Assembly: GCA_011620275.1 (NCBI GenBank) | Contig: WOZK01000030.1 | Coordinates: forward strand, 70,242-134,241 | DNA length: 64,000 nt | Direction: 5' to 3' | Source of the DNA: Candidatus Omnitrophota bacterium | GTDB lineage: Bacteria > Omnitrophota > Gorgyraeia > Gygaellales > Profunditerraquicolaceae | Part shown: positions 1 to 64,000 of the stretch, in pieces | Numbering within the stretch: the first letter of the stretch is position 1 | Layout of the letters: each line of letters begins with the position of its first letter | Notes under the pieces: generated by a model | Told to the model about the DNA's origin: nothing | The model's input: only the letters and a program-made list of their open reading frames with translations | The model's database searches: none | Translations under genes and position numbers: made by a program

Positions 1-237
1 ATACTCCTGTATCCCGCCCCGCGGCGCTTCGGTATTGCCGGGCGACTCCCGGCAGACGCGAAGGCTGCATCTCAAAATACACGGGGCTCCCTTTCTCATA
101 TAGACGCACGCTTCGGCGGGTTCGATCCAGACCTTGTTCAACACGACTACATTATCCGAAGCGCCCATCTCCGAGGCTTTTTTCCTTACCGACTCCCAGA
201 ACAGGGCGCCTTCCGGAGAAACCGCGGGATTGATCAG

Positions 238-630
238 CTACGCGATGTCCTGCTTCAAACGAAGATCGCCGTACAGCAGCACACGTCCTGTGATAGTATC
301 GGAGATCCCGGAATCAAGAACCCTGCCGGGTTCCATGTAATTCAAATTGGCCCGGAATTTGTCCTGCGGAAACTTTAATCCCGCCATAAAAGCGTCAAAA
401 CACACCGCGAGCGCTTTGCTTATCTCATCGCTGCCGCGTTTCAGACAAACGTCATCCGCCTTCAGATAGAAATTGATACTTTGTTGCCCTCCGCTCCTGC
501 CGGCTGAAAACGAAACGGAAACGAGATCGGCGTCAATCCCGCTGGATAACACATTACAACGGCCGGGATCGCGCGCTCCGGCAAAAACCAGAAAAATGCA
601 ACAAACGGCCGCCGACAGCACCGCCGCCAT
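238..630 (-). CDS. Hypothetical small protein with a hydrophobic N-terminus (possibly exported). No recognisable family.
   Basis: 130-aa ORF. N-terminal 'MAAVLSAAVCCIFLVFAGA' looks like a signal or lipoprotein leader. No conserved motifs recognised. Confidence 0.3.
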   Translation of the reverse strand: MAAVLSAAVCCIFLVFAGARDPGRCNVLSSGIDADLVSVSFSAGRSGGQQSINFYLKADDVCLKRGSDEISKALAVCFDAFMAGLKFPQDKFRANLNYMEPGRVLDSGISDTITGRVLLYGDLRLKQDIA

Positions 631-729
631 AATCCAGGGAACTGTCTCACTTCTTCGCTTTGCCGTTTATGAAAGAAGCCCCTCCTTTTTTAAGAGGGGC
701 TTCTTTAAAACCTATATTACCTTGTCCCA

Positions 730-3111
730 TTATACTCCTATATCAGTCAGAGACTGTTCAAGCCGTTTTACCGTAGCCGTTATGTTCTCCGAAGCCTCAA
801 GTTTAACACCGGCCAACCCTTCAAATAATGTGTCCATGGTCACATGAGTTGATACCGCGTCGTTAGCCTGCTTCGATACAGTGAAACCGGCCGGCACGAC
901 CTTATCGGCTTCCAGTTTATTTACGAACCCCCACATATGCGCGTTAACACCCTGCCCGTAGAACTCATACACGGCTTTGGCCAAAGCCAGCAGGGAGACT
1001 TCCGAGGCTCTGATCCTGCGCACCGGTTTACCGGATATGCTGACCAGGGGATCATTTTCCTCCGGGGAGACTATTATAATGGTATTCTCCAGCATTTCCT
1101 TACTGCCTGTTTCTAGGAAACCGGTGAAGTCCGGAGCTGTCTTCATCGCCTGGTCCTTTACTATATAGTCGTCAAGCTGCACCAATTGAGCGATGGCCCC
1201 GGCATCTTCTCCGCAGATAACGAACTGAACTTTCCCCTTGCTTTCATTAATAAGATTCTCCATCCCTGTGAGAAATCCCGGTTTCAGGGCTTCACGGGAG
1301 GAAACGGCGATAACGCTACCGGCCCCGTCTATATCGCTTGTAAATACACCGGCCAGGTATTCGTTAAATGCCCTGCCGCCGTTCTGAATAAAGGCTTCGG
1401 CCTTCACCTTGGAGAACGCCGCAACCCTTGTTTGCGCGATCGCCCGGTCAATGCCCAGTTTTCCGGCGACCGCCTGGACGAATTCACTAGAATACTCTTT
1501 AACGGCGTCTATACCGGTGTAAACCCTTTTAACCTGAAGCAACGGTCTGATGGCGGGCATATTCTCCAGGCCCTTAGCCAACGCCGTCTGCAGCGCACCC
1601 CCGGCGGTATCCACGAAGAACACATCAGGATAGTCGCTGAATTTATAGCCGGTCTCCGATTCGAACTTTTCCACCGCCTTCTGGGTATCTCCTCCGCCGA
1701 AGAACACGACCACTCCTCTTTTGACCCCCGCATTCCATACCGCGAATAAAGTCTCCTTAGTGGCAAACCATGTATTCTTATCCCCGGAATCGAACATCCC
1801 GGTGCCGCCGTTAAAAACGATACCGTCGCCTCCCTTAAGGGCATTGATACTGTCGAGCAGCATCGCCAGCGTTTTGGCCCCGATATCCACCTGCGCCTCA
1901 TCGGCAGCGATTACATCTACGCCATAGGCTTCTCCGATAAGTTTTCCATCCGTGCCCACTTTCTTAACCAGGAAATCCACCGGCAGCATTTTTCTTGCAT
2001 CCGGGACCTTTGCCAGCTTATCTTTGCCGCTTCTCACCTTCTTCATTACCTTTTCATCGGAAGCCTTCGGCATCATGGATTTACCTAAAGCGAACCCTTC
2101 CGGTTGCAAGGGATTAGAAAGTGCGCCCACTATCACTACTTTGTTGCCGGGCTGGAGGGCGAAGTCCCCTACCGTATCGGCCTTTTCGTATTTGGCCCCG
2201 CCCATAATCCCGAGTTTTATACCGGTAACCTTATTGCCATAAAAGGCGATTTTATGCAAAGTCTTCACCATATTGTTGCCGGCCGCTATATTTTCGACAG
2301 GAAAATATTTTATCATCTCCACGGAAGCATCTTTAGGACGATGCGCTTTATCGAAAGCGGCGTTGATAAAAGCCACCTCATCGGCATCATGCCCGGTCAG
2401 AGCTATCAACCTCCTCGCGAAAGCCTCGCGCACCGCAGAGTCTTTTGCCTGTTCTTCGTTATAGAAACGGATGTTCTCGAAAACGAAAACTATTTTCTCT
2501 CCCGGTTTGACGCTATCTTTTGCATTGACGATGGTCAACTCCGCGAGATTAAGATTATCCTTATAGATATCGTCTTGGACTACAGTGGGGGCCGGAAGCA
2601 ACACTACCTTAACATTAGGGTATTTCTTCTCAACCCTATTCTTGAAAAGTTCGAAGATACCGTTCTCCCCTAAAGAAAACTCTTTTTGAAAAGCCAGCCC
2701 TTTCTCTGGTCTGCCGAAATGAGACATCACATAAGCGAATTGCGCCGTGGATGAAATAAAGCCGTCTTCCAGGTCTTTCAGAAGATTATCCAGGCGTTTA
2801 GTCTTGAACTTCCCCTGATCATCCTGAGGCAAGTTTATATCAGCGCAGAAAAAAATATCATTAATTCTCTTCTCCTTTATCTTTTCTTTCAAGGCATCCA
2901 TCTCCCGGATGCCGGTGATTATCGTCTTTATGACGCTGCCGCCGTCATAACCCGCGTCACCCCTCAGAAGGGCTATTCCGATATCTTCTACGGAGGCGCC
3001 GTTCTTGCGCAGATTATCGGTATTAACCGCGGCAAAAGCCGTGTAATGAGTTGTCATCAATAATAAAATTGCCACCGGCACCAAGCATATCCTGCATTTC
3101 ATCATCCCCAT
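730..3111 (-). CDS. pgk: Phosphoglycerate kinase with a ~250-aa C-terminal extension of unknown function. The annotated start is ambiguous, and an internal Met at nt 2901 gives a canonical PGK N-terminus.
   Basis: PGK signatures: 'KEKRINDIFFCADINLP' (compare RVDFNVP), 'AYVMSHFGRPEKG' (SHLGRP), 'GAKTLAMLLDSINALKGGDGIVFNGGTGMFD' (VWNGPMGVFE), 'VVFFGGGDT' and 'VDTAGGALQTAL'. The longest ORF adds 70 codons upstream, beginning with a signal-peptide-like 'MKCRICLVPVAILLLMTTHYTAFAA'. The C-terminal ~250 aa has no PGK or TIM signature. Confidence 0.75.
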   Translation of the reverse strand: MGMMKCRICLVPVAILLLMTTHYTAFAAVNTDNLRKNGASVEDIGIALLRGDAGYDGGSVIKTIITGIREMDALKEKIKEKRINDIFFCADINLPQDDQGKFKTKRLDNLLKDLEDGFISSTAQFAYVMSHFGRPEKGLAFQKEFSLGENGIFELFKNRVEKKYPNVKVVLLPAPTVVQDDIYKDNLNLAELTIVNAKDSVKPGEKIVFVFENIRFYNEEQAKDSAVREAFARRLIALTGHDADEVAFINAAFDKAHRPKDASVEMIKYFPVENIAAGNNMVKTLHKIAFYGNKVTGIKLGIMGGAKYEKADTVGDFALQPGNKVVIVGALSNPLQPEGFALGKSMMPKASDEKVMKKVRSGKDKLAKVPDARKMLPVDFLVKKVGTDGKLIGEAYGVDVIAADEAQVDIGAKTLAMLLDSINALKGGDGIVFNGGTGMFDSGDKNTWFATKETLFAVWNAGVKRGVVVFFGGGDTQKAVEKFESETGYKFSDYPDVFFVDTAGGALQTALAKGLENMPAIRPLLQVKRVYTGIDAVKEYSSEFVQAVAGKLGIDRAIAQTRVAAFSKVKAEAFIQNGGRAFNEYLAGVFTSDIDGAGSVIAVSSREALKPGFLTGMENLINESKGKVQFVICGEDAGAIAQLVQLDDYIVKDQAMKTAPDFTGFLETGSKEMLENTIIIVSPEENDPLVSISGKPVRRIRASEVSLLALAKAVYEFYGQGVNAHMWGFVNKLEADKVVPAGFTVSKQANDAVSTHVTMDTLFEGLAGVKLEASENITATVKRLEQSLTDIGV

Positions 3112-3143
3112 TTCAACACCCCTTTCCTATTTTAAACTCAATG

Positions 3144-4697
3144 TTACTCGTCAGCTACATCTTCCTCGTAATCATCATACACATCTGTTTTCTGTTCCCT
3201 GAGCACGGAAAAATAGAGCGAAGAATCGCTCCCGGAGGTGATAACTGGGGCCAGCACGACGTAAGAATACCCCCGGGCCCTCAACGCCCTGACCATGCCC
3301 GGGGTATGGAACCCCCCTGTGATCAATACAGCCGCCTCTTCCCGCGATTCATCCATTTTCCTTTGCAGGTTTTTGACAAAAACCTTCTCCCTCGCGGCCC
3401 CCAGTTTGTAGAACTCTTCAAGGATCCCTATATTCCCGTCCACGGATTCTACCGAAACCGCGGGTTCCGGAATATTGTATTTCGCGCAATTCTCCTGCAA
3501 ATAGCTTTTCCAGGAAGCGACGCTGAACTTGTCTCGATTGGTTTTAAAATAGGAGTATTCCTCTGGAGTCAGTTCCAGATCAAAAAAATGTTTAAGCATA
3601 ACCGCCATCCGCGATATCTCCGACAGCCTACGCTGACTATCGTTAGTAAATGCCCTGTTCTTCAATTCCTCTTCCAGCGCCGATATCTCTTGGATCAGCT
3701 TTACCGGGCTGACGGAATTATCGCCGCAGATATAATCAATATACTTTGCCATGGCAGGATAATCCGTCTTTATATCGATGGCCGGCTGCGCCAGCGACTT
3801 CAAATAAGAATAATAATCTTTCGCGGTGATTTCCCCGTCCTTGAAACTCTGCGTTTTAGAGACCAATTTCTTGACTTCTCCGCTTTCAAGACCGGAGGCC
3901 AGGGTTTTAATGAAAACAACGCGTTCCGCTTCCGCCGATTTCAGATCCATGTTTTTCTCAATCTCGACGGTCCTGGTAAATTTTTCTATCGCCGGATAAT
4001 TGTTCAAAGCGACGGATACCTTGGAGGCGCAAGAAGAAAGATAGACGCAGTAATCGGCCAATTGCACTCCTTTCGACTCATAAGCCTCCTTCTTCTGTTC
4101 CAATTGCCGCAGCTCATCGCCATACAGAAAAAGCTTCAATTTATTCAACGAAGAAATTACCCTGTCCAGATGTTTAATCCCTTCTCCCCTTACCGCGTCT
4201 ATCTTCCAGAACGCATCCAAGTGAGCGTCATATAATCCTTCCTCGTCTATTCCGTATAATTCTATATCGCTGTCGGAAACAATATCGAAATATTCTTCCC
4301 CGGAGATCCGGCCTTCACGCAGGTAACGTTCGGCGACCTCCTGTCGTGTTTTTAGAGGCGCATATCCCCTTAAGGAAGAGAGCCCGACATAACCGTAACC
4401 GCCTTCAACCATTATCAAACGCAATCCGTAATTCCGCACAAGGTAATCAAGGACTTCCGCCGTATTCTTCTGCGCTTCATAGTTGCAGTGCGCGTCCTGG
4501 ATACAAAAAATGATTTTGGGATCGTTGTTTGTCGGAGTAGTTGCGTCAAACGTTTCTTTGATCAATATATTTTGGGAAGGGAATTTATAATCTTTTACGT
4601 GGAGCGCAGCTTGAGAGTTAAGGAGAGGAACAGTCAAGAGGAGGAAACTGAAGAAAACTATTTTAATTTTCTTTCTGTAACCAATTCTGCTCAGCAT
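3144..4697 (-). CDS. Exported hypothetical protein, possibly of the TraB/GumN/ChaN (TIKI-like) family.
   Basis: 517 aa. N-terminal signal peptide 'KIKIVFFSFLLLTVPLLNSQAA'. An N-proximal 'IFCIQDAHCNYEAQ' and a C-proximal 'LITGGFHTPGMV' fit the paired GxxH...GxxH layout of TIKI/TraB proteins. The family call is tentative. Confidence 0.45.
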   Translation of the reverse strand: MLSRIGYRKKIKIVFFSFLLLTVPLLNSQAALHVKDYKFPSQNILIKETFDATTPTNNDPKIIFCIQDAHCNYEAQKNTAEVLDYLVRNYGLRLIMVEGGYGYVGLSSLRGYAPLKTRQEVAERYLREGRISGEEYFDIVSDSDIELYGIDEEGLYDAHLDAFWKIDAVRGEGIKHLDRVISSLNKLKLFLYGDELRQLEQKKEAYESKGVQLADYCVYLSSCASKVSVALNNYPAIEKFTRTVEIEKNMDLKSAEAERVVFIKTLASGLESGEVKKLVSKTQSFKDGEITAKDYYSYLKSLAQPAIDIKTDYPAMAKYIDYICGDNSVSPVKLIQEISALEEELKNRAFTNDSQRRLSEISRMAVMLKHFFDLELTPEEYSYFKTNRDKFSVASWKSYLQENCAKYNIPEPAVSVESVDGNIGILEEFYKLGAAREKVFVKNLQRKMDESREEAAVLITGGFHTPGMVRALRARGYSYVVLAPVITSGSDSSLYFSVLREQKTDVYDDYEEDVADE

Positions 4698-4857
4698 AAA
4701 AAAACGCCACAGGAAAAATGTTAAATTACATATTTATTCCGTGGCGTGGAACTGGTAATTGGTATTTCAGGAATCGCGTGTCAAATTGTTAGTCACTAAT
4801 ATACATCAAAAGGAAGATGCTGTCAAGACTTTCTCAACAGACTTTCTTAAATTATTT

Positions 4858-5664
4858 TTAAGGAATAATAAAAGCCAATATTCTGTGCCCAAACAGGAAC
4901 GAAAATATAGCTGCCAGAGAAAGAAACGGCCCGTAAGGAATTACGTGGCTCTTCTTGAAAACCAGATTAATGATACCCGCGATCGCACCCGGAAACGGAG
5001 CAAGAAAGAAAGTCATCACCGCCTTGTCCGGCCCCAGGAATGCCCCGATCATCGCCATCAATTTCACGTCTCCCATGCCCATAGAAGAAGTCTCTCCTTC
5101 CACCGGGGGGTTCTTCAGGATGCGGAAATATACCAGGTCGAACAAAGCCCCGGCCGCGTAGATGATGCCTGCCCCGGCCGCTGCGCCCAAGAGGCTGCGA
5201 AGAACAGGATGCCAATCAAAGATTACCGGCTGCGGCCTTATACCGGATAAAACGTTCAACAGCAGCGCGGCCGCGGTTCCTCCTATTGATATTTCGTCCG
5301 GGATGATCTGATACTGTATGTCCACGAAAGTCGCTACGCAAAGCAAAGAAAAGAACAGACAATAATATACCGCCTGGGCCTGTGCACCGTAAATCGCCCC
5401 CATAAGCAGAAAAAAAGAGCCGGTAATGAATTCCACCAGCGGGTAACGCAGGGATATCGGTTTGCCGCAATGCCGACATCGGCCTTTCAAGATAAAAAAA
5501 CTCAACAAAGGGATATTATCGAACCAGACGATGTCTTTGGAACAGGACGGACAGTGCGAACGGGGAAAAACGATCGATTGGTTCAACGGCATTCTGTGGA
5601 TGCAGACGTTCAGGAAACTGCCGACAATGGCGCCGAAAACGAAGAAAATCAGCGGGATGATCAT
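4858..5664 (-). CDS. pilD: Prepilin peptidase (type IV leader peptidase/N-methyltransferase, A24 family).
   Basis: 'GSFLNVCIHRMP', the tetra-Cys box 'CPSCSKDI...RCRHCGKPISLRYPLVE', and multiple TM helices with catalytic Asp positions typical of PilD. Confidence 0.85.
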   Translation of the reverse strand: MIIPLIFFVFGAIVGSFLNVCIHRMPLNQSIVFPRSHCPSCSKDIVWFDNIPLLSFFILKGRCRHCGKPISLRYPLVEFITGSFFLLMGAIYGAQAQAVYYCLFFSLLCVATFVDIQYQIIPDEISIGGTAAALLLNVLSGIRPQPVIFDWHPVLRSLLGAAAGAGIIYAAGALFDLVYFRILKNPPVEGETSSMGMGDVKLMAMIGAFLGPDKAVMTFFLAPFPGAIAGIINLVFKKSHVIPYGPFLSLAAIFSFLFGHRILAFIIP

Positions 5665-6590
5665 AGGCCGGCCGCCTCTTTCAATGCTTTCCGCATCACC
5701 TCCACCGGAGCCTTACCACCGGTCCAGAACTCGAACGCCGCCGCGCCCTGGTGCAAAAGCATCCCCAGCCCGCCGGAAGCGGCGAGCCCGGCCGCGCGGG
5801 CGTCATCCAGCAGACGCGTGGCACGGTTATAAACGATATCGTAAACCGCCGTGCCTTTTTTCAGCCATTCCTTTTTGATCGGGCTGGGATCACCTTCCTT
5901 CATTCCCAAAGGAGAGGTATTCACCAGTATATCGCACTCTTCAAGCCTGACGGGCATATCCTCCTCTCCGATAAAAGTAATTATTTCTTTTCCTTTCCCG
6001 TTCAGCATTCCGTCAATACCGTTCAAAGCGAATTGCTTTTCGGCATTCCCGCGGGATTGCGGGCTCTTCTCATATATATATATTTTCCCCGCTCTATCAG
6101 CTTCCCAGGTAAGTCCGGCAATGATCGCCCTGCCCGCTCCGCCGCAGCCGATAAGCATCACACTCTTGCCTTTCGGAGAGAAATCGAGATCCTCCTTCAA
6201 AGAAATGAGGAACCCTAGAACATCGGTATTACGGTAACTGATCATGCCGTCTTGATTTTTTACGGTATTGACCGCTCCGGAGACGCGCACATAATAAAGC
6301 TCGTTATCCCCCGCCGGCTGTCCGGGGTATTTCTTCTCCAATATTTCTTTTACGGCTATTTTATGCGGGATGGTAACGTTGAAACCGGAAAGGTCGGCCA
6401 GTTTGTATCGCCTGCTCCCGGCGGTATCGCTGAAGGAATAAGCCGGATCATTCAAAAATAAAGGTATGTCCTGCGGGGGGATTTCAAAAAGGTGGTAAGA
6501 AGCGCCCATGCCCAGATCGCGGAAAGCGGCGTTGTGCATCGCAGGGGAAAAGCTGTGCTTGACCGGATAACCGACTAACCCGTAGGTCAT
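5661..6590 (-). CDS. aroE: Shikimate dehydrogenase.
   Basis: 'GLVGYPVKHSFSPAMHNAAFRDLG', 'NVTIPHK', and an NAD(P)-binding 'GCGGAGRAI' Rossmann motif. Confidence 0.85.
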   Translation of the reverse strand: MTYGLVGYPVKHSFSPAMHNAAFRDLGMGASYHLFEIPPQDIPLFLNDPAYSFSDTAGSRRYKLADLSGFNVTIPHKIAVKEILEKKYPGQPAGDNELYYVRVSGAVNTVKNQDGMISYRNTDVLGFLISLKEDLDFSPKGKSVMLIGCGGAGRAIIAGLTWEADRAGKIYIYEKSPQSRGNAEKQFALNGIDGMLNGKGKEIITFIGEEDMPVRLEECDILVNTSPLGMKEGDPSPIKKEWLKKGTAVYDIVYNRATRLLDDARAAGLAASGGLGMLLHQGAAAFEFWTGGKAPVEVMRKALKEAAGL

Positions 6591-8101
6591 CGCCCGCTCA
6601 ACCGGTTTATGGCGTCAAGATAAGCTTTGATGGCAGCTTCGATGATATCGGTGCTGGCCCCCCTGCCGCCGAAGACCCCGGCTTTCAGCTTAAGACTCAA
6701 GCTCGCCTGACCGAGGGCATCCTTGCCTGAAGTAACCGACTCCAGACGGAAATCCTGCAGCCTGGCTTTCAAACCGGTAATCTTATCTATTGCCTTGAAA
6801 CAACTGTCCACCGGGCCGTCACCCGAAGCCTGCCCACTCAACAGGCGGTCGTTCTTCTTCAAGCGCACGACGGCAACCGGAGTAGAGCCGCTGCCGCAGC
6901 AAACCTCGAATCCCTGCAACTCCCACAAAGGTTTGCTATGCCTGAGCTGATCATCGACGATTATACGCAAGTCGTCGTCGTAAATTTCCTTCTTTTTATC
7001 GGTCAGCTGTTTGAAACGCGCGAACGCGCTGTTGAGCTCTTCGGCCGTGAGCTTGAAACCCAAGGTTTGCAGCCTTTCCCGTAACGCGTGTCTGCCGGAA
7101 TGCTTCCCCAGCACGATCTCGCTGCCGGCCACCCCGACGTCTGCTGGATCCATGATCTCATAGGTCGTCCGCTTTTTTAACACCGCATCCTGATGTATGC
7201 CGGACTCGTGGCTAAAAGCGTTCTTTCCCACGATGGCTTTATTCAACGGCACCACGAAATCGGTGAGCTTACTGACCAATTTGGAAGCATTCAATATTTC
7301 TTTCGTATTTATCGAAGTGTGTAAATTGCTGAACGCATCCTTCCTGGTTCTCAAAGCCATCACAACTTCTTCCAGAGATGCGTTGCCGGCCCGCTCGCCT
7401 ATGCCGTTCACCGTGCAATGCACCTGGCGCGCTCCGGCTAACACCGCCGATACGGAGTTTGCGCTCGCCATGCCGAGATCATCATGGCAGTGAATGGAAA
7501 TGACCGCCTTATTTATATTAGGAACGTTGTCCTTTATCTCCGAAATAAGGGAATATATCTCGGCAGGGTAACTATAGCCGACCGTATCCGTAATATTCAC
7601 GGTGGAAGCTCCGTTCTTTATCACGTTCTCTATTACTCTAAAAAGAAAAGAGCGCTCGCTGCGGGTGGCGTCTTCCGGGGAGAACTCCACGTCCGGGCAG
7701 AGTCTTCGTGCGGCCCTCACCGCCTGCACTGCCAACTGCAGTATCTCGTCTTCTCTTTTGTGGAACTTATACTGCAGGTGTATCTTGGAGGTGGCGAGGA
7801 AAACGTGTATACGCGGTCTCCGAGCTTTCTTCAAAGCCTTGGCCGCGGCATCTATATCCGGTTTCAGGCAGCGCGCGAGGGCGCAAACGGACTTCTTTTT
7901 TACCGAAGACGCGATGCGAGCCACGGCCTGAAAATCATCCGGACTGGATACCGGAAAACCGGCTTCGATAACATCCACCCCCAGCCTTTCCAGTTGAAAA
8001 GCAACCTCAAGCTTTTCCTGGGAAGTCAGCGAACCTCCGGGGGCCTGTTCTCCGTCCCTTAACGTTGTATCGAAAATTATGACCTTTTCCATTTGTTTCA
8101 T
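6587..8101 (-). CDS. leuA: 2-isopropylmalate synthase (LeuA/CimA family; could instead be citramalate synthase).
   Basis: 'IFDTTLRDGEQAPGGSLT', 'HCHDDLGMA' and 'HESGIHQDA' HMGL-like motifs, plus a C-terminal LeuA dimer/regulatory domain. The 504-aa length fits the short LeuA/CimA type. Confidence 0.85.
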   Translation of the reverse strand: MKQMEKVIIFDTTLRDGEQAPGGSLTSQEKLEVAFQLERLGVDVIEAGFPVSSPDDFQAVARIASSVKKKSVCALARCLKPDIDAAAKALKKARRPRIHVFLATSKIHLQYKFHKREDEILQLAVQAVRAARRLCPDVEFSPEDATRSERSFLFRVIENVIKNGASTVNITDTVGYSYPAEIYSLISEIKDNVPNINKAVISIHCHDDLGMASANSVSAVLAGARQVHCTVNGIGERAGNASLEEVVMALRTRKDAFSNLHTSINTKEILNASKLVSKLTDFVVPLNKAIVGKNAFSHESGIHQDAVLKKRTTYEIMDPADVGVAGSEIVLGKHSGRHALRERLQTLGFKLTAEELNSAFARFKQLTDKKKEIYDDDLRIIVDDQLRHSKPLWELQGFEVCCGSGSTPVAVVRLKKNDRLLSGQASGDGPVDSCFKAIDKITGLKARLQDFRLESVTSGKDALGQASLSLKLKAGVFGGRGASTDIIEAAIKAYLDAINRLSGR

Positions 8102-8181
8102 GTTATACGCAACAGCATACTGTTACGATCGCGAATTAAGTATCGTGTCCCCGAAGAATAGTAACCGTTATCCTGCCTTTT

Positions 8182-9177
8182 CTACGCCTTCTTCATCCAG
8201 GGCATCATCTCCCTGAGTTTACGGCCGACTTTTTCTATCTTATGGTTATCTCCGGCCTTAAGCAGCTTGTTGAATACCGGACGTCCTTTTTCGTTCTCTT
8301 TTATCCATTCCTGGGCAAATTTTCCGGTCTGTATTTCCTTGAGTATCTTTTTCATTTCCTGTCTGGTTTTTGCGGTAATCACCCTTTTACCCCTGGAAAG
8401 GTCGCCGTAGCAGGCGGTGTTGGAAACTCCGCGGCGCATGCCGGCTATGCCGCGCTCCTGGATCAGGTCGGTGATAAGCTTCAACTCGTGCAGCACCTCG
8501 AAATAGGCTATCTCCGGCTGGTATCCGGCGTCTACCAGCGTATCGAACCCGGCCATTATCAACTCGGAAACTCCGCCGCATAATACCGCCTGCTCGCCAA
8601 AAAGATCGGTTTCGGTCTCTTCCGCGAAAGTGGTCTTGATGACTCCGGCGGTTGTCGCCTTCAGGGCCTTAGCATAAGCCAGCGCCAGATCAAGCGCCTT
8701 TCCACTGGCGTTCTGATAAACCGCCACCAGAGAAGGAACGCCTTTCCCTTCTTCATACATCTTGCGCACCAAAGCGCCGGGACCTTTGGGAGCGACCATG
8801 AACACGTCCACGTTCTTGGGCGGCACGATCTGCTTGAAATGGATGTTGAACCCGTGCGAAAAACAAAGCGCCTTGCCGGCGGTAAGGTTCGGTTCTATCG
8901 CCTTACGGTAAACGACCGCCTGCACGTGGTCCTGTGTGAGGATCTGTATAATATCGCCGCGGCGCGCCGCTTCTTCTGCGCTTACCGGAGAGAACCCGTC
9001 CTTTTTTGCCTGTTCGTAGTTAAGCGTCCCGGGAAGCTCTGAAACCACCACTTTACAGCCTGAATCGCGCAGACACAACGACTGCCCACGCCCTTGTATA
9101 CCGTAACCGAGGATAGCGACTGTCTTATCCTTCAAAAGGTTCAGATCCGCATCCTTATCGTAATATACCTTAGCCAT
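8182..9177 (-). CDS. ilvC: Ketol-acid reductoisomerase (class I).
   Basis: '[21 protein letters not shown]' Rossmann motif, 331 aa, strong KARI similarity throughout. Confidence 0.9.
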
Positions 9178-9187
9178 CTTCCCTCCT

Positions 9188-9691
9188 TTATGCTGTTTTT
9201 GACTTTGGCGTGAGGTCTCCGGTCGCCATCGCGATCTTGCCCGCCCGCACCAGTTCTTTTATGTTGAAACGTTTTGCCTCTTCCAGCGTCTTCTTCAGTT
9301 TTTCCTGATCCCCGACTATCTCGACTATCGCCGTATTTCCCCGGCAATGAGTGACTCCCGCTCCCCATTTCTTCGCCAGCGACTCCAGCGCCGCCTTGTC
9401 TCCGGCGGTACAGGACACCTTGATCATCATCAACTCCCGGTCTATGTAATCCTTCTTGGTGAAATCGGTGACCGTGATAACGTCTATCAGTTTGTTCAAC
9501 TGCTTCTTGACCTGTTCGAGTACCTTCTCGTCCCTGGTATCCACCACCATCGTAAGATACGATATGCTGGGGTCGAGGGTCTCGCTGACGGAAAGCGAAA
9601 TAATGTTGTATCCGCGGGCGCTGAACAACCCGGCAATCCTCGCCAGCACTCCGAATTTGTTTTCCACCAGTATAGATATCGTGTGCCTCAT
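9188..9691 (-). CDS. ilvN: Acetolactate synthase small (regulatory) subunit.
   Basis: '[33 protein letters not shown]' ACT domain, 167 aa, adjacent to ilvB. Confidence 0.85.
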
Positions 9692-9729
9692 AAAGACCTT
9701 CTTTCCTTAAGAACAGTTGAGAACTCGAT

Positions 9730-9800
9730 AATCGAAATTTAACCGCAATCGAAATCCTATTCTCGATTCTCTATTTTCGATTGCTCTGTCCGCCTTCGGC
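9730..9800. repeat. Short intergenic hairpin-containing repeat element (copy 1, between ilvB and ilvN). Related copies lie at 13378-13450 and, inverted, at 23301-23345.
   Basis: Shared core 'ccgcaatcg...ctctatttt...cgattgctc'. The inverted repeat 'gcaatcg'/'cgattgc' forms a 7-bp stem. Copy 1 also has 'ccgccttcggcgg'. The third copy shares 'cagagcaatcga' in the opposite orientation. Confidence 0.4.
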
Positions 9801-9803
9801 GGA

Positions 9804-11474
9804 TTAAGCCATCCCGCCGATCATCCGGTTGATCGCCTCCCCTGCCGGCACCATGGGGAAAACGTTCTCCTCCGGTTCAATGCGGAAATCTATCATCACC
9901 ACGTTGTCTATTTCTATGGCCTTCTCTATCGCCGGTCTCACTTCCTCTTTCTTGGTGACGCGTATGCCCTCGGCTCCGTAGCTTTTTGCCAGCTTCACGA
10001 AGTCCGGATTTAAAAGCGCGGTATGCGAATAACGACGCTTGTAGAAAAGCTCCTGCCACTGCCTGACCATACCAAGATAGCCGTTGTTCAATATCGCGAT
10101 TTTTACGTTGATCTTGTTGCTAACGCAGGTGGCGAGCTCTTGAATGTTCATCTGTATGGAGCCGTCCCCGGCTATGTCGAAAACTATCCTCTCCGGATAA
10201 GCGACTTTAACCCCCATCGCGGCCGGGAAACCGAACCCCATCGTGCCCAGGCCCCCGCTGGAGATAAAAGTCCGCGGATAATCGTATTTATACCACTGCG
10301 CCGCCCACATCTGATTCTGCCCAACCTCCGTGGAGATAAGCGCCTTACCCTTGCTGGCCGCGTCTATCTGCTCTATCACATACTGAGGCTTGATCCTGCC
10401 GCTTTCTTTATAGACCATTGGATACTTTTTCTTCCAGCCGTCCAAGGTTTTTAGCCATTCTCCGGTATCGGGACAAGATTTTAGCTCCTCCAGGAGCTGG
10501 CCCAGAACGTTCCTGGCGTCTCCCACCATCGGTATGTCCACCTTAACGTTTTTGCTTATGGAAGCCGGATCGATGTCTATATGTATTATCTTGGCCGAAG
10601 GTGCGAAAACGTCTATCCTGCCGGTGACCCTGTCGTCGAAACGCGCGCCCACTGCTATGATCAAATCGGACTCCATAATCGCGTGGTTTGCGTAAGCGGT
10701 GCCGTGCATACCGAGCATACCGAGGGAAAGCTTGTGCGTGGCCGGGAAACCCCCGATACCCATAAGGGTCCAGGTAACCGGCGCGTTTATCTTTTCCGCC
10801 AATTCCCGCAATTCATTGTGTGCCCCGGAAGTGATTACACCTCCTCCCGCGTAGATCAACGGCCTACGCGCGGAAGAGATCATCTTCGCGGCTTTTTTGA
10901 CCTGCCCTGGGTGCCCGAAAAGCGTGGGGCGGTAACTGCGGATACAAACCTGTTCGGGCCAGACGAACTCGCACTCCTGCTGCTGCACGTCAACCGGGAT
11001 ATCCACAAGCACCGGCCCCGGTCTGCCTGTGGAAGCGATCCAGAAAGCCTCCCGGATAATCAATGCCAGGTCTTTAACATCCTTCACGAGATAATTATGC
11101 TTGGTGATGGAACGTGTTATGCCGGTAACGTCCGCCTCCTGAAAAGCGTCGTTGCCGATCAGCGAAGTCTTCACCTGGCCGGTAATGGCGACCACGGGTA
11201 TGGAATCCATATAAGCCGTGGCCAGCCCGGTGGTCAGGTTGGTCGCCCCCGGCCCAGAAGTGGCCAGGCAGACGCCGGGCCTTCCTGTAGCGCGTGCGTA
11301 ACCGTCTGCCGCGTGCGCCGCCGCTTGTTCATGCCTGGTGAGCACGAATTTGAGACCGGCGTCGTAAAGGCTGTCGAATATCGGCAGAACGGAGCCGCCC
11401 GGATAACCGAAGATAACTCCGATATTCTCCCTTTTTAAACATTCAATCAGTATGTCCGCGCCCTTCATTTTCAT
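9804..11474 (-). CDS. ilvB: Acetolactate synthase large subunit (ThDP-dependent).
   Basis: '[14 protein letters not shown]', ThDP-binding '[14 protein letters not shown]' motif, 556 aa. Confidence 0.9.
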
Positions 11475-11513
11475 TGTAAAGCGTCCTTCTTCCTTCGTGC
11501 TTCGCCCTTCAGT

Positions 11514-13208
11514 CTATCGGCTATGGACTTTCTTCACTTTACCGCACACCTTATCGGCGGAAAGAACCGCGCCGCGGTCGGCAGAAAGAACCATAGCGGA
11601 ATATCTAGCAAGGTAACCTTTGGTTATCTTTGGAGGAACGGATTTCCAGCCGCGGAACCTTTTTGCGATCTCCGTCTTCGTCAACTTGACTTCCAGTTTC
11701 CTGGCCGGGATATCTATCTTTATTATATCATTCTCGCGGATAACGGCAATAGGCCCGCCGCTGGAAGCTTCAGGAGAAACATGCCCTATGCAGGGGCCTT
11801 TTGTCCCGCCGGAGAACCTTCCGTCGGTGATCAAAGCTACCGAATCCGCCAGTCCCATTCCGACTATGGCGGCCGTGGGCGCCAGCATTTCGCGCATACC
11901 GGGGCCGCCAGCCGGCCCTTCGTATCTGATAACGATCACTTCTCCACCCTTGATCTTCCCGCCGAGGATGGCCTTCATCGCTTCCTCTTCCCTCTCGAAG
12001 ACCCTGGCCCTACCCTCGAAACGCATCATCTTCGGGCCGACCGCGGCCTGTTTTACCACCGCTCCGTCCGGGGCGAGATTCCCGTAAAGAACCGCGATCC
12101 CACCTTCCTTATGATATGCCTTATCGAAAGGCCTGATGACTTCCTCATCGAGTATAGTGGCGCGGGAGGCTATACTATGGACCTTCTCACCGCTGACCGT
12201 GATAGTATTGTACAGTTTATCCCGGAGACGGCGCATTACCGCCGGTATCCCCCCGGCAAACTCCAGGTCTTCCATATAATGCGTGCCGGCCGGTTCGATA
12301 TTCGTGATGTGCGAAGTGCTCCTGCTGATACGGTCGAAAGACCGCAGATCCAGATTTATTCCGGCTTCCTGCGCGATCGCCATCAAATGGAGTACGGTAT
12401 TGGTGGAACCTCCGAGAGACATATCCACCATTATGGCGTTCTCCAGGGATTCCCGGGTAATGATATCGCGGGGACGGATGTTCTTGCGCACGAGATCCAC
12501 CACACGCTCACCGCTGGCCTGAGCGATGCGTCGCTTCTTGGCGGAGACTGCCAGTGCCGTCGCGCAACCCGGCATGGATATACCCATCGTCTCCAGCAAG
12601 CAAGCCATGGTATTGGCGGTGTATAACCCCTGGCAGGAACCGGCGCCGGGGCAAGCTTCCATTTCCAGGCACTCCAGCTCCGAAGGAGTAATCTCGCCCT
12701 TCTTGGCGCGGGCAAGCGCCTCGAAAGTATCGTGCACAAACGCTAGCTTGCGCGTCCCCAGCCTGCCGCTTAACATCGGCCCGGCGGTCACTACCACCGT
12801 GGGAATATTCAGCCTGACGGCAGCCATTAGCATGCCCGGAGTGATCTTATCGCAATTGGTCAAGCAGATCAGGCCGTCCAGCTGGTGCGCGTTGCAGACG
12901 GTTTCCACACTGTCGGCAACGAGCTCCCTGGACGCCAGAGGATAACACATCCCTAAATGTCCCATCGCGATCCCGTCGCAAATACCGGGTATGCCGAAGA
13001 AAAAAGGCACGCCGCCGCCATAACAAATACCTCTTTCGATATATCGCTCGAGGTCGCGCATACCGGAATGACCGGGGATGAGATCGGTAAAAGCAGTCGC
13101 TACCCCTATAAAAGGCCTGTCAAGATCTTTCCGGCTCAATCCCGTGCCGTGCAGCAAAGCGCGATGAGGTACTCTTTCCAAACCCTTCTTGATCATATCC
13201 GAACGCAT
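11514..13208 (-). CDS. ilvD: Dihydroxy-acid dehydratase.
   Basis: ILVD/EDD family: '[12 protein letters not shown]', '[22 protein letters not shown]', 564 aa. Confidence 0.9.
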
Positions 13209-13377
13209 ATCGATCCCTCCTTAAATAAGCGGATAACTTACGGAACGCAGTGAATGAAAGTTATAGCCCGATGTTTCATGGCGTCCGCTAATTTAATCCT
13301 GCGAAGCATATAAAACTTATCGCAGAAATTCATATATTTTGCGCAGCAGGATTATATCCAATTTCTACAGGCAGAAC

Positions 13378-13450
13378 AATCGAGCAATAGGAATCTGACC
13401 GCAATCGCAACTCTCTATTTTTTATTGCCGATTGCTCCGTACGCTGTCAT
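13378..13450. repeat. Intergenic repeat element (copy 2, upstream of ilvD and downstream of the aldolase gene).
   Basis: 'accgcaatcgcaactctctattttttattgccgattgctccgtacgc' matches the copy at 9730-9800 in the core blocks. Confidence 0.4.
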
Positions 13451-13466
13451 ATTTGATGACAACGTA

Positions 13467-14819
13467 CTAATCCGCGCCTTCCCCGTCGTGCACTACCGCC
13501 TCGCGCTCCGTTCTCTTGCGCGAGATGACCCTTTTTAAGGTAATATATTTGTTGACCAGTTCCCTGTTGTTGACGTTGTTCAACTGCTTGAACAGAAATT
13601 CGAACTTGGCCTCGATCTCCGCGGCGATCGCGTCCTTTATTTCCTTAGGCAGGGCCATTATCTCTTTCTTAAAAGGGCCCAGCGCCTTTTTGCGGGCTTT
13701 ATAGAAAAACTGCTCCTCGGTCTCGCCTTCCTTGCGCTCCGAAGCGGCGTTAACTTTCAGCCATTCGTATATCTTCGTTTTCAATTCGGCGGGGAAATGC
13801 CTGCTGTCCAGTATCATATTCTGAAATTCGGTGGCAAGATGCACTTCCGCGGTCTCCGCGGCCGGGAAATTATGGAAGGCCTCGGCCGGCAAAGTGGACG
13901 CACCATGCTGGACCGCCCCCGCCAAGCCGAACTCTTCCCTGGCCAGCTTAGAAAGGGTCTTCAATGTATCGAAATCCAGCTTGACCTGGGCTATACTGCC
14001 GTCGGGTAAGACAACGCCTCCGTGCGAAGTCCCGGTCTGGACGCTGATCTTGCTGATCCCTTTGCGCCCCTTGCGCAGCCTCTCGCGGAACCCCTGCATG
14101 AACGCGCGCAGATCCTCGGGAGTAGAATTCTTGGCGCCGACCTCTCCGATCTCGCCGCCGACTGAAACCTCGATGCCTCGCGGCTGCACCTGCCTGATGT
14201 ACTGGGTGAGACGCGCGCAAACGTCGTAATTATTGAACTGCTGTTTACGCACTTCCGGCTTGGAAAGATCTACAAGCGTGGAAGAGTCGATATCTATGTT
14301 ATAGAAGCCGGCCTCCACGGCTTCGGCTATAAGCGCCTTTAGGCTCCCCATTTCTTTCTCCGCGTCCTCTTTGAATTTCTTGGCGTTGACCTGAAAATGG
14401 TCTCCCTGCACAAAAACCGGTCCTTTATACCCTTCTTTGATCGCCGCCGCCAGGATCACCGCCGAGTATTCAACCGGGGGCTGCGCCGTGTATCCCATCT
14501 CCGACTTGGCGATCTCGAAAATGAAAGCCCCGGAATTATTCCTTATTGCCGTCCTGAACATCGCCCTGGCCAGGTCATAGGTCATACTGCGCAGGTTCAC
14601 GGCCGGGACGGTGAACCCGGAAAACTCGCCTTTGCCGCGGGCTTCGTAAAGCCCCTCTATACTGGAAAGATAAACGCCTTTTTTATAAGCCAGGGCCCTG
14701 ATCTTTTCCGCCAACGCCTTCTTCGCCGCCGCGTCCTCGCTGTTGACCAGTTCCATTACGATCTTGTCGATATCCTGCGGTTTTCTGCCCATTTCCAATT
14801 CTCCTTCCCTTGCTATCAC
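13467..14819 (-). CDS. Class II fructose-/ketose-bisphosphate aldolase (long form).
   Basis: 'GFTVPAVN', 'VQGDHFQ', 'SVGGEIGEVG', 'QTGTSHGG' and 'AVQHGAST' match class II aldolase metal- and substrate-binding motifs. 450 aa. Confidence 0.75.
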   Translation of the reverse strand: MIAREGELEMGRKPQDIDKIVMELVNSEDAAAKKALAEKIRALAYKKGVYLSSIEGLYEARGKGEFSGFTVPAVNLRSMTYDLARAMFRTAIRNNSGAFIFEIAKSEMGYTAQPPVEYSAVILAAAIKEGYKGPVFVQGDHFQVNAKKFKEDAEKEMGSLKALIAEAVEAGFYNIDIDSSTLVDLSKPEVRKQQFNNYDVCARLTQYIRQVQPRGIEVSVGGEIGEVGAKNSTPEDLRAFMQGFRERLRKGRKGISKISVQTGTSHGGVVLPDGSIAQVKLDFDTLKTLSKLAREEFGLAGAVQHGASTLPAEAFHNFPAAETAEVHLATEFQNMILDSRHFPAELKTKIYEWLKVNAASERKEGETEEQFFYKARKKALGPFKKEIMALPKEIKDAIAAEIEAKFEFLFKQLNNVNNRELVNKYITLKRVISRKRTEREAVVHDGEGAD

Positions 14820-14883
14820 CCGGTACTTTATAAGAACGCGGGCTATAGTCCGTGTTCATCAAGTTTATGAATAATGTTGTCTT

Positions 14884-15843
14884 TCAAGTCAAAAGCTTCA
14901 ACAGGCGATAGAGCCCGGCGGTCTTGAATTCCTTCTTGCTCACCGCTGTTTCCAGGTCAACCTCGTTCAGATTATCCGAGGTCACTCCGACTGCCTTGCC
15001 GGCGTGGCCCTGCACCAGTAGATTCACTGCTTCAGAGCCCAGCCTGCTGGCCAATATGCGGTCCCTGGCTGAGGGTGATCCCCCGCGCTGCACGTGTCCG
15101 AGCACCACTACGCGAGTCTCAAGATCCGTCATCGCTGTTATGCGGCCGGCGATATCGCCGGCACTGCCGACGCCTTCCGCGACAATGATTATCCAGCTGA
15201 TCTTGCCGCGGATGTTCCCTTCCACGATCTCGTGGCACATAGAGTGAAAATCGAACTGTCCCTCCGGAATCAAAGCCTCCTCCGCGCCGCTGCCCAGCGC
15301 CACCTGAAGACAGATATAACCGGAGTCCCTGCCCATTACCTCCACAACAAAAATACGCTCCATACTGGTGGCCGTATCGCGGATCTTATCGATCGCCTCC
15401 ATGGCAGTGTTGACCGCGCTGTCGGCGCCGATGGTCTCGTCGGTACCGTTTATGTCGTTATCTATGGTGCACGGTACGCCGATACACGGCACGCCCCATT
15501 TACGCGCCAAAGCCATACCGCCGTGATAGGTGCCGTTGCCTCCCAAGATGACCAGACCGTCTATTTCATATTTCTTAAGCGTCTCCACGGCGCGTTTCTG
15601 CCCGTCTTCCGAAAAGAATTCCGGGCAGCGCGCGGTCTTCAAGATCGTACCGCCCCTGTTTATGATGTTTGAAACCGACCGGCGGTCCAACGGTTTCAAT
15701 TCTTCGTTGATCAAACCGCTGTAGCCGCGGAATATACCGTAAACCTCCAGTTTGTGCGCCGACGCCGACCTGACCACGCTGCGTATAGCCGCGTTCATCC
15801 CGGGCGCGTCGCCTCCTGAAGTCAATACGCCGATCCTTTTCAA
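14884..15843 (-). CDS. pfkA: ATP-dependent 6-phosphofructokinase.
   Basis: '[18 protein letters not shown]', 'GGNGTYHGG', 'PCTIDNDI', 319 aa. Confidence 0.9.
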
Positions 15844-17099
15844 GTGCCCATCTCCCAGCTGGCGAGATATTTCTTTTGTTCGGTGGTAAGCGTATCGATC
15901 TTTATCCCCATACTCTTGAGTTTCAGGACGGCGATACCGCTGTCTATTTCATACGGCACTCTATAGACCTGGTGCTGCAGCTTGCCGTGGTTTACGGCGA
16001 TGTATTCGAGCGAAAGCGCCTGGTTGGCGAAAGACATATCCATCACGTGCGCAGGGTGGCCTTCCGCGGCGGCGAGATTAATCAAACGCCCCTCCCCAAG
16101 GATATACACCCTTCTACCGCTCTTCAACGTGTATTCTTCCACCGAGTCCCTGATCACCCTCGGCTTGCCGGATATCCCACGCAGGCCGGCGATGTCTATC
16201 TCGACGTTAAAATGGCCGGAATTGGCCACGATGGCCCCGTCTTTCATCAGCTTGAAATGCTCTTTCCTAATCACATTGATGTCGCCGGTTACCGTAACGA
16301 AAATGTCACCTTTGACTGCGGCGTCTTTTATCGGCATTACTTCATATCCGTCCATCACCGCTTCCAGCGCCTTTAAAGGATCGACCTCGCAGACTACCAC
16401 TTTGGCCGCCATCCCCTTGGCGCGCATCGCCACGCCTCTGCCGCACCAGCCGTATCCGCAGACCACGAGGGTCGCGCCTGCCAGCAGTTTATTGGTGGCC
16501 CTGATGATACCATCTAAAGTGGACTGCCCCGTTCCATAACGGTTATCGAAGAGGTGTTTAGTGTCGGCGTCGTTCACCGCAATTATGGGATAACGCAGCT
16601 TATTCTGGTTGGCCAACGCCCTCAGCCTAATGACTCCGGTAGTAGTCTCCTCCGTGCCGCCCACAACCGGTTTCTTCATATAACGTCCCGGATTCTGGTG
16701 GATGGTAGAGACCAGGTCCGCTCCGTCGTCCATGGTGACGTCCGGCTGCGCTGCAAGCACGGCTTCTATGTGCCTGTAATAAGTTTTCGTATCCTCGCCC
16801 TTAACGGAAAAGACCGGTATCCCGAGGTGCTTCACCAGGGAAGCGGCGACATCGTCCTGCGTGGAAAGCGGATTCGAGGCGCACAGGGAAACCTGCGCTC
16901 CTCCGGCCTTCACCACCTCCATCAATACCGCGGTCTCGGTGGTAACATGCAGACAACAGGCGACCTTCAGGCCCTTCAAAGGCCTCTCTCTGGAAAAACG
17001 CTCCGCGATCAACCCGAGAACAGGCATATTGTTGCGCGCCCATTCAATACGCAAAGCACCCCTGGAAGACAATTTTATATCTTTGACATCATAATTCAT
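15840..17099 (-). CDS. ahcY: Adenosylhomocysteinase.
   Basis: SAHH similarity throughout, with an NAD-binding '[11 protein letters not shown]'. 419 aa. Confidence 0.9.
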
Positions 17100-17136
17100 T
17101 CTGATCGGCTCCCTGATGGTTGCGGTCCAAACGCGG

Positions 17137-18309
17137 TTAAATTTTCTTGCCGGCGGCTTTTTTGAGCACCGGAGCTTTGTCGGTACTTTCCCAGCTGAAC
17201 TCCGGTTCCGTTCTTCCGAAATGCCCGTAGCAGGCTGTCTTGATGTATATCGGCCTCAACAGATCGAGACTCTTTATCATCCCTTTCGGCATCAATTCGA
17301 AGTTCTCCCAGATCAATTTCACGAATTCCTGCTCCGAAAGCTTTCCGGTGCCGAAACAATCCACCATTACCGCCAGCGGTTCAGCCTTGCCGATAACGTA
17401 AGCCAGATGCACCTGGCATTTGTCCGCCAGGCCGGCGGCGACTATGTTCTTGGCGATGTAGCGGCACATATAAGCCGCCGAACGATCAACCTTGGTCGGA
17501 TCCTTGCCGGAGAAAGCCCCGCCGCCGGGAGAAACCACGCCGCCGTAAGTGTCCACGACGATCTTCCTTCCGGTCATGCCTGTATCCGACTGCGGCCCTC
17601 CGACCACGAATTTCCCGGTCTCATTGACATAGAACTTGGTGTCTTTATCTATGAAATCCTTGACCACCGGCCTGCCTATAACCTCTATTATTTCCTCTTT
17701 GGCCTTCTTGGTAATAAACTCTCCACTTGTATCCAGGATATCCTCGGTATGCTGGCATGCCAGGACCACCGAATCCAGCCTTTTCGGATGCCCGTCGTGA
17801 TATTCAACCGTAACCTGCGATTTACCGTCCGGGCCGAGATATTTCAGCGTCCCGTCCTTGCGCACCTTTGCCATGCGCGCCACCAGCTTATGCGAAAGCA
17901 TAAGCGATAAAGGCATCAATTCCTCCGTCTCGCGGCAGGCGTAACCGGTCATGAATCCCTGGTCACCGGCGCCGCCCCTGTCGACCCCCTGGGCGATGTC
18001 CGGCGACTGGGTATGTATGGTATTGATGACCGCGCAAGTCTGATAGTCGAAGCCGTACTTCGGATGTGTATAACCTATATTCTTAAGCACGGTTCGGGTA
18101 AGATTGTGGACATCCACGTAGCTTGTCGTGGTGATCTCCCCGCCGACTATCAAAAGCCCCATGGTAACGTATGTTTCGCAGGCGACCCTTCCGTAAGGAT
18201 CGTGCTTCAACACATCGTCAAGCACGGCGTCCGATATCTGGTCGCAGACTTTATCCGGGTGCCCTTCGGCTACCGATTCCGAGGTAAAATAATGCTTGCG
18301 CGGATTCAT
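17137..18309 (-). CDS. metK: S-adenosylmethionine synthetase.
   Basis: '[24 protein letters not shown]' and '[19 protein letters not shown]' signatures. 390 aa. Confidence 0.95.
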
Positions 18310-18363
18310 CCCTTTTCCCCTTTCGATTACTTTAACGTTATATGTATATTTACCCGGTCACGC

Positions 18364-19107
18364 TCACTTCCCGGCGGCGCGGAAATACGCATCAGCTTCC
18401 CTGTAAGAATCATGATGCCCTATATCATACCAGCGGCCGCCGAAAACAAAACAAAAAACATCCTCTTTTCTTCTCAACCACTCTATGAAGAAACCTACGG
18501 CGTCTTTTTTATTGCCCTCTTTAAGATACTCATCCACCAGGCCCAGCTTGAAGCCGGGAAGGTAATAAAGGCACATCCCGACCAGCGCCGAGGCAGGATG
18601 TGCCGGTTTTTCTTGAAAATCTACCACCCTGCCCGAATCCAGGCTGACAACGCCGTATTTCCCGGCTTTTCTACTGTCTTTGATATCGTAGGCCCCGATG
18701 ACGACGGCCGGAGATTTACTGAAAGAGAAAACGGCGAATTCCTCGAGTCCGGAGTCGAAAAGATTATCCCCCCCGATCACAAGCAGGTCTTCCGTGATAC
18801 CCTTGCTGCCGATCACAAAATGCAGATCGCCTATGGCCCCCCTGCGCAATTCCGGGGTGGAGGTCAAATCGTCCACCACCGTTACCCGAAGGCCTCCGCT
18901 ACGCCTCTTAGCCCATCTCTCGAACAAAGAAGCGAATTTGCTGTTGGTGACCACAATGATCTCGTCCACGCCGCGTAGCGCCTCGATCTTGGCGGCGATA
19001 TGATCTATGATCGGCTTGCCGGCAACGGGAAGCAGCGGTTTGGGATAATTCCTGGTCAACGGATACAGCCGCGTGGCGTAACCGGCGGCTAATATAAGCG
19101 CTTTCAT
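18364..19107 (-). CDS. Sugar-phosphate nucleotidyltransferase (NTP_transferase family).
   Basis: 'ALILAAGYATRLYPLTRNYPKPLLPVAGKPIIDH' (the G-x-G-T-R-L motif). 247 aa. Confidence 0.7.
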   Translation of the reverse strand: MKALILAAGYATRLYPLTRNYPKPLLPVAGKPIIDHIAAKIEALRGVDEIIVVTNSKFASLFERWAKRRSGGLRVTVVDDLTSTPELRRGAIGDLHFVIGSKGITEDLLVIGGDNLFDSGLEEFAVFSFSKSPAVVIGAYDIKDSRKAGKYGVVSLDSGRVVDFQEKPAHPASALVGMCLYYLPGFKLGLVDEYLKEGNKKDAVGFFIEWLRRKEDVFCFVFGGRWYDIGHHDSYREADAYFRAAGK

Positions 19108-19117
19108 TTTCTCCTGG

Positions 19118-20848
19118 CTATCCGGTTATTTCCCGCAACTTCTTTTGGCCGAATTCCTCCACTTCCCTGCCGGTGGAAAGGCTGAGAACTCTCCTGGCGA
19201 ATTCCTTCGCTTCATCGAGGTTCAAAGAACGTATTATGTATTTTACCTCGGGGATGCCCAAAGAAGGCATACTGAATTCATCCAGCCCTAACCCCAACAA
19301 TAAAGGAACGAACGCGGGATCGCCGGCCATTTCCCCGCACATGCCGACTTTTATGCCGCGCTCATGGGCGGCGCTGATGACGCTCTGTATCATACGCAGC
19401 ACCGCCGGGTGGCTGGGTTCATAAAGATAGGCGACCTTCTCGTTCGTGCGGTCCACCGCCAGGGAATACTGGATCAGATCGTTCGTTCCTATGCTGAAGA
19501 AGTCGGCTTCTCTGGAAAGCAGGTCGGCGGTGATCGCCGCGGACGGCACCTCGATCATAACACCCACTTCTATATTATCGCTGAACGGCGCGCCTTCGCT
19601 CTTAAGTTCGTCCCTGGCTTCCTGCAAAATCCTGTTAGCCTGCCTAAGTTCTTCTATGCCGGAGATCATCGGATACATCAACCGAAGACTGCCGTGCACC
19701 GAGGCCCGCAGTATGGCGCGCAATTGGACCTTGAATATGTCCGTCCTGGCGAGACAGAAGCGTATAGCCCTCCAGCCCAGGAAAGGCTGCATTTCGCGCG
19801 GGATCGCGAACTGCGAAAGGAATTTGTCGCCTCCCAGATCGATAGTGCGGATCGTCACCGGATAAGGCTTCATCTCCTCGGCCACATATTTATATGCCTG
19901 GTAATGTTCCTCCTCGGAAGGCAGGTCTTTCCTGTTCATATAAAAAAACTCGGTCCTGTAAAGCCCTATGCCCTTTGCCCCGTGGGCCTTCACCGCGGGG
20001 ATCTCTTCCGGGAGCTCTATATTGGCGTGTATCTCGACGCACTTGCCGTCCTGCGTGACCGCATCGAGATCCTTGACGGACAGAAATTTCTCTCCGATCC
20101 CCTGCAGTTTACGGAACTCTTCCTGATACTCGGCGAGAGTGTCCTGGTCCGGTTCGAGGATGACGATACCGGTGCTTCCGTCTACGATAAGCATATCGCC
20201 GTTCTTTATCTTTGACGTCGCCGTTTCTGTCCCGACGACCGCCGGGATCTCCAGCGATTTTGCCATGATGGCGGTATGCGACGTCTTCCCGCCGATGTCC
20301 GTCACGAACGCGCTGACGTTTTGCTTGTGCATGGCGGCGGTGTCCGAAGGGGAAAGGTCGTGCGCCACCACTATGACCTTTTCCGTAAGCCCTTCCAGCC
20401 ATTTGCCCTTCTTGCCGAGCAAGTTGCGCATTACGCGCTTGCTGACGTCGTTTATATCGGAAATGCGCTCCTTTATGTATTCGTCTTCTATGCGGGAGAA
20501 AACCTCGACGTATTTCTTCATCACCTCGAAAAAGATGAAGGCGACGTTGAAACGTTCTTTTTTCAGGCGGGAGATCACCTCTTCAATGAGCATACGGTCT
20601 TCGAGCACCAGCAGGTGCGCGTCGAATATCTGCGCCTGCTCCTGTCCCATGTCGACGGCGATCCGCTTCTGCAGCTCTATGATTTCCTTGCGGGTCTTGA
20701 TCAGGGCCTCTTCGAAGAGCTGTATCTCATAGGGGATATCCTGCTGGGATATCTCCTTTTTTGGAATATCGAACTCTTCCTTGCCTATCCTGTAGGCCTT
20801 GCCCACCACAATCCCGGGAGCTGCGGCTATTCCTTGAAGCTTTATCAT
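19118..20848 (-). CDS. ptsI: Phosphoenolpyruvate-protein phosphotransferase (PTS Enzyme I).
   Basis: 'GGKTSHTAIMAKSLEIPAVVG' with the active-site His, and a PEP-utilising C-terminal domain 'GMCGEMAGDP'. 576 aa. Confidence 0.9.
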   Translation of the reverse strand: MIKLQGIAAAPGIVVGKAYRIGKEEFDIPKKEISQQDIPYEIQLFEEALIKTRKEIIELQKRIAVDMGQEQAQIFDAHLLVLEDRMLIEEVISRLKKERFNVAFIFFEVMKKYVEVFSRIEDEYIKERISDINDVSKRVMRNLLGKKGKWLEGLTEKVIVVAHDLSPSDTAAMHKQNVSAFVTDIGGKTSHTAIMAKSLEIPAVVGTETATSKIKNGDMLIVDGSTGIVILEPDQDTLAEYQEEFRKLQGIGEKFLSVKDLDAVTQDGKCVEIHANIELPEEIPAVKAHGAKGIGLYRTEFFYMNRKDLPSEEEHYQAYKYVAEEMKPYPVTIRTIDLGGDKFLSQFAIPREMQPFLGWRAIRFCLARTDIFKVQLRAILRASVHGSLRLMYPMISGIEELRQANRILQEARDELKSEGAPFSDNIEVGVMIEVPSAAITADLLSREADFFSIGTNDLIQYSLAVDRTNEKVAYLYEPSHPAVLRMIQSVISAAHERGIKVGMCGEMAGDPAFVPLLLGLGLDEFSMPSLGIPEVKYIIRSLNLDEAKEFARRVLSLSTGREVEEFGQKKLREITG

Positions 20849-20852
20849 CTCG

Positions 20853-21125
20853 CTATTCCTCGGTGTTTACTATCTTTTCCAGCTCGTTTAAAGCGTTCTC
20901 CGCGTCGTCGCCGTCAACCTCGATAATGATCTGCGTGCCGTTCTCAGCGCCCAGCATCAGGATGCCCATTATGGATTTACCGTTAACGGTCTCTTGGTCC
21001 CTGCGTACCGTCACGTGAGAATTGAACTTGTTGGCTACCTGAACGAACAAAGCCGCGGGGCGAGCATGCAGCCCCTGTTTGTTCTTTACGGTAAGTTTTT
21101 TCTTTAAGTGTGCCATGTTTATCAT
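20853..21125 (-). CDS. ptsH: Phosphocarrier protein HPr.
   Basis: 'KNKQGLHARPAALFV' with the His15 region. The likely true start is the internal 'MAHLKKK'. Confidence 0.8.
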   Translation of the reverse strand: MINMAHLKKKLTVKNKQGLHARPAALFVQVANKFNSHVTVRRDQETVNGKSIMGILMLGAENGTQIIIEVDGDDAENALNELEKIVNTEE

Positions 21126-21137
21126 CCCCGCAGCCGC

Positions 21138-22400
21138 TTATTCCTCAATCGTATCTATGATAAGCCTGGCCAGCCTCGAAGTGTCGTGCCGAATCAAACT
21201 TTCCGCCAGCGCTATTTCGTCTTCTATCACCCTGTATCCCATCTTGTGCACATTCGCTCTGTCGTTTATGACCGGAAAGGCGTTCATCTGGGTATATCTC
21301 CTCAATATCTGAGCCGGGATATCTCCGGTGTTGACTACGCAGTAATTAAGGATACCCGGGTGGCTGTGCCTCACGAGAGTTTTGACGTGGTCCGAGAGCC
21401 TGTAATTATCGGTCTCTCCGGGCTGTGTCATCACGTTGCAAACGTATATCTTGACGGCTTCCGAAGCCACGATCGCGGAGGTGATCTCTTTTATCAGGAG
21501 ATTCGGTATGATACTGGTATATAAAGAACCCGGCCCAAGGATTATCAACTGGGCTTCTTCTATTGCCCGCAGGGCTTCCGGAGTTGCCTGGGGATTATCC
21601 GGCCTGAGCCTGACTTCCTTGATAGGCATACGGACCTTAGGTATCTTATCTTCCCCCACCGTGATGGAACCGTCCTGGTATTCGGCGGCCAGCACCACAT
21701 TGGTCAAAGTCGAAGGGATGACTTGCCCGCGCAAGGCCAGGACCTTGCTGGTTTCCTTTATGGCCTTCTCGAAGTCCCCCGTGACCCTGGTCATCGCCGT
21801 GATGAACAGATTGCCGAAACTGTGCCCTGACAATTCCGAGGATTTGTCGAAACGAAACTGAAAGAGGTCCCGCATCAGCGTAGGCGCGTCCGCCAGCGCA
21901 ACCAGACAGTTCCTTATGTCTCCCGGAGGCAGGATGTCGAACTGCTGCCTTAACCTGCCGGAAGACCCGCCGTCATCGGCCACGGTAACTATCGCAGTGA
22001 TGTTAGAGCTGTATTCCTTTAGCCCGCTCAACAGCACGGAAAGGCCGGTCCCTCCGCCGACCGCCACGATCTTCGGCCCACGGGAGAGCTGCTTGCGCTG
22101 GTAAAGCAGGTCAACAAGCTCCGTATCCCTGGAAGACGGAACAAACACGCTTACCAAAGAACGGACCAGGCGTTTTACGCTGAGGATGAGGATTACGATG
22201 CCGCAGAACACGGTGACCGCGTCGAACACCCTTATCAGCCAGTATTCGGCGCTGCGAAAACGCAGAGCGCCGGCCATAAGCAGGCAGACCGCAAAACTGG
22301 CCAGCCCTATCCACCGCTTTATCCCCATTCCGGGGTAGAACCATTTCAAGAAAGCCCCGGCCTTGGGATTGAGGTAACTCACTTCAAATCTTTTTTTCAT
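21138..22400 (-). CDS. YvcK/CofD-like gluconeogenesis-factor family protein (UPF0052) with an unusual N-terminal two-helix TM extension.
   Basis: 'IVAVGGGTGLSVLLSGLK' and 'VTVADDGGSSGRLR' are YvcK hallmarks. About 110 aa precede them, including hydrophobic 'IGLASFAVCLLMAGAL' and 'VTVFCGIVILILSV'. Confidence 0.8.
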   Translation of the reverse strand: MKKRFEVSYLNPKAGAFLKWFYPGMGIKRWIGLASFAVCLLMAGALRFRSAEYWLIRVFDAVTVFCGIVILILSVKRLVRSLVSVFVPSSRDTELVDLLYQRKQLSRGPKIVAVGGGTGLSVLLSGLKEYSSNITAIVTVADDGGSSGRLRQQFDILPPGDIRNCLVALADAPTLMRDLFQFRFDKSSELSGHSFGNLFITAMTRVTGDFEKAIKETSKVLALRGQVIPSTLTNVVLAAEYQDGSITVGEDKIPKVRMPIKEVRLRPDNPQATPEALRAIEEAQLIILGPGSLYTSIIPNLLIKEITSAIVASEAVKIYVCNVMTQPGETDNYRLSDHVKTLVRHSHPGILNYCVVNTGDIPAQILRRYTQMNAFPVINDRANVHKMGYRVIEDEIALAESLIRHDTSRLARLIIDTIEE

Positions 22401-22911
22401 CCTCTTGGCTGATTATGCGGATAATCGCTTTATCGTCGGCGCAAGAACGCAGGCTGTCTCTAAAATATTTGTCTTTCAGCAGGCGGGAAATTCTTGCCAG
22501 GGCCTTCAGGTGCGGCCCGGCAGAATCCTGCGGAGCAAGCAGCAGGAAAAATATGAATGCAGGTTCCCCGTCGAGAGAATCAAAATCTATACCCTTGCGC
22601 GATAAAGCGAAAGCCGCGACTAACTTTTCGACGCAGTCGCATTTCGCGTGAGGGATAGCCACTCCCTGTCCGATGGCGGTGGAGCCGAGCGCTTCCCTGG
22701 CCATAAGCGCTTCGCAGAGCTTGGCACGATGGCGCTTGTCAACTTCTCCGGCGTCAACCAGGGCGCCCACCATCTCCTTTATTACATCTTCCTTCTTGAC
22801 GGATTTTATGTCGGTAAGTATGGCTTTTTGAGACAGAAACTCGAGTATTTTCATTCTTCCTTCTCCTTTAGGATTCAACCTTGGACCTCCGGCATAGGAT
22901 GCCGCGATCAA
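22384..22911 (-). CDS. ptsN: PTS EIIA-Ntr-type regulatory protein. The likely start is the internal Met 'MKILEF'.
   Basis: EIIA fructose/mannitol type, with the phospho-His in 'GQGVAIPHAK'. No EIIB/C permease nearby. Confidence 0.75.
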   Translation of the reverse strand: MIAASYAGGPRLNPKGEGRMKILEFLSQKAILTDIKSVKKEDVIKEMVGALVDAGEVDKRHRAKLCEALMAREALGSTAIGQGVAIPHAKCDCVEKLVAAFALSRKGIDFDSLDGEPAFIFFLLLAPQDSAGPHLKALARISRLLKDKYFRDSLRSCADDKAIIRIISQEDEKKI

Positions 22912-22966
22912 GATTATATACTGAAAACCGGAAAACAGCGCCGCTTATGCGCGCCGGCGGATGAAA

Positions 22967-23043
<77 letters not shown>

Positions 23044-23208
23044 AAAACATCTGCAGTGCCGCATCATACGGGCCGCTTTATTTTAAGATTTTCAATCTGA
23101 AGCACCGCGAAGAGCGCGGTTTCAGCGCCGTCGAAGTATCATAAACCCGTCATCGAATAAAATCAATACCGTTTTTACGGTGGCACACTGTTCCGCCCTT
23201 GAAAAAAA

Positions 23209-23290
23209 TGGGCGGAAGAGGATTTGAACCTCCAAGGGTTGCCCCAGCAGCTCCTAAGGCTGCCGCGTCTGCCAATTTCGCCATCCGCCC
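23209..23290 (-). tRNA. tRNA-Leu (anticodon TAG), with a long variable arm.
   Basis: Reverse complement 'GGGCGGATGGCGAAATTGGCAGACGCGGCAGCCTTAGGAGCTGCTGGGGCAACCCTTGGAGGTTCAAATCCTCTTCCGCCCA'. Anticodon loop 'CTTAGGA'. Long extra arm. Confidence 0.8.
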
Positions 23291-23594
23291 GTAGTGCGCG
23301 GTTCTTTAAACAGCGCGCAGAGCAATCGAGAGCCGAAAATCGTGATTTAATGCGATAGAAACCTCCGGGCGCGGCCTGATTCAGCTTTCCGGCTATCAGA
23401 AACCTGTGCAGCAATACTTATATAGCCTCTGCGCGAACCCTGTTCGAAAGACACGCCCCCGGCACGCCGGCCGGCAGTTACGGTATAACCGCGCGTATTG
23501 TTTACGTCTTGGGATAAAGCAAGGTGTTAAAGGAACTTTTCGCGTCCGGCCGTTCCTTAACCACGCGTTCCCTGCTTAAGGACCTACACAATAA

Positions 23595-23670
23595 TGGTGA
23601 GCCACCCGCGACTCGAACGCGGCACACCCACCTTAAAAGGGTGGTGCTCTACCGGATGAGCTAGTGGCCC
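23595..23670 (-). tRNA. tRNA-Lys (anticodon TTT).
   Basis: Reverse complement 'GGGCCACTAGCTCATCCGGTAGAGCACCACCCTTTTAAGGTGGGTGTGCCGCGTTCGAGTCGCGGGTGGCTCACCA'. Anticodon loop 'CTTTTAA'. CCA is encoded. Confidence 0.85.
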
Positions 23671-23802
23671 GGAAAACTTATTACAGTATACTTCACTCTT
23701 TCATCCCCTAAATGGGGAGGATTTAGGAGGGGGGGGATAATAACCATAGTCGTAGCCAATAGATGATATTACTACCCGGCATTCGGTAATTCTACGTTTC
23801 GC

Positions 23803-24363
23803 TCAAGATTCCAATACTTCTTTTTCCTTAGACTTAAGCAATTCGTCTATCTTGGCGATATACTTATCCACGACTTTCTGTAATTCTTCCGCCGCCCTGA
23901 ATTTGTCGTCCTCGCTGATCAACTTGTCTTTTTCGCTTTTTTCAAGGGCTTCTTTGGCGTCGCGCCTAACCGTGCGCAGCGAAACCCGCCCTTCCTCCGC
24001 CATCTTATGCACCACCTTGGCGAGTTCCTGCCTCCGTTCCTTGGAAAGCTGCGGAATAGAAAGCCTGACCACCTTGCCGTCGTTGCAGGGCTGGATACCG
24101 AGACTGGATTTCGCGATGGCTTTCTCTATCTCCGTTATCGCCGAAATGTCCCAAGGCTGAATCATTATCATATGCGGATCAGGAACGGTTATGGACGCCA
24201 ACTGCTTCATCAAGGTAGGCGTGCCGTAATAATCCACGTGCAGGCCTTCCACCATACCCGGGCTCGCCCTGCCGGTCCTGATTTCGGAGAATTCCCTTGT
24301 TACCGACTCCAGCGCCTTCTTTAACTTATCTTCAGCCCCGTGTAATATTTCTTTAGTAGTCAT
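23803..24363 (-). CDS. frr: Ribosome recycling factor.
   Basis: 'IRTGRASPGMVEGLHVDYYGTPTLMKQLASITVPD'. 186 aa. Confidence 0.9.
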   Translation of the reverse strand: MTTKEILHGAEDKLKKALESVTREFSEIRTGRASPGMVEGLHVDYYGTPTLMKQLASITVPDPHMIMIQPWDISAITEIEKAIAKSSLGIQPCNDGKVVRLSIPQLSKERRQELAKVVHKMAEEGRVSLRTVRRDAKEALEKSEKDKLISEDDKFRAAEELQKVVDKYIAKIDELLKSKEKEVLES

Positions 24364-24392
24364 CGCACCCCCCGTTCGCGCCCCGGACCTGT

Positions 24393-25121
24393 TCAGCTTA
24401 CTATCGTGCCGAGTCTTTCTCCCAAAACTACCTTCCTGATATTACCCTCTTTGTTCATATTAAAAACCACGATGGGAAGCTTATTATCCATACAAAGGCT
24501 TACCGCGGTATTATCCATCACCTTAAGCCCTTTTTTCAGGACATCGAGGTATTTAAGGCTCCCGAATTTCTTGGCCCCCCGGGTCTTCAGCGGATCGGCG
24601 GAATAGACGCCGTCAACCTTCGTCGCCTTCAATATGGCTTCGGCGTGTATTTCCATTGCCCTTAAAGCCGCGGCGGTATCCGTGGTAAAATAGGGATTGC
24701 CGGTCCCAGCCACGAAGATCACGATCCTGTTCTTCTCCAAATGTCTGATAGCGCGCCGCCTTATGTAAGGCTCGGCCACCCTCTGTATCTCCATCGCCGT
24801 CATCACCCTGGTCGGGACACCGGATATTTCAAGCGCGTTCTGAAGCGCCAGGCCGTTGATAACCGTAGCCAGCATTCCCATGTAATCGGCAACGGCGCGG
24901 TCCATATTAAGGCCGCGCGAATGAGAATTCTCCCGCCCGCGGAAAATATTGCCTCCCCCCAGCACCACGGCGACCTGAACCCCCATGTCCCGTAATTCCT
25001 TGAGCTGGCCGGCCAGAGAAACCAGGACCCTGCTGTCTATTCCATGACTGCCGCCGCCCTGCAGAGCCTCTCCGCTGAGCTTCAGCACTATCCGTTTATA
25101 AACGGCCTGGGGTATTTTCAT
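24393..25121 (-). CDS. pyrH: UMP kinase.
   Basis: '[13 protein letters not shown]' and 'GGGNIFRG'. 242 aa. Confidence 0.9.
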
Positions 25122-25642
25122 GCTCCGATCTTATATCTGGCGAACCTGCGTATCATTATGTTCTCGCGAAACTTGGCCAGCAAAGCCGCCATATAGTCGT
25201 TTATCGTCATACCCGGATCTTTGATGAACGGCTGCTCGAGAAGGCAGTGGTTTTTGTAATAAGCCGCCTTGTCGTGCTCCTGGGAAATAATCTCTTCGGG
25301 GACGTCTTCTTTCTTTATATAAGAAGGGTTGCACGCCGCTATCTGCATCGCCAGGTCTTTGGTGAATTGGCAAAACTCGGCGTTGCGGGCCACGAAATCG
25401 GTCTCGCACACCACTTCCAGCAGCACCCCGATCTTGTTGCCGTTATGAATATACGCTTCCACCCTGCCTTCCTTGGCCGCCCGGTCCTGTTTATTGGAAG
25501 CTATCTCCAGCCCCCTTTTACGCAATAGGGTCACCGCCTTGTTCAGGTCGCCTTCCGCTTCCTCAAGGGCCTTCTTACAGTCAGCCACGCTGGCAAAAGT
25601 CATATTTCTCAAATCTTTCAACTGTTCTAACGATATCTTCAT
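25118..25642 (-). CDS. tsf: Translation elongation factor Ts (short form).
   Basis: '[34 protein letters not shown]' N-terminal UBA-like domain. 174 aa. It sits in the conserved rpsB-tsf-pyrH-frr order. Confidence 0.8.
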
Positions 25643-25647
25643 TGGAA

Positions 25648-26538
25648 TTACGCCTTTCTTTCATTCTTATCTTCTACCGGCTTGATGCGGGATTTCTTTG
25701 CCGCTTTAGCTTCCGCGCTCTCCGGGGTCGTGCTCTCAATCAGATCCTCGATCTCCTTAATCTTGACTTCTTCTTCCGGTTTCACCGCCGGTTCATCAAG
25801 GGCCCCCTGCTGGGCAACGTTCTTCAGAGCCTCCTGATCGGAAAGATAAGAAAGGAACTTCTGCCTGCCTTCCACTATGGCTTCCGCCAGCATACTCACG
25901 ATCACCTTGATGGACTTGGTGGCGTCGTCGTTACCGGGTACCGGATAAGCGATGTGCGTCGGATCCGAATTGGTATCCACCAGGGCGATTATCGGGATAC
26001 CGAGCTTCAATGCCTCCAGGACGGCCGTATCTTCCTTGTTCGTGTCTATGACGACTACGGCGGCCGGCATCTTCTCCATATTCACGATCCCGGAGAAGTT
26101 CTTTTTCAGTTTCAGGCACTCTTTCTCCAGCCGGGAGACCTCTTTCTTGGTCAGCTTCTCGAACGTCCCGTCCGTGCGCATCTTATCGATTTCCTTGAGG
26201 CGCTTGATGCTCTTTTTAACCGTGGCAAAATTGGTAAGCATACCGCCCGGCCATCTTTCCGTAACGTAATACATCCCGCAGCGCACCGCATCCTGAAACA
26301 CGACTTCCTGGGCCTGTTTCTTTGTCCCGACGAACAAAATCATCTCCCCTTTAGCCGCAGACTCCATAAGGAATTCCCTGGCTCTGTCAAGGCATTCGCT
26401 GGTTTTTTCCAGGTCTATAATGTAGATCCCGCTGCGCTGTCCAAAGATGAATTTCTTCATCTTGGGGTTCCAGCGGGATGTCTTATGACCGAAATGCACC
26501 CCTGCTTCAAGTAACTGCTTTATGGTTTCCGTAGACAA
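25648..26538 (-). CDS. rpsB: 30S ribosomal protein S2.
   Basis: 'LLEAGVHFGHKTSRWNPKMKKFIFGQRSGIYIIDL'. 296 aa with an acidic/basic C-terminal tail. Confidence 0.9.
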   Translation of the reverse strand: MSTETIKQLLEAGVHFGHKTSRWNPKMKKFIFGQRSGIYIIDLEKTSECLDRAREFLMESAAKGEMILFVGTKKQAQEVVFQDAVRCGMYYVTERWPGGMLTNFATVKKSIKRLKEIDKMRTDGTFEKLTKKEVSRLEKECLKLKKNFSGIVNMEKMPAAVVVIDTNKEDTAVLEALKLGIPIIALVDTNSDPTHIAYPVPGNDDATKSIKVIVSMLAEAIVEGRQKFLSYLSDQEALKNVAQQGALDEPAVKPEEEVKIKEIEDLIESTTPESAEAKAAKKSRIKPVEDKNERKA

Positions 26539-26949
26539 CTTTACTCCTCCTTGCTCGCCGCCTTCACCTGCCCGGGGGCAGCCCGCGTTTCAGCTTACGG
26601 GATGTAGGAAAGGCTTTGTTAGGATTTTATCCCCACATTGTCTTTGCTTCAATCCGCCGCGCCGGCCTTCAAGCCGCCGCGGATTTTCTGTTTTTTGACG
26701 GGATAAGCGTGTTTTTCCCGCCTGATTCCCAAATTAAACTGTTATTTTAACACAAAAATCCTTTTATGCAATAAAAAGTTTTTTTTAATTCCGGGGACAC
26801 AATACTTAATTGAGTAGCGTAACCGACATTTACAATAAATGAAATCCCCAGGGCTGAACAAATTGGTCGAATCAATCTGTAAAAGCCGGGGATTTCTGGG
26901 TGAGGGGATTAAACCCCACAACCCGATACCCAAAAAGCATCTTTTATTA

Positions 26950-28740
26950 TCACTCCGCCAATTCCTGCATTCGGCAGAGCCTATTGTACAGACCTCCGCT
27001 TTTTATCAATTCTTCGTGCGTGCCGATCTCAACGATCCTGCCGTTCTCAAGCGCGATTATCCGGTCTGCGTGGCGCACCGTGGAAAGCCTGTGCGCGATA
27101 AGCAAGACCGTACGGCCGCTTATCAGACGGTCTATCGCCTGCTGGACCAGTCTCTCCGATTCGGCGTCCAATTGGGAAGTAGCTTCATCCAGGATCAGTA
27201 TAGGCGGATTCTTAAGCAGGGCCCTAGCGATCGCCAGCCTCTGCCTTTCTCCGCCGGAAATCATCATACCGCGGTCGCCGATCACGGTATCGTAGCCCTT
27301 GGGAAAACGCATGATGAAATCATGCGCGCAGGCCTGTGTGGCCGCCGCGATGACCTGTTCAAAAGATGCTTCGGGTTGGCCGTAGGATATATTAGCTTTA
27401 ATGGTATCGTTGAAAAGTATCGTCTCCTGGCTTACTATCCCTATGTTGCTCCGCAAAGAAACGATGCTGAAGTCCCTGATGTCCCTGCCGTTTATCAATA
27501 TAGAACCCTGCTGCGGGTCATAAAAACGCGGCAGCAGGTCCAGCAAAGTGGTTTTGCCTGCCCCGCTGGGGCCTACAACGGCCACGACCTCACCTTTGGA
27601 GACCTTGAAACTAACGTTGTTTATGACCTTTTTCTTGTCGTAGGCGAAATGCACGCCGTTGAATTCTATTTCTTTTTCCAGCCCTCGCATCTCAACGGCT
27701 CTCGGTTTTTCCGCGACGGAAGGGACGGAGTCCAGCACTTCGTATATACGGATGCCGGCGGCGACCGCCTGCTGATTGAGGGAATTCACGGCGCTGAGCT
27801 TCTTGAACGGCCTAATCAAAGAGAGTAAAGAAGCCAGAAAAAGCCCCAGGATGCCGAAAGAGAGCTTGCCGGCTATCACCTCCCTGCCTCCCCAGTAAAA
27901 TACGAACACCCCGGCCAGGCAGCCCAGGAATTCCGTGGCCGGGCTCAAAATGAGCGTCCGTTTTATCGACTTCATGGAGATGCGGAAATAATCCTGGTTG
28001 GCGGCGGCAAACCGTTTCTTCTCGTATTCTTCCATGTTAAACGCCTTGACTATCCGCGCGCCGATGATCGTTTCGTAAAGCAGGGAATTTATGTCCGCCA
28101 TCTTCTCCTGCCCCCGCCGGGAAAGCTTACGAAGGACCCGCCCGACCTTTATTATAGGAAAACTGATAAGCGGACAGATCACCAGTATTATCAAAGCGAG
28201 CTTCGCGTAGATGAAAAAGGCCATTAGCGCGAAAATCACTACCTGAAGACTCTGATACACCAGGTCCGTGGAACCGTAAGAAACGGCGTTCTCCACCAGC
28301 CTGACGTCGTTGGTTATACGTGAGATCATCTCGCCGCCGCGTTTATGCGTGAAGTAATCCAGCGAAAGCGAGTGGAACTTGGAATAAAGAAGCGATCGGA
28401 TATCCCTTATCACCCTTTGCCCGAGATCGGACATAAGATAACTCTGCAGAAAGGTAAAAACCTCTTTGAGAAAAAAGAGCACAAGGATGAAAACAGATAG
28501 ATAATTGAGCAGGGCCTGCTGAGACATACCGTTCATCATCACGACGAAATCGGCCAGAAAACCCGGGACTTTCCCGGGCAAAATGATCTGTTTGTTCGTC
28601 ATCACCTTATCCGCCAGCGGCACCATCATCGCCAGAGATACCCCGTCGAAAAGAGCGGAAACCGCCATGCAGAAGACCGCCGCCGTAAAAAGCGCCCAGT
28701 AAGGTTTTACGAAACGAAACAGCCTGAAGTAATCTCTCAT
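26950..28740 (-). CDS. msbA: ABC transporter, fused permease and ATPase, MsbA-like lipid exporter.
   Basis: Six-TM N-terminal domain. Walker A 'GPSGAGKTT', signature 'LSGGERQRLAIARA', Walker B 'ILILDEATSQLD'. 596 aa. lpxB is the neighbour. Confidence 0.8.
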   Translation of the reverse strand: MRDYFRLFRFVKPYWALFTAAVFCMAVSALFDGVSLAMMVPLADKVMTNKQIILPGKVPGFLADFVVMMNGMSQQALLNYLSVFILVLFFLKEVFTFLQSYLMSDLGQRVIRDIRSLLYSKFHSLSLDYFTHKRGGEMISRITNDVRLVENAVSYGSTDLVYQSLQVVIFALMAFFIYAKLALIILVICPLISFPIIKVGRVLRKLSRRGQEKMADINSLLYETIIGARIVKAFNMEEYEKKRFAAANQDYFRISMKSIKRTLILSPATEFLGCLAGVFVFYWGGREVIAGKLSFGILGLFLASLLSLIRPFKKLSAVNSLNQQAVAAGIRIYEVLDSVPSVAEKPRAVEMRGLEKEIEFNGVHFAYDKKKVINNVSFKVSKGEVVAVVGPSGAGKTTLLDLLPRFYDPQQGSILINGRDIRDFSIVSLRSNIGIVSQETILFNDTIKANISYGQPEASFEQVIAAATQACAHDFIMRFPKGYDTVIGDRGMMISGGERQRLAIARALLKNPPILILDEATSQLDAESERLVQQAIDRLISGRTVLLIAHRLSTVRHADRIIALENGRIVEIGTHEELIKSGGLYNRLCRMQELAE

Positions 28741-29093
28741 ATTGTTAAGAAAAATGCGGTTCCCCGGGCTGATCCTTGGTCAAGCCTTGGCAACGAACCT
28801 GTCAAACTGCTCAGAACACGCGCCCGGGGCTTCTTTCGCGATTAACCCCGGTTTGAAACCGGAGATTTCTGCGGTTTGATTAAAAAACCGGGAATTGGTA
28901 TCGTCCCCGGTATCATCACGGAACATATAGACAAAATATAATAACACATTACCTTCCAGCTGTCGAGGAATAAAATAAGGCCGAAGCTCCTTTTTTCCCG
29001 GCGTCAAAATACATTTGCCAAGGGAACCCGTATTTGCTATGATAATGTGCGTCTTAACTGATAATATCATAACACCGACCGCGGCGCCTTAAA

Positions 29094-30272
29094 ATGAAAA
29101 ATACCTCTCCCAGAATACTGGTCGTCTCCGGAGAAGCATCCGGAGACATGTACGCAGCCGAGCTTATCAAGGAAATCCGCAAACGTCTCCCTTCCGCCCA
29201 TTTCTACGGACTGGGAGGGGAAAAATCCAGGCTTGCCGGCATGGAAATCATCGCGGAAATGACCGCTCTCTCCGTAGTAGGCTTTGCGGAAGTATTGCAA
29301 AAACTGCACAAAATCAAAGTCGTCTTCAATAAAATCCTCTCTGTCTCCTCCTCCCTGCGTCCGGATGCCGCCATACTTATAGACTACCCCGGGTTCAATC
29401 TAAGACTGGCGGCTAAGCTAAAAAAAATCGGTATCCCGGTCATTTATTACGTCAGTCCGCAGATATGGGCGTGGGGAGCCGACCGCATAAAAGCCATCCG
29501 CCGTAACGTGGACATGATGATAGTCCTGTTCAATTTCGAGGAAGAAATATACAAGAAGGCGGATGTGCCGGTCTTTTTCTCCGGGCATCCTCTGGCGGGG
29601 ATGGTTAAAACCGACCCGGTCAGAAAAGCCGCCTTTATCCAGCATAACCGTATACGCAAAGAGCTCCCCATAGTCACGATCATGCCCGGATCGCGCCGGA
29701 AAGAAATCACGGCCCTGCTTACCCCTATGCTCGAATCCTGCGCGATATTGAACGAAATGCTGGCCGGCAAAGTACAGTTCCTCCTGCTGCAGGCTCCCGG
29801 CATACCTTTCAAGATGTTTCAGGACCGCGTTTACTCTTACGGGCTGGATATAAAGATACTCTACGGATATAATTATGAAGCTCTCGAGACAAGCGATTTC
29901 GCCCTGGTTGCCTCCGGCACAGCCGCCCTCGAGGCGGCGATACTGGAAGTACCTATGGCTATAATGTACAAACTATCATTCCTTACCTGGATGCTTCTGA
30001 GAATGATGCTGAAGATAAAATACGTGGGGATAGTGAACATAATTGCGGACAGAGAAATAGTGAAAGAATTTCTGCAATACGACATAAAACCGGAGCGTAT
30101 TGCCGGATATGCCTACAATGTGCTTTCTGACCGAACCGCGGCCGCAGTGATTAAAAAAGAATTGCGCCGCATAAAGGAAAGTTTGGGATCTCAGGAAGCG
30201 GTGCCAAGAGCGGCGGAAGCGATCGTGGAACTTATAGATAGAAAACGAGGAATGAACGGTCTTAAAGAATAA
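29094..30272 (+). CDS. lpxB: Lipid-A-disaccharide synthase.
   Basis: 'RILVVSGEASGDMYAAELIKEI' and 'DYPGFNLRLA' GT19 motifs. 392 aa. Confidence 0.85.
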   Translation: MKNTSPRILVVSGEASGDMYAAELIKEIRKRLPSAHFYGLGGEKSRLAGMEIIAEMTALSVVGFAEVLQKLHKIKVVFNKILSVSSSLRPDAAILIDYPGFNLRLAAKLKKIGIPVIYYVSPQIWAWGADRIKAIRRNVDMMIVLFNFEEEIYKKADVPVFFSGHPLAGMVKTDPVRKAAFIQHNRIRKELPIVTIMPGSRRKEITALLTPMLESCAILNEMLAGKVQFLLLQAPGIPFKMFQDRVYSYGLDIKILYGYNYEALETSDFALVASGTAALEAAILEVPMAIMYKLSFLTWMLLRMMLKIKYVGIVNIIADREIVKEFLQYDIKPERIAGYAYNVLSDRTAAAVIKKELRRIKESLGSQEAVPRAAEAIVELIDRKRGMNGLKE

Positions 30273-30279
30273 TCACGAC

Positions 30280-30322
30280 AAAGCCCCCGCTGAATAACTG
30301 ATTCAGCGGGGGCTTTATATTA
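30280..30322 (+). terminator. Rho-independent terminator candidate downstream of lpxB (hairpin potentially bidirectional).
   Basis: Perfect 16-bp inverted repeat 'aaagcccccgctgaat'/'attcagcgggggcttt' with a 5-nt loop, followed by 'atattat' on the plus strand. Confidence 0.6.
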
Positions 30323-30419
30323 TCCTGCCGGGAGCCGAAAAATAAACTATAAGGACAATTTTTCCGCGGCTGCCGCGACGCAATCGAAAAAAAGTAATGC
30401 CCGGTAAAGGGAATTACGC

Positions 30420-30665
30420 TCAGCTTTTAACTTTTCCTGGCGGAACAACGTTCACGAAAGTCCGCATTCTGCCGTGCGGCGTTTTCCTGCGGCTAAAGCT
30501 TACTTTCCCGGGGCAAAGGGCCATGATCGTGCCGATGCCTTTGGTATTCATCCCGGCTTTATAATGACTGAAGCCGCGCACAAGGATCTGCCCGGTCTTC
30601 ACGCTCTCTCCTCCGGAAACTTTGGTTCCTCTGTCTTTCTTTGGTGTTGCTTTTCCTCCAGCCAT
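30420..30665 (-). CDS. rpmA: 50S ribosomal protein L27.
   Basis: 'GGESVKTGQILVRGFSHYKAGMNTKGIGTIMALCPGKVSF' follows the L27 consensus G-x-x-V-x-x-G-x-I-L-x-R...G-x-N...A-x-x-x-G-x-V-x-F. No rplU is adjacent. Confidence 0.7.
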   Translation of the reverse strand: MAGGKATPKKDRGTKVSGGESVKTGQILVRGFSHYKAGMNTKGIGTIMALCPGKVSFSRRKTPHGRMRTFVNVVPPGKVKS

Positions 30666-30679
30666 GTTGCTTTCTCCTT

Positions 30680-31003
30680 TTATCTTGCTTTAGCCCAAAG
30701 GGCCCTCGCCAGACCCATCAATTCTGCTTTCTCCAGCCGGACCCCGGCGCGGCACAATCCGTCCTCGCGGTTCTTCAATGACCAGACGACCTCCGCCCTG
30801 GTATAAAAAGGCTCGGCCTGTTCGGGGATTTGAAGCCATACCTCCAAACGGGAACTAACCGGCAAACTGCTGCGTGAAGTCAATCCCATACCGTTAGCGC
30901 TGATATCGAAGGTTTCTCCACTGCTTTCTTCGCTTGCCGTGGCCTCCAGAAACTTGAGAGGGAACCGCGCCTGCATCCGTTCAAAAACCCTCCTGTCGTC
31001 CAT
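30680..31003 (-). CDS. PilZ-domain protein (putative c-di-GMP receptor).
   Basis: 'RRVFERMQARF' (RxxxR) and 'DISANGMGL' (DxSxxG) PilZ motifs. 107 aa. Confidence 0.6.
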   Translation of the reverse strand: MDDRRVFERMQARFPLKFLEATASEESSGETFDISANGMGLTSRSSLPVSSRLEVWLQIPEQAEPFYTRAEVVWSLKNREDGLCRAGVRLEKAELMGLARALWAKAR

Positions 31004-31163
31004 GAGGTTTCCTTTCTCCGTGGCTTTGACCTAATTGTATCAACTTATTCCATTTTAGCAAGTTTTATTTTACGAAATAAAACCGCTTGCAACAAATTGA
31101 GTTGCAGTTACTTGCGCCGGCAAGCCGTCTCCTTTCTTCTCTCTCCGCCATTACAGACTTTTA

Positions 31164-34100
31164 TCACAGATAAATATCCGTCATATTGCAAACCCCAGAC
31201 AAACCGATACTTATGAAACTTAATGAAGGCAGTGAAAAAGACATCCCCTGCGTATAGAAAGTGGAACCATTCTCCTCGCCGCGAAAGACTGCGTTGTATT
31301 GTTCAACAGGCCTCCATCCTTGCGCAGAATCCATCCCAGGTTCAAGAAAGCGCGCTGCGTCTTCATCGAATATCCCTACCGCGTCCCTTTCGCTGCACCC
31401 TCCGTCCAACGGGTTAAAAACCTCGGCTAAAACAGCCGGCGTTCTCTTCGGATCAAAATCTTTAATAAGCTCATCATTGCCATTTCTTAACGCTCGGATA
31501 AGCTCTTTATCTACGAATTGCCGGCCAAGAATATACACAACCATCCCGTCGATATCTTTTAATTCCCCTATTTTCCCTTGAGCCTCCATCAACTCGATCA
31601 AAAAGATAAATCCGAGCATCGATTGCGGTTCTCTCCGCGTGCGCAAACGGGTAAAAATATTGATTATCGAAAACATCCTGTCCGCCATATAATACAGGCA
31701 GACAACGTTTTGTATCAAAACAGGTCTGATACAATTCAAAAGAAGCAACCGGATCATACCGATAAACGCCTCCGGCTGGTTGTATCCGGCGCGCTCTGAG
31801 AGATAGAGAAAATCTTTTATTATCCCCTCTTTCTCGGTTTCAGCGAGACTGAATTTACGGGCTATTTTTCCGGCAGCCGCATAATTATCAGGTGATAATG
31901 AAGAAAGGATATTACGCCTGTGGCCGGGATAATCATGCTTAAAAGTGTCGATAGTGCTGTATAATGAAACGGCAATGGAATTTTTTTCTTCGGGAACCGG
32001 CCGATTTTCCGCAAGCACCGCTCCGTCACGATATACAACGGAATTAACCGGCACATAGCGCAGAAAACTCAAATAATCCAGTAAAGTCCTGCCTTTGTTG
32101 TCTCCGGAAAGCGCCTCTTCCGGTAATATTATATGCACCGGCCTGTGCTTATTGAATACGGCATAAACGATAAAGATCCCATAGGCCTTAAATATACAAT
32201 CAAATAATTCTCCTCCTGTCAAAAAGACGGTTATGGGCGTTTCAGCGAAACGCGGACATAATCTATCGGCGGAGCCCCGTATCGCATCGACATCCGTATG
32301 ATAGATAATCCGGGGAATTCTCATACATTCGATTACGCAACCCCAGTCTTTTCCCCACACGTCAAGAGCAGCTATCAATTCATCTTCCGCCGCACGGTGT
32401 GATTCTTTATAATCTGCAACGGTAAATACGCCTATTACCCCTCTTCGCCCGCTTCCTCCATCTGCCACAACCGTGCCGCCGTTAACAACCCGTGCCTTTA
32501 TCATTTCCACGTAAGGCGCAATATCGTTAAGTATCACATCCCCTTGATCGCATTCTCCGCCGTCGCCCTTTTGCCCTTGCCCTTTTTCCGCAAGATTGAA
32601 ACCGGGATGCGTTTTCCTCATCTCAAACGCAACGGTTATGCCGAATTCCCGGGCGATAAAATCTACGTACGGCATGGAGGGTTTTTCCCCCGAATAACTA
32701 AATTTTTTCTTAGCCATAGACACTAATATCTGCCTGTCTAAAACAAGCTTCCCCTTCCTTTTTTCCAAGATTCCTTTCCCACTCCAGAACACGCTTAAAA
32801 TCTTACCGGGAGTGTAGCGGGAATTTGTAAAAACCGATACCGGGATCAGCCTCTTCAGGTATTTCTCATCAAATACAAAAGGCCCTTTTTCCCATTGTTC
32901 CCGTATAATCCTCATTAAAACCGGAATCACATAGTTTTGAGTCGCGGGGAAACTCATGGCTGTATTTTTTGTCAAATCAGGCAAACAATAATAGGTAAAC
33001 ATATCTTTTCCCAGTATTCCGCGCCGCTTTAAAAAATCCTCGAAATTTTTATCAAAAACCCGTAATCCCCATTCACCTACGGAAGAGGTGATCATTCCGG
33101 CGTTAAGCTTATTCAGTTTGTTTTTAATAAAATCGTATTTGCCTTTGGACTTACGGCTGATCTTAAGATATTCCATAACCATTCCCGAAGAAAAAGGATA
33201 TCCCAATTCACCGGATTTTATTCCCGCCAGGATTTCAAGTAAGAAATCCAGCGACCCTCCCGGCAAAACAGACAACTCTTCCCAGAATTTATTTTCAATG
33301 CCCCAAAACCGGCCGTTCTCTATTTCCACAACCGGTATCTTATCCATGCCTTTTAATTCTTCGTATAATCTTATGTCGGCCCGCATCCGGAGCAATTGGC
33401 CATACGTACCGTCAAGCAGGGATTGGTGAAATCTACCGGTAGAAACATATTCGCATAACAGCATTTTATCCGCCTCCAATTGCTTGACTATTTCTGCAAC
33501 TGTTTTCATATCCTCCGCACAACCAAAATGCGAGAGCACATCTTCCCGGGTAAAATCCATCTCCAGGAACATTCCGCATTTTCCCGGGATAATAACCGCG
33601 CTCTGTTCGGCTATCCAGCGTATTACGCTTTCCCGGCATACCGATCCTTTTAAATATGCTTCATCTTCCATTAATTCCCACTCTTTCAATAATTCCCCGA
33701 TAATCCTGATCGTTTTTCCGGACACTTGCCTTGCCGAAAAGTAATTTTTATCCTCCGCGCGCACCGCCGCCAGCATCTCACGCATACGCACGGGAGATCC
33801 GCCGGTTATTTCGAAAATTCTTTTCAAAACATGGGATTCCCGGGCGGATAACGGATGAGACTTTATGCCCGCGATAGTCAACCTTCTCCCGGCATTTTTC
33901 TCTTTAAAGAACTTCATAAAACCGATCAAACGGTTAAACCCGCCGGACCCGCCGGATAAAATCATAGTTTGAAATTTATCCGTAACGGAATACCTCTTTT
34001 CTACAACCCCGCTCCGCTCAAGATTCTCCGCTATCGCCGACACCGCGCTTCGGTCGGCGGGAGTGCGGTTTCCCGGAACAAATTGTTCAAGAATATCTTC

Positions 34101-37100
34101 GATGGTAAATACAGACCTTAACAAAACTTCTGTACCGCCCGAAATTACCACACTGCTTCGCATAACCATCCATTCGATTAAATTCTCTTCACTCAACTCC
34201 TTCTTTGACCGCTCATCAACGGCATCATCCGTAAAACCTCCGGTAACCGCGAATCCGCCGTCACGCTGTCTGACCGCGCGGCTATAATCAATCTGATCGC
34301 ACAGTAATGAATACCGGTCCGATTTTAGAAACAGCAAGAGAGGCTCCTGTCCGCCTTCAGCTCTTATTTCCAGCACAACCGGCCGCGGCCGGTAAAGCGC
34401 CTGAATATCCAACCCGGTAAAATGAATAAGCCAAATATACGCATCGTAACGGTCTGCCATCCTTTTAATGATCCGTGGATACATATCGAGCCCCCGGCAT
34501 ATACGATGCCGCCGGCTTTCTTCGTCCCGGGCTTCTTTTATAAAACGCGTATCAAAGCCGAACTGACTGGTTATCCCGTTGCCTAAACGCGGGACCCTGA
34601 ACCTTCGCAAGGCCCTGTTCCCTCCTTCAGTAAGAACCGGCCTGTATTTATGTATGAAATCTCCCACTCGCGCATCGAAAGAAGAATCTTCCAGGGGGAC
34701 ATCAAGCCCGACCGCTTCTGCCAGATATTCTTTGATGCCCGGATATAATTCCTCGTACCGTTCTTGGGTAATCCCTGCGGCTTGATTAACCGCTTTCCAG
34801 TACCAGAGGAACACCCAATCGGTAATAGTCTTTTGTATATTGATCAAAGCGTTCAACAGCCGCGTGTGATAGGCATGGTCGAAATCGAAAGTAAGCCCAA
34901 AATGCGGATAGACGCGCAATTTCCGCACCAGGGTATCGAGATACAGGGGGAAAGACAAATAAAGATTACTTTGCGCGGAGGCCCCGCACACCGGGCCTTC
35001 AATGAGGATCTTGACGTCCTTACTCACAGACGGATGGTTGTAGATTCGGTGAAACGCCAGCAGCTTATCATCGAAGGACGAATACAACTCGCCCCTTAAT
35101 TCATAAAGCACCACTCCCGCGGGTTTTTCTCTCTGTATGGAAGCAAGAAAAACAGCCAGTTCCCGGCAATAGGATATGTATACGGCAATTTCTTCCGCTG
35201 GAAGCGAAGTTATACTATTAGGAGAATGCACGGAGACACACTCCATGCCGAAATCCTGCCTGATCCCGGCCAAAAGCATCTTCATATTCTCCAGATCATC
35301 AAGCTCCGAAAGAGTTCCTATAAATAATTCGAAAGTGCGAAAATCCAGCCTCCAAAGCCTGCGCGCCTGCTCCAGATTGGCATCCAACGCGCATTTACCG
35401 CTGAATACTACACCTAATTGTCCGGTCCCGCCGTCCTTGTCCTTTTCTTCCCATCCCGCCTTTTCTTCCACCGCTCTTTTATCCCTTTTCCAGGAAACGG
35501 TTTTATATAGCGCATACGCCGCCGCTCCCACGGCCAGTAATATATATTCACATTCCAACATATGTTCACTCCATACCCCGAGATCCTTCACCGCGGAATT
35601 AAGGCTGTAAACCATCAGCAGATATAAATAGCCGTATCCGAACGCCTCTATGGCTCTGTAATATATCTTCTGCCGTTTCTTCTCAATTTCTTCCGGTTCC
35701 CAATTCTTTACCAGCTCCAGCACAAAATACGTAATGACCATACCGGCCGATAAAGCGGCAACCGTCAAGTATGCCCCGTATAATTGCAGAGATACAAAGG
35801 TATTGACCAACAACGCCGGGCCGGAGATCAAAGGAAACGCCAACGGCATAATCCAATAAGGAATACGAGTGAATGCGCAGGGAATGGGAATCTGCGGAGT
35901 GATGTATATGAACAGCAATGTTACGCTTACGATTTTCAGCATTCCCAACGCGGAAGGACTGACAGCCGCTCCGGTATATCCTATAAAGACGTAGAATCCC
36001 CCTATCAAAACCGAAACAAGCAGCGCTCGCCGCACTCCTTCTGTTTTCTGGCCGGCATTCAAGTTCAATCCGCCGGGGCCGGTAATGGCCATAAAAGAGG
36101 CGAGTAACCCGGGATAACTTATAGCCAGGATGTAACCGGCCAGCACGACCACGAAATCCGCCGCATAATCCGCGCCGATAACGGCGAAATAGGGTAAAAA
36201 AGGCGCCCCCGCTATAAACGCCGGAATAAAAAACCCCGTTGCGTGTATCCAGGCCCAGCGCGCGCGAATGCTCACTCTTCCCGCGTACGCGCGCCAGTAC
36301 AGCCTGTCCTTCCAGCCGCCGTCAAGATGTTCTTTCCCGTCCGCATTGGGAATAGGGCCGTTATCTATTAAGAAATGGACGCCGGCTGATGGTAAAGAAT
36401 TTAGCTCGGGCTTAAGGACAGGCGCATTTCTATATACCTTTACCGAAAAAGCAGGCAGCACCATACGCCCATGTTCCCCTGCCCATATTACTTCACTTGT
36501 CGAACCGCATCCCCGAGAAGTAAACCCCGTTAGAGAACTTCGTCCTCTAACGGTTTGCTCTGACGGTGGCATTAAACTACCGTCAGATTGGGAATCGGAA
36601 GACCACCTACTAAAGTCGGTGGCTTTCTCTAACGGGGTAAACATGCCGACACTCTGCAACTCTTCATTCGCATAATCGGTAATTTGGCGATCCGTCGACC
36701 TGATCCGGCTTATATCTACGCACACAATCCGATCCCCGACTTTTCTGTATGCTTCCACCATCGGCAACGTCCAGACGATAATCAACCCGTCTTCTTTAAC
36801 AATCCGCCCAAGCAAGTCAGCAACGTATTTTTTAATATCAAAGTCCCCGGACAAATCCAGCCAGCCGAGGCCTTTTAAGACTAAATAATCGGGCTTCTCA
36901 TCGGTCAAATATCCATTCTCTTTTAATCGCGCCAGTTTTTCTTTAATAACTCCAACTTCTCTCGCATCAACCGCTATATTGATGAATGAATCGAAACAAC
37001 GGATACGTTCATCTCCAGAATTATATTCGCTGTCGAACAGTCCGGAAATACCATTCCTCACGGCCCCTACAGTTTGAGATGCCGCGTCCTTCATTGTCTC

Positions 37101-40100
37101 CGGAGTGATATCATTCCCCCGGGTATCTTCATCGAGATTGACGCTGATAATTATTCCCGTATATGCTTTTTTTCTTGTCGTCAATGCCGCGAAGGGAACA
37201 AAATCGCCTCCGGCCAGAAGATAAATCCCGGTTTTCTTTTCTAAACCGAATTCTGCCACGACTCTTTCCCACAAATATAAATATTGGGTCCAAGCATCTT
37301 TTTTTGTTGGCCGGGCATTTCCGCCGTCCGTATAGTCAGACTCATCTTCCACGGCTGACGCAAGTCCTTCTGCCAGCATTAAGGCATGTTTCTTAATCTC
37401 GCCCTCCGGTAAATGCGGAAGAGTCGTTATGACTTCGTCCTGAAAACCTTTACGGGCAAAGTGATATGTTTCTTCGGGAACCCCCTCGATAGAAGCGGCA
37501 TTGAGGTCCTGGATCATATTAGGAAAGAAATTTTCGAGGAAGTAACCTCCGGTAACTAAATCCAGATACAACTTGGGCGCAGCCAAAAACTCATATCTCA
37601 GCAGGGAGAAAATCTTCAGCCAATGATAAGATGTCCTTCCTATTTCCAGCGCGTAGGGAATAATCTCCGCGGTCTCATTACCGGCTGTGCCGCGGCACAA
37701 CTCGCTCATAATTTTGGCCTGGACATACGGCCACGAATTCAAAGCTGTGAACTCATCACGGCGCATATCCGCCTCCGGCCACTGTCTGCACAAAAGCTGT
37801 TGAAGCGCGGCGTCTGCCGCGTCACTGCCTGTCTGCTCGCCGAACGGCAGTTGTCCATCCGAATCAATCCTTCGACGCAATTCATAACAATGACCGGGCC
37901 TGAAAACGGCTCCGTGTATATCCACCAATATCCGGACATTCCCTGCCGTATTTAGACCAAACGCTGCCGCTGCAGGCTGAATACCGGGTCCGCCGCGAGC
38001 GGTCCAATAATCCGGAATTATTGTTTTATCCGAGAACAAAACTTCTCCCCGGACATTTTCTCTCCGCACATTGCTGTCGGTTACCGACAAGGTTTGAATG
38101 ATCCGATGCAGACTCAAGAAAGGCATATTCACGATAAGCTTACCCTCATACATTACCGCGGACTGCCTGAACATAAGTAACCTGTCTGATTCCAGAGGTT
38201 TTTTCTGCAGAAGCGCGAGAAATCGCGGCATATCGAATGTGCTACCTGCGCGCTTTTCCTGAACGCCGGATTCATTCAATAACGCGAAAATTTCGCGGAA
38301 CATCTCCCGGAACTCATCCCAAATATCCGAAGAAACAGTCAATATTTCTTCCGGGCCGGAAACAGCCGAACGTACTTCCTGATCAATCCGCGCGTTAATA
38401 CGCCGTGTCTCGTGCAGAATATCCTCGATTCCACGAAGCGAATCATCACTTCCACCGTCTTTTTCATCCGGATGCATCGCCATCCAGAAATCGACGAACA
38501 AGTGTTTCCGTAGATGATCAATGGTATGGGGATTGCTAATACGCAAATATGAAAGGAGGAATACGGCAGTGCCGACGGGCAGTGCGGAAGCTCTGCTTCT
38601 CGGGGGGCCGGTTTTACTCTCTAGGTAAAGTCCGAATAAGGCCACGGCTAAAATACCGGTTTTGTTCCGCAGGGCACTCCCGGCAGCAATATAATCTTTC
38701 AATTTCTCGAACTCAGCCGCTGATTCAGGCCGGCTCTCTCGGACGAAACGCGAAAAATCATCCGCGCTCAAACCTCCCGGATTCCCCTGGGGGATAACCG
38801 CGTCTATTCTGCGCGCGCATTCCTCAACAGCCCCGCCGTCTGAAGCCGAATCTTCCTTCACTTTTTTTTCTTCCTTTTCCATTGAATTCACATTCCTGAT
38901 CCGTTCGGAATCTTTTAAAACACTCCTCTTTATTCCTTCATATAACACTTCCCGCAGCCGTTTAACGATTGCGTCTATGAAAGGCGCATTACCATATATA
39001 TCCATAGCCCGCTCGGGATAACCGCTTAATCCCGTTTTAACATTTCTGTTGCCTCCGTCGCCGAAAGTTCTCTTTTCTTCATCCCCGATAAACGGATAGT
39101 CCCACTCTTGCACAAGTGAGCTGTTTATACGCTCTACAATAATACTTCCGGACAAATCAACATTGACTTTCAGCAAACCGTTCAACGCGAAACTAAAATA
39201 TCCCCGGTCTTCATTGCAAAACACAGGGTCTTCATAAACCGCAGATATCACATCATGCAAAAAGCCGGCGTATGTTTCTTGCTGTTGCTCCGATGTACGC
39301 GAAGAAATATGCTCGAGAGATTCGAGAAACCGCTCTCTCTGATAAGAAGCTGCGGGCTTATATCCTTTCTCCTGCAGCTCCGCTTTCACCAGATTATCCG
39401 CACGTAATAGGACGACCAACAGTGTATTGATTATATACTCCAGATCTTCCAGGTCCCTGATGTCCACCGCGGAAAGTCGATTATGTAACACCTCATATAA
39501 TCCACGCGGAATCACCACGGTTACTTCTCTACTCATATCCGGCGTATATCCCTCCTGAAGATTTTCAAGATAGAACCTCCTCTTTGTAAGTATCCGCCAC
39601 AAGCCTTCGTGCTGCTGAAATTCCGCTATGATATTCTCCCAATAGGGATAAACGAAAATTGAAAGATCGCCTCTATAGGAAAGGCCTGTAAGTATAGGAA
39701 AAAACACAATGAGACCTATGGCCATTTCTAAAGGCGTTCCCAACCGGATCAAATATAACCCTATAATCGAATGCATGAACGAAGGCAGAAGAACGGCAAA
39801 CATATCTTTGGCAAGATTTTCCGCGGGCAAACCGCATGTTGACATAATATGATAACAAGAAGCCTGTGCTTGGAGTCCAAGCAAATCATCCTTCTTCCTT
39901 TGGGGAACCGTTGAACTGCGTACAAGTGTTTCAAAATCACCGCGAAATATGAGTTTTTCACCGGCGGGATCAATAAAAAATACGTTCCACCATTCTTCAT
40001 CCCCCGCTATTTCCAAAACCTTTGCTCTATCGACAGCGAGCAAAGCATTCCTGGATTTGAACAGGGATGGGAATAACCTCTCCAATGCCCCTCCTCCCTC

Positions 40101-43100
40101 ATAGCGCGATACGACAATCCGCAGCCGCCTTTGGCCAAATAGTGTCCCGGCGCAATAATGAATAATCTCATGCCCTATACCTATGCCCCAGAATAAAGGT
40201 ATTGCGGCCGCAAGAAACAGCATGACCGATCCCCCTAATCCCAGGCCCCAATGAGCGCTCAGAGAAAAACCCGGTAGCAAACCGGATACGAACCATCCCC
40301 CCGCAATAATCGCAAAAAGCGCCAACCGGGAATAATTGAATGATATCTGCCGCGCGCCCGCGAAATAAAACTTGCGCATAAAGTGATGTGGCCTGGAAAT
40401 CGCTCTATCCCCCGGGTTATCGGCATACGGCCTGCCGCCGTCGCCGTTCTGTGCGCGAGGATATCCTTTCAGCGAGGACATTATATGGTTTGCCAATGTT
40501 TTGCGTTCCCAGAAATTTGGGCTTCTACGGTCGGCTTGCTCATGTTTCAGAATCACCGGCAGAACAATCCGGATATTCTTGCCCGTCGGATCGACATCCA
40601 GAGATCCCATACCGAACTTAAAAAACAGGTAAGTATATTTATTTGTTGGTCTGCTATCTACGGGCTTGCCCGCCGCGTAAGCATCAGCGAGACAAGTTTC
40701 GCCATGGAAGCTTTCGGCGGCGAGGCTCGCGGCTATATTCAGGCGTATATAATCAAGCGGATGCGCTAAAATATGCTCAAGAGCCTCGCCGTCTCCACGG
40801 CTTATCCCGATCAAATCATCGATGATTTCTCTTTTGGAGTCGTCCGAAATACGCGAGAAGATTTCTTCTCCTGAACACCATTGGATCTTATAGTGTGTCG
40901 ACGCCTCACCCCATTTCTCGCTGTATTTTTTTATCCGGCTCAGATAAACAAAGAACCTGCCTACTATTTCTTCTCTGCCGCTGAGAAACAATACTCTCGT
41001 CTGATCGTCATCCCCGCCTTCAGGGCCTAAGCTATCAAAAAACATCAATTCCTTGAATAACGCATCCCCACCCCATTCCTCGTCATTCCACTGCTCTTCA
41101 AGCCAGTTCTCCAGCTCTTGAAGGATAGACGAATAGTTAATAGGGAAATCCCCGTCACACAAATATTCACCCTCATTGATAATCCTGTTTTTCCCTCCGT
41201 CCGGATTATTAAGCCGCCGCTCTTCGCGTCCCACGCCAGACATCCCCCCGGACTTTTCTGCCACCATTGTCAGGATACGCGCAAGCTTTGCCGCCTGCTC
41301 GCTATCACCTTTCTCTATCAATTCCAGGATCCGCTTTTCAAATCTTTTGGCAATAAATCTTATGTCATCGTCCGGCAAAGAATAGAATTCCCCGAATCTG
41401 CAAATAGCGTCTAAAATAACGGTGTTATCCGAACCCAGCAGGAACGGAAATAGCGCCCGTACTTCCCTCCCCTCCAGATAAAGCAGATCGCGCGGCCTGC
41501 GGTCCTGCATGATCAGCAGGCTTACTTCATGGGATAGATCATTCACTCTTATCCAGGTGTCCTCAGCAGGTTCACGCCGCAGTTCTATAAGAGAATCTAT
41601 AAGTTCAAGGAACAATCCGGACAATTTCTGCTCCCATTCAGCCCCGCCGTCAAACAATTCCTCTGCCCTTTCCAGACGCGCCGTCTTTAGCGCCCTTATT
41701 ACCGTCTCGGCCTCCCCGGCTATCGCCGATATTTCATTGTCGAAGTAGAGCTCATCCGCCTGTCCGCAGGAAGCCGCGGCTCTTTCTATGGAATCAACTC
41801 CCTGCGGACGCAGAAGCTCCATTTTGAGAATAAGACCTATCTTCTTCTCCCAAGATAGGCCTGCTGTCGAACCAAGAAACCGGCGACATTTCATCCGCCC
41901 CTGCGGCGCTCTCAAAGGTGTGTTGCCTTCGAGTAGATCATACACGTCTTTTTCATACGCTTCCGCGGAAACGCTTAAAAGATCATAGGTGAACTGTTCC
42001 AACGCCCCCTCCCCGAATTCTTCCGCCGATCTACGGTTGAATCTGCTGTACGGCGTCATCAAATGCTCTCCCTGTTTGCGCAAGAGGATACCGCGAAGTT
42101 CATAGTCGCGTCCCCATGCGGAATAGATCGCTATCTTCGGCGGCCAATCCACCCAGGAAACATGCCCGGATATGAAAGAAGCAAAGGAACCAAGATAACT
42201 GTCCGCGGCGATATGCCTGGAATTTATGCCGTCAAGGTAGTATTCATATGAAAACCGGCTGCGGGAAGAAATCAGATGAACGATATGGGCGTTCTGCAGC
42301 GGCAATGTCTGTAAAAGACTATGAATTTCAGCGACGCAGAAAGAAGAGTCGTCGATATAATACAATGCGGGCGGGGCGCGCGAAGAATACAACTCTGCGG
42401 CCAGCATTTTCGCCTTCTTCCCTTCGCCATAACCGCAGAAACGGATATTTCCCTCCGGAATATCAATGCCGGCGCTCTTTAATACCGCGAGAGTCCCCGC
42501 TTTCGTGCTTTCATCACGGCCGGTCAGAACGACAATTCTCAAGCCAAGGCGTTCAGCCGTCTTTAGAAGATGATCCGCCCCTTCCGTCATCCGGTAAATA
42601 CCCAGGCGCACTCCCAATCTCTCTACATCAGTATATTCTTTCATGGCTACGCTTTTGAGCCAATCCACCTGTTCCTGCATCCAGATCCCGAACTCTTCCG
42701 GCTCTTTGATCTCCCCGGAGCTGTATATATTGTTCTGTATGCTGTCCTTGATCATATAATACCGCCTGCGTATAAAATCCGACGAAGGGTAATCCAGTGT
42801 CGTCCGGAGCAAAGTGTCGTCCAGGTCCACGATAAGCACCCCGCCGCTTACAGCAGTCCTCTCCATATTGCCGGCCGCTTCAAAAAGGCTCCCGGTGGAA
42901 AAACTAACCGGGCCTGCCCCCCCGTCATTTTCGCACGAGCGAATACTTGGCCTTCCGATAGGCCAAGGTAAAATCCGACACTCCGCGGAATAATCTGCTC
43001 CGCGTTTTTGCGCGTAGGCCGGCAGATTATTTATGCTCCTTAGATAACCGATCATACCGGAAAGAATAGCGGCCTCCCTGGTGTCGTAGTTTTCTAACGT

Positions 43101-46100
43101 TCTGTCTATGATTTCGCTGGTACAAGCCGACAAAGGCGTCTCGGTGGAGCGTATCAAAAGAATTAACTTGGACAGGTCTATACCGCAGAATCCCAGGAAA
43201 CGCTTGAATCCGGAAGAAGAACTAATCAATTCTATTGTTTTCTCCGGTTGCGGCGCTATGGATGTAACGGCGTTGCAGCTATGAAGGATGCCGCTGATAA
43301 CCGACAATAATGCATATTCAAGGTTGTATCTTTCTTTAACGGCGAAAATAAGGAATAGATACCCTCTGCGCGCCGGGTCATAATTCTTCAAGAAGCCGCC
43401 GGCGTTCGAATACTTAATATGGTCGAAAACCCACATCAACGGTTTCAACTGGCGGCCTGTAACCTGATAAGTTGTCTTCAATTGCTCGAGTATCAGCCCG
43501 CAAGAAACGTCGAAATCTGGCGTCCGTCTATCGGCGTCTCTCCCAGAATAAGAAACCAACAAATCCGCCATCTTTCGCAAATCCCCCGTTTGCGAAAGTG
43601 AAATCTCCGCCTTGAAGAAGTCATTTTCCGGCAGTAACTGATGGGAAACAACCCGGACTTCTTCATTAAGATACCTTCGGGCATCACCGTCCGGCAGGGT
43701 GCGCTTTAAACGCACCTGTCTGCCGATCCCCTCTTCATATTCCATACCAATATGGCTCAACTCTATTCGGTCAAAGCCAAGGCTGAACCAGCGTTTGATA
43801 GTCTCTCCCAGGCGGAGTTCTTCCGTGCATATTCCGGAGGTGCTCATCTCATCTATTCGCTCAAAGGCGTGAAAACGGGGATTATACAATATTTCCTCCA
43901 GGGCGAACGCGAATATTTTCCTGCCGAAACCGCTCTTTGCCCATCGTTCCTTACGTATGGATATTTTTCCCAACGCGCAAGTATTTCTCCCTTGACTGTC
44001 CTTAGAAACCGACACTTCAAAAGTCAGCACCCCGCGTCCGTCATCCGCGGCCGCCCTGTATATATACAACCCTCCCCCGGCCGGCCTCAGATAAGACACA
44101 TTCTGCTCCGATATGCGCATCCCGTCCCTGTAAACGACCACCGGCCCGGATCCGCCGTCGTGAATATCTTCCGCGGAAATCCCCGGTACCGATATCAAAC
44201 CGTTAATGCCCGTTATATCTTCAGCCCGCGCCTGGCGCGCTGCCTTCCGCCATCGCTCATCCGGCACTGCCGGCAGAGGCGTTTTCATCTCTTCAACGTA
44301 ACCGAACAAGCCCGCTTTCATGACTTTACCGAATATAAGCTTTCGATCCTCCACGCGTACGCTGTCACACCTTAGTGTCGCGAGGCGGCTGCGAATAATC
44401 TTCCATAATTCTCTGCTGTCGATACAAACTCCAGTCATCTCAAAGTAACCGGCAGTCGGAAAGCTATCTCTGATATCATCAAAAACAGCGCTTAATAACA
44501 TCCCCGCAGAGACAGAAGGCGCGCCAATGCCTTTATAGATCGACAAATCCATCATTGTTCCCGCGTTGGCCTCGAAATAGAATTCCACTGTCCCCCATTT
44601 GCAACCGCAGATAACGTATTCTCTCCCATCTTTCCCAAAGATACGAGTTATACGCAGGCGAGAATCTTCAAGACCAGTATCCTCCCGGATCAACCTGCCG
44701 CCGTCGGGTAAAGAAATAAAATAATCCCCTCTGTAAGCCCGGTTTAAGAAATTATTCCGTTGGCAATATAGTTTATTCAGTTTGTCCTCTCCTGATTCTC
44801 CCGGGCACAAGAGATTGAGAATCATATAATATAGACTTTCTCCGTTCCTCCCGGCGGCATCAAGGGCCACTCCACTACCGGTAATTTCCTCCATAAGAGG
44901 CTCCATCAATAAATAGCCCGGCCTTAGTGTTTCATCCGAGAAAATACGGTAAAGCTCCCCAGGGACTCTTTGTGAAGACACGAATTGCTTTAACCTCGGC
45001 AGATCATCCCAAGGACAGGCGAATAAAGTATCTATCCCGTCTGTTTGCTCAAGGCGGCCCTCAGCGGCATTAAATTTCATTTGATCCATCTGCATACGGA
45101 CGGCAAAATATGTATCTCTTCCTATTTCTACGCGTAATATCCTCACTCTTTCCAATATGTTTTCTGTATAGAAATAACGCATCGGCAAACCTAAATCGAG
45201 ATCTCCGACACAAACAGTGGTAACACCTGACAAATCATTTATCTTCCCGGTTTCGCGGAAAACTATTTCACCGTTGGGTGAATTACCGCATTCCCCGCAG
45301 CTTATTTCCTTACAAATAAGATCACCATAGTATTCGCTTAAATTCCTCTCCTTATTAAGATTAACCGCAACCAGGTCTTCCAGTTCTGCTGCGTAAGGAA
45401 CAATGCCCCGTTTTCCTAAGATCATTGCATCATACGGGCTGAATCCGGCAAGATAATCCCGCTCTTTAAACCCGAATTCTGCCATAATATGCGGAACCGA
45501 CATACGACCTTTCCCATACGGCAGCAATAACGAAAGAACTCTAAAATGGTCAACATTGATATGCAATTTCTTCATCCCTTCTATTAGAAAATGCGGCATA
45601 AGGCAGCAATCGCCATACCCGCAACTCAAAACCTCTTGAGGAGAAAAAACATCCACGTTTCGCTCGATAACACCATATTTAATATATTCCCCATAACCGT
45701 ATTTATTCCAGTCCAATTTTTTATTCATTAGTTCCGACAACTTCCGCAGCGCTATTGGTAAAGCTGTTTTTTCTCGGCCGCCGTCCTTTTCATCCGGATG
45801 CATCGCCATCCTTCTTATCTGCCACTCCGATCCCAATTTATCCCGGCCTTCGGAAACGTCGCGTTTGGGATTACTTATGCTTATGTAAATATCGAAATTG
45901 CCGTCGGGATAACAATCCTTCAGTTTTACGAACATCGTGTTTATATAACGCTCCACTTCGTCCTGTATTTCTTGTTTCGCATTCGGGTAGGAATATTCCC
46001 TCCATTTTATATTAGTCGTTTCCTTCGCGTATCCGGGAGCCATATATAACAGGAGGTCTTTATACTCTTCCAGCGACAAACAAGCCGTCACACCGTCTTC

Positions 46101-49100
46101 ATCCCAGGAAAACCGTTCCGCAAGCGATATACCGGAAAATGGATGCAAGGATACTCCGTTGTTCCTCACAAATTTCTCCAGATAATAAGAAATTCCTCCG
46201 TTATCATTCTCGGCGTGATAAACAAAATTTCTGGCACTGTTCAATTCCCTGGAATCCGGCAAAGACGGCAATACGCCGCGGTGCGCGTCGTATAACAACC
46301 TGAAAACGGAAAACTTTTTATTGAAGCCGGCGGTTTGTTCATAGAAGTGTTTCAGGAGAGAAGAGAACTTGAATTCATATAACGTATGAATTCCCTGCCT
46401 GTTCCGGCCCAGACCGTCGATCTCCTTCTCCGCGGAATACTGAGGCGCTCCCGTACTGAAGTAAAAAACTCTGCTTAATTCCCTGATGAAACCGATATCG
46501 ACCTCGTCGCGGAATACCAGATTGAATTTATGCACCCCGGAAACAACTCCGAGAATCCCCCTGATCCGGGAAATGTAACGCCGGTAATGCTGCGGGCGGA
46601 CTTTCGATTCCTTCCGCCTGACATCGCCGACTATCCGGTAGAACTCCTTGAATGTATCTATTCCGTAACTCCGCAGAAAAGCATTTCCCCGCTGCCTTCC
46701 GGTGCGTATCCCCCATATGCTTTCCGCCGCCAGTTCATCCATTTTCCTCAAGAACACCCCCATATCGACATCCGGCATAAGGACATCCCATAGAACGATG
46801 GCTTCGAGGACATCAAGCAAATCATCGAAAAAGATAGACGTATTTCCCTTGTTTTCCCGGATGGAAAAATAGGCGAATTCAAGGCATAAAGCCGCCAGCG
46901 TCCCTTCCGTAATATCAACCTTATGCCTGCCGTAAGTCTCGAAAAGGGAGGCAAGCCGCCTCCGTAAATATGCCGGGTTTGGAATATACGCGTCAATATT
47001 TTCTCCGAATACACTGTTATAAATCCGGGCCACATCGATATCTTCCAATGCATCGTTTATTTCCGAGAGAACGGCAACAGCCGGATATCCATACCCGCCG
47101 GCATCCCTTAGGATTGTGTCGCGTTCTTCTTTATGCAAACGCAGGAAAAAGTTGGTATCCTGCCTGAGTATATCCTCCTCATCCGCGGAGTTCAGTGAAT
47201 TAAGCTGATGCCGGAAAGCAAAAGTAAGGATATTATGCCTGTTACTGTTAGAAGGTTTAAGCGCCGCATCAAAGATAGAAACCGGAAAATAAACAACGCC
47301 GCCGCGTCGCTGATAAAGAAATATATTATTCTCTGTATCCTTGTAGAATACAAAAGAGAACTCGGTTGTCCGTCCCTTGTCTGCAAAAATATTTCCCCAT
47401 TCCTTATTTTTCTTTATCAAAGAAAGAGAATTCTTTATAACCTGCCATACTTCGGACTCGCGGTAGCCATCGCAGGAATCGATTATTACATCTTTGTTTA
47501 CATACTTCCCCGAGACAACCGGTTGTAAACTTACCTCCGCCCTATCCGCTTTCATATCGCTCTCGCAAACCCCGCGTTCCCCGCCGTCCGCCGTTTTCCC
47601 GCTGTCTGACAGTAAAGCATTATGGAAATCTTGTGATATATTATTAGGGAAAGAACCTATAATGAGAGGATTCAACTCGTCATTTTGGAGGGAGAATTCA
47701 TAAGGAGGTAATCCCTTGTCTATAGGCGGCGCGCGCGAGGGGACTTTTCCTCTTGTTAAAATATCATAAATGGAACACCGGGCCTCTTCAGTCCGGAGAC
47801 CGGCAGGGGGATTCATTACAATGGACGTTATCGCTTCAAACGGATGAATCCCCGCTATTTCATCTCGTGACCCTCCTGCGATATCCTGAACTACTCCGCA
47901 CCTGCCGCCGTCTTTGGCGCCGCTACTATTAGCCCCGTTATGTTTAGACACAACCACAGGTACCAAACGTTTAAATCCGTATCCGATGTATCCTGGATGT
48001 GTATTGTAGAAATTGATAATTTCCTGTATATAGGAAGAATTTTCCGGTATCTTTAAATACACCGTGCCGGTGAAATGGATACGCGGATCGCGTTTTTCTA
48101 ACGCGTACAAAGAACGGCAGATTTCTTCGACCTGTAGAAACGGTATATTATCAAGCAAAGAGGTACCAGACTCGTGCGTTTCCAGAATTTCCGCCACCCG
48201 GCCCCAATCTTTATCTAAATAAGCTATCAACAAAGGGTTAAAATCATTTTCAAATTCAGAGTTTTTCTCTATAGTGCGCAGATGAGCAATGATCGCGTAG
48301 TGTCTTATCCAGGAAAAGTCGGACCACATTTTCACTTCAATCCCCGAAACCGATATTCCTTCTTCTTCCTTGTTTGGCGCCTCGATAATACCGTCAGGCA
48401 ATCCATATCCTTCTCCACATATACCATTGCGTACCAACATCTTTTCCACATCCTTTTCTCCGCTGGTAGCAACGTACGGCTTACTGGTAAGCGCTGCGCG
48501 CTCAAAGATAAAAGAAGGCTGATCCGATATCTCAAGTTCTTTCTTTAAACTGTCCTTAAGTATAGCGATGGGTAAATCCACCCTAAGGTGATGGACTGTA
48601 AGCGGAAAATTTTCTCGGAAGAGCATTTCAATTACCTGAAAAACACTTCCGATTCTGCTCATATAAGTAAAATTACGGCAATCGGGTTCAATACCGAACA
48701 TGCGCCACACGCCCATCATATCCTTTAATAGCTTCAAATCGCCAACCAGTTGCAAAGAAACCGTGGAAATAAGGATATTGTTTTTTTCTAGTAATTTGAC
48801 TCTCTTGTTAAGTTCGCCTTCAGCTCCTGGTGAAAGAGCTAAATGAATAGTCTCCCGGCCTACAGGCAATCCCAGTCTGAACAGGGTGTGGCGCGCCCGC
48901 AGTCTCCCTTCATAAGAAATATCCGATTTATGTTCTTCTTCTGCCCGTTCAGGCTCGCTTTTATCAAGTTGTTCTTGCGCCTTGCCGGCCTCTTTAAGAA
49001 TACGTCGGGTATTCTTATTTAAGACTTCTATGATATCCGAAAAATGCGGTTGATATGACCGAGAGTCTTTCATCACACGGTATACAGCTAAAGTCAATGC

Positions 49101-52100
49101 CCCGAGAGTAAGCTTGCGCGCTCCGGCAAATTCACGCAAAGCCTGAAAGCTTTCCTTCAGCTTAATACTAAGCACATCCTCTTCGGATAAAGAATAATCT
49201 TCGCTCTCTTGCGCGTCAGATACCGCGGCGATCGACGCTTGTGCGACGTTGTGCCAATAGAGGGCGAACAGCAAATCACGTAAACTGAGCGTCTGTCCGG
49301 CCGCGGAATAAATATCACGGCCTTCCTGAAGAACTCCTTGGATTAAAAGCACTAATTCGTCCTCGGCCTCTTTCCGGGTTTGATATGCCAACCCTTTCGG
49401 ATATAAAAACCCGCCGCAATAATGACGCTGCGCTTTTATTTGAAATAAAGAGCCTTTTCTACAGGCTTCTTCCAAATATTCCGCATTACTATCCGTATAA
49501 TAGGACTCAATCTCAGCCGCAATGATGCCGATGGTAAGTGTAAGGCTGACGCGGGCACTCACTTTTTCATCAGGGTCGTATACCGTATACACAAAACCCT
49601 TCCGATCGGAATGCCAATAAACAATCATCCCGCCTTTCCTGGCCTGTTCCAGAAACACACGCGCGCGCGCGTCAAAATGAGCCCGCTGGGACGCCGTGTT
49701 CTCCCCGAAATAGGGGATATCATTATAAAACGCCTGCCTGGCAAGGCTGCGCAGAGGTTTCCCGTATTCAGAAGACCAGCGTAATGGAGCAGGCCGGCGC
49801 CCGGGATTTTCACAGAATACCGCATCCCACATATTCACCGCCATATATAAATCTCTATACCGGTCCTGCTTGACAAACCGTTCAAGATCGGCGCCGTAGA
49901 GATCCACAAGGACATTCAAGGCCTGTTCGGGGATCTTGCCGGAAAGAATCAAGACCTCAGGAGATGTACGCAGAAGAAATTCTTTGAGTGCCCGATTCCT
50001 CTCACGAGACAATATCTGCCGCAGACGCGGTAGAATATTTTTGTTATCGGCCCCTCCATCTTTACCTGTTCTTTTACGCCCTCCGGCCGGTTCAGTATGC
50101 CCGCCGTTTTTTTCTTCTCTTATACCTGTATTTAGCCGGGGGGAAATAATTCCTTGCGCGTCAGAGCCCTTCCGAATTTCTAACTCATATCCGCCGTCCT
50201 TGGTATTCTCTAAAGGCAGATTCAATACTGTTTGCGAAAATAGTCCTAAAATGTCCGTCTGGTTCCTTTCTCCGTTATATACTATTCCTTCAATAATCTT
50301 CACCGCAATATTGTTCAACCATTCCCCCTCCGGTCGGAACCCAAACCTAAGATAAAATATTAACGCGCCGGCCCCTAAAGCATCCGGGTTGTTAATCTGG
50401 CAGGAAGGAATAATAAATCTGTCCAACATGTATTCGTTATTCTCAAAAATACTGTTTACGACCGCCAGCCGCGAAGGAAAGATTTCCCTTGCCCTGTGTT
50501 GTGGCCTGTATTCCTTAAAAAAGTGCATACCTAAAGATAGGTCTCCTCCAAATAAATGGCTGAGACCGTAACCAATTATTTTCTGTGTGTTCTTATCCAT
50601 AAAAATCTCGAGAAATCCTTCCAAGTTGATGTCTCTTTGATCCGGGATTAGAACCAAAGAAGTATTTTGGTCCAACTCCGCCCGGTAAATAGTTTGAAGA
50701 TCCAAGAGACCAAGATTCGCCAAACTGTTTTTTTGTCTAAGTAATTCCACGGCAGGGATGGATAGAGTTTCAGCAGATAATCCGGTTATTTTATTGACTT
50801 TTATCTCACAAGGACGACGCAGTAATTCTCGCATCTCTTTGGGAAGCATCCACATCCCTAATTCCCAACGTAAAGAAGGAATCCCCTGACCGGAAGCAAG
50901 GAGCGGAGGAAATTTTCTCCCCCCATCCATTCGATCTGTCACCGTTACTCTCCCACTTCCCAGCACACCTTCCAACGGACACGATGTCTTTTTTATATTA
51001 CCCCCGTCTAAATTGCCGGAGACACCAGCCTGAGGTCGGGGTTTGTCAGGTAACTTTAAGGCTATATAGAAACAAGTTATCGCAAGCCCCCAGCATGTTC
51101 CTGCCGGAAAATCTAAACCGGAGAGATACGATAATAAACCTAAAGGTATAATCATGCCTGCCAGGATTAAATATAGAAGCGGACTCTCTTCCTTGGACTT
51201 TTCCGCAATATCATCTTCGCTTATAAACAATAATACCGCGGCCCCGAATAATGTTCCGCCCCATACTCCCTGAATCACAAAACCCGCGAGCATAAATATA
51301 AAACCCTTGATTGCGTGAACACCTCCGTCACTACGGACTGCTCCCGAAGATCCATTGTCTGTGTCTTTCCGCTTTATTTGCGCTTTCCACCATTGCGGCA
51401 GACTGGAAACCGGGATGTTTATATCATATTTCTCCAATTGTTCCAACCCGGTCCAATCACGTTCCCATAGATGCAAGATGGCGGGGGAAGCTATCTCTCC
51501 CATCACATACCAGTCGGGAAAACATTCCACAAAAAATTCATATAAACGTGAATGTATTAGCGAACCATAACCTTTGTGTTGGAACTTCCAGCTCATTGCC
51601 AGATTCTTCAGCCAGAGAGTTTTGTTTTTATTGACCTTTCCCGCTTTTTTCGAGAAAGGAAAATTAGTAAATTCAAATAAGAAAAGAATACCTTTATTGC
51701 CCGCGCCCACTTCATGAACATAAATAGGATTTGTCCCAATCTGCTCATATCTCGCCTGCTCAAGGATTTCCTTTTCAGCAACCAGCAGCCGGATCTCAAA
51801 AAGCTCCTTTTCACCTATTATCCTGACATTCTTCATATACGCGTAAACCAATGTTCCTTGACCCGCGGTATATTCATATCTCCCGTTCCAGAACGAGGCA
51901 CGACCTCCCTGAGGATAATCTTCACGTATTAGTACTCCTAAAGGTCCCCCGTTCTTAGATTCCAACTCCTGCCCCAAACGCCCCAGCCAGGAATAATTCT
52001 CAAACATATCCGCCCGGGCGCCGCCGTCAAAACCGAAAGATTCATCTCCCGGCTGATATATCCCTCCCCTTTCTCTATACCGTTTCAACAACGGCTGAAG

Positions 52101-55100
52101 AATATTGCAGGGAATCGCCCAATGCAGCTCTCTCACAGGCGCGTCTTTCCGCAACAGTTCCTTGACATAGGAGGAACTGACATTTGTATAAACATACGGC
52201 ACCAAGAATACTGTCGGTATCGAAGGAGCCAGTAAAAGGTTGGCCCAGGCAAGCGGAAGTTCGCTCTTTAGATCCTTATAGTCCCTGACCCCGCGCCGAA
52301 ACACCCCCGCGCCAAAACTGCGCGCGCAATCAACCGTCAATCCGTCGTAACAAATAACCTTTACATTAGTAATCCCGGCGGTTTTCAGGCAAAATTCGAT
52401 CATCGCTTTGTTCTCCTGCCGCGAAAACCACTGCTTCCCCTCCTTATCCGGGTTGGGACCGATACCGATGTAAACAGTATCGAACATCGCCACCGCCCTG
52501 CGCACTACTTCCAGGTGCCCGTTGGTGAAAGTATCGGCAGACCGGGAATCGTCCTTAAAATACCCCGGATACACGGCAATTATGCCTTTGCCTGTTGCAT
52601 CGCGAATGGGTTCCCGGGAAAACCGTAACGTTCCAGATGTGGATAGCGAAGACTGCCGTTCCCCGCCGTCACGGCTATTTTTGCGCAAACTGCCGGCCGC
52701 TTCTCTTTTAGCGGAAAGACGATGATGGAAAACCTTGAACCATCCGCGGTGTTCCTTTAGGAAATTATACGCCGCACTCAACGCTTCCTGAAAACTCAAA
52801 TCATTTTCGATGCCCGGGTAAATTATACGGTCTTTTAGACACTCCATAGTCTTTGCCGGAGAATATCCTTCCTGATCAAGCCGCATACAGAGTTTCGCTA
52901 ATAGAACAAGATTATCCTGGTACAAACTAACATCCCCTTTTGAAAAGCGCGCGGCCAAAGGAACTCCGATCTCCAGCACTTTACATATATGGAATATTCC
53001 GGCGTCCAGTAATCGCTCCCCCATATCAACGGCAGGTTTGACCCATTCGCCGTTGTATCCCTCTAAGGCCGCGAGCATCTTTGGCAGGGCTCTTTCACAT
53101 AGATAGTTAATGCTTATTCTTAAGGTCTGCGCTTTTTCAATCAATCCGCTTATTGGCGAAGTCGGAGGAATAACAGAGATTCGTTCGGTGGTTTCCCCGC
53201 CGTCTTTTTGGGCCTTTTCCTGTTCCTGCCTACTCACCTCTGGAAGAATACGCCTGCGTATCTTTAAGAGGTATTTTTTCTGACACGGAACCCCAGCCTT
53301 CCGTACTGCCTTATACAAATCATCGCCATTCAAGTCGCCTTTCTTCTCGATCACGTCTAATATTATTTTCTTAAGCAAATAATCTCTCGCTTTACAACAC
53401 AAATCCTTCCAATCCTTAAACCAGTCGTTACGGCATTTATGAAAAGCAATTTTAATTTTCGGGTCGTGTTTAAATACTTCTGTTTTAGAAATGGGACTTG
53501 CCTTTCTACTTGGCCCTCTCTGAGCGCGAATTTGTTCTAACGCGGCGTTAACCCTTTGAAATAATTCTTCTTGAGTCTTTATATCCTGATAAATATCCTC
53601 TTCATTAGTTATTTGCAATATAAACAACCGGAACCGGCAGTCTAAACGATATTTTCCTCCATATGGAGCAGGCGACAACAACTTTTCTCCTCCGCAATCA
53701 AGCTTGCCTACCAGCCTGCTGAAGAATTTGTTATTCATTAAAATGTAGGAAAGCTTCCCGTTCCACCTTTTAACTTTGGCCACGTAGATCTTCTCATTTG
53801 GTTTGGTGTTATGCGCGACAGCTGTCAACACCTCCCGTTCATCTTGCGATAGCCCGTTCCAGAGCGGCATGAACATCTCAGAATCTACCGTTTGCTCTGC
53901 CTCATGCGTTCCGCCGTCAAGAACATCCATACTCCCTTTTTCCACACCGGCCGGAAAATCAGGCTTACCATCCGCTCTATACTTCCGTATCTTCATCTTT
54001 GATATCTGGCCGATGTACAAAAGATACAGGCCGGACAACAGTTCCCGGAGTATAGGATCCATGAAAGACTCCGGCGTGTAACCGCGGGAAAGAGCCACGG
54101 TTATTACATATGGCTTTACCTTTTTCTCTTCCAGAATCTTACAGATTCCTCGGATCTGCTTTCGTAATATCCCCAATATGCCCTCTATCTCCGCTTCTTG
54201 CTTGTCTTCAATCGGGCTTATATTTTTATCCCAGAAGTAATCGGCGTCGAAATCGAGGATCACCGGTTTGCGGTTCAGGCTGAAATCCGGCAGTTCATCC
54301 GTATAAACCTTGTGCACTTTTATTCTACGCACCGCGCCTACCGTTATATCCCATCCTGTATTTTCTCTGAAATCCATCACCCAACTTCCTTCTTCCAAAG
54401 GATGAACCGGCCGGAAATAAATCACAGGATGCGTTCCGGTGCCATTTTTAACCGTCAGGTCAGCAACATACATATCGATCTCCTTCCGCTCACTGATAAG
54501 AAAATTGGCGAAATAACGATAGCTGTTGACGGGTTTGAATATGGGCGAGACATCGGGATTCCAATAAAGATATTTTCTTCGACCATCACGCATATACTCC
54601 GGCAATACCCAGTATATCTCATCGACATATCCATCATATACGGCCGGGGATATAAATTGATCAAAGGCGGGGCGTCTCCGGGCGACGGCCTTGATACTTC
54701 GAGACAACGGGTAAAAATCCCAAATGTCGCACATATCCTGATGCGTGTCAAAATGTATCAAAACAGCAGGATTGGTAATACGCTTCAGGAGCCTGCCGAT
54801 CTCCCAAGATGAAAACGCGTCCCCATGGTTTTCCATAAGAAACATCCGCGGAGCCTTGGAAGGACCTTGAACCTCAAAAATGCTATCCCTCCCTGCTTGC
54901 AAAATCGTTTTTACTAAAGAGGACCGGCTAAAGCTCTCCCTGCCGCCGCGTATAGTGTCTCTTACGGCCGAATCTACCGCTTCTGTACTTACCATCCCCT
55001 TTTTTAAAGAAGCATCTCTTGGAGTCACTAATTTCCCTTTGCCGCCGTCCTGTTCACGGGCATAACCACGGTAATTCTGCACAGCAGCCGCTCCGCCTTC

Positions 55101-58100
55101 TTTTTCCAGAATGTTAAGCATATTTTCGAAAGAAGAAACACCCATTATTTCCCGTATTCTCCGCAACCGTTGTAAATACAAACCCCTTTCGCTTCCGCTC
55201 TCATCCGCTGCCAGCCGCAATAACAATGTTCCCGCCTTCTTTGTGTTGCAATAACATCCGGCGAACCAGCTTCGGAATGCACCCTCATCATCCGTCATTC
55301 TTATTTTCCTGTCTGGAGACAATGGTTTGAACCCGAAAGCTTCCCTTATTCGGCACATCTCAGCGATATCAATCATTGACCAAACCAGAGGAAAAGGGAA
55401 TTTTTGCAGCAGGCCGGTTCCCTGTTTTGAGAACAAATAAGCGATATTAACAGCGGCCAAATGAGGATTATTTTCCGCGATTAAGCGATTCCTGTCCTTT
55501 TCATTCAACCGGCAGCAGCCGCTTTTTTCCAGGTAATTGATCAATACTGCATTCATAATGCCGTCTAAAGATACCCGTCTAAAACCCCAGACGGGTAACT
55601 TACTCCACGTATCGCCGACCAAATCGGACAATTCGTTGGAAGAGAATAAAGCGAACACATCCGGGAAAATATCCGGCAGATGTGCCGGAGGAATGCTGGA
55701 ACCGACGCTCACCGAAGTTTGCCGGGTCATACTCTTTTCCGCTCCTGTCAAAAACGCTTTCAAAAATGATTTATTTGAGCGCACGGCGCGGAAAAACTCT
55801 TTATGCGGGCCGCAATCACCGAATAGAGCAAGCAGTGAATAAAACAAAACCGTTATACTAAAGTCAAACAGCCGTATTTCTTTATTCTTGCCGCTGATCC
55901 CGGTCAAAACGGCAAGCTGTTTCAAATCAAATAACGCCTCATGCAACTCTATATTAGAGGTGGAGTGCTGATCGTAAGTACGGGAGAGATATGTTGTGGA
56001 CGTACCCGAATCTCTAAAAAGAGGGGTGCGGATACCGGGGGTAACATATATTGCACAATCCGGCGGGGTATTGGGAAGCAAAGATATGGCAAAAAGAAAC
56101 TTTTGTTCAATCCCGGGATTACTGCGGCTTGCCGGCATATCCAACTGCCCGCCGGCAATCTTACCGGCGCGATACGTAAACCTTCTCTCCCAAAAACGGC
56201 TATTGCTGAATATAAGAGGAAAGACTTTCTCCCCTCCGTCTCTGCCCGGATTTTTCGCATCCTTCGGAGAACGTCTTGTTACCTTACACCCGTATTGGAC
56301 CACAATAACGGTAATTTGGGCAGACGTCTTTTCAAAAGGCAATCCGGACAAGATTCTTTCCGCTAATGATACCGCCTCTAGATCAACAATCCCTTTTCCG
56401 TTTACATATCTTTCGAATGCCAACAGGTATTCGCCCAGGGCTTCCGCGTTGGTGTTCTTTTTTCTGCTTCTATCAGTCAAGATGGCATCTATTCCCGGCA
56501 TATAATTCATCAAAGACAACCGATGAATAAACGTATCCCAAGCGGTATCCTTTTCTATAATACGCCGCATTTCCTCGGAGAATTTGGCGCGCAGAAAGTG
56601 GAGTAGCCCTTCTCCTAACTTCTTGTTGAGATACGCCAGATCACAGCGTTGTGCGCTTAACGCCTGCCGGAAAAGAGGCAGCCAAAAACCGTAGAATTCC
56701 GAGTCTTCTCCGGACAATCTGAATAACTTTCTCTCATCGAAAACCCAGGCTTGTTCCGTTCCATTGACGACAGTATATCCTTTGTCAGACAGTTCTTTTG
56801 CTTTTGTCGGCGGGACCTCCGTCACTATTCTGTCGATATATTCAAACTTGCCGCTATTTAATTGTGAAAGTAACTCTTTCTGATTAACGATACACATATT
56901 GCCTTTTGTTGAATATCCGACTCCCAGACCCTTCAGGGACGTAAGCAATTTTTGCGAACTGCGCAATTTTAAATCAGCATCCCCGCCGTCATTTTTACGG
57001 TTATTCCGCGCGCCGGTTGCTCCCATTTCTTCGAGAACGCGTTGAAAAGAAGGGTTTTCTTTCCTTAAACTCAATTCCCCGGCTTCCACAAAACCCCTGA
57101 ATGAGCCTTCAGCAGCTACTTCCCTCATTATTCTTTGCAGTTCAATCAACTCACGCTGCAAATCCGATGCCGTTTGCCCGGAGAAAAAACCCAACACCAC
57201 TTTTAGATTCTCTAAAGTGGGGGGTATACGATAACCGGCAAATAGGCCGGCTAACGGATGCTGAACAAGAACACCCGGTTGCAGCTTGTTGAACGTTTCT
57301 TTTGGTCCATAAGGCAGTGAATACGATAACGTGATCAGATATTCAGAGATTAATCCTACATCGGCGGCATTCCACACCGCTTCCCAGATACGCACTTCTT
57401 TATCATCTAAAACTGCCTGTATTCGATCAATCCCTCTATGAACGGAACGTAAAGAATTCAAATGAAAAAGAGCTGATTTGAATGCGCGCATCCTAATTTG
57501 CATATTTATCTTTTCATCAAGTTCTTTCCTGAACGAAATAAAGTTCTCTTGATCGAAACTCGGTGTTTCTGTCTCGACTAACCCCGTGCCGCAAGATACC
57601 GGAAAAATCCCTTCGTCATTTTCACACTGGTAAAGACCTGCCTCTCCTCTAAGGCAGGGTGTTATTCCACTAGGCCCTGGTAAAATCCAGCGCTCTGTGG
57701 GATAGTCTGCGCTCCTTTCATCGCCAACGCCCGCGTGAACATGCGCCGGGCGTTTACGGGATTTCCCTGATTTTACGGAAGCGGGACACTCATTACGCCG
57801 GGAGTTTTTCTTCCACTCGTTGTATTTCTGTGTCAGTAAATCATCGTAGTATTTACCGCCGGGATTAGTCAGTTTTTTCACCCAGGCGTAAAAGGCGTCA
57901 TACGTGATCCTTTTTCCATTAGACCGCAGAAGTTCGAATCCTTTATGGGGGTTATAATCGCTCTTTTTAAGCGCTGAAACAACTTCTTCAGCGGTCAATC
58001 TGTTTTTGTTGTAATCACCGGCGAACTTCTTGTCGTATCCAGGCTCCCCCGGTGTGGTCAACCTGTAAACCACTGTGTCCATCACGCCGCGGCTTACCAA

Positions 58101-61100
58101 CTTGCCATTGGAACACAAATGCCTCAAGGCTGCATTTGTACGGAAACCATTCTCCCGCATCGCTTTTTTTATGTCCTCCCGCGAGGCCTTACCGGCCGGC
58201 ATATTCTTGATACCCTGTACAGGCACAGATACCTTTTTGCCTGGATCCCCGGATTTCTTAAGATGATCTCCGAATAATCCGAATTCCTTTTCCTTAGCAC
58301 GGAATTCCGCGCTTTTCTTGCGTAATCTTCGCACCCTCGTTTTGAAAGTATTCAGCTTGACCACATATCCTTCCTTTTGAAGCAAAGCGAGAGCGCGACT
58401 ACCGTGAAAATTAGTTCTCTCCATGCAATCAAGGATAACTTCATCCGGGACTCTGTCGGCATAGAACTTCTCTTTAACAGCAGCTTTGTGACGTTCGATG
58501 ACTTCTAAATACTTGGGGTCTTTCCTCAACTGCCGATAATGATGTTCACTGATCCCCAGACGCTTAATTGCCGATTCTATAACGCCTCCGGCATCCGCAA
58601 GCGCCTGGTCAAGCTCTTGCGGGGAAGGGCTGATAGAAGGAGGATAAACTCTTTTATTCCTATCCCTGCCGATAATAAAATAGTACCCTTTACCTTCTCT
58701 GTCAGAAACAGGACTGCCTTCTTTATCCTTGATAATCCGGACTGCTCTTACTCTGCCATCTTTGATCACCACCTCGGCCTCTGCTTGAGGAAATCGAGAG
58801 AAAGTTTTCCATGTGCGGTTGCCCACATAGACTGCTCCGGAAGGAGGCAATATGAAATTCTTTAACGTATGGTCCTGCAATTTACTTAATTCTTTTCCGG
58901 ACAAATGGAACCGTTTCCCCTCCATCGCACTTGTCGCATTATTCCAGACCTCAAACGGGACAGACATCTTATACCGCCCGTCCCCGCCGTCATTGTTAAG
59001 AACTTTTTGTATAATCTTCCCCAGAAAAGCGGCGTCTCTTGCCGCAACCCTCTTAATATTCTCAGGGGTAGATTCATATTCAAGGATAAATACTTCCGAA
59101 AAACCGCGTTCTTTAATCAATATTTTCAATACTTCTTCCAGCGCGCCATTCAACGAAAGGGCCTTATATAAAGGAAGATGGATTTCTTTTGTCATCTGAT
59201 TAAGGAAATCGCTTCCATGAGCGTGAACTACCGCTATGGGAATATCCGTATCAAGTTCACGCAGAAATTTATCAGGAGCGCCTTGCGGAGAAGCCAAAGC
59301 ATGTCCCAAATCCAGCGTCATCCCCAGATGTTTTTTCTCCCGGGAGCTTAAAATCCCGGATAAAGACGCGAATGTCGAATTCATATCAGCCGCGCTATGC
59401 CAGTCCGCGTTTAGCTTTATTGGGATCTGATGGACATTTTCTATGCTCAAAACAACCTTTTCCCTTTCAGCTAACCGGACCAAAGGAAGAACACTGTCGG
59501 TGAATAGTTTTCCCGGAGTAGTCAAATGCATAGTAACCGCGCGCGCGCCGACTCGTGAAGCAAATTCAATTGTCTCCCGAATCGCCCGCGTATTTGCCTG
59601 TTCTTTAACAATATCGACATGCGGGGCGTGACAGGTCAAATAAACCGCGTTTTCTTCCGATGCCGCCTTTAGCGCGTCAACCGTGCTTGGACTGACAGAA
59701 GAAGGCCTGTATCCCGAAAACGCTATTTCAAGGCTGTTCAAATTTCCCCCGATCTCATTAACGGCTTTCAGCAAAGGAATAATGCCGCTGGCATCAGCGC
59801 CTTTCCAATAAGACGGTCCGGTTTTAAGCTCATATCCGCCGTCTTCTTTATCTCCTTCACCTGCCTGTTCACAAGGTTTATTCCCAAGCATAAGGTGCGC
59901 TGTAATCATAATAACATCTTCATCCGCCGGCTCATCCACCGGGCTGATTTCAATATAGAACTCACCTTCTCCAATCTCCTCCGGAGAGCAAGATTCCGTA
60001 TATCCGGCTTGCCGGAAGGCATTCAATATTTCCTGATATGCCGGCTCAACACCGCCAAACGCTTCCGCATGGACAACGAAGGTAATAGCGTTGGATAATT
60101 CCGATTTTCCTACACTGGATAATGCCGCTCTTCTGAGAATAAGCAGGCTGGAGGCCAGGTATTCATCAATCCCCAGATACCAGTTGCTTTCATCCGGCAT
60201 TACCACTGAAGGAATATTAAACAGCCACTGCAGCTCTCCGACCGGAATCTCAACCGGCACTTCGGTGATCACGCCTTTTTCATCGATCTCAATCCATTTA
60301 TTTCCATTCTCATAGTCTCGATCCGGAAAATCCTCTCTGCGGTGCGGCCCTATGGACTGCTCGGAGTATAAAGCACAAAGGATCACTGCCCAGGAGAAAT
60401 CGAGTTTATTGCGCAGTTCCAGAGCCTTTCTGGTTGTCAAGGTCATCTCCGAAATTTTTTCCCGCATCTCCTCTACCGCCCTCTTTGCTTCTGTCAGGCC
60501 TTCTTTATTCCTGGTCAACCACACATTTTTCTGCATTATTTCTCCCATCCGCCTATCCATCGCTTCAACATCAGACAGTTCTTCTCCCGGAGAAACACGG
60601 TATAATACTTCAGGAATAGCTATACCCGCCAAAGAAAGCTCTTCTTTTCCAAAAACATACTCCTTCATCGCCATAGCCGCGTTAAAAGCCATCTGTAAAA
60701 GCTCGGATAAGGAATTACTCGCCATGCGCTCTGCGCCATGAAGCCCGGTATATGCCGATTCTCCCAAAACAAACAGCCGTTTGAGCAAAGATCTGCCGGA
60801 TTTGTTCACGGGCGCGCCTCCTATGGTATAATGTGCCGCCGGCGCAATCCTGATCAAGTGTTCGGCCTCGTTAAAATTCTTGTCGCGCTTTTTAATCTCT
60901 TCATAGAGATTACCGAAATGCTCCTTAAAATCTTCCATATCGGGTATAAATAGGTAAACATATGGCTTGCCCGACTTCTCCATTTCCTGCAATATCGCCA
61001 GAGAAACCACATAACGTTCCGCCATTTCCAGCTTAGGGTCGTATTTATGCATGAAAAAGACCGGATTTCCGTCCTCATCAGGCTCAAGAACACAAAGCCG

Positions 61101-63962: not shown

Positions 63963-64000
63963 CCTCTGCCGCAGACGGACATTGTCCGATTCACCCGGTT

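Follow-up and report, generated by a model that had tools for sequence, protein, structure and literature searches.

A giant Omnitrophota gene of at least 38 protein-sized units delimited by an exact Asp-Gly-Gly motif, a putative operon-scale polyprotein

The minus strand of the 64,000-nucleotide window (the whole stretch of DNA that was analysed) carries a genuine giant gene of an Omnitrophota bacterium, in which at least 38 units of ordinary protein size are strung together head to tail and in frame through short hydrophilic linkers bearing the exact tripeptide Asp-Gly-Gly (DGG). Among the units are enzymes (NadB, PPAT), membrane proteins and a large number with no assigned function. DGG sits between whole-protein units, is strictly specific, is kept across distant lineages and coincides with recombination breakpoints. 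The giant ORF does not encode a single huge multidomain enzyme of the usual sort; the joining of its units by exact Asp-Gly-Gly suggests cutting into separate proteins, and the sequence leans toward an operon-scale polyprotein cleaved at DGG. One chain carrying an operon's worth of proteins would be translated, and a sequence-specific endopeptidase would cut at or beside DGG to free the individual proteins, by analogy with viral polyproteins and MARTX toxins. The linkers are also where strains gain, lose and reshuffle modules. Giant and "multi-enzyme" ORFs are already on record for Omnitrophota, and this gene belongs to that known kind.

31164..63998, minus strand: giant ORF, C-terminal 10,944 codons and TGA stop, 5' end beyond the window

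The coding part occupies 31167-63998 and the TGA stop 31164-31166. The frame crosses the right window edge, so that the N-terminus is missing, and the earlier figure of 10,932 aa counts from the first in-frame ATG at 63962. The relative L002, 85% identical, reaches upstream for another 2,970 aa or more, and the full gene probably has at least 13,900 codons. The first-pass annotation, which gave no strand, had reported this stop-free frame as a selected coding sequence beyond chance, and both points hold: at a composition-based stop probability of 0.057 per codon, P is about 1e-278 for so long a run without a stop, and on the same strand the two remaining frames hold 607 and 691 stops over the ORF. 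All three stop codons occur among the 24 neighbouring genes (TGA 12, TAA 9, TAG 4), which indicates the standard genetic code, and the ORF is a cellular chromosomal gene located near rpsB-tsf-pyrH-frr. Its closest relatives (85-96% identity) come from Candidatus Omnitrophota MAGs, as do all of the named long relatives, which bears out an earlier guess at the phylum. In the homologous frame, L001 (JGI) and L002 (NCBI MAG) are free of stops from end to end; P0017, P0003, and P0001 together match about 3,400 aa of the ORF at 55% identity or above, and the close relatives differ as module-level mosaics. That the long frame is an artefact, such as a chimeric assembly, a pseudogene or non-coding DNA unexpressed as protein, is highly improbable. 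The window sequence is known from assembly alone, GC3 is 49% in the ORF vs 65% in the neighbours, and for most modules a database homologue was not found; against this stand the length of the stop-free run, the full-length and well-conserved NadB and PPAT domains, the frame remaining open in independent assemblies from other samples despite large indels and rearrangements, and the giant ORFs of the phylum assembled in complete long-read genomes, with peptides detected from one of them (PMC10066038; bioRxiv 10.64898/2026.06.07.730766).

Domains and modules are listed below, with aa numbering within the 10,944-codon ORF and all on the minus strand (-).

60297..61964 (-): complete L-aspartate oxidase (NadB)-like flavoenzyme, aa 679-1234, within module 4 (aa 530-1385)
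59022..59762 (-): xylose-isomerase-like TIM barrel, aa 1413-1659, occupying module 5 (aa 1386-1669)
54573..54842 (-): UPF0489 domain, aa 3053-3142, module 9
52074..52577 (-): complete phosphopantetheine adenylyltransferase (PPAT/CoaD), aa 3808-3975, module 12
51051..51320 (-): membrane block, module 14, aa 4227-4316, about 3-4 hydrophobic helices (hydropathy scan)
45786..47588 (-): module 20, aa 5471-6071, stand-alone homologues of 619-677 aa
44706..45785 (-): module 21, aa 6072-6431, transglutaminase/papain-like Cys-His-Asp domain and C-terminal domain
42459..42836 (-): weak HAD-like phosphatase domain, aa 7055-7180, module 24
39675..40331 (-): membrane block, module 27, aa 7890-8108 (hydropathy)
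40158-40172 (-): HEIIH motif, aa 7943-7947, inside the module 27 membrane block
37329..38459 (-): module 30, aa 8514-8890, P0008 homologue flanked by DGG at both ends
35718..36233 (-): membrane block, module 32, aa 9256-9427, about 6-7 helices (hydropathy scan), L010 homologue DGG-bracketed

Most of the folds named in the first-pass annotation were recovered. The NadB-like flavoenzyme matches Pfam FAD_binding_2 (5.7e-36), Succ_DH_flav_C and PDB 5kxj (2e-49); the PPAT-like module matches Pfam CTP_transf_like and PDB 3nd5 (2.4e-20) and is also present in L005, P0005, and P0009; and the UPF0489 domain has a Pfam match at 4.4e-08. One of two proposed TIM barrels, the xylose-isomerase-like one, stood (Pfam AP_endonuc_2, 1.2e-16; PDB 3wqo), flanked by DGG at 27 aa upstream and 11 aa downstream, while no search confirmed the second. 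The HAD assignment found matches that are weak and below gathering score (Acid_phosphat_B, 8.8e-06; Hydrolase, 9.7e-04), the proposed TGc module has an invariant Cys-His-Asp triad and fold matches, and the proposed HExxH is the HEIIH within a membrane block. Self-BLAST found no internal repeats, in line with the description of a non-repetitive giant, and no NRPS or PKS domains were detected in the ORF. The DGG punctuation into whole-protein units had been overlooked.

The positions of DGG in the ORF are as follows.

63897..63905 (-): DGG junction, aa 32
63474..63482 (-): DGG junction, aa 173, kept in L002
62931..62939 (-): DGG junction, aa 354, kept in L002
62403..62411 (-): DGG junction, aa 530
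59835..59843 (-): DGG junction, aa 1386
58983..58991 (-): DGG junction, aa 1670
56982..56990 (-): DGG junction, aa 2337
56232..56240 (-): DGG junction, aa 2587
55041..55049 (-): DGG junction, aa 2984
53910..53918 (-): DGG junction, aa 3361
53196..53204 (-): DGG junction, aa 3599
52662..52670 (-): DGG junction, aa 3777, kept in L001, P0017 mosaic breakpoint at 1 aa distance
52020..52028 (-): DGG junction, aa 3991, kept in L001, breakpoint at 11 aa distance
51321..51329 (-): DGG junction, aa 4224, membrane block begins 3 residues downstream
51000..51008 (-): DGG junction, aa 4331, kept in L001
50919..50927 (-): DGG junction, aa 4358, kept in L001
50190..50198 (-): DGG junction, aa 4601, kept in L001
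50052..50060 (-): DGG junction, aa 4647
47904..47912 (-): DGG junction, aa 5363, kept in L001, breakpoint at 8 nt distance
47580..47588 (-): DGG junction, aa 5471, N-terminal boundary of module 20, L001 breakpoint at 3 nt distance
45777..45785 (-): DGG junction, aa 6072, module 20/module 21 boundary
44697..44705 (-): DGG junction, aa 6432, C-terminal boundary of module 21
44151..44159 (-): DGG junction, aa 6614, in P0017 joined straight to aa 8387
42918..42926 (-): DGG junction, aa 7025
41643..41651 (-): DGG junction, aa 7450
41193..41201 (-): DGG junction, aa 7600
40434..40442 (-): DGG junction, aa 7853, L001 homology begins 1 nt before the D codon
39051..39059 (-): DGG junction, aa 8314
38832..38840 (-): DGG junction, aa 8387
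38451..38459 (-): DGG junction, aa 8514, N-terminal boundary of module 30
37320..37328 (-): DGG junction, aa 8891, C-terminal boundary of module 30
36315..36323 (-): DGG junction, aa 9226, N-terminal boundary of membrane module 32
35427..35435 (-): DGG junction, aa 9522
34254..34262 (-): DGG junction, aa 9913
32556..32564 (-): DGG junction, aa 10479
32454..32462 (-): DGG junction, aa 10513
31398..31406 (-): DGG junction, aa 10865
45777..45809 (-): linker MAMHPDEKDGG, copy 1, 32/34 nt identical to copy 2, surroundings otherwise unrelated
38451..38483 (-): linker MAMHPDEKDGG, copy 2

These 37 occurrences compare with about 4.2 expected (4.1 +/- 2.0 in shuffles) and make DGG the most enriched tripeptide of the ORF, while the 24 neighbouring proteins, a small sample, show neither enrichment nor measurable depletion (2 vs 3.1 expected). 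Relatives show the same excess (observed/expected 10/0.7 in L001/P0001 and 10/0.8 in L002), as do independent giants at 26-35% identity, namely P0007 (14/1.3), L004 (20/2.3), L005 (20/2.2), L007 (18/2.4), and L008 (12/1.8). Pooled over 52,297 aa, DGG occurs 142 times vs 17.4 expected, with the one-residue variants NGG, EGG, SGG, GGG, DGS, DGA, DAG, and DSG at or below expectation. DGG is preceded by a stretch of 12 residues that is unusually hydrophilic (z = -5.0), and its flanks show no consensus at the protein or nucleotide level. Other giants that share modules 20 and 21 carry a different recurrent junction motif, [AS]-S-P-[VIL], as would be expected if junction motifs co-evolve with the protease of each lineage.

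The units between DGG sites, at a median spacing of 300 aa, correspond to whole proteins. For example, the stand-alone proteins P0011, P0013, and P0014 (328-352 aa) match module 21 end to end, and module 20, bracketed by DGG in most independent DGG-type giants, has DGG within 19 aa of both its ends in five distant giants. DGG likewise bounds modules 30 and 32, as well as PPAT module 12 on its C-terminal side, and family sizes fit module sizes (SecA 845, CoaE 207, CDF 289). DGG never falls inside the 24 Pfam envelopes (0 vs 11.9 expected; P = 7e-6), and a membrane or signal-anchor segment begins within 45 aa past DGG in 13/33 cases vs 12% expected. Breakpoints between relatives lie within 45 nt of DGG in 7/12 cases (P = 2e-4) and within 15 aa in 11/24 (P < 1e-4), several of them precisely at DGG.

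Such breakpoints, together with the module-level mosaicism and the linker duplicated at two junctions, are also what would be seen if GACGGCGG were a microhomology or recombination site for in-frame module shuffling, with the DGG peptide as a by-product. The codons within the window ORF (Asp as GAC in 34/37, GAC-GGC in 22/37) point the same way, but most of this bias reflects a general preference for codons ending in C ahead of GGN: D-G outside the motif is 70-71% GAC, GAC at DGG being only modestly above this context control (85% vs 70%), and codon choice at the first Gly equals that in the xGG control (p = 0.53). Third codon positions differ from lineage to lineage (GAY-GGN-GGN), with just 6 bases fixed and flanking nucleotide conservation absent, and selection on viable fusions would also cluster breakpoints in linkers. 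The codon controls show that DGG is selected at the protein level, and an origin as a DNA-level junction is unlikely.

In another explanation, somewhat doubtful yet considerably more plausible than the DNA-level one, the product remains a single giant membrane-anchored multi-enzyme chain and DGG is a specific but uncleaved linker element. As a hinge, docking site or site of modification (Asp-Gly isomerisation or a Lys-Asp type cross-link), DGG would aid the independent folding and action of neighbouring modules; the 4.1-fold preference for Lys at position -1 would suit such a role, and AROM, CAD, and FAS are familiar uncleaved multi-enzyme fusions. Some junctions lack DGG, with module 20 directly fused to the next domain in L004 and L010, and no recognised peptidase family was found by Pfam search in the window ORF, nor a recurrent one in the other giants examined. 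The literature likewise reads each such protein as one chain that many TM helices hold in the membrane (bioRxiv 10.64898/2026.06.07.730766). A generic hinge, however, would allow NGG, SGG, GGG, DGS, or DGA, whereas exact DGG alone is enriched; in addition, stand-alone proteins equal modules end to end, SecA, the CDF transporter and units with signal-peptide-like starts normally require their own termini or oligomeric states, and the short spacers (27-46 aa) that separate some pairs of DGG sites look like the spacer peptides of polyproteins.

For a polyprotein cut at DGG, the first candidate protease is module 21, the transglutaminase/LapG-like Cys-His-Asp module. It has no TGc or BTLCP Pfam match even at E <= 1, and in an AF2 model its DGG-proximal residues 1-6 and last 8 residues are disordered. 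Its family is very rare (only P0001, P0002/P0017, P0011-P0014, and P0020 match), and it was not detected in most of the giant fragments examined, all of which are partial. A weaker candidate is the HEIIH membrane module 27, which has no Pfam match, and a third possibility is an enzyme encoded elsewhere. Compared with LapG/BTLCP and transglutaminase-like Cys-His-Asp enzymes, module 21 has an extra C-terminal beta-rich domain.

MARTX proteins are large secreted bacterial toxins (3,500-5,300 aa) with RTX-like repeats, in which unrelated effector modules of mosaic content, reshuffled between strains, are separated by unstructured linkers cut by an embedded cysteine protease, the InsP6-activated CPD (family C80), which cuts after Leu. 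The giant ORF shares the unrelated, linker-separated modules and the reshuffled mosaic content, but differs in its lack of repeats and of a CPD match, in its DGG motif, in the putative nature of its cleavage and in its housekeeping-type enzymes and membrane proteins in place of effectors. Gly-Gly sites are cut in viral polyproteins, as by nidovirus PLpro (LXGG), ASFV pS273R (GG-X) and adenain, where the junction motif is lineage-specific and paired with a dedicated cysteine protease. Whole proteins concatenated in one ORF and a short exact Gly-Gly motif in flexible linkers are common to both; unlike these, the giant ORF is a far larger, cellular chromosomal gene with Asp rather than Leu/X before Gly-Gly and with no homologous protease identified. 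The eukaryotic fusions AROM, CAD, and FAS and the NRPS/PKS megasynthases similarly hold several catalytic units per reading frame, but those units serve a single pathway, their linkers are not conserved and they act as one chain, whereas the modules here are functionally unrelated (NAD and CoA biosynthesis; membrane proteins; proteins of unassigned function) and joined by a strict tripeptide.

The closest comparison is with the giants of Omnitrophota themselves (Seymour et al., 2023, PMC10066038; West-Roberts et al., 2023, bioRxiv 10.1101/2023.11.21.568195), including the 'multi-enzyme metabolic cluster' type (Nielsen & Lui, 2026, bioRxiv 10.64898/2026.06.07.730766). Since the latter had been described, the first-pass interpretation stands as to a real ORF with unrelated enzyme folds but not as to an unrecognised architecture. 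Shared features are the phylum (by nearest relatives), a length above 10,000 aa, unrelated Pfam families without repeats, interspersed TM blocks, mostly dark-matter sequence and poor conservation between genomes; the part of the ORF inside the window lacks the features that mark the 'Archaeovorin' type (dockerin, C39, and SecA). Those papers treat the proteins as single chains or merely speculate on cleavage, one of them stating that the cleavage points are unknown, and none mentions a junction motif (PMC10066038; bioRxiv 10.1101/2023.11.21.568195; bioRxiv 10.64898/2026.06.07.730766); a report of the DGG motif was likewise not found in the literature searched. In contrast to the giants as published, exact DGG delimits whole-protein units here, and the DGG sites are the first concrete candidate cut sites.

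The giant ORF runs for 10,944 codons without a stop on the minus strand (CDS 31167-63998, TGA at 31164-31166), and its N-terminus lies outside the window, the frame still being open at the right edge. The first-pass annotation had reported 10,932 aa; the frame exists, and the smaller figure merely counts from the first in-frame ATG. The remaining two frames of the same strand hold 607 and 691 stops, and a run this long would escape stops by chance with a probability of about 1e-278; that the giant frame is an artefact is hardly credible. The genetic code is standard, as TGA, TAA and TAG all serve as stops in the neighbouring genes. L002, a contig from a close relative, has no stop across all 10,432 nt and continues upstream for ~2,970 aa beyond the window edge, so that the full-length gene is probably at least 13,900 aa. 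At that upstream end L002 begins with WD40 repeats (L002:1-400), its upstream part carries a ~120-aa module (giant aa 62-181) twice, and its sequence includes a run of N. The close relatives are only partial proteins or contigs, and the nearest (85-96% identity) are labelled 'Candidatus Omnitrophota bacterium' MAGs at NCBI, as the first-pass annotation had guessed.

Close relatives of the giant ORF
P0001/L001: share nucleotide blocks of 89-96% identity with the window
L002 and L003: MAG SO_2017_LW3_111, 85% protein identity
P0002 and P0017: further close relatives, Candidatus Omnitrophota MAGs

The chromosomal setting of the ORF is ordinary, with a PilZ protein, an MsbA-like ABC exporter and then rpsB-tsf-pyrH-frr lying downstream on the same strand. 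Composition differs markedly within this one contig, both overall and in codon usage, with GC of 47% and GC3 of 49% in the giant ORF vs 53% and 65% in the 24 flanking genes (730-31003).

Genes beside the giant ORF
30680-31003, minus: PilZ protein
29094-30272, plus: LpxB, beside the MsbA-like exporter on the opposite strand
26950-28740, minus: MsbA-like ABC exporter
23803-26538, minus: rpsB-tsf-pyrH-frr
22384-22911: PTS EIIA
21138-22400: CofD-like protein
19118-20848: PtsI

Several of the enzyme modules named in the first-pass annotation were recovered, including complete NadB-like and PPAT domains, and each matched Pfam family is single-copy in the ORF, with no family dominating.

Domains of the giant ORF (aa counted from the right edge of the window)
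aa 679-1234: NadB-like L-aspartate oxidase, complete (Pfam FAD_binding_2/Succ_DH_flav_C and PDB sequence searches)
aa 1413-1659: xylose-isomerase-like TIM barrel (Pfam AP_endonuc_2 and PDB sequence searches)
aa 3053-3142: UPF0489 (Pfam)
aa 3808-3975: PPAT/CoaD, complete (Pfam CTP_transf_like and PDB sequence searches)
aa 7055-7180: HAD, weak match (Pfam)

The claimed HAD module thus reduces to a weak Pfam match, and only the xylose-isomerase-like member of two proposed TIM barrels was found, since nothing credible beyond the listed domains came up when all unannotated modules were scanned permissively against Pfam; a PDB sequence search with the last 3,495 aa of the ORF gave no relative. The predicted transmembrane blocks and HExxH motif are both present, as three interspersed hydrophobic blocks (aa 4227-4316, 7890-8108, and 9256-9427, by hydropathy only), one of which contains HEIIH. 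Self-BLAST of the ORF (E <= 1e-3) detected neither internal similarity nor repeats and Pfam no Ig, cadherin or RTX domains, which speaks against a repeat protein or giant adhesin; an NRPS/PKS megasynthase was likewise rejected, as Pfam found no condensation, adenylation, carrier, KS or AT domains. The dockerin, C39 peptidase and SecA marks of Archaeovorin-type giants (PF00404, PF03412, and PF07517) are absent at E <= 0.01 from the 10,944-aa part in the window, the N-terminus lying beyond the edge.

Giant ORFs are a known hallmark of Omnitrophota (PMC10066038; bioRxiv 10.1101/2023.11.21.568195); giants of 10,000 to 147,000 codons occur commonly in the phylum. The first-pass annotation did not recognise the architecture, but a 2026 preprint had defined a 'multi-enzyme metabolic cluster' giant class of up to 147,155 aa (bioRxiv 10.64898/2026.06.07.730766), and the window ORF shares with such giants a length of at least 10,000 aa, many distinct Pfam families and interspersed transmembrane segments. 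The giant multi-enzyme ORF itself is therefore of an already known kind. The authors of giant-gene papers cannot tell whether or where the products are cleaved, and one such paper describes per-product structure prediction as blocked by missing cleavage-point information. We found no mention of a junction motif Asp-Gly-Gly (DGG), of an equivalence of modules with whole proteins or of a polyprotein with defined sites in the giant-gene papers or in full-text searches, and literature searches on polyproteins, DGG or cleavage in Omnitrophota giants found no report.

DGG is by far the top enriched tripeptide of the ORF, occurring 37 times vs 4.1 +/- 2.0 in shuffles and splitting it into 38 pieces (modules), and it is not enriched in the 24 ordinary proteins of the window (2 vs 3.1 expected). 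The 12 residues preceding each DGG are markedly hydrophilic (z = -5.0), and the flanks share no further consensus in either amino acids or nucleotides. The median distance between sites is 300 aa (IQR 200-445), a length typical of ordinary bacterial proteins, and no DGG falls inside any of 24 Pfam envelopes, where uniform placement would give 11.9 (P = 7e-6). Module sizes equal family sizes (SecA 845, CoaE 207, CDF transporter 289, CheR 324), and membrane or signal-anchor segments start within 45 residues after DGG in 13 of 33 cases vs 12% expected (P = 8e-5). Very short pieces also occur on the minus strand at 50928-51008 (27 aa), 50061-50198 (46 aa), and 32463-32564 (34 aa), resembling the spacer peptides of viral polyproteins.

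Comparison with stand-alone proteins places the same boundaries at protein ends. For example, the stand-alone relatives P0011, P0013, and P0014 (328-352 aa, each with a Met start) align from 5-9 residues past the DGG of module 21 (aa 6072-6431) to the next DGG. Similarly, module 20 (aa 5471-6071) has stand-alone homologues, one with a signal peptide, and in five distant giants DGG lies at most 19 residues from both of its projected ends; modules 30 (aa 8514-8890) and 32 (from aa 9226) are likewise bracketed by DGG, and the PPAT module 12 is so on its C-terminal side. In an AF2 model of module 21 (six-sequence alignment, pLDDT 79), the DGG-proximal residues are disordered at both ends. As judged from sequence comparison, the units of the ORF each correspond to a complete protein, and a short conserved motif lies in the flexible linkers between them, both as expected of a polyprotein.

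The codons of the motif first suggested a DNA or RNA element, since 34 of 37 DGG sites have GAC vs 31% in the rest of the ORF, and 22 of 37 have GGC vs 25%. Context controls removed most of this bias: C-ending codons are generally favoured before GGN in the ORF (71% GAC in non-motif Asp-Gly, 47% GGC in xGG), and when six lineages are pooled, the first-Gly codon equals its control (p = 0.53) and GAC is modestly above it (85% vs 70%, p = 0.008). Selection thus acts on the Asp-Gly-Gly peptide, at the protein level. A role of the DGG codons as Shine-Dalgarno sequences for internal starts was rejected, with GGAGG in only 10 of 37 and no in-frame start codons following, and the real genes of the genome use canonical AGGAGG-type sites; 2A-like ribosome skipping was also rejected, as there is no conserved upstream peptide and the NPGP motif is absent.

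The junctions also mark where the giants have been rearranged. Close relatives retain DNA blocks of 89-96% identity, broken by large in-frame module insertions, deletions and reorderings, whose breakpoints lie within 45 nt of DGG in 7 of 12 cases (P = 2e-4) and within 15 aa in 11 of 24 (P < 1e-4), several coinciding with it exactly. In P0017 (NCBI MFA5430416.1, 5,213 aa), the modules of window aa 3776-8505 recur in another order with junctions exactly at DGG, aa 6482-6617 being fused straight to aa 8387-8505, and module 21 is present a second time in divergent form. The linker MAMHPDEKDGG occurs at 45777-45809 and 38451-38483 (minus strand) with 32 of 34 nt identical in unrelated surroundings, which looks like the footprint of linker duplication or recombination. 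Such breakpoints would also be found if DGG were primarily a DNA-level recombination junction, an explanation that the codon controls weaken and that we consider improbable.

A search for homologous giant ORFs, which the first-pass annotation had proposed, recovered long stop-free relatives, and those with a source name are annotated Omnitrophota. Relatives are rare, with only 16 among 1.84 billion representatives in an exhaustive HMMER search with modules 20-22, and 13 loci were fetched in a metagenome scan with a module-20 profile, several of them free of stops throughout the 21.5 kb retrieved, the contigs being up to 838 kb long. Word-indexed searches matched solely P0001 with aa 7853-9225 and solely P0011 with a module-21 profile, and found no match with module 21 alone. 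In nearly all long relatives, DGG ranks first or close to first among the enriched tripeptides.

DGG in long relatives (observed; expected)
P0007: 14; 1.3
L004: 20; 2.3
L005: 20; 2.2
L007: 18; 2.4
L008: 12; 1.8
L010: 6; 0.8

Over 52,297 aa pooled, DGG occurs 142 times vs 17.4 expected (~8-fold), with Lys favoured 4.1-fold at position -1, and none of the one-residue variants NGG, EGG, SGG, GGG, DGS, DGA, DAG, and DSG exceeds expectation in the same set. The metagenomic locus L007 (L007:2-18211, on a 474-kb contig) carries a full-length SecA (845 aa) and a CDF cation-efflux transporter (289 aa) as DGG-delimited modules, so that SecA, known from Archaeovorin-type giants and absent from the window ORF, is yet found in a giant of the DGG type.

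Three further relatives, P0012 (5,048 aa, JGI), L009:2-21520, and L011:2-21436, contain module 20 or 21 and lack DGG enrichment; near the equivalent boundaries, k-mer enrichment identified another recurrent motif, [IV]-[AS]-[AS]-S-P-[VIL], with 14 SP[IV]-type sites in P0012, one of them 24 residues before the module-21 homologue. In the locus L013, EGLG occurs 5 times vs 0.19 expected. Co-evolution with a dedicated protease would be expected to yield junction motifs that differ between lineages.

The comparisons above show the module structure. The simplest explanation for it is that the product of the giant ORF is a polyprotein matured by sequence-specific proteolysis at DGG, since this accounts for a tripeptide that is exact, lineage-conserved and selected at the protein level and that sits in flexible linkers joining complete, functionally unrelated proteins; on this basis we infer cleavage at DGG, as slightly more probable than not. 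Alternatively, the chain may stay uncleaved, and DGG in its flexible linkers may act as a specific hinge or as a site of docking or modification; the strict specificity for DGG argues against a generic flexible hinge, and we regard an uncleaved chain as the less likely of the two. Proteolytic maturation would call attention to module 21, a candidate protease for which a TGc domain had been claimed: its triad (C6131, H6170, and D6190) is invariant across six sequences of 21-29% identity, and its fold matches all fall within the transglutaminase-like/BTLCP superfamily (LapG/SseI-like fold), so that it shares with those cysteine peptidases a Cys-His-Asp triad on a papain-like core, but Pfam family models (for example PF01841 and PF06035) gave no match except a spurious RTE1 (E = 0.19). 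No peptidase Pfam family was found, and the stretches that follow the giants of the window, L007, and L010 on their downstream side gave no conserved neighbouring protease.

We tentatively propose, as a real possibility short of a probability, that in some Omnitrophota an operon's worth of unrelated proteins (enzymes, transporters, SecA) is made as a cellular polyprotein, with lineage-specific junction peptides (DGG or [AS]-S-P-[VIL]), a dedicated endopeptidase and junctions that are hot spots of in-frame shuffling. An exact junction tripeptide supplies concrete, testable cut sites, which makes the open question of processing directly testable, and it offers a rational way of splitting giants for structure and function prediction. 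Membrane topology could also be re-read, as "147 TM helices in one chain" could equal many separate membrane proteins. If cleavage is true, the giants may yield a new sequence-specific protease, and cells would here have a counterpart to the polyprotein expression of viruses, which fixes stoichiometry and needs no internal translation starts. To our knowledge, only viruses and a few toxins have so far been found to use this expression strategy, and known analogues of the proposed maturation are MARTX toxins and those viral polyproteins that have Gly-Gly sites.

Follow-up and report, generated by a model that had tools for sequence, protein, structure and literature searches.

Giant open reading frames (ORFs) are common in Omnitrophota according to published work, and their products are suspected of cleavage at points stated as unknown; having no known cleavage points, the authors could not split these giants for structure prediction (bioRxiv 10.1101/2023.11.21.568195). 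The Archaeovorin-type class comprises proteins of >30,000 aa and genes of >90 kb, and its domain set also includes methyltransferases (West-Roberts 2023, bioRxiv 10.1101/2023.11.21.568195). The giant ORF studied here lies in a window of 64,000 nucleotides (the whole stretch of DNA that was analysed) and is read in frame over its 32,799 nt with no internal stop. Its length exceeds that of the Omnitrophota giant-ORF class (ORF >20 kb in an Omnitrophota genome; Seymour 2023), and its genome is placed in the phylum through relatives with the NCBI label Candidatus Omnitrophota, namely the closest genomic relative L004 (87% identity), P0002 and P0014. With the described giants it shares the phylum, one very long ORF, few divergent enzyme domains, transmembrane-like segments, poor conservation and suspected proteolytic processing. 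However, at only 10,932 aa it falls short of the Archaeovorin-type class, and the hallmark C39, S8, SecA-like, glycosyl hydrolase/transferase and NUDIX domains are absent by Pfam. The only Pfam matches in the ORF were FAD_binding_2/Succ_DH_flav_C, AP_endonuc_2, UPF0489, CTP_transf_like and a weak match to HAD.

The gene is cellular and chromosomal, with housekeeping genes as neighbours, and its product is divided by Asp-Gly-Gly (DGG) tripeptides spaced ~295 aa apart on average (Table 1). In L007, a PilZ gene likewise comes after giant genes; we record this adjacency as an observation only. Neither the DGG motif, nor its (A/S)SP counterpart in other giants, nor a junction-bounded exchange of modules is described in bioRxiv 10.1101/2023.11.21.568195 or PMC10066038, and no description of a DGG junction motif was found in the searchable literature.

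Table 1. Features of the giant ORF and its neighbours, with positions in the window; aa numbers refer to the giant protein.
Feature	Position	Strand	Sequence	Remark
Giant ORF	31164..63962	-		32,799 nt, 10,932 aa, ~38 DGG-delimited modules
PilZ-domain gene	30680..31003	-		directly downstream of giant ORF
ABC transporter	26950..28740			neighbour of giant ORF; begins straight with membrane domain
NadB-like module, aa 518-1376	59835..62411	-		L-aspartate oxidase / SdhA-like flavoprotein
TIM-barrel module, aa 1374-1660	58983..59843	-		complete xylose-isomerase-like TIM barrel
CoaD module, aa 3765-3981	52020..52670	-		complete phosphopantetheine adenylyltransferase; Pfam CTP_transf_like
Cys-His-Asp module, aa 6060-6422	44697..45785	-		papain/transglutaminase-like N-terminal domain; candidate junction peptidase
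HExxH membrane module, aa 7841-8304	39051..40442	-		second candidate peptidase; hydrophobic transmembrane-like segments
DGG aa 20	63897..63905	-	GACGGAGGC	19 residues before, leader-like
DGG aa 161	63474..63482	-	GACGGGGGG	opens first tandem paralogous unit
DGG aa 342	62931..62939	-	GACGGAGGA	opens second paralogous unit, DGGEKIDIQ
DGG aa 518	62403..62411	-	GACGGAGGC	opens NadB-like module, DGGDKIDIV
DGG aa 1374	59835..59843	-	GACGGCGGA	opens TIM-barrel module
DGG aa 1658	58983..58991	-	GACGGCGGG	closes TIM-barrel module
DGG aa 2325	56982..56990	-	GACGGCGGG	
DGG aa 2575	56232..56240	-	GACGGAGGG	
DGG aa 2972	55041..55049	-	GACGGCGGC	opens module with UPF0489
DGG aa 3349	53910..53918	-	GACGGCGGA	
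DGG aa 3587	53196..53204	-	GACGGCGGG	
DGG aa 3765	52662..52670	-	GACGGCGGG	opens CoaD module; kept in P0002
DGG aa 3979	52020..52028	-	GACGGCGGC	closes CoaD module; kept in L004, P0002, P0013
DGG aa 4212	51321..51329	-	GACGGAGGT	opens module with three transmembrane-like segments; kept in L004, P0002, P0013
DGG aa 4319	51000..51008	-	GACGGGGGT	kept in relatives
DGG aa 4346	50919..50927	-	GATGGGGGG	kept despite indel in preceding linker
DGG aa 4589	50190..50198	-	GACGGCGGA	start of unit absent from P0013
DGG aa 4635	50052..50060	-	GATGGAGGG	kept in relatives
DGG aa 5351	47904..47912	-	GACGGCGGC	three different modules after it across genomes
DGG aa 5459	47580..47588	-	GACGGCGGG	homology breakpoint; kept in P0014 at 28% identity
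DGG aa 6060	45777..45785	-	GACGGCGGC	opens Cys-His-Asp module; L004 insertion site
DGG aa 6420	44697..44705	-	GACGGCGGC	closes Cys-His-Asp module
DGG aa 6602	44151..44159	-	GACGGCGGA	
DGG aa 7013	42918..42926	-	GACGGGGGG	opens module with weak HAD match
DGG aa 7438	41643..41651	-	GACGGCGGG	
DGG aa 7588	41193..41201	-	GACGGAGGG	
DGG aa 7841	40434..40442	-	GACGGCGGC	opens membrane HExxH module; kept in P0002
DGG aa 8302	39051..39059	-	GACGGAGGC	
DGG aa 8375	38832..38840	-	GACGGCGGG	homology breakpoint vs P0001 and L004
DGG aa 8502	38451..38459	-	GACGGTGGA	MAMHPDEK directly before
DGG aa 8879	37320..37328	-	GACGGCGGA	
DGG aa 9214	36315..36323	-	GACGGCGGC	opens module with ~six transmembrane-like segments
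DGG aa 9510	35427..35435	-	GACGGCGGG	
DGG aa 9901	34254..34262	-	GACGGCGGA	
DGG aa 10467	32556..32564	-	GACGGCGGA	
DGG aa 10501	32454..32462	-	GATGGAGGA	
DGG aa 10853	31398..31406	-	GACGGAGGG	last junction, 79-aa tail after

Some viral polyproteins are cleaved at Gly-Gly-X by cysteine proteases of the papain-like or clan CE type, examples being ASFV pS273R, which acts on pp220 and pp62, the adenovirus protease and the papain-like proteases of nidoviruses. The giant protein resembles them in combining many proteins in one chain, with a short Gly-Gly site at the boundaries and variation of the site between lineages. In viral polyproteins the protease is encoded within the chain, and the giant protein contains two internal candidates. 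It differs in being the product of a cellular gene, with ~38 units that include metabolic enzymes and no detected homology to those proteases. MARTX toxins carry effector arrays that an internal cysteine protease domain sets free, cleavage occurring after Leu and not at DGG, and their effector sets are reshuffled between strains. Similarities to them include the giant modular protein, strain-varying modules exchanged by boundary recombination and a proposed internal cysteine protease cutting in linkers. Nevertheless, neither glycine-rich RTX repeats, an inositol-phosphate-activated CPD domain (no Pfam matches to either), internal repeats, secretion signals nor a secretion apparatus were found, the modules look like ordinary cellular enzymes, and the protein was not assigned to MARTX. 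C39 peptidase domains are usually fused to ABC exporters (PCAT). Double-glycine leaders follow the hydrophobic pattern LSxxELxxIxGG, whereas the hydrophobic positions are absent before DGG and only D-G-G is conserved; a C39/double-glycine system was also rejected, as Pfam finds no C39 domain in the ORF (E up to 5) or in the neighbouring ABC transporter. LapG, a transglutaminase-like cysteine proteinase, cuts giant adhesins under c-di-GMP control at a single di-alanine site in the periplasm, in contrast to the dozens of DGG sites here, and no sequence-level match to LapG was found.

The sequence-only reading had counted 37 DGG tripeptides and proposed a roughly 10-fold enrichment, with a linker between modules, a processing site or a structural turn as possible roles. 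Translation of the giant ORF confirmed the count, each copy at the residue named, against 4.18 copies expected from composition (D 5.74%, G 8.17%; Poisson P ~1e-22). Residue shuffling gave a mean of 4.2 and a maximum of 11 copies in 2000 shuffles, and a first-order Markov model that keeps dipeptide frequencies gave a mean of 7.9 and a maximum of 20 in 300 simulations. No other tripeptide of the protein is as common, and none comes close in enrichment, the runner-up having P ~3e-5. KDGG indeed occurs seven times, while the single DNGG is present at aa 5920 rather than 5919. Among the remaining 21 minus-strand genes of the window, DGG is not in excess (2 vs 3 expected). Internal self-similarity is scarce and confined to few short, weak pairs, such as the tandem paralogous units at aa 161-341 and 342-517 (28% identity), 9920 with 10105, and 6026-6081 with 8472-8518; MAMHPDEK precedes DGG at two sites, 8502 and 6060, as had been noted. 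The DGG excess is not due to internal repeats, and the ORF has no Pfam matches to RTX, dockerin or TSP3. An artefact of Gly/Asp richness, of RTX or dockerin calcium-binding repeats or of recent duplications is effectively refuted by the wide shortfall of shuffles and Markov simulations, by the near absence of internal repeats and by the lack of conserved sequence around the motif.

The 12 residues before DGG have a mean hydropathy of -0.96 vs -0.27 overall (37 sites), and none of 5000 random samplings was as low, while the polar stretch after DGG extends over only ~3 residues. The motif closes a hydrophilic linker and is soon followed by the start of a new unit. Apart from this general hydrophilicity before DGG, no positional conservation was found around the motif beyond D-G-G itself. 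As expected for a polyprotein, complete autonomous units lie between junctions in four modules, and DGG is a short recurring junction site conserved among relatives. The earlier placement of two enzymes between consecutive DGGs was upheld: the NadB/SdhA-like region spans aa ~667-1222 within 518-1374, flanked on both sides by ~150-aa extensions, and the first TIM barrel spans ~1401-1647 within 1374-1658, covering positions 4-246 of 249 of the Pfam AP_endonuc_2 profile and aligning to residues 42-269 of 293 of the MJ1311 chain. The CoaD module matches residues 6-157 of a 159-residue PDB chain (phmmer, E 5e-22), with linkers of ~30 aa and ~20 aa. Boundaries without DGG also exist, for instance at the third tandem unit near aa 667 and between Metallophos and ROK in P0014.

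Comparison with related genomes extends the motif beyond this locus. One sequence, L001, equals window positions 19094-40272 at 100% identity and, being the same sequence, was not counted as independent support. In L004, the 14.9 kb form a single open frame with 18 DGG vs 1.8 expected; the corresponding numbers are 10 vs 1.2 in P0001, 10 vs 0.7 in P0002 and 9 vs 0.56 in P0013; these Omnitrophota relatives share the roughly 10-fold excess. Every one of the 11 DGGs at orthologous positions is present in both the giant protein and L004, though the preceding linker is 8-33% identical or contains indels. The motif is likewise retained at matching junctions in P0002 and P0013, and in P0014 (28-38% identity) DGG stands at the positions equivalent to 5459, 6060 and 3979, the last at 38% identity. 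The proposal that DGG acts as module punctuation is supported on three counts: shuffles fall short of the observed number, both DGGs of the one modelled module lie in its disordered termini while all 37 sites follow unusually hydrophilic residues, and homologues keep the motif.

The same junctions coincide with changes in module order. Eight of 11 homology breakpoints vs L004 fall within 10 aa of a DGG, against a chance coverage of 7% (P ~9e-8). After the junction ...SSGA[KQ]DGG, three different modules follow in different genomes. L004 carries a DGG-bounded insertion of 1860 aa at DGG 6060, P0013 is without exactly the unit from DGG 4589 to NGG 4619, and in P0001 and L004 the module before DGG 6602 is joined instead to the module after DGG 8375. 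Three copies of one module occur inside 16 kb of L003. Some indels among relatives lie away from DGG; module reordering, insertion and deletion between genomes take place mostly at the motif.

Other giants carry a different punctuation. In P0006/L007, SSP occurs 16 times vs 1.0 expected and ASSP seven times vs 0.05, while ASP[IV] is enriched in P0004; in both lineages (A/S)SP occupies the place of DGG before the shared module. Such lineage-specific punctuation is expected if site and enzyme co-evolve. In P0006/L007 the junction varies little from one 15-mer, GCCAGCTCGCCGGCG, and 10 of the 16 SSP use AGC-TCG vs none of 19 other Ser-Ser pairs, Ser codons being otherwise evenly used.

At the nucleotide level, 34 of the 37 DGGs encode Asp by GAC, against the preference of the ORF for GAT. 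Asp codons before any other Gly codon are also mostly GAC (24, vs 10 GAT), leaving an excess at DGG with Fisher P = 0.03, and sequence context accounts for most of the GAC preference. The third positions of the Gly codons are as variable as in Gly-Gly pairs elsewhere, and 32 of 36 DGG codons are conserved between orthologues, no more than D and G codons generally. Selection on DGG at the protein rather than the nucleotide level is supported. Coding-strand copies of GACGGNGG in the ORF lie in frame 0 in 34 of 35 cases; the same strand has three copies in the 31 kb outside the ORF, and the plus strand has one. If the DNA signal were primary, crossovers in the recombination or slippage of in-frame cassettes would take place at GACGGNGG, of which DGG would be the mere translation. 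This would fit the GAC bias, the frame and rarity of GACGGNGG, the fixed 15-mer, the repeated module of L003, and the breakpoints, insertion and exact unit deletion at the motif. On the other hand, codon usage and conservation are at background as described, neither flanking nucleotide conservation nor inverted repeats occur within 36 nt on either side, and eight nucleotides are very short for a specific recombinase site. No recombinase gene was found in the window's 31 kb outside the ORF, the region upstream of the ORF lying beyond the window. Moreover, a motif kept at 28% protein identity would need independent selection, and we regard a primary DNA signal as improbable. An integron- or shufflon-type cassette system was rejected on the same features: 8 nt conserved, no flanking signal and no recombinase among the window neighbours.

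GGNGG within the motif resembles a Shine-Dalgarno sequence, and the motif is confined to the coding strand and the reading frame; ribosome pausing at domain boundaries or internal initiation of each module could be envisaged, with GGAGG present at 10 junctions. However, the remaining sites are mainly GGCGG (22 of 37) and GGGGG (4 of 37), which pair poorly with the CCUCC anti-Shine-Dalgarno, start codons are no commoner than expected 4-13 nt downstream (4 of 37 sites vs 23%), and the ASSP-type junction of the other giants has no Shine-Dalgarno character. A role in translation is very improbable.

Two modules of the giant protein are candidates for a junction peptidase. Free-standing homologues of the module at aa 6060-6420 are 315-365 aa long, and their first and last residues align with its DGGs, the C-termini with DGG 6420. 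Across 12 aligned sequences, Cys6119 (C60) and His6158 (H99) are invariant, while Asp6178 (D119) is Asp in most and Glu in two. The AlphaFold2 model of this module, the one that was modelled, is compact (pLDDT 79.7), with pLDDT <50 only at residues 1-6, loop 158-196 and 355-363; both DGGs lie in disordered termini outside the core. The Cys is at the start of helix 60-73, His99 is part of strand 95-106, and Asp119 comes after strand 109-114. With Cys at a helix start and His and Asp at the following strands, the modelled N-terminal domain is papain/transglutaminase-like, and all best fold matches belong to this superfamily, including proteases (LapG, vasohibin, C39), deamidases (SseI, protein-glutaminase) and acetyltransferases. 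The module is a candidate for the predicted peptidase that would cut the junctions. If the shared module were the protease in P0004 and P0006 too, its specificity would have to be completely different there, SSP not DGG. The second candidate contains the only HExxH of the giant protein (HEIIH, aa 7931-7935, nt 40158-40172) and has no Pfam match. Neither candidate has a sequence-level match to a known peptidase family, and Pfam (E up to 5) finds no C39, Ulp/SENP, JAMM or other Gly-Gly-specific peptidase in the giant ORF.

From these observations we infer, with about an even chance of being right, a polyprotein-like array whose DGG junctions are the predicted cleavage sites of a Gly-Gly-type peptidase. 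The ORF would encode a chain of ~38 autonomous modules, comprising soluble enzymes (CoaD, NadB-like, TIM-barrel), membrane modules and many other units, in which each module leads to a hydrophilic linker with Asp-Gly-Gly at its end, a few residues short of the next fold. DGG would be under protein-level selection as a junction signal, and a Gly-Gly-type endopeptidase, possibly the Cys-His-Asp or the membrane HExxH module of the giant protein itself, would recognise and cut it and free the modules. Such cleavage would resemble that at viral Gly-Gly-X and C39 double-glycine sites. The DGG at residue 20, with no preceding domain, suits a removable leader. Recombination or slippage between junctions would yield viable proteins because the junctions are all in frame and the modules self-contained, which would explain why related genomes have gained, lost and reordered modules at DGG. 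Counting against cleavage, the first residue after DGG is R, K, Y, F or W at 13 of 37 sites; these N-termini are destabilising in the bacterial N-degron pathway and would arise if the cut fell directly after Gly-Gly.

These unfavourable N-termini, the lack of a known Gly-Gly peptidase family by Pfam and the position of DGG at hydrophilic, disordered linker ends would instead suit an uncleaved chain, in which a tethered multi-enzyme and membrane assembly has DGG as a flexible linker end, that is, a helix stop or turn. Gly-rich linkers are common. Published work, in addition, treats Omnitrophota giants as membrane-anchored single entities. Linkers, however, seldom need an exact tripeptide, and DGG persists down to 28% identity while the linker diverges or gains indels. 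The DGG at residue 20 has nothing to link, DGG pairs 13-46 aa apart are common, and the chemically unrelated (A/S)SP at the same place in another lineage fits a recognition site better. CoaD, moreover, is normally hexameric, and the hexamer would be hard to assemble within an 11,000-aa chain. We consider an uncleaved assembly rather unlikely.

The question raised by published work is whether Omnitrophota giants act as single megadalton chains or are cut up. DGG junctions are the first concrete candidate cut sites for such giants and are testable; they allow giants to be segmented for structure prediction and give a rule by which the equivalent motif of other lineages can be identified. If true, cleavage at these sites would represent a cellular polyprotein strategy, housekeeping enzymes included, at a scale known only from viruses, and junction-bounded module exchange would explain the poor conservation of giant genes. 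We tentatively suggest, as a possibility well short of an even chance, a 'polyprotein operon' in which dozens of genes, CoaD included, are joined in frame and cut at lineage-specific DGG or (A/S)SP, with the junction DNA serving as the cassette crossover point. Such an arrangement would amount to an integron-like system of in-frame gene cassettes within a cellular genome.

The Asp-Gly-Gly (DGG) tripeptide, previously read as module punctuation of the giant ORF, is a genuine feature of this protein, with overwhelming statistical support. All 37 copies listed in the sequence-only reading were recovered at exactly the positions given; the lone DNGG is also present, but at residue 5920, one residue from where it had been placed. 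Composition predicts 4.18 copies, and 2000 residue shuffles, a check proposed with the original claim, gave a mean of 4.2 and a maximum of 11, while a first-order Markov model that keeps dipeptide frequencies averaged 7.9 copies, with at most 20, over 300 simulations. DGG is the most frequent tripeptide in the whole giant, with an enrichment P of about 1e-22 as compared to about 3e-5 for the next-best tripeptide, and the other 21 minus-strand genes of the window hold two copies where three are expected. Internal repeats were rejected as the origin of the excess, since self-comparison of the giant returned few similarities, all short and weak. An artefact has a negligible probability. The tripeptide NPG is enriched too (8 copies versus 1.4 expected, P about 1e-4) and occasionally lies near junctions, for example in KNPGRDGG at residue 2575.

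At the nucleotide level, Asp of DGG is encoded by GAC at 34 of the 37 sites, as opposed to 413 GAT and 214 GAC codons ORF-wide. Of the copies of the corresponding GACGGNGG on the coding strand of the giant ORF, 34 are in frame 0 and one is in another frame; the remaining 31 kb has three on this strand, and the plus strand has one. However, Asp preceding other Gly codons of the giant is also mostly GAC (24 versus 10 GAT), and the residual GAC excess at DGG is marginal (Fisher P = 0.03). The Gly codons within DGG are chosen as in other X-Gly-Gly contexts, with wobble positions matching other Gly-Gly pairs, and no conservation was found within 36 nt on either side of the DGG sites. Between the giant and L004, a related metagenome-assembled contig, the DGG codons are identical at 32 of 36 positions, in line with the background of 94% for conserved Asp codons and 77% for conserved Gly codons. 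The GAC context effect, the background-level codon conservation and the unconserved flanks indicate that selection on the motif in this lineage acts chiefly at the peptide level, and a nucleotide motif as the main signal was downgraded to a minority rival by the context, wobble and orthologue codon controls. That DGG acts as an RNA or translation signal is highly improbable: start codons follow at 4 of 37 sites where 23% is expected, and GGCGG, not the Shine-Dalgarno-like GGAGG, is found at 22 of 37, so that neither internal translation starts nor pausing is supported.

Overall, Asp in the giant is encoded by GAC in 71% of cases if the next codon is Gly and in 28% otherwise, which suggests that GATGG is avoided. 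The G+C content of the giant ORF (about 0.44-0.50) is lower than that of the flanking housekeeping genes (about 0.51-0.55; window 1-31000), and the giant favours GAT whereas its neighbours use GAT and GAC equally.

The mean DGG spacing of 295 aa equals the size of an ordinary bacterial protein. The 12 residues preceding DGG are hydrophilic, with a mean Kyte-Doolittle hydropathy of -0.96 versus -0.27 overall (a value not reached in any of 5000 random samplings) and 63% polar residues versus 52%, while polarity downstream is limited to about three residues. Thus, DGG is the final element of a linker, immediately followed by the next unit. As had been proposed, recognisable domains fall between consecutive DGGs, including a NadB-like domain within 518-1374 and a TIM barrel within 1374-1658.

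Features of the window and of related sequences (aa, residues of the giant; other positions refer to the window unless a contig is named)
Feature	Location	Details
Giant ORF	31164..63962 (-)	10,932 residues, zero internal stops
N-terminal tandem units	aa 161-341 / 342-517; 62403-63482 (-)	28% identical
L-aspartate oxidase/SdhA-like flavoprotein	about aa 667-1222	inside module aa 518-1374
Xylose-isomerase-like TIM barrel, complete	aa 1374-1658	Pfam profile positions 4-246 of 249; MJ1311 chain residues 42-269 of 293
Phosphopantetheine adenylyltransferase (CoaD), complete	aa 3765-3979; nt 52020-52670 (-)	E 5e-22; chain residues 6-157 of 159
Modules with transmembrane-like segments	aa 4212-4319, 7841-8302, 9214-9510	
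Octapeptide MAMHPDEK ahead of DGG 6060 and DGG 8502	aa 6052-6062, 8494-8504; nt about 45777-45809, 38451-38483	
PilZ-domain (c-di-GMP-binding) gene	30680-31003 (-); L007 12896-13561	directly downstream of the giant gene in both lineages
Prepilin peptidase gene	4858..5664	
Phosphoglycerate kinase (PGK) ORF	730-3111 (-)	793 aa, about double the usual length; PGK domain, residues 86-511; C-terminal half unannotated
L004		MAG contig, one open frame over 14.9 kb; DGG 18 observed, 1.8 expected
P0001 / L003		3481-aa protein, JGI metagenome contig; DGG 10 observed, 1.2 expected
P0002		2039-aa protein, NCBI Omnitrophota MAG; DGG 10 observed, 0.7 expected
P0013		1604-aa protein, JGI; DGG 9 observed, 0.56 expected

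Following the tandem units, the segment from residue 518 to about 667 opens with DGGDKIDIV, compared with DGGEKIDIQ in the unit before, and may be a third unit; it continues into the NadB-like domain without an intervening DGG. The octapeptide pair is the only extended linker sequence common to junctions. In public annotation, whole fragments of 1600-2100 aa (P0002, P0013 and the distant Omnitrophota protein P0014) are called 'pantetheine-phosphate adenylyltransferase, partial'.

The organism belongs to Candidatus Omnitrophota. All four relatives of the giant in the table share the excess of DGG, and relatives carry the motif at matching junctions. In the collinear blocks of the giant and L004 (82% identity overall) the motif is kept at 11 of 11 junctions, even where the preceding 12 residues are just 8-33% identical or bear indels. 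P0014, with 28% identity to the giant over one module and 38% over CoaD, has DGG in the places of 5459, 6060 and 3979, in a different module order. Two Logan contigs (SRR10568503) are 100% identical to the window and were not counted as independent support. No homologues of residues 1-4999 were found in a set of 5.8 billion proteins, and homologue searches of metagenome_contigs (both scans) and viral_contigs were empty.

Modules are gained, lost and reordered at the DGG junctions. In P0001 and L004, modules of the giant form mosaics of changed order, in which homology begins and ends at DGG; for instance, the module ending at DGG 6602 is fused to the one after DGG 8375. L004 carries a 1860-aa insertion precisely at DGG 6060, with DGG on either side, and comparison with P0001 and L004 showed the 108-aa unit 5351-5459 of the giant swapped for a 330-aa paralogue of module 6060-6420. 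Of the 11 breakpoints found on comparing the giant with L004, eight are no more than 10 residues from a DGG, in windows that make up only 7% of the protein (P about 9e-8). What follows the junction '...SKHNG..SSGA[KQ]DGG' differs: the giant has one module there, L004, P0001 and P0002 share a second, and P0013 has a third. P0013 is also missing precisely the 30 residues that form the unit from DGG 4589 to NGG 4619 of the giant, and this NGG is DGG in L004. Internal deletions away from junctions also occur in P0002 and L004. Taken together, linker position, module fit, conservation and exchange bear out the punctuation first proposed, with DGG as a conserved, selected junction between autonomous modules. 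The JGI contig L003 (6409-15117) has, in a stretch of 16 kb, three copies of the module equivalent to residues 6420-7013 of the giant. Some of these are frame-shifted and broken up across several ORFs, a sign either of ongoing duplication and decay or of errors in the assembly.

Module 6060-6420 provides a closer view of one such unit. When 1.84 billion representative proteins were searched exhaustively with a profile, 12 matched, half of them free-standing proteins of 315-365 aa, and the initiator Met and C-termini of these six align with the two DGGs of the module. In the AlphaFold2 model built from the 12-sequence alignment (pLDDT 79.7, pTM 0.80), confidence falls under 50 nowhere except at residues 1-6, in one internal loop and at residues 355-363, the first and last being the DGG ends. 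The matching homologue termini and the disordered ends show that this DGG-to-DGG unit is one complete protein.

The same module is contained in three further large proteins. One of them, P0006 (2737 aa), has zero DGG and seven ASSP (0.05 expected), and both adjoining ORFs of its contig L007 together have 16 SSP (1.0 expected); the top enriched motif in P0004 is ASP[IV], while no enriched junction motif was found in P0007. In the module alignment, VSSPV of P0006 and AVSPV of P0004 lie 22-27 residues ahead of a conserved KYG motif, in the place occupied by DGG in the giant and by Met in the free-standing proteins. Across L007 71-12845, which covers P0006 and the overlapping next ORF, the codons of the ASSPA junction form a nearly fixed 15-mer, GCCAGCTCGCCGGCG, and AGC-TCG is used in 10 of 16 SSP despite even Ser codon usage, versus none of 19 other Ser-Ser pairs. 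This fixation at the nucleotide level keeps a DNA-level mechanism in play; nevertheless, with the codon controls in the giant, DGG as a DNA-level crossover signal seems improbable. By eye, a JAMM-like HTHP...S..D motif was noted at about residues 1780-1810 of P0006, between ASSPA 1696 and ASSPA 1869; a Pfam search of this protein gave no match. If real, the motif might represent another junction peptidase in that lineage.

In the giant, module 6060-6420 is itself a candidate enzyme. Cys6119 and His6158 are invariant in the alignment and position 6178 is Asp or Glu; in the predicted model a helix starts at the Cys, and a later strand bears the His. All fold matches are papain/transglutaminase-like Cys-His-Asp enzymes (Foldseek probability 0.99 for SseI). 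These features suit a cysteine peptidase but are not proof of one, as the superfamily also includes deamidases and acyltransferases. The module profile gave only noise against PDB sequences and Pfam, and permissive Pfam scans of the whole giant ORF (E up to 5) found zero peptidase families. Among other possibilities, the sole HExxH of the giant lies at residue 7931 in the membrane-like module 7841-8302, and the adjacent ABC transporter was rejected as a C39-bearing exporter since it has no peptidase domain. A prepilin peptidase gene was also considered as junction enzyme; the site of prepilin peptidases is GF..E, cut between G and F. LapG, which is c-di-GMP-regulated in other bacteria, is among the fold matches of the module. 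The GC-rich giant P0007 (6732 aa) has two copies of the Cys-His-Asp domain with a CGDC motif, at about residues 3477-3630 and 5399-5669.

We consider it about an even chance that DGG is a recognition and cleavage site, where a Gly-Gly-type peptidase would cut the chain at the junctions and the giant would be a cellular polyprotein. Cleavage is favoured by the exact tripeptide kept inside otherwise free-drifting linkers, the different motif at the equivalent place in another lineage, the DGG at residue 20 that has nothing to link, the closely paired DGG sites and the papain-fold enzyme embedded in the giant, as well as by CoaD, normally a hexamer, which would be hard to form within an 11,000-aa chain. 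Against it, no recognised Gly-Gly peptidase family was found by sequence, some module boundaries have no DGG, and at 13 of 37 sites the residue after DGG would be among the N-termini that are destabilising in the bacterial N-degron pathway. Alternatively, DGG would be a hinge that stays uncleaved, a rather unlikely reading in view of the points that favour cleavage.

Giant ORFs are common in Omnitrophota, and both their conservation and their annotation have been described as poor (PMC10066038). Cleavage by C39 or S8 domains was suspected by West-Roberts et al., who stated that the cleavage points are unknown and asked whether the products act as one chain or many (bioRxiv 10.1101/2023.11.21.568195). 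DGG, linkers and junction motifs go unmentioned both in this study and in a 2026 preprint that covers complete Omnitrophota genomes, and a broader literature text search gave no natural bacterial counterpart of DGG punctuation. The giant falls outside the 'Archaeovorin' class on length and domain set. Its nearest functional analogues are MARTX toxins and viral polyproteins with Gly-Gly-X cleavage sites, although the tests speak against membership in either. The giant is best described as a modular giant protein, possibly a polyprotein, and DGG marks explicit candidate sites for cutting and supplies a rule by which proteins of this class can be segmented.

Follow-up and report, generated by a model that had tools for sequence, protein, structure and literature searches.

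Hydrophobic blocks of an Omnitrophota giant protein are probably self-contained membrane modules of a DGG-punctuated chain

The window analysed here, a stretch of 64,000 nucleotides from a Candidatus Omnitrophota bacterium, harbours a single giant ORF on the minus strand (31164..63962) that codes for a protein of 10,932 residues. All features located below lie on the same strand, and residue p of the protein corresponds to nt 63962-3(p-1). Seven of the eight housekeeping proteins of the window belong to clusters of at least 90% identity in which the great majority of the named members carry the name "Candidatus Omnitrophota bacterium", the homologous loci L002 and L003 are both from Omnitrophota MAGs, and the module containing the fourth hydrophobic block (see below) has homologues in the genome collection from two Omnitrophota MAGs only. 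The sole result of a metagenome scan was the L003 organism, found there a second time. Directly downstream of the giant ORF is a PilZ-domain gene (30680..31003; E 4e-10), and a pilZ homologue has been described just downstream of the giant gene in the majority of Omnitrophota giants (10.1101/2023.11.21.568195).

The N-terminus of the giant protein is hydrophilic, with no N-terminal signal peptide. Six different Pfam families are found at one copy each, namely FAD_binding_2/Succ_DH_flav_C, AP_endonuc_2, UPF0489, CTP_transf_like and a weak HAD, and the remainder could not be annotated. An earlier sequence-only reading of this DNA had described enzyme-like soluble modules between hydrophobic blocks; these few Pfam matches bear it out in part, while for the other modules no such identity could be given. 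A self-BLAST revealed that modules 2 and 3 are the only paralogous ones, which rules out a repeat protein. We count 14-17 transmembrane (TM) helices in total, spread over four blocks. No Rfam family match indicative of a conserved RNA gene was found within the ORF.

Giant ORFs with many TM helices have already been documented in Omnitrophota (Nielsen & Lui 2026, 10.64898/2026.06.07.730766; West-Roberts et al. 2023, 10.1101/2023.11.21.568195; Seymour et al. 2023, PMC10066038), and the window carries a typical giant gene of the phylum, of the "TM-only, multi-enzyme" kind. In addition to the phylum, the shared traits are a length above 10 kaa, the lack of a signal peptide, pilZ directly downstream, many distinct and mostly unannotatable modules without a dominant repeat, and ~15 scattered TM helices making up ~2-3% of the residues, compared with a published median of 16 helices for Omnitrophota giant proteins of at least 10 kaa. 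The architecture cluster reported to be most frequent among these giants is that of C39 domains, and Archaeovorin-type giants (West-Roberts 2023) combine a divergent SecA DEAD domain with an N-terminal C39 or S8 peptidase. In contrast, no Pfam match to SecA-DEAD, C39 or S8 domains was found here in scans of the whole chain and of about two thirds of the modules taken singly. Family scans of the giant and of the adjoining 31 kb detected no peptidase domain, a prepilin peptidase excepted. In module 21 (aa 6060-6419), the motifs QEVLSCG..GDC..H..D were noticed by eye. A transglutaminase- or C39-like cysteine protease in this module has no HMM or homologue support and is a lead only: a word-indexed homologue search found nothing, Pfam (E<=10) and NCBIfam (E<=1) gave no match, and a PDB sequence search returned noise.

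The giant protein is punctuated by the tripeptide DGG, which occurs 37 times where 4.2 occurrences are expected, i.e., a ~9-fold over-representation, or 7.6 with a first-order model. A D residue precedes 37 of its 96 GG dipeptides. The in-frame motif, found for the first time at residues 20-22, splits the ORF into ~37 mostly unrelated modules. The DGG sites are in hydrophilic linkers, with no conserved position around them besides D-G-G itself, and all seven recognised domains as well as every TM block are each contained within a single DGG-DGG unit. By comparison, the 23 other ORFs of the window together contain 2 DGG for 3.05 expected.

At the nucleotide level, the coding strand of the giant gene contains 35 copies of GACGGNGG, 34 of them in frame 0, and the other 31 kb contain 3. 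This near confinement to frame 0 of the giant rules out a genome-wide nucleotide signal, Chi-like or Shine-Dalgarno-like, as does the use of different codons in an AT-rich lineage. Indeed, lineages with GC contents of 34% and 54% both show an excess of DGG but spell it differently, with GATGGTGG in the 34%-GC lineage and GACGGCGG in the giant of the window. Codon usage at the motif is nevertheless skewed here, with GAC at 34 of the 37 sites (34% background) and GGC at 22 (26% background). This preference leaves room for a role of the motif at the DNA or RNA level.

Comparisons with relatives link the motif to the modular layout. Among relatives of 74-85% identity, DGG is retained at 14 of 15 aligned sites. 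In L004, a relative of 60-85% identity, the order of the modules is altered and some are duplicated; nine of the 16 homology breakpoints between the two proteins are within 10 aa of a DGG, for 1.13 expected, a result reached in none of 5000 randomisations. In L003, a CDF transporter domain begins 13 residues past a DGG. The soluble module 30 has homologues in different proteins and lineages, flanked by DGG, RSEVRN or LRPLAAxE. A short, strictly kept motif is found at every module boundary of this protein, and other motifs in other lineages. We found no description of the DGG punctuation in the literature searched. The terms "DGG" and "polyprotein" have no matches in the two giant-ORF preprints (10.64898/2026.06.07.730766 and 10.1101/2023.11.21.568195), which make no mention of punctuation, in contrast with its regularity here. 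The motif provides a principled way of splitting giants into units for structure prediction.

We then characterized the hydrophobic segments. Kyte-Doolittle (KD) peaks of at least 1.6 over 19 residues are found at aa 4215-4280, 7878-7934, 8054-8096 and 9244-9418. The four blocks of the sequence-only reading are at the places it had given, its 51048-51320 corresponding to block 1 and its 35703-36260 to block 4 (aa 9236-9420). With the Hessa scale, all nine windows of the whole protein with a summed dG <=2.5 kcal/mol are within blocks 1, 2 and 4. The raw number of windows with KD>=1.6 is not above chance (15, for 13.8 +/- 3.5 in 200 shuffled sequences), but they are clustered, 12 of the 15 being in four modules that represent 9.1% of the chain (binomial P 1e-10). 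Charge-free runs of at least 24 residues are also in excess, with 10 observed for a mean of 2.0 and a maximum of 6 in 500 shuffles, and the longest two, of 52 and 49 residues, exceed the shuffled longest runs (mean 27, maximum 46). The blocks had been proposed to span the membrane. This is upheld for blocks 1, 2 and 4, which pass the criteria for TM segments, and is doubtful for block 3. The helix counts given below were derived from hydrophobicity and charge bias, together with a single alignment and a single model of medium confidence.

Block 4 corresponds to module 32 (aa 9214-9509; 35436..36323), bounded by DGG motifs at aa 9214 (36315..36323) and aa 9510 (35427..35435). Pfam MarC matches are weak, with E values of 0.0088 for the module and 6.7e-5 for its best homologue; the score of 15.9 bits (19.2 for the L002 homologue) is below the gathering threshold of 23.9. 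However, hhalign aligned block 4 with the MarC profile over 189 columns (98.7%, E 2.9e-16), covering positions 17-218 out of 224. A profile built from three sequences retrieved 304 proteins, and the 120 listed are all free-standing PF01914 proteins, mostly of 190-210 aa. Residues P160, L161, P164, L165 and G168 are invariant among 107 sequences, and the family motif P-L-A-F-P-L-I-A-G-P-G has its counterpart in the giant as PLAFPLISGP (PLAFPLIxGP in both). The homologous core (aa 9248-9461; 35580..36221), which includes this motif, is predicted to form six helices, and the AlphaFold2 (AF2) model of the block is all-helical, with pLDDT values of 86-93 in the core. Taken together, these comparisons show block 4 to be a complete but divergent predicted six-helix domain of the MarC family. 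We take PF01914 to be the NAAT family (2.A.95) of TCDB; the function of MarC/UPF0056 proteins is itself poorly known. We know of no solved MarC structure, and a Foldseek search of the PDB with the MarC-like model gave no match at E<=0.001.

In block 4, the core is supplemented with one helix at each end: TM0 (aa 9236-9264; 36171..36257), preceded by an R-rich flank, and TM7 (aa 9472-9488; 35499..35549), followed by a K/R-rich flank. The block therefore reaches aa 9488 with eight helices rather than the ~6 initially counted. The free-standing proteins of ~200 aa have the same positive-inside loop pattern in their six-helix core, with short termini on the K/R-poor outer side. Their mean K+R numbers per loop (0.55/3.86/0.27/2.86/0.82/3.09/0.82) indicate an N-out/C-out topology. 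By contrast, the domain embedded in the giant chain is predicted to be N-in/C-in owing to the two added helices, and it also has a 19-residue insertion in the region of the first core helix. The flanks and even loops of block 4 together contain 19 K+R residues, and the odd loops a single one, so that both of its ends are expected to be cytoplasmic. The positive-inside check suggested earlier for each block is thus passed almost perfectly by this one. In all three lineages, the MarC-like module is bounded by DGG at both ends. That of L003 lacks the extra N-terminal helix and has seven helices according to a crude count.

The other blocks have no homologues beyond close relatives. Block 1 corresponds to the DGG-bounded module 14 (aa 4212-4318; 51009..51329), with an upstream DGG at aa 4212 (51321..51329) and a downstream DGG at 51000-51008. 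Four helices had been announced; we found two or three, at aa 4220-4248 (29 aa) and 4261-4283 (23 aa), plus a short segment at 4285-4302 (18 aa). If the latter is a third helix, the K/R-rich C-terminal flank falls on the wrong side of the membrane. The first helix begins 8 residues past the DGG.

Block 2 is part of module 27 (aa 7841-8301; 39060..40442), between the DGG at aa 7841 (40434..40442) and that at 39051-39059. The four to five helices counted earlier resolve into four, which pair up as two hairpins, at aa 7879-7930 and aa 8054-8096, on either side of a soluble insert of ~120 aa; the outer loops of the hairpins are 9 and 5 residues long. At the end of the second helix is the sequence HEIIH (aa 7931-7935; 40158..40172), the sole HExxH of the protein (0.22 expected). 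An HExxH next to a TM helix is reminiscent of membrane zinc metalloproteases (M48/M50-like), but no sequence similarity supports the resemblance: Pfam (E<=10) and NCBIfam (E<=1) gave no match, and a PDB sequence search gave noise. A word-indexed search with blocks 2 and 3 together (aa 7841-8502) revealed no homologues, and a single-sequence AF2 prediction of block 2 was uninformative (pLDDT 38). Block 3 corresponds to module 29 (aa 8375-8501; 38460..38840), delimited by the DGG at aa 8375 (38832..38840) and that at 38451-38459. The module is kept in relatives, at a different position in L004. The hydrophobic hairpin reported there as two helices is present (aa 8436-8474; 38541-38657), but its arms contain only 12-14 hydrophobic residues each, and it reaches neither the Kyte-Doolittle nor the Hessa threshold. 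Block 3 may therefore not span the membrane.

Whether Omnitrophota giant genes produce one chain or a chain that is cut up is a recognised puzzle, and the topology predictions published for them are acknowledged to be unreliable. In the literature, their TM helices are regarded as scattered anchors, whereas those described here form four discrete modules, one of them assignable to MarC. On balance, we favour the view that the blocks are self-contained membrane modules, each a unit of the DGG-punctuated chain, rather than threads of it. The sequence-only reading had proposed that a single chain passes repeatedly through the membrane, with its soluble enzyme modules alternately cytoplasmic and periplasmic, which we consider improbable. 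The giant has no signal peptide, block 4 has eight helices with K/R-rich flanks on the same side, block 2 consists of two tight hairpins, and block 3 either forms a hairpin or does not cross the membrane. Furthermore, block 4 is clearly oriented N-in, which is possible only if the helices preceding it are even in number. Such threading would also entail the export of ~3,500 residues between blocks 1 and 2, and in L003 ATP- and acetyl-CoA-dependent domains (ROK, GNAT) are found on either side of TM modules. Points in its favour are the possible third helix of block 1 and the odd numbers given by a crude count for several L003 modules, which also led us to discard the idea that DGG modules generally have an even number of helices. 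Another is the HAD-like module situated between blocks 1 and 2, whose best match is to a family with periplasmic acid phosphatases among its members. Locations outside the cell have also been predicted in the literature for many domains in other giants of the phylum, predictions that West-Roberts et al. themselves call unreliable (10.1101/2023.11.21.568195). We find it equally improbable that some or all blocks belong to soluble domains, as buried hydrophobic cores or as amphipathic helices at the surface. This would suit the chance-level number of KD>=1.6 windows, the short arms of block 3, the uninformative model of block 2 and the isolated peaks at aa 282, 2696 and 10732, which are probably cores. 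For block 4, it is refuted by the charge bias and by the full-length homology to free-standing integral membrane proteins, and the earlier preference for membrane spans is vindicated there. In blocks 1 and 2, uncharged stretches extend over 29 and 52 aa and the insertion free energies are the lowest of the protein; the clustering of the segments also argues against cores. Given the N-in block 4, the hairpins and the lack of a signal peptide, the simplest topology places all soluble modules in the cytoplasm. Most likely, the blocks tether a cytoplasmic chain to the membrane instead of weaving it back and forth. Discrete, recognisable membrane-protein modules with cytoplasmic ends argue against large-scale threading.

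According to this tethering model, the chain would be translated from a cytoplasmic N-terminus, and each block would insert co-translationally as hairpins or as an even-numbered bundle, with the soluble modules and the DGG marks all remaining cytoplasmic. Besides tethering the chain to the membrane, the blocks would act as small membrane proteins themselves, i.e., a MarC-like putative transporter, an HExxH-containing four-helix module and small hairpins. The sequence-only reading had also envisaged the blocks as sites where a polyprotein is anchored before processing. Self-contained, DGG-bounded units fit this idea better than the alternation of modules, but no protease domain was detected. 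The DGG marks might be recognition sites at which the precursor is cut after Gly-Gly. It is a serious possibility, if somewhat short of an even chance, that such cuts would release ~35 proteins, four of them membrane proteins; a single 33-kb gene would then give rise to ~35 separate products, among them membrane proteins set free from the chain, the MarC-like module for example. We more tentatively suggest that Omnitrophota multi-enzyme giants in general might be true polyproteins with lineage-specific punctuation (DGG; R[SA]EVRN, LRPLAAxE), cut by a cytoplasmic protease. The published work on these giants states that their cleavage points are unknown; the punctuation marks would be those missing points, and the helices added to the MarC-like module would exist to hold both of its cut sites in the cytoplasm. 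Alternatively, DGG could be the linker or junction signature of in-frame recombination of module cassettes, the 10,932-aa chain staying intact and tethered to the inner membrane by its four blocks, an account that we deem tenable without thinking it probable. It is in line with the reordered and duplicated modules of L004 and their breakpoints at DGG, with the GAC and GGC bias at the motif, with the lack of a detected protease and with the literature, in which TM-only giants are read as membrane-anchored proteins with cytoplasmic domains. The additional MarC-like helices would likewise be understandable in a domain that has to remain connected with cytoplasmic neighbours at either end. However, the amino acids are kept while the codons differ between lineages, the motif is confined to frame 0 and to the giant gene, and there is no need for a fixed tripeptide in a simple flexible linker. 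Moreover, the first DGG at residues 20-22 has nothing upstream to join, and the flanking of the same module by different, equally strict motifs depending on the lineage resembles protease-site coevolution. If processing takes place, neo-termini at DGG should be detectable, which makes the question testable in existing metaproteomic data.

Gly-Gly is the classical P2-P1 pair of C39 and other papain-like proteases, and it is present at all 37 DGG sites. C39 peptidases cut at a double-Gly motif (PMC6363468). Their sites are in export leaders, whereas the DGG sites are internal and predicted to be cytoplasmic, and the leader consensus (hydrophobic residues at -4, -7 and -12) is not found upstream of DGG. 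Double-glycine systems also have a cognate peptidase, but neither the giant nor the remaining 31 kb of the window yielded a C39 or papain-like enzyme. In MARTX toxins, the cuts that separate the modules follow a Leu and are made by an internal CPD. With MARTX toxins and viral polyproteins, the giant protein shares the organisation of a large modular chain, in which short linker sites stand between unrelated modules and the modules are reshuffled between strains.

The four hydrophobic blocks of the 10,932-residue giant ORF (63962 down to 31164, minus strand) exist where the sequence-only reading had located them, and nucleotides 35703-36260 convert exactly to residues 9236-9420. Kyte-Doolittle peaks of at least 1.6 over 19-residue windows are found at residues 4215-4280, 7878-7934, 8054-8096 and 9244-9418, and blocks 1, 2 and 4 contain every one of the nine 19-residue windows whose summed ΔG on the Hessa scale is at most 2.5 kcal/mol. 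Hydrophobic windows are no more numerous than chance predicts (15 vs 13.8 in shuffles); they are clustered, with 12 of the 15 in the four block-bearing modules that represent 9.1% of the chain (P 1e-10), and charge-free runs of at least 24 residues, including runs of 52 and 49, occur at five times the shuffle frequency. Block 3, composed of two arms with 12-14 hydrophobic residues, is below threshold on both scales. The helix counts proposed earlier were amended to 2-3 for block 1, four (two hairpins) for block 2, 0-2 for block 3 and eight for block 4, which reaches residue 9488.

An exhaustive HMMER search with residues 8375-9510 returned close relatives at 79-87% identity and, beyond these, just two distant homologues of block 4, the database proteins P0038 and P0044, which map to the Omnitrophota MAG loci L002 (34% GC) and L003 (54% GC), respectively. 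The motif P(L/V)(A/S)FPLI(A/S)GP is common to the three MarC-like modules. The Pfam MarC match is sub-threshold (E 0.0088 for the giant, 6.7e-5 for the best member). A three-module profile collected 304 proteins at E<=1e-3, and all 120 of those listed are free-standing PF01914 proteins, most of 190-210 residues. The hhalign comparison of the block 4 module profile with 22 free MarC proteins gave a probability of 98.7% (E 2.9e-16, 189 columns), with an alignment spanning MarC positions 17-218 of 224. An AlphaFold2 model built with the block 4/MarC alignment is all-helical, with eight long helices (mean pLDDT 70.9, core 86-93), and a Foldseek search with it found no solved relative. By homology, block 4 belongs with the MarC-type membrane proteins, and the refuting condition that the sequence-only reading had set, buried hydrophobic cores instead of TM helices, fails for this block.

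The most over-represented tripeptide of the giant is Asp-Gly-Gly (DGG), with 37 occurrences vs 4.2 expected from composition or 7.6 from a first-order model; Asp precedes 37 of its 96 GG dipeptides. The 23 other ORFs of the window contain two DGG (3.05 expected). DGG sites are in hydrophilic stretches, with no further conserved position around them, and they divide the giant into ~37 units of 19-856 residues; ahead of the first site (residues 20-22) lies an N-terminal peptide of 19 residues. The sole paralogous pair among these units is formed by modules 2 and 3 (residues 161-517, window 62412-63482, minus strand; 28% identity, E 7e-13). Each of TM blocks 1-4 is contained in one unit (4212-4318, 7841-8301, 8375-8501 and 9214-9509), as are the seven recognised domains (7/7). 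DGG is kept at 14 of 15 aligned sites in relatives with 74-85% identity, and it is enriched 8- to 46-fold in L003, L002/P0038, P0044 and the database protein P0006. The MarC-like module has DGG at both boundaries in all three lineages, and a Cation_efflux (CDF) transporter domain of L003 (69.5 bits) begins 13 residues past a DGG.

Averaged over the 22 free MarC proteins, the K+R content per segment is 0.55, 3.86, 0.27, 2.86, 0.82, 3.09 and 0.82, and the K/R-poor terminal segments thus place their short N- and C-tails on the outer side. This charge pattern is preserved in the core of the giant's block 4 module, which harbours one extra helix before it (residues 9236-9264) and one after it (residues 9472-9488). 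With block 4 taken as eight helices, the flanks and even loops contain 19 K+R vs one in the odd loops, a distribution from which both its ends are predicted to be cytoplasmic. The L002 MarC-like module likewise has eight helices. The outer loops of the two block 2 hairpins, 9 and 5 residues long, are free of K/R, and the second helix of this block bears at its inner end the only HExxH of the giant (0.22 expected). Given an N-in block 4 and an even block 2, a consistent single-chain topology needs an even helix number in block 1, whose parity taken alone is ambiguous (2-3). In the simplest reading every soluble module of the giant would be cytoplasmic; with block 4 N-in/C-in and block 2 made of hairpins, this contradicts the proposal that enzyme modules alternate between the two sides of the membrane. 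The MarC-like module of L003 (9944-10714, plus strand; ORF residues 3266-3519) begins directly after DGG with MMGLLYQ, lacks the extra N-terminal helix and has seven helices by crude count, which would fit the native N-out orientation only if its N-terminus were freed. In L003, GNAT (acetyl-CoA-dependent) and ROK (ATP-dependent) domains are found on either side of TM modules.

Comparison of giant residues 5126-8493 with L004, a contig of a relative (JGI 3300045909, Ga0496406_004747), revealed the same modules, reordered and partly duplicated, with the block 3 module coming after module 6470-6605. Nine of the 16 homology end-points are at most 10 residues from a DGG (1.13 expected; 0/5000 randomisations). 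As read from this alignment, the modules of the giant move as units. The L004 region is divided among several called genes (3481, 69, 596, 858 and 264 residues); together with the rearrangement and duplication, this indicates that the giant locus is structurally unstable or the contig partly misassembled. Distant homologues of the soluble module 8502-8878 occur within other large proteins and four kinds of flank surround them: DGG at both ends in P0006, RSEVRN and RSETRK in P0010 (7,044 residues, with 19 RSE), [L]RPLA[AS]xE in P0013, P0015, P0032 and P0037, and linkers rich in Ser/Pro in P0005 and P0009. The boundary motifs R[SA]E[VA]RN and [SA][IL]LRPLA[AS]xE recur in P0010, P0013, P0015, P0032, P0037 and P0017. 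Beside the L003 giant, a 1,726-residue ORF (L003 14305-19485, plus strand) fuses class II aldolase, phosphofructokinase and GAPDH C-terminal domains.

The sequence-only reading had offered, as an alternative, a polyprotein anchored by its hydrophobic blocks before processing. We favour its first part, the blocks as anchor modules of a precursor; we infer cleavage tentatively, giving it somewhat less than an even chance. Lineage-specific short marks around equivalent modules are the pattern that co-evolving protease/site pairs would produce in polyproteins. Alternatively, in-frame recombination of cassettes could have left such marks as junction signatures, and the skewed codons at the 37 DGG sites do point to a nucleotide-level component: GAC encodes Asp at 34 of them (34% gene-wide), and GGC the first Gly at 22 (26% background), with GGT almost absent. 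Translational accuracy might account for this skew, as might the need to avoid an ATG out of frame in GATGG, or homogenisation through recombination. A purely nucleotide explanation is countered, however, by the AT-rich (34% GC) relative, which writes the motif as GATGGTGG, and by specificity for frame and gene: GACGGNGG occurs 35 times on the giant's coding strand, 34 of them in frame 0, and three times in the other 31 kb.

Giant ORFs with many predicted TM helices are already on record for Omnitrophota, such as the V. archaeovorus example (39,678 residues, 42 helices). Among published giants of at least 10 kaa (n=916), 94% are membrane-targeted, with a median of 16 helices; 46% of proteins of this size are TM-only, interpreted as membrane-anchored cytoplasmic-domain proteins, and multi-enzyme metabolic clusters are one published class. 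The present giant matches the multi-enzyme TM-only Omnitrophota class on all tested features except SecA, C39 and S8 domains, none of which is detectable in it. Neither giant-ORF preprint (Nielsen & Lui 2026, 10.64898/2026.06.07.730766; West-Roberts et al. 2023, 10.1101/2023.11.21.568195) mentions DGG or polyprotein. Our literature search returned no paper with Omnitrophota and polyprotein and, among top-ranked results, none linking Omnitrophota with double-glycine sites. Three points are new within the literature searched: the helices resolve into autonomous membrane modules bounded by DGG, the MarC-like module bears adaptor helices, and giants carry lineage-specific punctuation.

The giant also contains a palindromic element of ~130 nt (window 36513-36644, minus strand; residues 9107-9150), translated in frame (FTPLEKATDFSRWSSDSQSDGSLMPPSEQTVRGRSSLTGFT) and present in one copy in the window. 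Its peptide is found in ~30 unrelated small or chimeric proteins of the public collection (58-84% identity), in some appended to a glutamate-5-kinase-like or MazG-like protein. As RNA, the element forms three hairpins (-55.4 kcal/mol, z = -5.1), and an Rfam search matched no family. Rickettsia palindromic elements tolerate in-frame insertion, and the giant's element looks like a mobile palindromic element with the same tolerance. The peptide terminates in LTGFT, and in the database protein P0033 it continues directly into a pilin-like GFTLIQLV N-terminus.

Module 21 (residues 6060-6419, window 44706-45785, minus strand) carries QEVLSCGYGDCCLMPHF...VPHIMAEF...SPYD, motifs that by eye resemble the Cys-His-Asp pattern of transglutaminase-like or C39-like cysteine peptidases; Pfam, NCBIfam, PDB and homologue searches gave this resemblance no support. 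It has a paralogue in L004 (28% identity). No signal peptide was seen at the N-terminus of the giant. Its C-terminal ~35 residues include a Ser-rich, charge-free hydrophobic tail of 31 residues (10898-10928, window 31179-31271, minus strand) with MSFSLPSLSFISIGLSGVC (mean KD 1.44), a candidate C-terminal anchor or sorting signal.

The neighbours of the giant are housekeeping genes (lpxB, msbA, rpsB, tsf, pyrH, frr, ptsI, metK, ahcY, ilvD), with a small PilZ gene directly 3' of it. By exact-sequence look-up, seven of eight neighbour proteins belong to clusters of at least 90% identity whose named members are almost all Candidatus Omnitrophota bacterium, indicating that the host is an Omnitrophota bacterium. 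The window also harbours branched-chain amino-acid genes, pfk, a prepilin (type IV leader) peptidase A24 gene (4858-5664, minus strand), the only peptidase recognised within it, and a 793-residue ORF with a phosphoglycerate kinase (PGK) domain (730-3111, minus strand), the remainder of which is unannotated and which is presumably about twice the usual PGK length.

Follow-up and report, generated by a model that had tools for sequence, protein, structure and literature searches.

The identical DNA repeat found twice in the giant open reading frame (ORF) of the analysed 64,000-nt stretch (the window) is probably an ectopically copied 35-nt patch, composed of a linker tail and the Asp-Gly-Gly (DGG) that ends it. 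It would be a scar of module shuffling and not a recognition signal. The second patch copy would have arisen while the modules of this giant gene were being shuffled, through ectopic short-homology recombination or through template switching, either from the S21 tail into the S30/S31 junction or in the reverse direction. The patch has no demonstrated role beyond that of a linker ending in DGG.

DGG punctuation and the anatomy of the repeat

The ORF that harbours the repeat (31164..63962, minus strand) is at least 10,932 aa long and forms a chain of 38 DGG-delimited segments. At its 5' end the frame is open to the window edge, with no in-frame stop upstream. DGG occurs at 37 sites of this ORF, compared with 4.2 expected, and only twice in 8,177 aa of the neighbouring genes. 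With the exception of S03/S04, the segments are mutually non-homologous, and all Pfam domains (among them FAD oxidase, TIM barrel, cytidylyltransferase and HAD, accompanied by membrane segments) lie inside segments, none of them straddling a DGG. The ORF may be regarded as a string of modules of the size of stand-alone proteins, joined by linkers with an Asp-Gly-Gly end. These linkers are variable and probably flexible. At the other junctions, the tails preceding DGG have nothing in common but the DGG itself. A sharing like that of the repeat is seen elsewhere in the tails LSDSGKTA-DGG and LAEK..QKG-DGG, each common to junctions with unrelated module bodies. The DGG codons mostly read GACGGCGG, which is the commonest octamer of the gene, with 22 occurrences, all in frame and twice the count of any other octamer. 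Omnitrophota are known for giant 'multi-enzyme' proteins that likewise exceed 10,000 aa and contain many unrelated enzyme domains (West-Roberts et al. 2023, bioRxiv 10.1101/2023.11.21.568195), and such giants are also treated in 'A complete-genome view of phylum Omnitrophota...' (bioRxiv 10.64898/2026.06.07.730766). Both papers treat post-translational cleavage as an open question and give the cleavage points as unknown, and a term search of the two found neither a DGG punctuation motif nor any gain or loss of modules at DGG.

Within the window, the 24-mer TTTCATCCGGATGCATCGCCATCC has two exact occurrences (38462-38485 and 45788-45811), and no such match arose in 100 shuffles. The exact identity covers 25 nt (38461-38485 and 45787-45811) and extends, with 2 mismatches, over 34 nt (38452-38485 and 45778-45811). 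The earlier note had reported an identical repeat about 7.3 kb apart, which is real, and had placed it at 38459-38482 and 45786-45809, which is off by 3 and 2 nt, respectively. Both copies are located on the minus strand inside the ORF, and their spacing of 7,326 nt equals 2,442 codons, which keeps them in the same frame. The translation agrees with the note as well, since MAMHPDEKDGG is encoded twice with the flanks quoted there, at aa 6052-6062 (copy A) and aa 8494-8504 (copy B).

Copy A (45777..45811, minus strand; GG ATG GCG ATG CAT CCG GAT GAA AAG GAC GGC GGC) constitutes the end of the linker of module S21 (45777..47579, minus strand, aa 5462-6062) and is directly adjoined by module S22 (44697..45776, minus strand, aa 6063-6422). 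Copy B (38451..38485, minus strand; GG ATG GCG ATG CAT CCG GAT GAA AAA GAC GGT GGA) joins a shortened S30 (38451..38831, minus strand, aa 8378-8504), which is cut off at the patch, to S31 (37320..38450, minus strand, aa 8505-8881). The two copies differ at 3 of 35 nt, synonymously, in the K, G and G codons. Each is the linker tail immediately before a DGG boundary (S21/S22 and S30/S31), and the proposed connection with the DGG punctuation stands, as the patch sits directly on DGG. According to the AF2 model, the copy A linker has the lowest confidence (pLDDT below 50 at aa 6035-6065, with a block mean of 34 at copy A) and lies between two confidently folded domains.

The borders of identity are sharp, and the sequence on all four sides of the 34-35 nt is unrelated, which upholds the view that the copies are not a product of chance and share an origin at the DNA level. 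No exact direct repeat of the ORF is longer than this one of 25 nt; the runner-up measures 15 nt, and the maximum in 200 codon shuffles was 13-18 nt. Once the peptide is given, the identity of the DNA is only slightly surprising, since the codons of both copies are preferred ones: in MAMHPDE, all 5 of the 5 synonymous-capable codons are those preferred by the ORF. The probability that the 7 MAMHPDE codons are identical is 0.016, and that of at least 6 identical among the 9 synonymous-capable codons is 0.13. Therefore, it is the 8 shared residues before DGG that need explaining, and not the nucleotide identity itself.

Junctions in relatives

Fragments from three relatives were compared with the window. 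The closest at the DNA level, L002 (Omnitrophota MAG contig JBAZDY010000136.1, about 90% nt identity), retains the patch at the orthologous S30/S31 junction, with 1 nt difference in 35 from copy A of the window, and carries the only homologue of S31 that was found. The copying would therefore predate the split of the two strains, without homogenisation within the genome. The gene conversion suggested earlier can hardly be called recent, given that a relative at this distance already has the patch and that the two window copies (3 differences in 35 nt) are no closer to each other than copies from different strains (1-2 differences). In the more distant relative L004, modules S21, S22 and S30 are all present, the patch is absent and each module has other partners. 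The L004 S21 tail reads ...EWQMRMSAR-DGG and is followed by a different module, the S22 orthologue is preceded by ...NRQKG-DGG instead of the patch, and the S30 homologue continues as a longer module, of which the window holds the N-terminal part, with neither patch nor DGG at this point. The homology of S21 with L004 stops at nt 45809 and that of S22 starts at nt 45786; copy A is therefore the filler between two homology breakpoints, essentially the 25-nt exact repeat. The longer S30 module of L004 places copy B at a point of truncation and fusion.

The relatives differ by gains and losses of whole modules. Among 14 ends of homology blocks, 7 lie within 5 aa of a DGG, compared with 3.7% expected (p = 3e-7), and most of the remaining ends are found 10-38 aa upstream of a DGG. 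Module S32 (36315..37319, minus strand, aa 8882-9216), which is bracketed by GACGGCGG direct repeats, is a model case for module gain or loss at the DGG codons: L002 lacks it exactly between the two octamers. The S21 family (P0001, P0007, P0010, P0012 and P0015) has a conserved end, D-x-Y-I-S/T-I/V-S-N-P, then a variable linker of 8-45 aa and then DGG. The octamer GACGGCGG at DGG may serve as a recurrent microhomology for recombination, which would place rearrangement breakpoints on DGG or in the stretch of linker leading up to it. The patch (the copy A sequence with AAR as the lysine codon) would then have been copied as linker tail plus DGG. Its 3' end coincides with the exact end of DGG, which suggests a crossover at the shared octamer, and at its 5' end it breaks off sharply, with no more than 2-5 nt of microhomology (TGG/AGG, or ATG).

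The two copies could also stem from a single insertion that duplicated its 35-nt target, or attachment-like site, in an ancestral S21-patch-S31 arrangement, which we consider improbable; integration of a circle, or staggered-break repair, might then, with the same low probability, have brought in the 7.3-kb block (S22 to S30N), which might be excised again. The direct repeats do bracket an in-frame block (38486..45776, minus strand, S22 to S30, aa 6063-8493), which together with one patch copy amounts to 7,326 nt (2,442 codons). On the left the block begins with a natural module start (DGG/S22, as in L004), on the right it ends in a truncated module, and the homology of the S21 tail with L004, which reaches the first two patch codons (R-M-(S)A), hints that the patch is native to S21. 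However, neither the S21-S31 adjacency nor any other diagnostic ancestral adjacency occurs in the fragments of the three relatives, and the L004 module after S21 has no homology to S31. No recombinase or terminal inverted repeats were found in the block, and Pfam detected no transposase or integrase there, only a weak HAD match in S25. Moreover, 35 nt far exceeds the usual target-site duplications, and the block is no fixed unit, given that L002 and the window already diverge upstream of S30.

An assembly artefact, be it a chimera formed at a shared k-mer or a repeat that was collapsed or expanded, is extremely improbable as the source of either copy. The sequence is derived from a metagenome, and the Logan contig SRR10568503_164 ends at about window position 42,956, which leaves copy A without independent assembly support. 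Against this, the same contig matches the window at 100% identity across 20 kb that contain copy B, which is also present independently in L002, and L004 independently supports the sequence flanking copy A on either side, right up to the borders of the copy. The reading frame is intact through 10,932 codons. A mis-join at a repeat presupposes two existing copies; as the flanks of each copy are unique on both sides, it could swap partners and not create a second copy. At 25 nt, the exact repeat falls below both the final k of common assemblers and the k of 31 used by Logan. The assembly hazard envisaged in the earlier note is not borne out by these data.

The patch as a candidate signal

The earlier note considered the repeated peptide the best candidate for a recognition motif. 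That MAMHPDEK-DGG is a functional short linear motif, its identity held by purifying selection, appears unlikely. Such a motif might act in docking or degradation, or as a processing site that is extended, of high affinity or used at a different time; one option would be a cis-cleavage site beside S22. Between the window and L002, MAMHPDEKDGG is invariant, and 7 of the 17 linker residues that precede it and 5 of the 8 that follow it have changed; at the DNA level, an identical run of 31 nt lies in linker flanks that are 77-88% identical. Such an invariant island in a variable linker may reflect a weak selective constraint on the peptide. However, the two strains are identical in about 15% of all 25-nt windows anyway. 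Copy A adjoins S22, which aligns with the entire length of stand-alone proteins of about 330-350 aa, and in this alignment Cys57, His96 and Asp116 are invariant. The AF2 model of S22 (mean pLDDT 72.7) gave weak (E 0.03-0.3) but coherent Foldseek matches to arylamine N-acetyltransferase, SseI, vasohibin and PMT C3, and S22 is a candidate papain/transglutaminase-like thiol enzyme. As for the suggestion that the two copies might mark equivalent boundaries, both do lie just upstream of a DGG, but the modules that follow them, S22 and S31, are unrelated.

The distribution of the peptide also argues against a recognition motif. It occurs at only 2 of the 37 junctions; the 11-mer MAMHPDEKDGG and its 8-mer MAMHPDEK are missing from the other 35, whose tails share DGG alone, and about 70 DGG junctions in related long proteins lack the 8-mer as well. 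In L004 the orthologous S21 tail, S22 head and S30 occur without it, so none of those modules needs the motif. The 11-mer had no match in the genomes of 185,579 species except the L002 orthologue, and the 9-mer MHPDEKDGG had none in the JGI metagenomes or in the viral collection IMG/VR. In another lineage, P0009 shows longer conserved contexts at its own punctuation motif, together with an exact 22-aa junction duplicate, and junction duplicates may on this account have some function.

It is very improbable that the conserved unit is a nucleic-acid signal, whether a hairpin in the RNA, an internal ribosome-binding site followed by a start codon, or a palindrome for protein binding (CATCCGGATG, GATGCATC). 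The patch opens with ATG (ATG GCG ATG) in both contexts, and AAGGA lies 5 nt before the second ATG in copy A; these Shine-Dalgarno-like bases are, however, absent from copy B and from L002. The patch contains a perfect 10-nt and a perfect 8-nt palindrome whose exact sequences the window has at no other place. Folded on its own, the 25-mer is predicted to form a 5-bp hairpin (z = -2.1), but in a 60-nt context the z-scores are -1.6, -0.2 and -1.2, and DNA folding gives a z of about 0. No Rfam match was obtained and no promoter-like site was found nearby; the one terminator-like match is antisense and within the shuffle expectation. Preferred codons, in turn, largely account for the codon identity.

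Module shuffling and comparable systems

Cleavage at Gly-Gly is well known from the double-glycine leaders of bacteriocins, which are cut by C39 peptidases, and from papain-like proteases that cut viral polyproteins after GG, such as the coronavirus PLpro at LXGG. The likeness lies in a GG at the boundary of independently folding units and in a candidate Cys-His-Asp module, S22, inside a polyprotein-like ORF. Double-glycine leaders differ in their hydrophobic -4/-7/-12 pattern, which is absent from the patch, and no C39 domain was found. An Asp that is invariant at -3, as in the giant ORF, is not known as a feature of those systems, and cleavage here is hypothetical.

A copied patch also finds parallels in systems of module exchange. 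In polymorphic toxins, the cassette junctions are marked by motifs such as VENN in CdiA and PxxxxDPxGL in Rhs. As is proposed for the giant ORF, recombination swaps unrelated modules downstream of a point that is marked by a short conserved peptide and its DNA (Zhang et al. 2012, PMC3482391), and such exchange leaves the same junction sequence beside different neighbours. Polymorphic toxins vary at one C-terminal tip and come as toxin-immunity pairs, whereas the giant ORF has dozens of internal junctions between modules that are enzymes; its conserved motif, moreover, comprises three residues only, and the duplicated tail is lineage-specific. A further parallel is offered by rearrangement junctions with short templated insertions or microhomology-mediated template switching, as in FoSTeS/MMBIR-type events and short-patch ectopic gene conversion. 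The patch resembles them in being a tract of 25-35 nt that would have come from a nearby locus and stands in a novel junction; one of its borders is at the recurrent GACGGCGG, and 2-5 nt of microhomology mark the opposite one. The mechanism in this uncultured bacterium is deduced from the end product only.

The longest direct repeat of the gene brackets nine modules in frame. Recombination between the two copies would cleanly delete or excise S22-S30 and leave S21-MAMHPDEKDGG-S31. The recombination hazard pointed out in the earlier note is consequently a fair description, as an in-frame direct repeat of 25-35 nt is a plausible deletion substrate, and the lack of S32 between two GACGGCGG octamers in L002 is consistent with it.

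The duplicated patch and its borders

The giant ORF (minus strand, 31164..63962), divided after each Asp-Gly-Gly (DGG) into 38 modules (S numbers), encodes the peptide MAMHPDEKDGG at two of its joints. This patch, which consists of a linker tail and the DGG itself, closes the linker of S21 ahead of S22 in copy A (45777..45811; aa 6052-6062) and lies between S30 and S31 in copy B (38451..38485; aa 8494-8504). The exact 24-nt repeat described in the earlier note does occur twice in the window (38462-38485 and 45788-45811), 2-3 nt away from the positions reported there. The exact identity between the copies extends over 25 nt (38461-38485 and 45787-45811), or 34 nt when two mismatches are allowed, and the copies are 7,326 nt, or 2,442 codons of the same ORF, apart. 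The shared tract of 34-35 nt is sharply bordered, and its flanks are unalignable on all sides. A broader homology of the S21 and S30 tails was considered and rejected, as the 'ISNP' that they share has no significant DNA or protein support outside the patch. No close variant of the patch (within 6 of 25 nt at the DNA level, or 3 of 8 aa for the peptide) occurs elsewhere in the window, in the related locus L004 or in the retrieved proteins. This anatomy, in which a short and sharply delimited tract is shared by modules without other homology, bears out the suggestion that the two copies share an origin at the DNA level.

The patch is the longest exact direct repeat of the giant ORF (25 nt; the next is 15 nt). 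A chance origin was ruled out: the 24-mer had no match in 100 shuffled sequences, and the longest repeats in 200 codon shuffles of the ORF reached only 13-18 nt. Much of the DNA identity is, however, due to the identity of the peptide. The codons for A, H, P, D and E in the patch are those preferred by the ORF; the probability of seven identical codons, given the same peptide, is 0.016, and that of at least six identical codons among the nine with synonymous alternatives is 0.13. Between copies A and B there are synonymous differences in the K, G and G codons. The second-longest in-frame exact repeat, the 15-nt GACGGCGGATATGAG, encodes DGG-YE and is located at 59829-59843 (S05|S06) and 50184-50198 (S17|S18). 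Module heads following DGG also recur at some junctions, in the forms DGGYEL, DGG[SA]GPV and DGGEK[IV].

The repeat had also been regarded as a potential assembly hazard, which was not confirmed: SRR10568503_164, a Logan contig, matches the window with 100% identity along 20 kb that take in copy B, and the reading frame is intact. This contig stops at about window position 42,956, so the second assembly covers copy B and not copy A; L004 supports the sequence on both sides of copy A up to the patch borders. A 25-nt exact repeat is shorter than common assembly k-mers.

Related loci and the origin of the patch

Fragments of related giant proteins were collected by an exhaustive HMMER search with aa 5862-7015 as the query; for L004 (JGI 3300045909, 16.4 kb; proteins P0001, P0003 and P0002) and L005 (protein P0006) the DNA was retrieved as well. 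The closest comparison is provided by L002, a contig (JBAZDY010000136.1) of 'Candidatus Omnitrophota bacterium SO_2017_LW3_111' with about 90.6% DNA identity over the S29 tail, S30 and S31. Its orthologous S30|S31 junction retains MAMHPDEKDGG, with the patch reading ...GAA AAA GAC GGC GGC, and because of this retention the duplication appears to predate the split between the two strains. Per 35 nt of patch, copies A and B differ at three positions, copy B and L002 at two, and copy A and L002 at one. The two copies in the window are thus no closer to each other than copies from different strains, which speaks against the recent gene conversion proposed earlier; no sign of recent homogenisation was seen. 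Word-indexed protein searches with S21/S22, S29-S31 and T+S31 gave no matches, metagenome scans and a viral scan returned nothing, and neighbour look-ups led to the same strain only.

In L004, modules S21, S22 and S30 are present and the patch is absent. The S21 tail of L004 reads ...EWQMRMSAR-DGG, with an unrelated module behind it; the tail ahead of S22 is ...AEKANRQKG-DGG; and S30 is a longer module that continues without DGG or patch. In the DNA comparison with the window, homology in S21 runs as far as nt 45809 and that in S22 sets in at nt 45786; therefore, the stretch of the window that is missing from L004 is essentially the 25-nt exact repeat. The giant gene of L004 (Ga0496406_004747) is split into called ORFs of 3481, 69, 596, 858 and 264 aa, and it carries S23-S24 twice and modules of the S22 family twice; pseudogenisation, frameshifts due to sequencing, or a different architecture could account for this.

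The patch is most likely a modest recombination scar. According to the most economical account of these sequences, the 35-nt piece of linker plus DGG would have been copied ectopically during the formation of one junction or the other. The GAC GGC GGC common to both would have been used in one crossover or template switch, and the second would have taken place at minimal microhomology, either TGG/AGG or ATG. The 3' border of the patch coincides with the end of GAC GGC GGC, an octamer found 22 times in frame, and at the 5' border the microhomology is limited to GG, or to ATG with the L004 tail. An ectopic copy is expected to be short and sharply bordered between unrelated flanks, as both copies are, and to be missing from orthologous loci in which homology breaks at its borders, as was found in L004. 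The S21 tails of the window and L004 can be aligned into the first two patch codons (AGA [AGG] ATG GCG and AGA ATG AGC GCC, respectively), and this alignment hints that the patch may have belonged to S21 from the start. Conversion into S21 is an equally good reading, in which the shared ATG would have provided the microhomology.

A single insertion of the S22-S30 block into an S21-patch-S31 ancestor would also place a copy at each end, and the relatives recovered lend it no support: the module that follows S21 in L004 is not homologous to S31, against which it scores at the level of shuffled sequences, so an ancestral S21-S31 adjacency could not be recovered through this locus. Insertion of the block as a mobile element or by a site-specific system was likewise rejected. 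Pfam finds no recombinase or transposase in S22-S30, the block has no terminal inverted repeats, and the repeat measures 25-35 nt as compared with target duplications of 2-15 bp. Whatever its direction, the ectopic copying would have left a direct repeat which, as the earlier note anticipated, is a potential recombination hazard, being the longest exact one of the ORF, in frame, and bracketing S22-S30. Of all sequences in the gene, the patch is probably the most suitable for a recombination event that deletes nine modules in frame. A length of about 25 nt is close to the minimum for efficient RecA-dependent recombination in E. coli. It is predicted that strains or reads exist which lack S22-S30 and carry an S21-MAMHPDEKDGG-S31 junction.

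DGG joints and the exchange of modules

The giant ORF comprises 10,932 aa in a frame that is unbroken throughout. The 38 nt upstream of the listed ATG (63963-64000) are free of in-frame stops; therefore, the ORF may extend past the window edge, in which case the true N-terminus would not be the 22-aa segment, closed by DGG, with which the listed ORF begins. The DGG motif occurs 37 times against 4.2 expected, and neighbouring housekeeping genes contain only 2 in 8,177 aa; the chromosomal neighbours of the ORF are rpsB, tsf, pyrH, frr, ptsI, an msbA-like gene and lpxB. Cutting at DGG yields 38 segments, among which mutual homology is confined to S03 and S04 (62403-63473), the only clearly homologous neighbours (28% identity, E = 2e-12) and a tandem module duplication. 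Every Pfam domain detected (FAD_binding_2 with Succ_DH_flav_C, an AP_endonuc_2 TIM barrel, UPF0489, CTP_transf_like and a weak HAD) is confined to one segment, and none straddles a DGG. The Asp codon at DGG sites is GAC in 34 of 37 cases, as against 30% elsewhere in the ORF. Nucleotide-level selection on the DGG codons was considered and set aside as mostly a codon-context effect, since most Asp codons that stand ahead of any Gly (24 of 34) are GAC anyway; this genome has a strong GAC-GGN codon-context preference.

The same enrichment, 3- to 14-fold, characterizes the related long proteins P0001, P0004, P0006, P0010-12 and P0015, and it is at least 8-fold in all of them except P0010. P0009 (5,048 aa), which belongs to another lineage, has no DGG punctuation (2 sites vs 0.9 expected). 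In place of DGG there are about 14 'A/S-S-P-V/I' sites, around which conservation extends further (YLNIAASPI, GNIxxSPV), and a 22-aa junction piece, LPMKKKLTTSPIDKNRCLSLFS, is present in two exact copies, at about aa 706 and aa 4357. Other lineages may use a different punctuation together with duplication of junction pieces.

Comparison with the relatives locates many changes of module content at these joints. In L002 the DGG of S31 is joined straight to S33 (L002 3400-3552) and S32 is absent. In the window, S32 (335 aa; 36315-37319) has GACGGCGG direct repeats at both ends, and L002 has a single octamer; such presence and absence has the signature of microhomology-mediated gain or loss, as read from the aligned sequences. 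GACGGCGG is the commonest octamer of the ORF (n = 22) and is always in frame. When the window is compared with L004 and L002, the homology blocks have 14 ends; 7 of these are no more than 5 aa away from a DGG boundary (expected share 3.7%, p = 3e-7), and most of the others lie 10-38 aa upstream of a DGG. The tail LSDSGKTA-DGG is shared by S20 of the window and the S22-like paralogue of P0006 and P0001, and LAEK..QKG-DGG is found in P0001 ahead of S22 and in S35 of the window, in both cases with unrelated module bodies. Since breakpoints fall at or just before DGG, linker tails with their DGG would thus act as semi-independent junction pieces, of which the duplicated patch appears to be an intragenic case. 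In L005, aa 501-522 of P0006 correspond to window module S14 (aa 3979-4214), of which the first 12 and the last 4 residues are left, with a DGG on either side; this is an internal deletion that spared the head, the tail and the reading frame.

Taken together, the patch and the fragments of three relatives describe the giant gene as a mosaic of stand-alone-sized modules that are swapped, deleted or shortened at DGG or a little way upstream of it, often at GACGGCGG. This mosaic suggests a mechanism for the growth and variation of giant ORFs, and the DGG rule offers a concrete, testable way of cutting them into units for structure and function prediction. The presence of strain-variable, DGG-jointed modules in an Omnitrophota giant gene is a more interesting result than the repeat alone.

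Recognition, cleavage and the modules beside the patch

The peptide had been put forward as the best candidate for a functional recognition motif, and its distribution argues otherwise. The patch occupies only two of the 37 DGG junctions, and the other 35 tails have no common pattern. It is absent from L004/P0001, P0004, P0006, P0010-12 and P0015, and a degenerate 11-mer search of 185,579 species genomes returned L002, with about 90% identity, as the sole match; a degenerate 9-mer search (MHPDEKDGG) found no match in JGI metagenomes or IMG/VR. A general recognition role is therefore contradicted by the occurrence of the patch across junctions, relatives and databases, which removes from consideration a tempting but unsupported candidate. 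A weaker, lineage-specific constraint on the peptide could still be present. Between the window and L002 the 11 patch residues are invariant, as against changes at 7 of the 17 positions before them and 5 of the 8 after them, and the identical DNA run is 31 nt with flanks 77-88% identical. However, about 15% of all 25-nt windows are identical between the two strains. Both copies lie directly on DGG joints, copy A in a predicted linker, and their flanking modules are unrelated.

The likeness of LAM..HPD.K to helix II and the HPD loop of a J-domain was dismissed, since Pfam found no DnaJ at E-values up to 10 in 120-aa windows at both junctions and in L002. A structured RNA was rejected on in-context fold z-scores of -0.2 to -1.6 and no Rfam match, and a 5-bp hairpin is all that RNA and DNA folding, Rfam, promoter and terminator scans brought up. 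Two palindromes, CATCCGGATG and GATGCATC, occur in the patch and nowhere else in the window, and they have no supporting signal.

Giant multi-enzyme proteins are documented in Omnitrophota, and their cleavage has been proposed with cleavage points described as unknown (West-Roberts et al., 2023, bioRxiv 10.1101/2023.11.21.568195; 2026 preprint, bioRxiv 10.64898/2026.06.07.730766); term searches of these two preprints returned nothing about a DGG motif. The ORF shows the pattern by which a polyprotein would be recognised, namely unrelated, stand-alone-sized units set apart by a recurrent short motif (DGG). A far-reaching reading, which we consider unlikely, is that the DGG codons, with the short tails upstream of them, serve as joints in a bacterial 'cassette polyprotein' system of a kind not described before. 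DGG would then be both a candidate cleavage point releasing enzyme-sized modules and a DNA microhomology for gain, loss or swapping of modules between strains, and the patch would mark a nine-module, 7.3-kb block that can be excised or re-inserted in frame. If true, the content of one giant gene would vary at the population level, and DGG would supply the 'cleavage-point' information which West-Roberts et al. called missing for parsing these proteins. Cleavage at DGG predicts that peptides ending in ...DGG are detectable. Processing of the double-glycine leader type by a C39 peptidase was rejected: Pfam detected neither a C39 nor an S8 peptidase domain in the ORF, and the adjacent ABC transporter consists of ABC_membrane and ABC_tran only. 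Double-glycine leaders have GG at -2/-1 and hydrophobic residues at about -4, -7 and -12, whereas the patch has the GG but K and E at -4 and -5.

The S21 family ends in a conserved D-x-Y-I-S/T-I/V-S-N-P, followed by a variable linker of 8-45 aa and then DGG. The AF2 model of aa 5862-6260, on the copy A side (12 sequences), contains two confident domains separated by aa 6035-6065 with pLDDT below 50, and the ten-residue block with copy A averages 34; on account of this low-confidence stretch, copy A is predicted to be part of the inter-module linker. The alignment of S22 (44697-45776) with stand-alone proteins of 328-352 aa runs from end to end; the module has invariant Cys57, His96 and Asp116 and includes a GYGDC motif. 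Its AF2 model (mean pLDDT 72.7) gave weak Foldseek matches in the PDB (E 0.03-0.3) to arylamine N-acetyltransferase, SseI, vasohibin and PMT C3, all of them Cys-His-Asp/Glu enzymes of the papain/transglutaminase-like kind. S22 may accordingly be followed up as a candidate thiol peptidase or transferase inside a polyprotein-like ORF, a lead and not a finding. In S28 (about 40150-40190; aa ~7925-7945), HEIIH, of the form HExxH, lies within a hydrophobic, probably membrane-spanning stretch which, with no match from Pfam, recalls intramembrane metalloproteases.

Follow-up and report, generated by a model that had tools for sequence, protein, structure and literature searches.

One question that is explicitly open (10.1101/2023.11.21.568195) is whether the giant proteins of Omnitrophota act whole or as cut products. 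The locus described here, in a 64,000-nt stretch of DNA that is called the window below, offers two handles on it, namely a DGG punctuation that runs through one giant protein and a single in-cis candidate catalytic motif, HEIIH. A sequence-only reading had suggested that the motif belongs to an embedded membrane zinc protease that could process the giant protein itself. Two questions follow: is the module that carries the motif a protease, and what would cut the DGG linkers?

A giant protein punctuated by DGG

The protein is encoded by a single reading frame:

31164..63962, minus strand: giant ORF of 10,932 aa, one ORF (ORF list and translation)

The protein is built as a mosaic: modules of enzyme size are set apart by DGG tripeptides, which number 37 as compared to 4.2 expected. 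None of the domains identified in it with Pfam and the PDB (NadB-like, a xylose-isomerase-like TIM barrel, UPF0489, CoaD and a weak HAD) crosses a DGG. Information at these sites is confined to the three consecutive residues D-G-G, the flanks being background, and this three-residue mark falls at domain boundaries and at the junctions of module exchange. The Asp codon at the DGG sites is GAC in 34 of 37 cases, against 34% GAC overall; a nucleotide-level signal was nevertheless rejected, because GAC already accounts for 71% of Asp codons before any Gly codon and the bias is thus mostly codon context. Met, Val or Leu start codons are not enriched after DGG.

Three modules of the giant protein are transmembrane (TM) modules, and two of them (aa 4212-4318 and 9214-9509) are without a catalytic motif. 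With a length above 10 kAA, many unrelated enzyme domains, membrane anchoring and an Omnitrophota genome, the protein fits the 'multi-enzyme' class of Omnitrophota giant proteins (10.64898/2026.06.07.730766), and its nearest relative is labelled Candidatus Omnitrophota. Neither DGG punctuation nor a metalloprotease has been reported in the literature on Omnitrophota giant proteins.

Layout of the membrane module

The third TM module carries the motif, and its elements are as follows, in the order of the protein:

39060..40442, minus strand, aa 7841-8301 (461 aa): HExxH membrane module, from a DGG to the residue preceding the next DGG
40434..40442, minus strand, aa 7841-7843: upstream DGG (DGG positions)
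40332..40433, minus strand, aa 7844-7877: basic N-terminal linker, predicted cytoplasmic (charge count, 6 K+R; HH at 7866-7867)
40269..40331, minus strand, aa 7878-7898: TM1, in to out (hydropathy)
40134..40241, minus strand, aa 7908-7943: TM2, long, out to in (hydropathy and charge map)
40158..40172, minus strand, aa 7931-7935: HEIIH, putative metal-binding and catalytic motif (translation; identical in the relatives L001 and P0001)
39807..40133, minus strand, aa 7944-8052 (109 aa): cytoplasmic insert (sequence)
39744..39806, minus strand, aa 8053-8073: TM3, in to out (hydropathy and charge map)
39672..39731, minus strand, aa 8078-8097: TM4, out to in (hydropathy and charge map)
39060..39671, minus strand, aa 8098-8301: C-terminal part, mainly helical, cytoplasmic (AF2 model, low confidence)
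39051..39059, minus strand, aa 8302-8304: downstream DGG, start of the next module (DGG positions)

The distribution of charge gives a topology in which the N terminus is inside, the uncharged TM1-TM2 loop is outside, and QRRLR is inside. Both the position of HEIIH and the peptide quoted with it, PLFWGIGIGHEIIHYCAG, were reproduced exactly by the minus-strand translation, and hydropathy together with the positive-inside rule keeps the motif out of any soluble loop. It does sit in a hydrophobic helix, as had been claimed, though not at the end: TM2 holds HEIIH and finishes with YCAGTLFG, and the motif is embedded 8-12 residues before the QRRLR that closes the helix at its cytoplasmic side. The further helices anticipated about 110 aa downstream are TM3 and TM4, which start 118 aa after H7935.

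Beyond HEIIH the chain makes a short hydrophobic turn, has a Gly at +8 and passes through basic residues into a probable strand. The insert comprises these basic residues, the probable strand LRIVVSRY, EGGG and then the probable beta-hairpin WWNVFFIDPAGEKLIFRG, a secondary structure drawn solely from low-confidence AF2 models. A search for a third zinc ligand turned up plausible candidates, located from sequence alone: H8064 of TM3, some 11 residues into that helix from its cytoplasmic end and at the same depth as HEIIH; E7955 in the insert, 20 residues past H7935, which is the thermolysin spacing; and D8099 (nt 39666-39668, in RGDLS), just beyond the cytoplasmic end of TM4. Another acidic residue, E8079, lies near the outer end of TM4. 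When all DGG modules were compared with one another by BLAST, the HExxH module had no paralogue inside the giant protein.

Chance, burial and constraint

HEIIH is the sole HExxH of the whole 10,932-aa protein, where composition leads one to expect 0.22 occurrences; at least one HExxH appears in 20% of shuffled copies, so that the motif by itself is not beyond chance. As for its surroundings, E7932 is the only charged residue in the 65 aa from 7880 to 7944. Hydrophobic windows (Kyte-Doolittle of at least 1.6) cover 368 residues of the whole protein and contain only three His, two of which, H7931 and H8064, belong to the HExxH module, and the giant protein's other TM windows contain hardly any His or Glu. 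By this count, the number of HExxH motifs expected in the 368 residues would be far below 0.01. Placing H, E and H inside a hydrophobic helix comes at a high cost.

Relatives of the module are few. A full HMMER search against 1.84 billion representatives returned three close fragments only, and a scan of genome contigs returned one locus (L001), on the Omnitrophota MAG contig JBAZDY010000059.1. A word-indexed protein search with the module or its core gave no match even at E<=10, and no relatives were found in two metagenome scans (one of them with the degenerate pattern GHExxHYCAG) or in viral contigs. The relatives found are Omnitrophota fragments only, and since all are 72-91% identical, conservation of H, E and H among them carries no information; nor do they make up an alignment of the depth that structure prediction or a conservation analysis needs. 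L001 is an independent assembly, and the presence of the same module there shows that it is not an assembly artefact; identity is 88% across all 461 aa with HEIIH intact, 93% in the core and 84% over the wider shared region.

The module is under purifying selection, with a dN/dS against L001 of 0.33 over its whole length (few substitutions). Within it, and on a handful of substitutions in each case, the ratio is lowest in the TM1-TM2-HExxH stretch (0.12), intermediate in the cytoplasmic insert (0.24) and highest in the C-terminal part, aa 8098-8301, which is the least constrained (0.39). A further relative, P0001, is homologous from the upstream DGG onward and unrelated before that DGG, and its version of the module is short, retaining the TM1-TM2 hairpin but not TM3, TM4 and H8064.

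The short form bears on a possible, if doubtful, explanation in which the module is a membrane anchor only, its two TM hairpins holding a giant protein of the cytoplasm at the inner membrane and HEIIH being incidental, with no part in catalysis or metal binding. Each hairpin preserves topology parity, as does the single one kept in P0001, the two other TM modules have no catalytic motif, a HExxH somewhere in the giant protein has the 20% chance given above, and catalysis has no backing from family, structure or informative conservation. Published surveys also report TM helices or a signal peptide in 94% of long Omnitrophota proteins, with many inner-membrane-anchored architectures (10.64898/2026.06.07.730766). 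A simple anchor, however, would hardly be expected to carry three ionisable residues in an otherwise uncharged 65 aa along with a depth-matched His in TM3, or to be most constrained precisely in the HExxH-bearing stretch. If the motif is inert, the module would be one of these proteins' lineage-specific membrane anchors.

Searches for a protease family

Pfam searches with the whole module and five sub-fragments matched no family and produced only sub-threshold noise at E<=10 (FA_desaturase, 0.09; DUF5982, 0.045; and DUF7593, 0.025, the last in the C-terminal part). No family was found with NCBIfam or PHROGs, and nothing relevant in the PDB by sequence, whether with the single sequence or with a two-sequence profile. 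Two single-sequence AF2 models had pLDDT values of 37.9 and 45.9, too low to use, also for judging the three-TM catalytic core and substrate-binding beta-sheet expected of M50, and Foldseek with the better of them gave meaningless helical matches only (best E 1.1).

A direct comparison with M50 used a reference set of 10 real RseP/M50 genes, from which a profile HMM was built and against which hhalign was run. The HMM, run with filters off, scored the module at -5.4 bits (E 0.9 at Z=1); in hhalign the probability was 1.1% (P=0.049). The best local alignment by both methods places HEIIHYCAGTLFGQRRLRIVV on a 21-residue segment of RseP, with the Gly at +8 and the next strand in register, and is non-significant. 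The third zinc ligand of M50 is the Asp of N-x2-P-x3-LDG in a later TM helix; [NT][LIM]xPxxx[LF]DG(G/S) occurs in 10/10 of the reference proteins, and the N-x2-P-x3-LDG motif is absent from the module. M50 membership is therefore unsupported. M48 membership is unsupported as well, the HExxH lying inside TM2, ExxAD being absent from aa 7936-8301 and Pfam giving no match. The proposed layout stands, as an RseP-type S2P arrangement with the motif in the cytoplasmic leaflet on an out-to-in helix; for the step from this layout to a protease, neither a profile match nor a ligand motif of M50 or M48 was obtained. The module is not assignable as a demonstrable member of either family, and beyond the motif and the membrane layout, nothing marks it as a protease.

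Pfam and NCBIfam did not assign the module to a non-protease family either. An intramembrane metal site of some other kind, whether of a PAQR/alkaline-ceramidase-type lipid hydrolase, a His-box di-iron enzyme or a ZIP-like transporter, is an unlikely explanation that deserves weighing all the same. PAQR-type hydrolases hold a zinc site with three His in TM helices, and H7931, H7935 and H8064 could make a three-His site of this sort, for which the nearest substrate would be the lipid bilayer. In Pfam, the only model to come near TM2 and HEIIH is FA_desaturase, through its first His-box region (E=0.09; 12.9 bits, where the cutoff is 29.7). Against this stand the four TM helices in place of seven or eight, PAQR and Zip models that go unmatched, a desaturase model that does not rise above the reporting threshold, and the Glu right after the first His, which is the zincin-protease signature of HExxH and foreign to those families. 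Membrane desaturases have three His boxes, HxxxxH, HxxHH and HxxHH; only the first-box region aligns and HxxHH boxes are absent from the module, which in this departs from membrane fatty-acid desaturases and hydroxylases.

A possible divergent membrane metalloprotease

Weighed together, these observations are tentatively read as those of a divergent intramembrane metalloprotease, with a probability of roughly one in three. Zincins combine HExxH with a third ligand that the fold brings to the metal. The 461-aa, DGG-delimited module has two hairpins, TM1-TM2 and TM3-TM4, with both ends and the 109-aa insert on the cytoplasmic side by charge distribution. HEIIH lies within the cytoplasmic leaflet, at a depth of about two to three turns of the helix, with H8064 of TM3 equally deep, and these residues could form an intramembrane metal site, probably for zinc, that opens to the cytoplasm. 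Two His and a third ligand would hold the metal and E7932 would activate water, so that a highly divergent metallohydrolase might work in the manner of a site-2 protease, with a protein as its presumed substrate.

Who would cut the DGG linkers?

Neither Pfam nor the PDB detects a protease domain elsewhere in the giant protein or in the three relatives' fragments. With no other recognisable protease in the giant protein, the one candidate for processing DGG in cis is the HExxH module, whose site is predicted to face the same compartment as the linkers. The link between module and processing is speculation. In its strongest form, which is improbable, the module would be an in-cis membrane zinc protease of a new family and would have the 37 DGG linkers of its own polypeptide as cleavage sites, with primed-side specificity (X|DGG); D-G-G with background flanks could indeed also fit primed-side recognition by a zinc protease.

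Cysteine proteases of the C39 and Ulp/adenain types cleave after Gly-Gly, and S2P-type enzymes take hydrophobic or TM segments as substrates rather than hydrophilic linkers. Both facts favour a different cutter, and it is about an even prospect that the DGG linkers, if cut, are cut by another enzyme whose gene lies elsewhere in the genome, either such a Gly-Gly cysteine protease or a protease specific for Asp. C39 in particular is the recurrent peptidase of Omnitrophota giant proteins and has been proposed to cut them (10.1101/2023.11.21.568195; 10.64898/2026.06.07.730766). On the other side, no C39, caspase-like or other protease is detectable in the giant protein, the 64-kb window or the relatives' fragments, and the D-G-G-only signal is compatible with X|DGG recognition as well. 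A separate cutter is independent of whether the module is an anchor or a non-protease metal site, and would make the HExxH module one more cargo module.

Were the in-cis reading true, dozens of ordinary enzymes would be released from one 33-kb gene. A cellular genome would then encode a self-processing polyprotein in the style of viruses, and there would be a mechanistic answer to the question whether the giant proteins of Omnitrophota work uncut or as pieces.

Comparison with known systems

The C39 domains of Omnitrophota giant proteins resemble the HExxH module as proposed in-cis processors, and a Gly-Gly specificity such as theirs would go well with DGG; they differ in being soluble cysteine proteases of papain-like fold, of which none is detectable here. 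TM-embedded HExxH-like motifs are known in non-proteases too. The first His box of fatty-acid desaturases, the HExPHE of LIV-1 ZIP proteins and the three His of PAQR proteins all share with the module a metal-binding HExxH-like or HxxxH motif at or in TM helices, whereas these families have more TM helices and obligatory extra motifs that the module is without.

The M48 proteases HtpX and Ste24 are membrane-anchored with HExxH toward the cytoplasm, and HtpX has four TM helices as the module does. M48 enzymes, however, carry HExxH in a soluble catalytic domain, downstream of a beta-sheet, and a Glu ligand of the ExxAD type follows about 75 residues further on; the module has its HExxH inside TM2 and no ExxAD.

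M50 proteases (RseP, SpoIVFB, MjS2P) are free-standing enzymes with a short re-entrant beta-loop, whereas the module sits within a 10,932-aa protein, has a 109-aa cytoplasmic insert at the corresponding place and is without PDZ or CBS domains. The HExxH helix of RseP runs out to in, and M50 and the module share an out-to-in TM helix with HExxH near its cytoplasmic face, the turn, Gly at +8, basic residues and strand that follow, and a later out-to-in helix that stops near an acidic residue, here D8099 as a topological analogue only.

The giant gene and its neighbourhood

A single minus-strand open reading frame (31164..63962), encoding 10,932 aa, contains the HExxH motif region, and the rest of the 64 kb is an ordinary Gram-negative chromosome carrying rpsB, tsf, pyrH, frr, lpxB, an MsbA-like ABC transporter, ilv/leu, metK, ahcY and pfk. 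The genome contig scan recovered only one related genome record, a MAG labelled Candidatus Omnitrophota, and a Logan contig from SRR10568503 has the same lpxB-to-giant-gene order as the window. Domains recognized in the giant protein include a full NadB-like L-aspartate oxidase, a xylose-isomerase-like TIM barrel, UPF0489, a full-length CoaD and a weak HAD, the remainder being mostly without a domain match, and the protein fits the 'multi-enzyme metabolic cluster' class that has been described among Omnitrophota giants (10.64898/2026.06.07.730766). The 2026 long-read collection of that study comprises 5,761 Omnitrophota proteins of at least 10 kAA.

Several further features accompany the gene. 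Directly 3' of it, on the same strand, lie genes for a 107-aa PilZ-domain protein (E=4e-10) and an 81-aa L27-like protein, which may be co-transcribed with it. Elsewhere, a 793-aa ORF has a phosphoglycerate kinase domain at aa 86-511 followed by ~280 unannotated C-terminal residues, and the 517-aa ORF beside it has no family match. Within the giant protein, adjacent modules near the N-terminus (aa 161-341 and 342-517; 28% identity, E=7e-13) are paralogous and form its only clear internal duplication. Two more membrane modules, at aa 4212-4318 (107 aa, ~3-4 TM helices) and aa 9214-9509 (~6 TM helices), are likewise bounded by DGG tripeptides; neither has a family match, bar a sub-threshold MarC (E=0.011) in the latter.

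Genes and modules accompanying the HExxH module
730-3111 and 3144-4697, minus strand: phosphoglycerate kinase ORF and its 517-aa neighbour
30420-30665 and 30680-31003, minus strand: two small genes downstream of the giant gene
51009-51329 and 35436-36323, minus strand: two further membrane modules
62412-63482, minus strand: paralogous N-terminal module pair

DGG tripeptides and module exchange

The tripeptide DGG occurs 37 times in the giant protein, where 4.2 occurrences are expected, and is similarly enriched in three fragments from relatives (8 observed against 1.2 expected, 10 against 0.7, and 3 against 0.7). The signal is confined to three residues, with a relative entropy of 3.6-4.1 bits at D, G and G and background values (0.3-0.8) at all flanking positions from -10 to +12. 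No Pfam or PDB domain crosses a DGG in the giant protein; the complete CoaD (PDB chain residues 6-157 of 159, within the 214-aa module 3765-3978) and the complete NadB-like enzyme each lie between consecutive DGGs. The giant genes of relatives are mosaics. A 3,268-aa ORF fragment (2-9805) of L001, an independently assembled Omnitrophota MAG contig (JBAZDY010000059.1), shares only aa 7438-8346, ~900 aa at 84% identity, and in P0001, a relative's protein fragment, modules of the window protein are present in a different order. P0001 homology to the HExxH module starts exactly at the upstream DGG, while that of P0003, a second such fragment, stops about ten residues ahead of the downstream one. 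Enrichment, domain limits and homology breakpoints together indicate that DGG marks module boundaries, and because breakpoints coincide with a DGG or precede one by no more than about ten residues, DGG-bounded modules act like exchangeable cassettes. Neither of the two papers on Omnitrophota giant genes (10.1101/2023.11.21.568195, 10.64898/2026.06.07.730766) describes this punctuation.

An identical 11-residue string, MAMHPDEKDGG, closes two modules whose resemblance is otherwise weak (aa 6052-6062 and 8494-8504), and the ~30 residues ahead of the two copies are 44% identical.

Copies of MAMHPDEKDGG
45777-45809, minus strand: copy at aa 6052-6062
38451-38483, minus strand: copy at aa 8494-8504

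At the nucleotide level, Asp is encoded by GAC in 34 of the 37 DGGs, though GAT makes up 66% of the gene's Asp codons; most of this bias reflects codon context, because GAC already accounts for 71% where D-G is followed by a residue other than G. The giant gene has 35 copies of GACGGNGG on its coding strand (34 in frame), as against 3 and 0 on the two strands of the window's other 31 kb.

A buried HExxH motif

Translation confirmed both the place of the HEIIH pentapeptide and the peptide quoted in the sequence-only reading, which had assigned the motif to the end of a hydrophobic helix with further helices downstream. The membrane layout holds: Kyte-Doolittle analysis gives four helices, with TM3 and TM4 following a 109-aa insert. 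The motif is indeed embedded in a helix, not at its end as claimed but 8-12 residues inside the cytoplasmic end of TM2.

Motif and predicted helices of the HExxH module
aa 7931-7935, nt 40158-40172, minus strand: HEIIH
aa 7878-7898: TM1
aa 7908-7943: TM2
aa 8053-8073: TM3
aa 8078-8097: TM4

Six K+R precede TM1, the TM1-TM2 loop carries no charge, and QRRLR follows directly after TM2, a pattern that by the positive-inside rule makes the 109-aa insert and both module ends cytoplasmic. HEIIH is the sole HExxH of the giant protein, but composition alone predicts 0.22 and 20% of shuffled sequences hold one, and its mere presence therefore proves nothing. More distinctive is where it sits. E7932 is the lone charged residue across the 65 residues of aa 7880-7944, and two of only three His in hydrophobic windows of the whole giant protein are in this module (H7931 and H8064), H8064 lying ~11 residues into TM3 when counted from its cytoplasmic side and matching HEIIH in depth. 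A search for a third zinc ligand found candidates in H8064, D8099 at the cytoplasmic end of TM4, and E7955, 20 residues past H7935, the spacing seen in thermolysin.

The module, bounded by DGG 7841 and DGG 8302, is 88% identical to its L001 counterpart over all 461 aa. Identity rises to 93% in the TM core (aa 7870-8110), as compared to 84% across the broader region that the two proteins share. Compared with L001 by the Nei-Gojobori method, the whole module has a dN/dS of 0.33 and its TM1-TM2-HExxH part one of 0.12, the latter from just 3 non-synonymous and 8 synonymous changes. There is no paralogue within the giant protein, and a full HMMER search of 1.84 billion representative proteins returned only three fragments, at 72-91% identity. 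Because all of these are close relatives, conservation of H, E and H is uninformative. The module is an orphan confined to a few close Omnitrophota relatives. P0001 carries a short version (aa 1609-1793), consisting of a linker, TM1, TM2 with HEIIH and ~55 aa at 91% identity, then ~45 unrelated residues and the next DGG, without the beta-hairpin, TM3, TM4 or C-terminal domain; it may be a minimal unit that is still functional, a remnant in decay or a chimera created by assembly.

An incidental origin is unlikely for a buried H-E-x-x-H together with a depth-matched His, and we favour a putative functional polar or metal site, with a probability of roughly 0.55-0.6. That the module is simply a membrane anchor in which the motif arose by chance seems rather unlikely, although the P0001 short form retains only TM1, TM2 and HEIIH, and the two other TM modules of the giant protein carry no motif. 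Within the favoured reading of a functional site, a divergent S2P-like metalloprotease is a tentative possibility, and a metal site without protease function is unlikely.

Possible cleavage at DGG

For giant proteins of this type, C39 or S8 domains have been proposed as the cleaving enzymes (10.1101/2023.11.21.568195). Neither these nor any other protease domain could be detected in the giant protein or the relatives' fragments. The sequence-only reading had raised, as speculation, the idea that a protease in the HExxH module might cut the giant protein at repeated sites, which would tie in with DGG. Topology from charge distribution orients the HExxH site to the compartment containing the linkers, and a three-residue signal would also suit a zincin that recognizes its substrate on the primed side (S1'-S3'). 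Two points count against a link between HExxH and DGG: cysteine proteases are the usual enzymes of Gly-Gly cleavage, and S2P enzymes act on hydrophobic segments. An in-cis protease cutting DGG linkers is very improbable. The module offers a concrete, cheap experimental way into the question of whether Omnitrophota giant proteins are processed.

Comparison with intramembrane proteases

No family model matched the module in Pfam (the module and five sub-fragments, to E=10), NCBIfam, PHROGs or PDB sequences. In a reference set of ten real M50/RseP proteins (L002-L011), all ten carry HExxH in TM1, followed further on by an N-x2-P-x3-LDG motif; the module has neither an LDG-type nor an M48 ExxAD-type motif. 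The best local alignment of an M50 profile made from these references, run with every filter off, coincides exactly with IGHEIIHYCAGTLFG, at -5.4 bits and E 0.9 for a single target. Similarly, hhalign pairs 40 columns, covering TM2, HEIIH and the next strand, with RseP residues 3-42 (P 0.049, probability 1.1%). AF2 models made without an alignment reached pLDDT 37.9 and 45.9, and Foldseek on the better one returned nothing below E=1.1.

The zinc-binding Asp motif of S2P reads (L/F)DGG in nine of the ten references and includes the very tripeptide that marks module boundaries in the giant protein. The DGGs of the giant protein, in contrast, lie in hydrophilic linkers (one native example reads ...GYPRAQNG-DGG-RPYADNPG...) and not in TM helices, and the shared tripeptide is probably a coincidence.

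What the module shares with S2P is thus its topology and the local pattern near HEIIH, rather than a profile match or an LDG motif. At best, the module would be a putative new version of the intramembrane HExxH metalloprotease theme.
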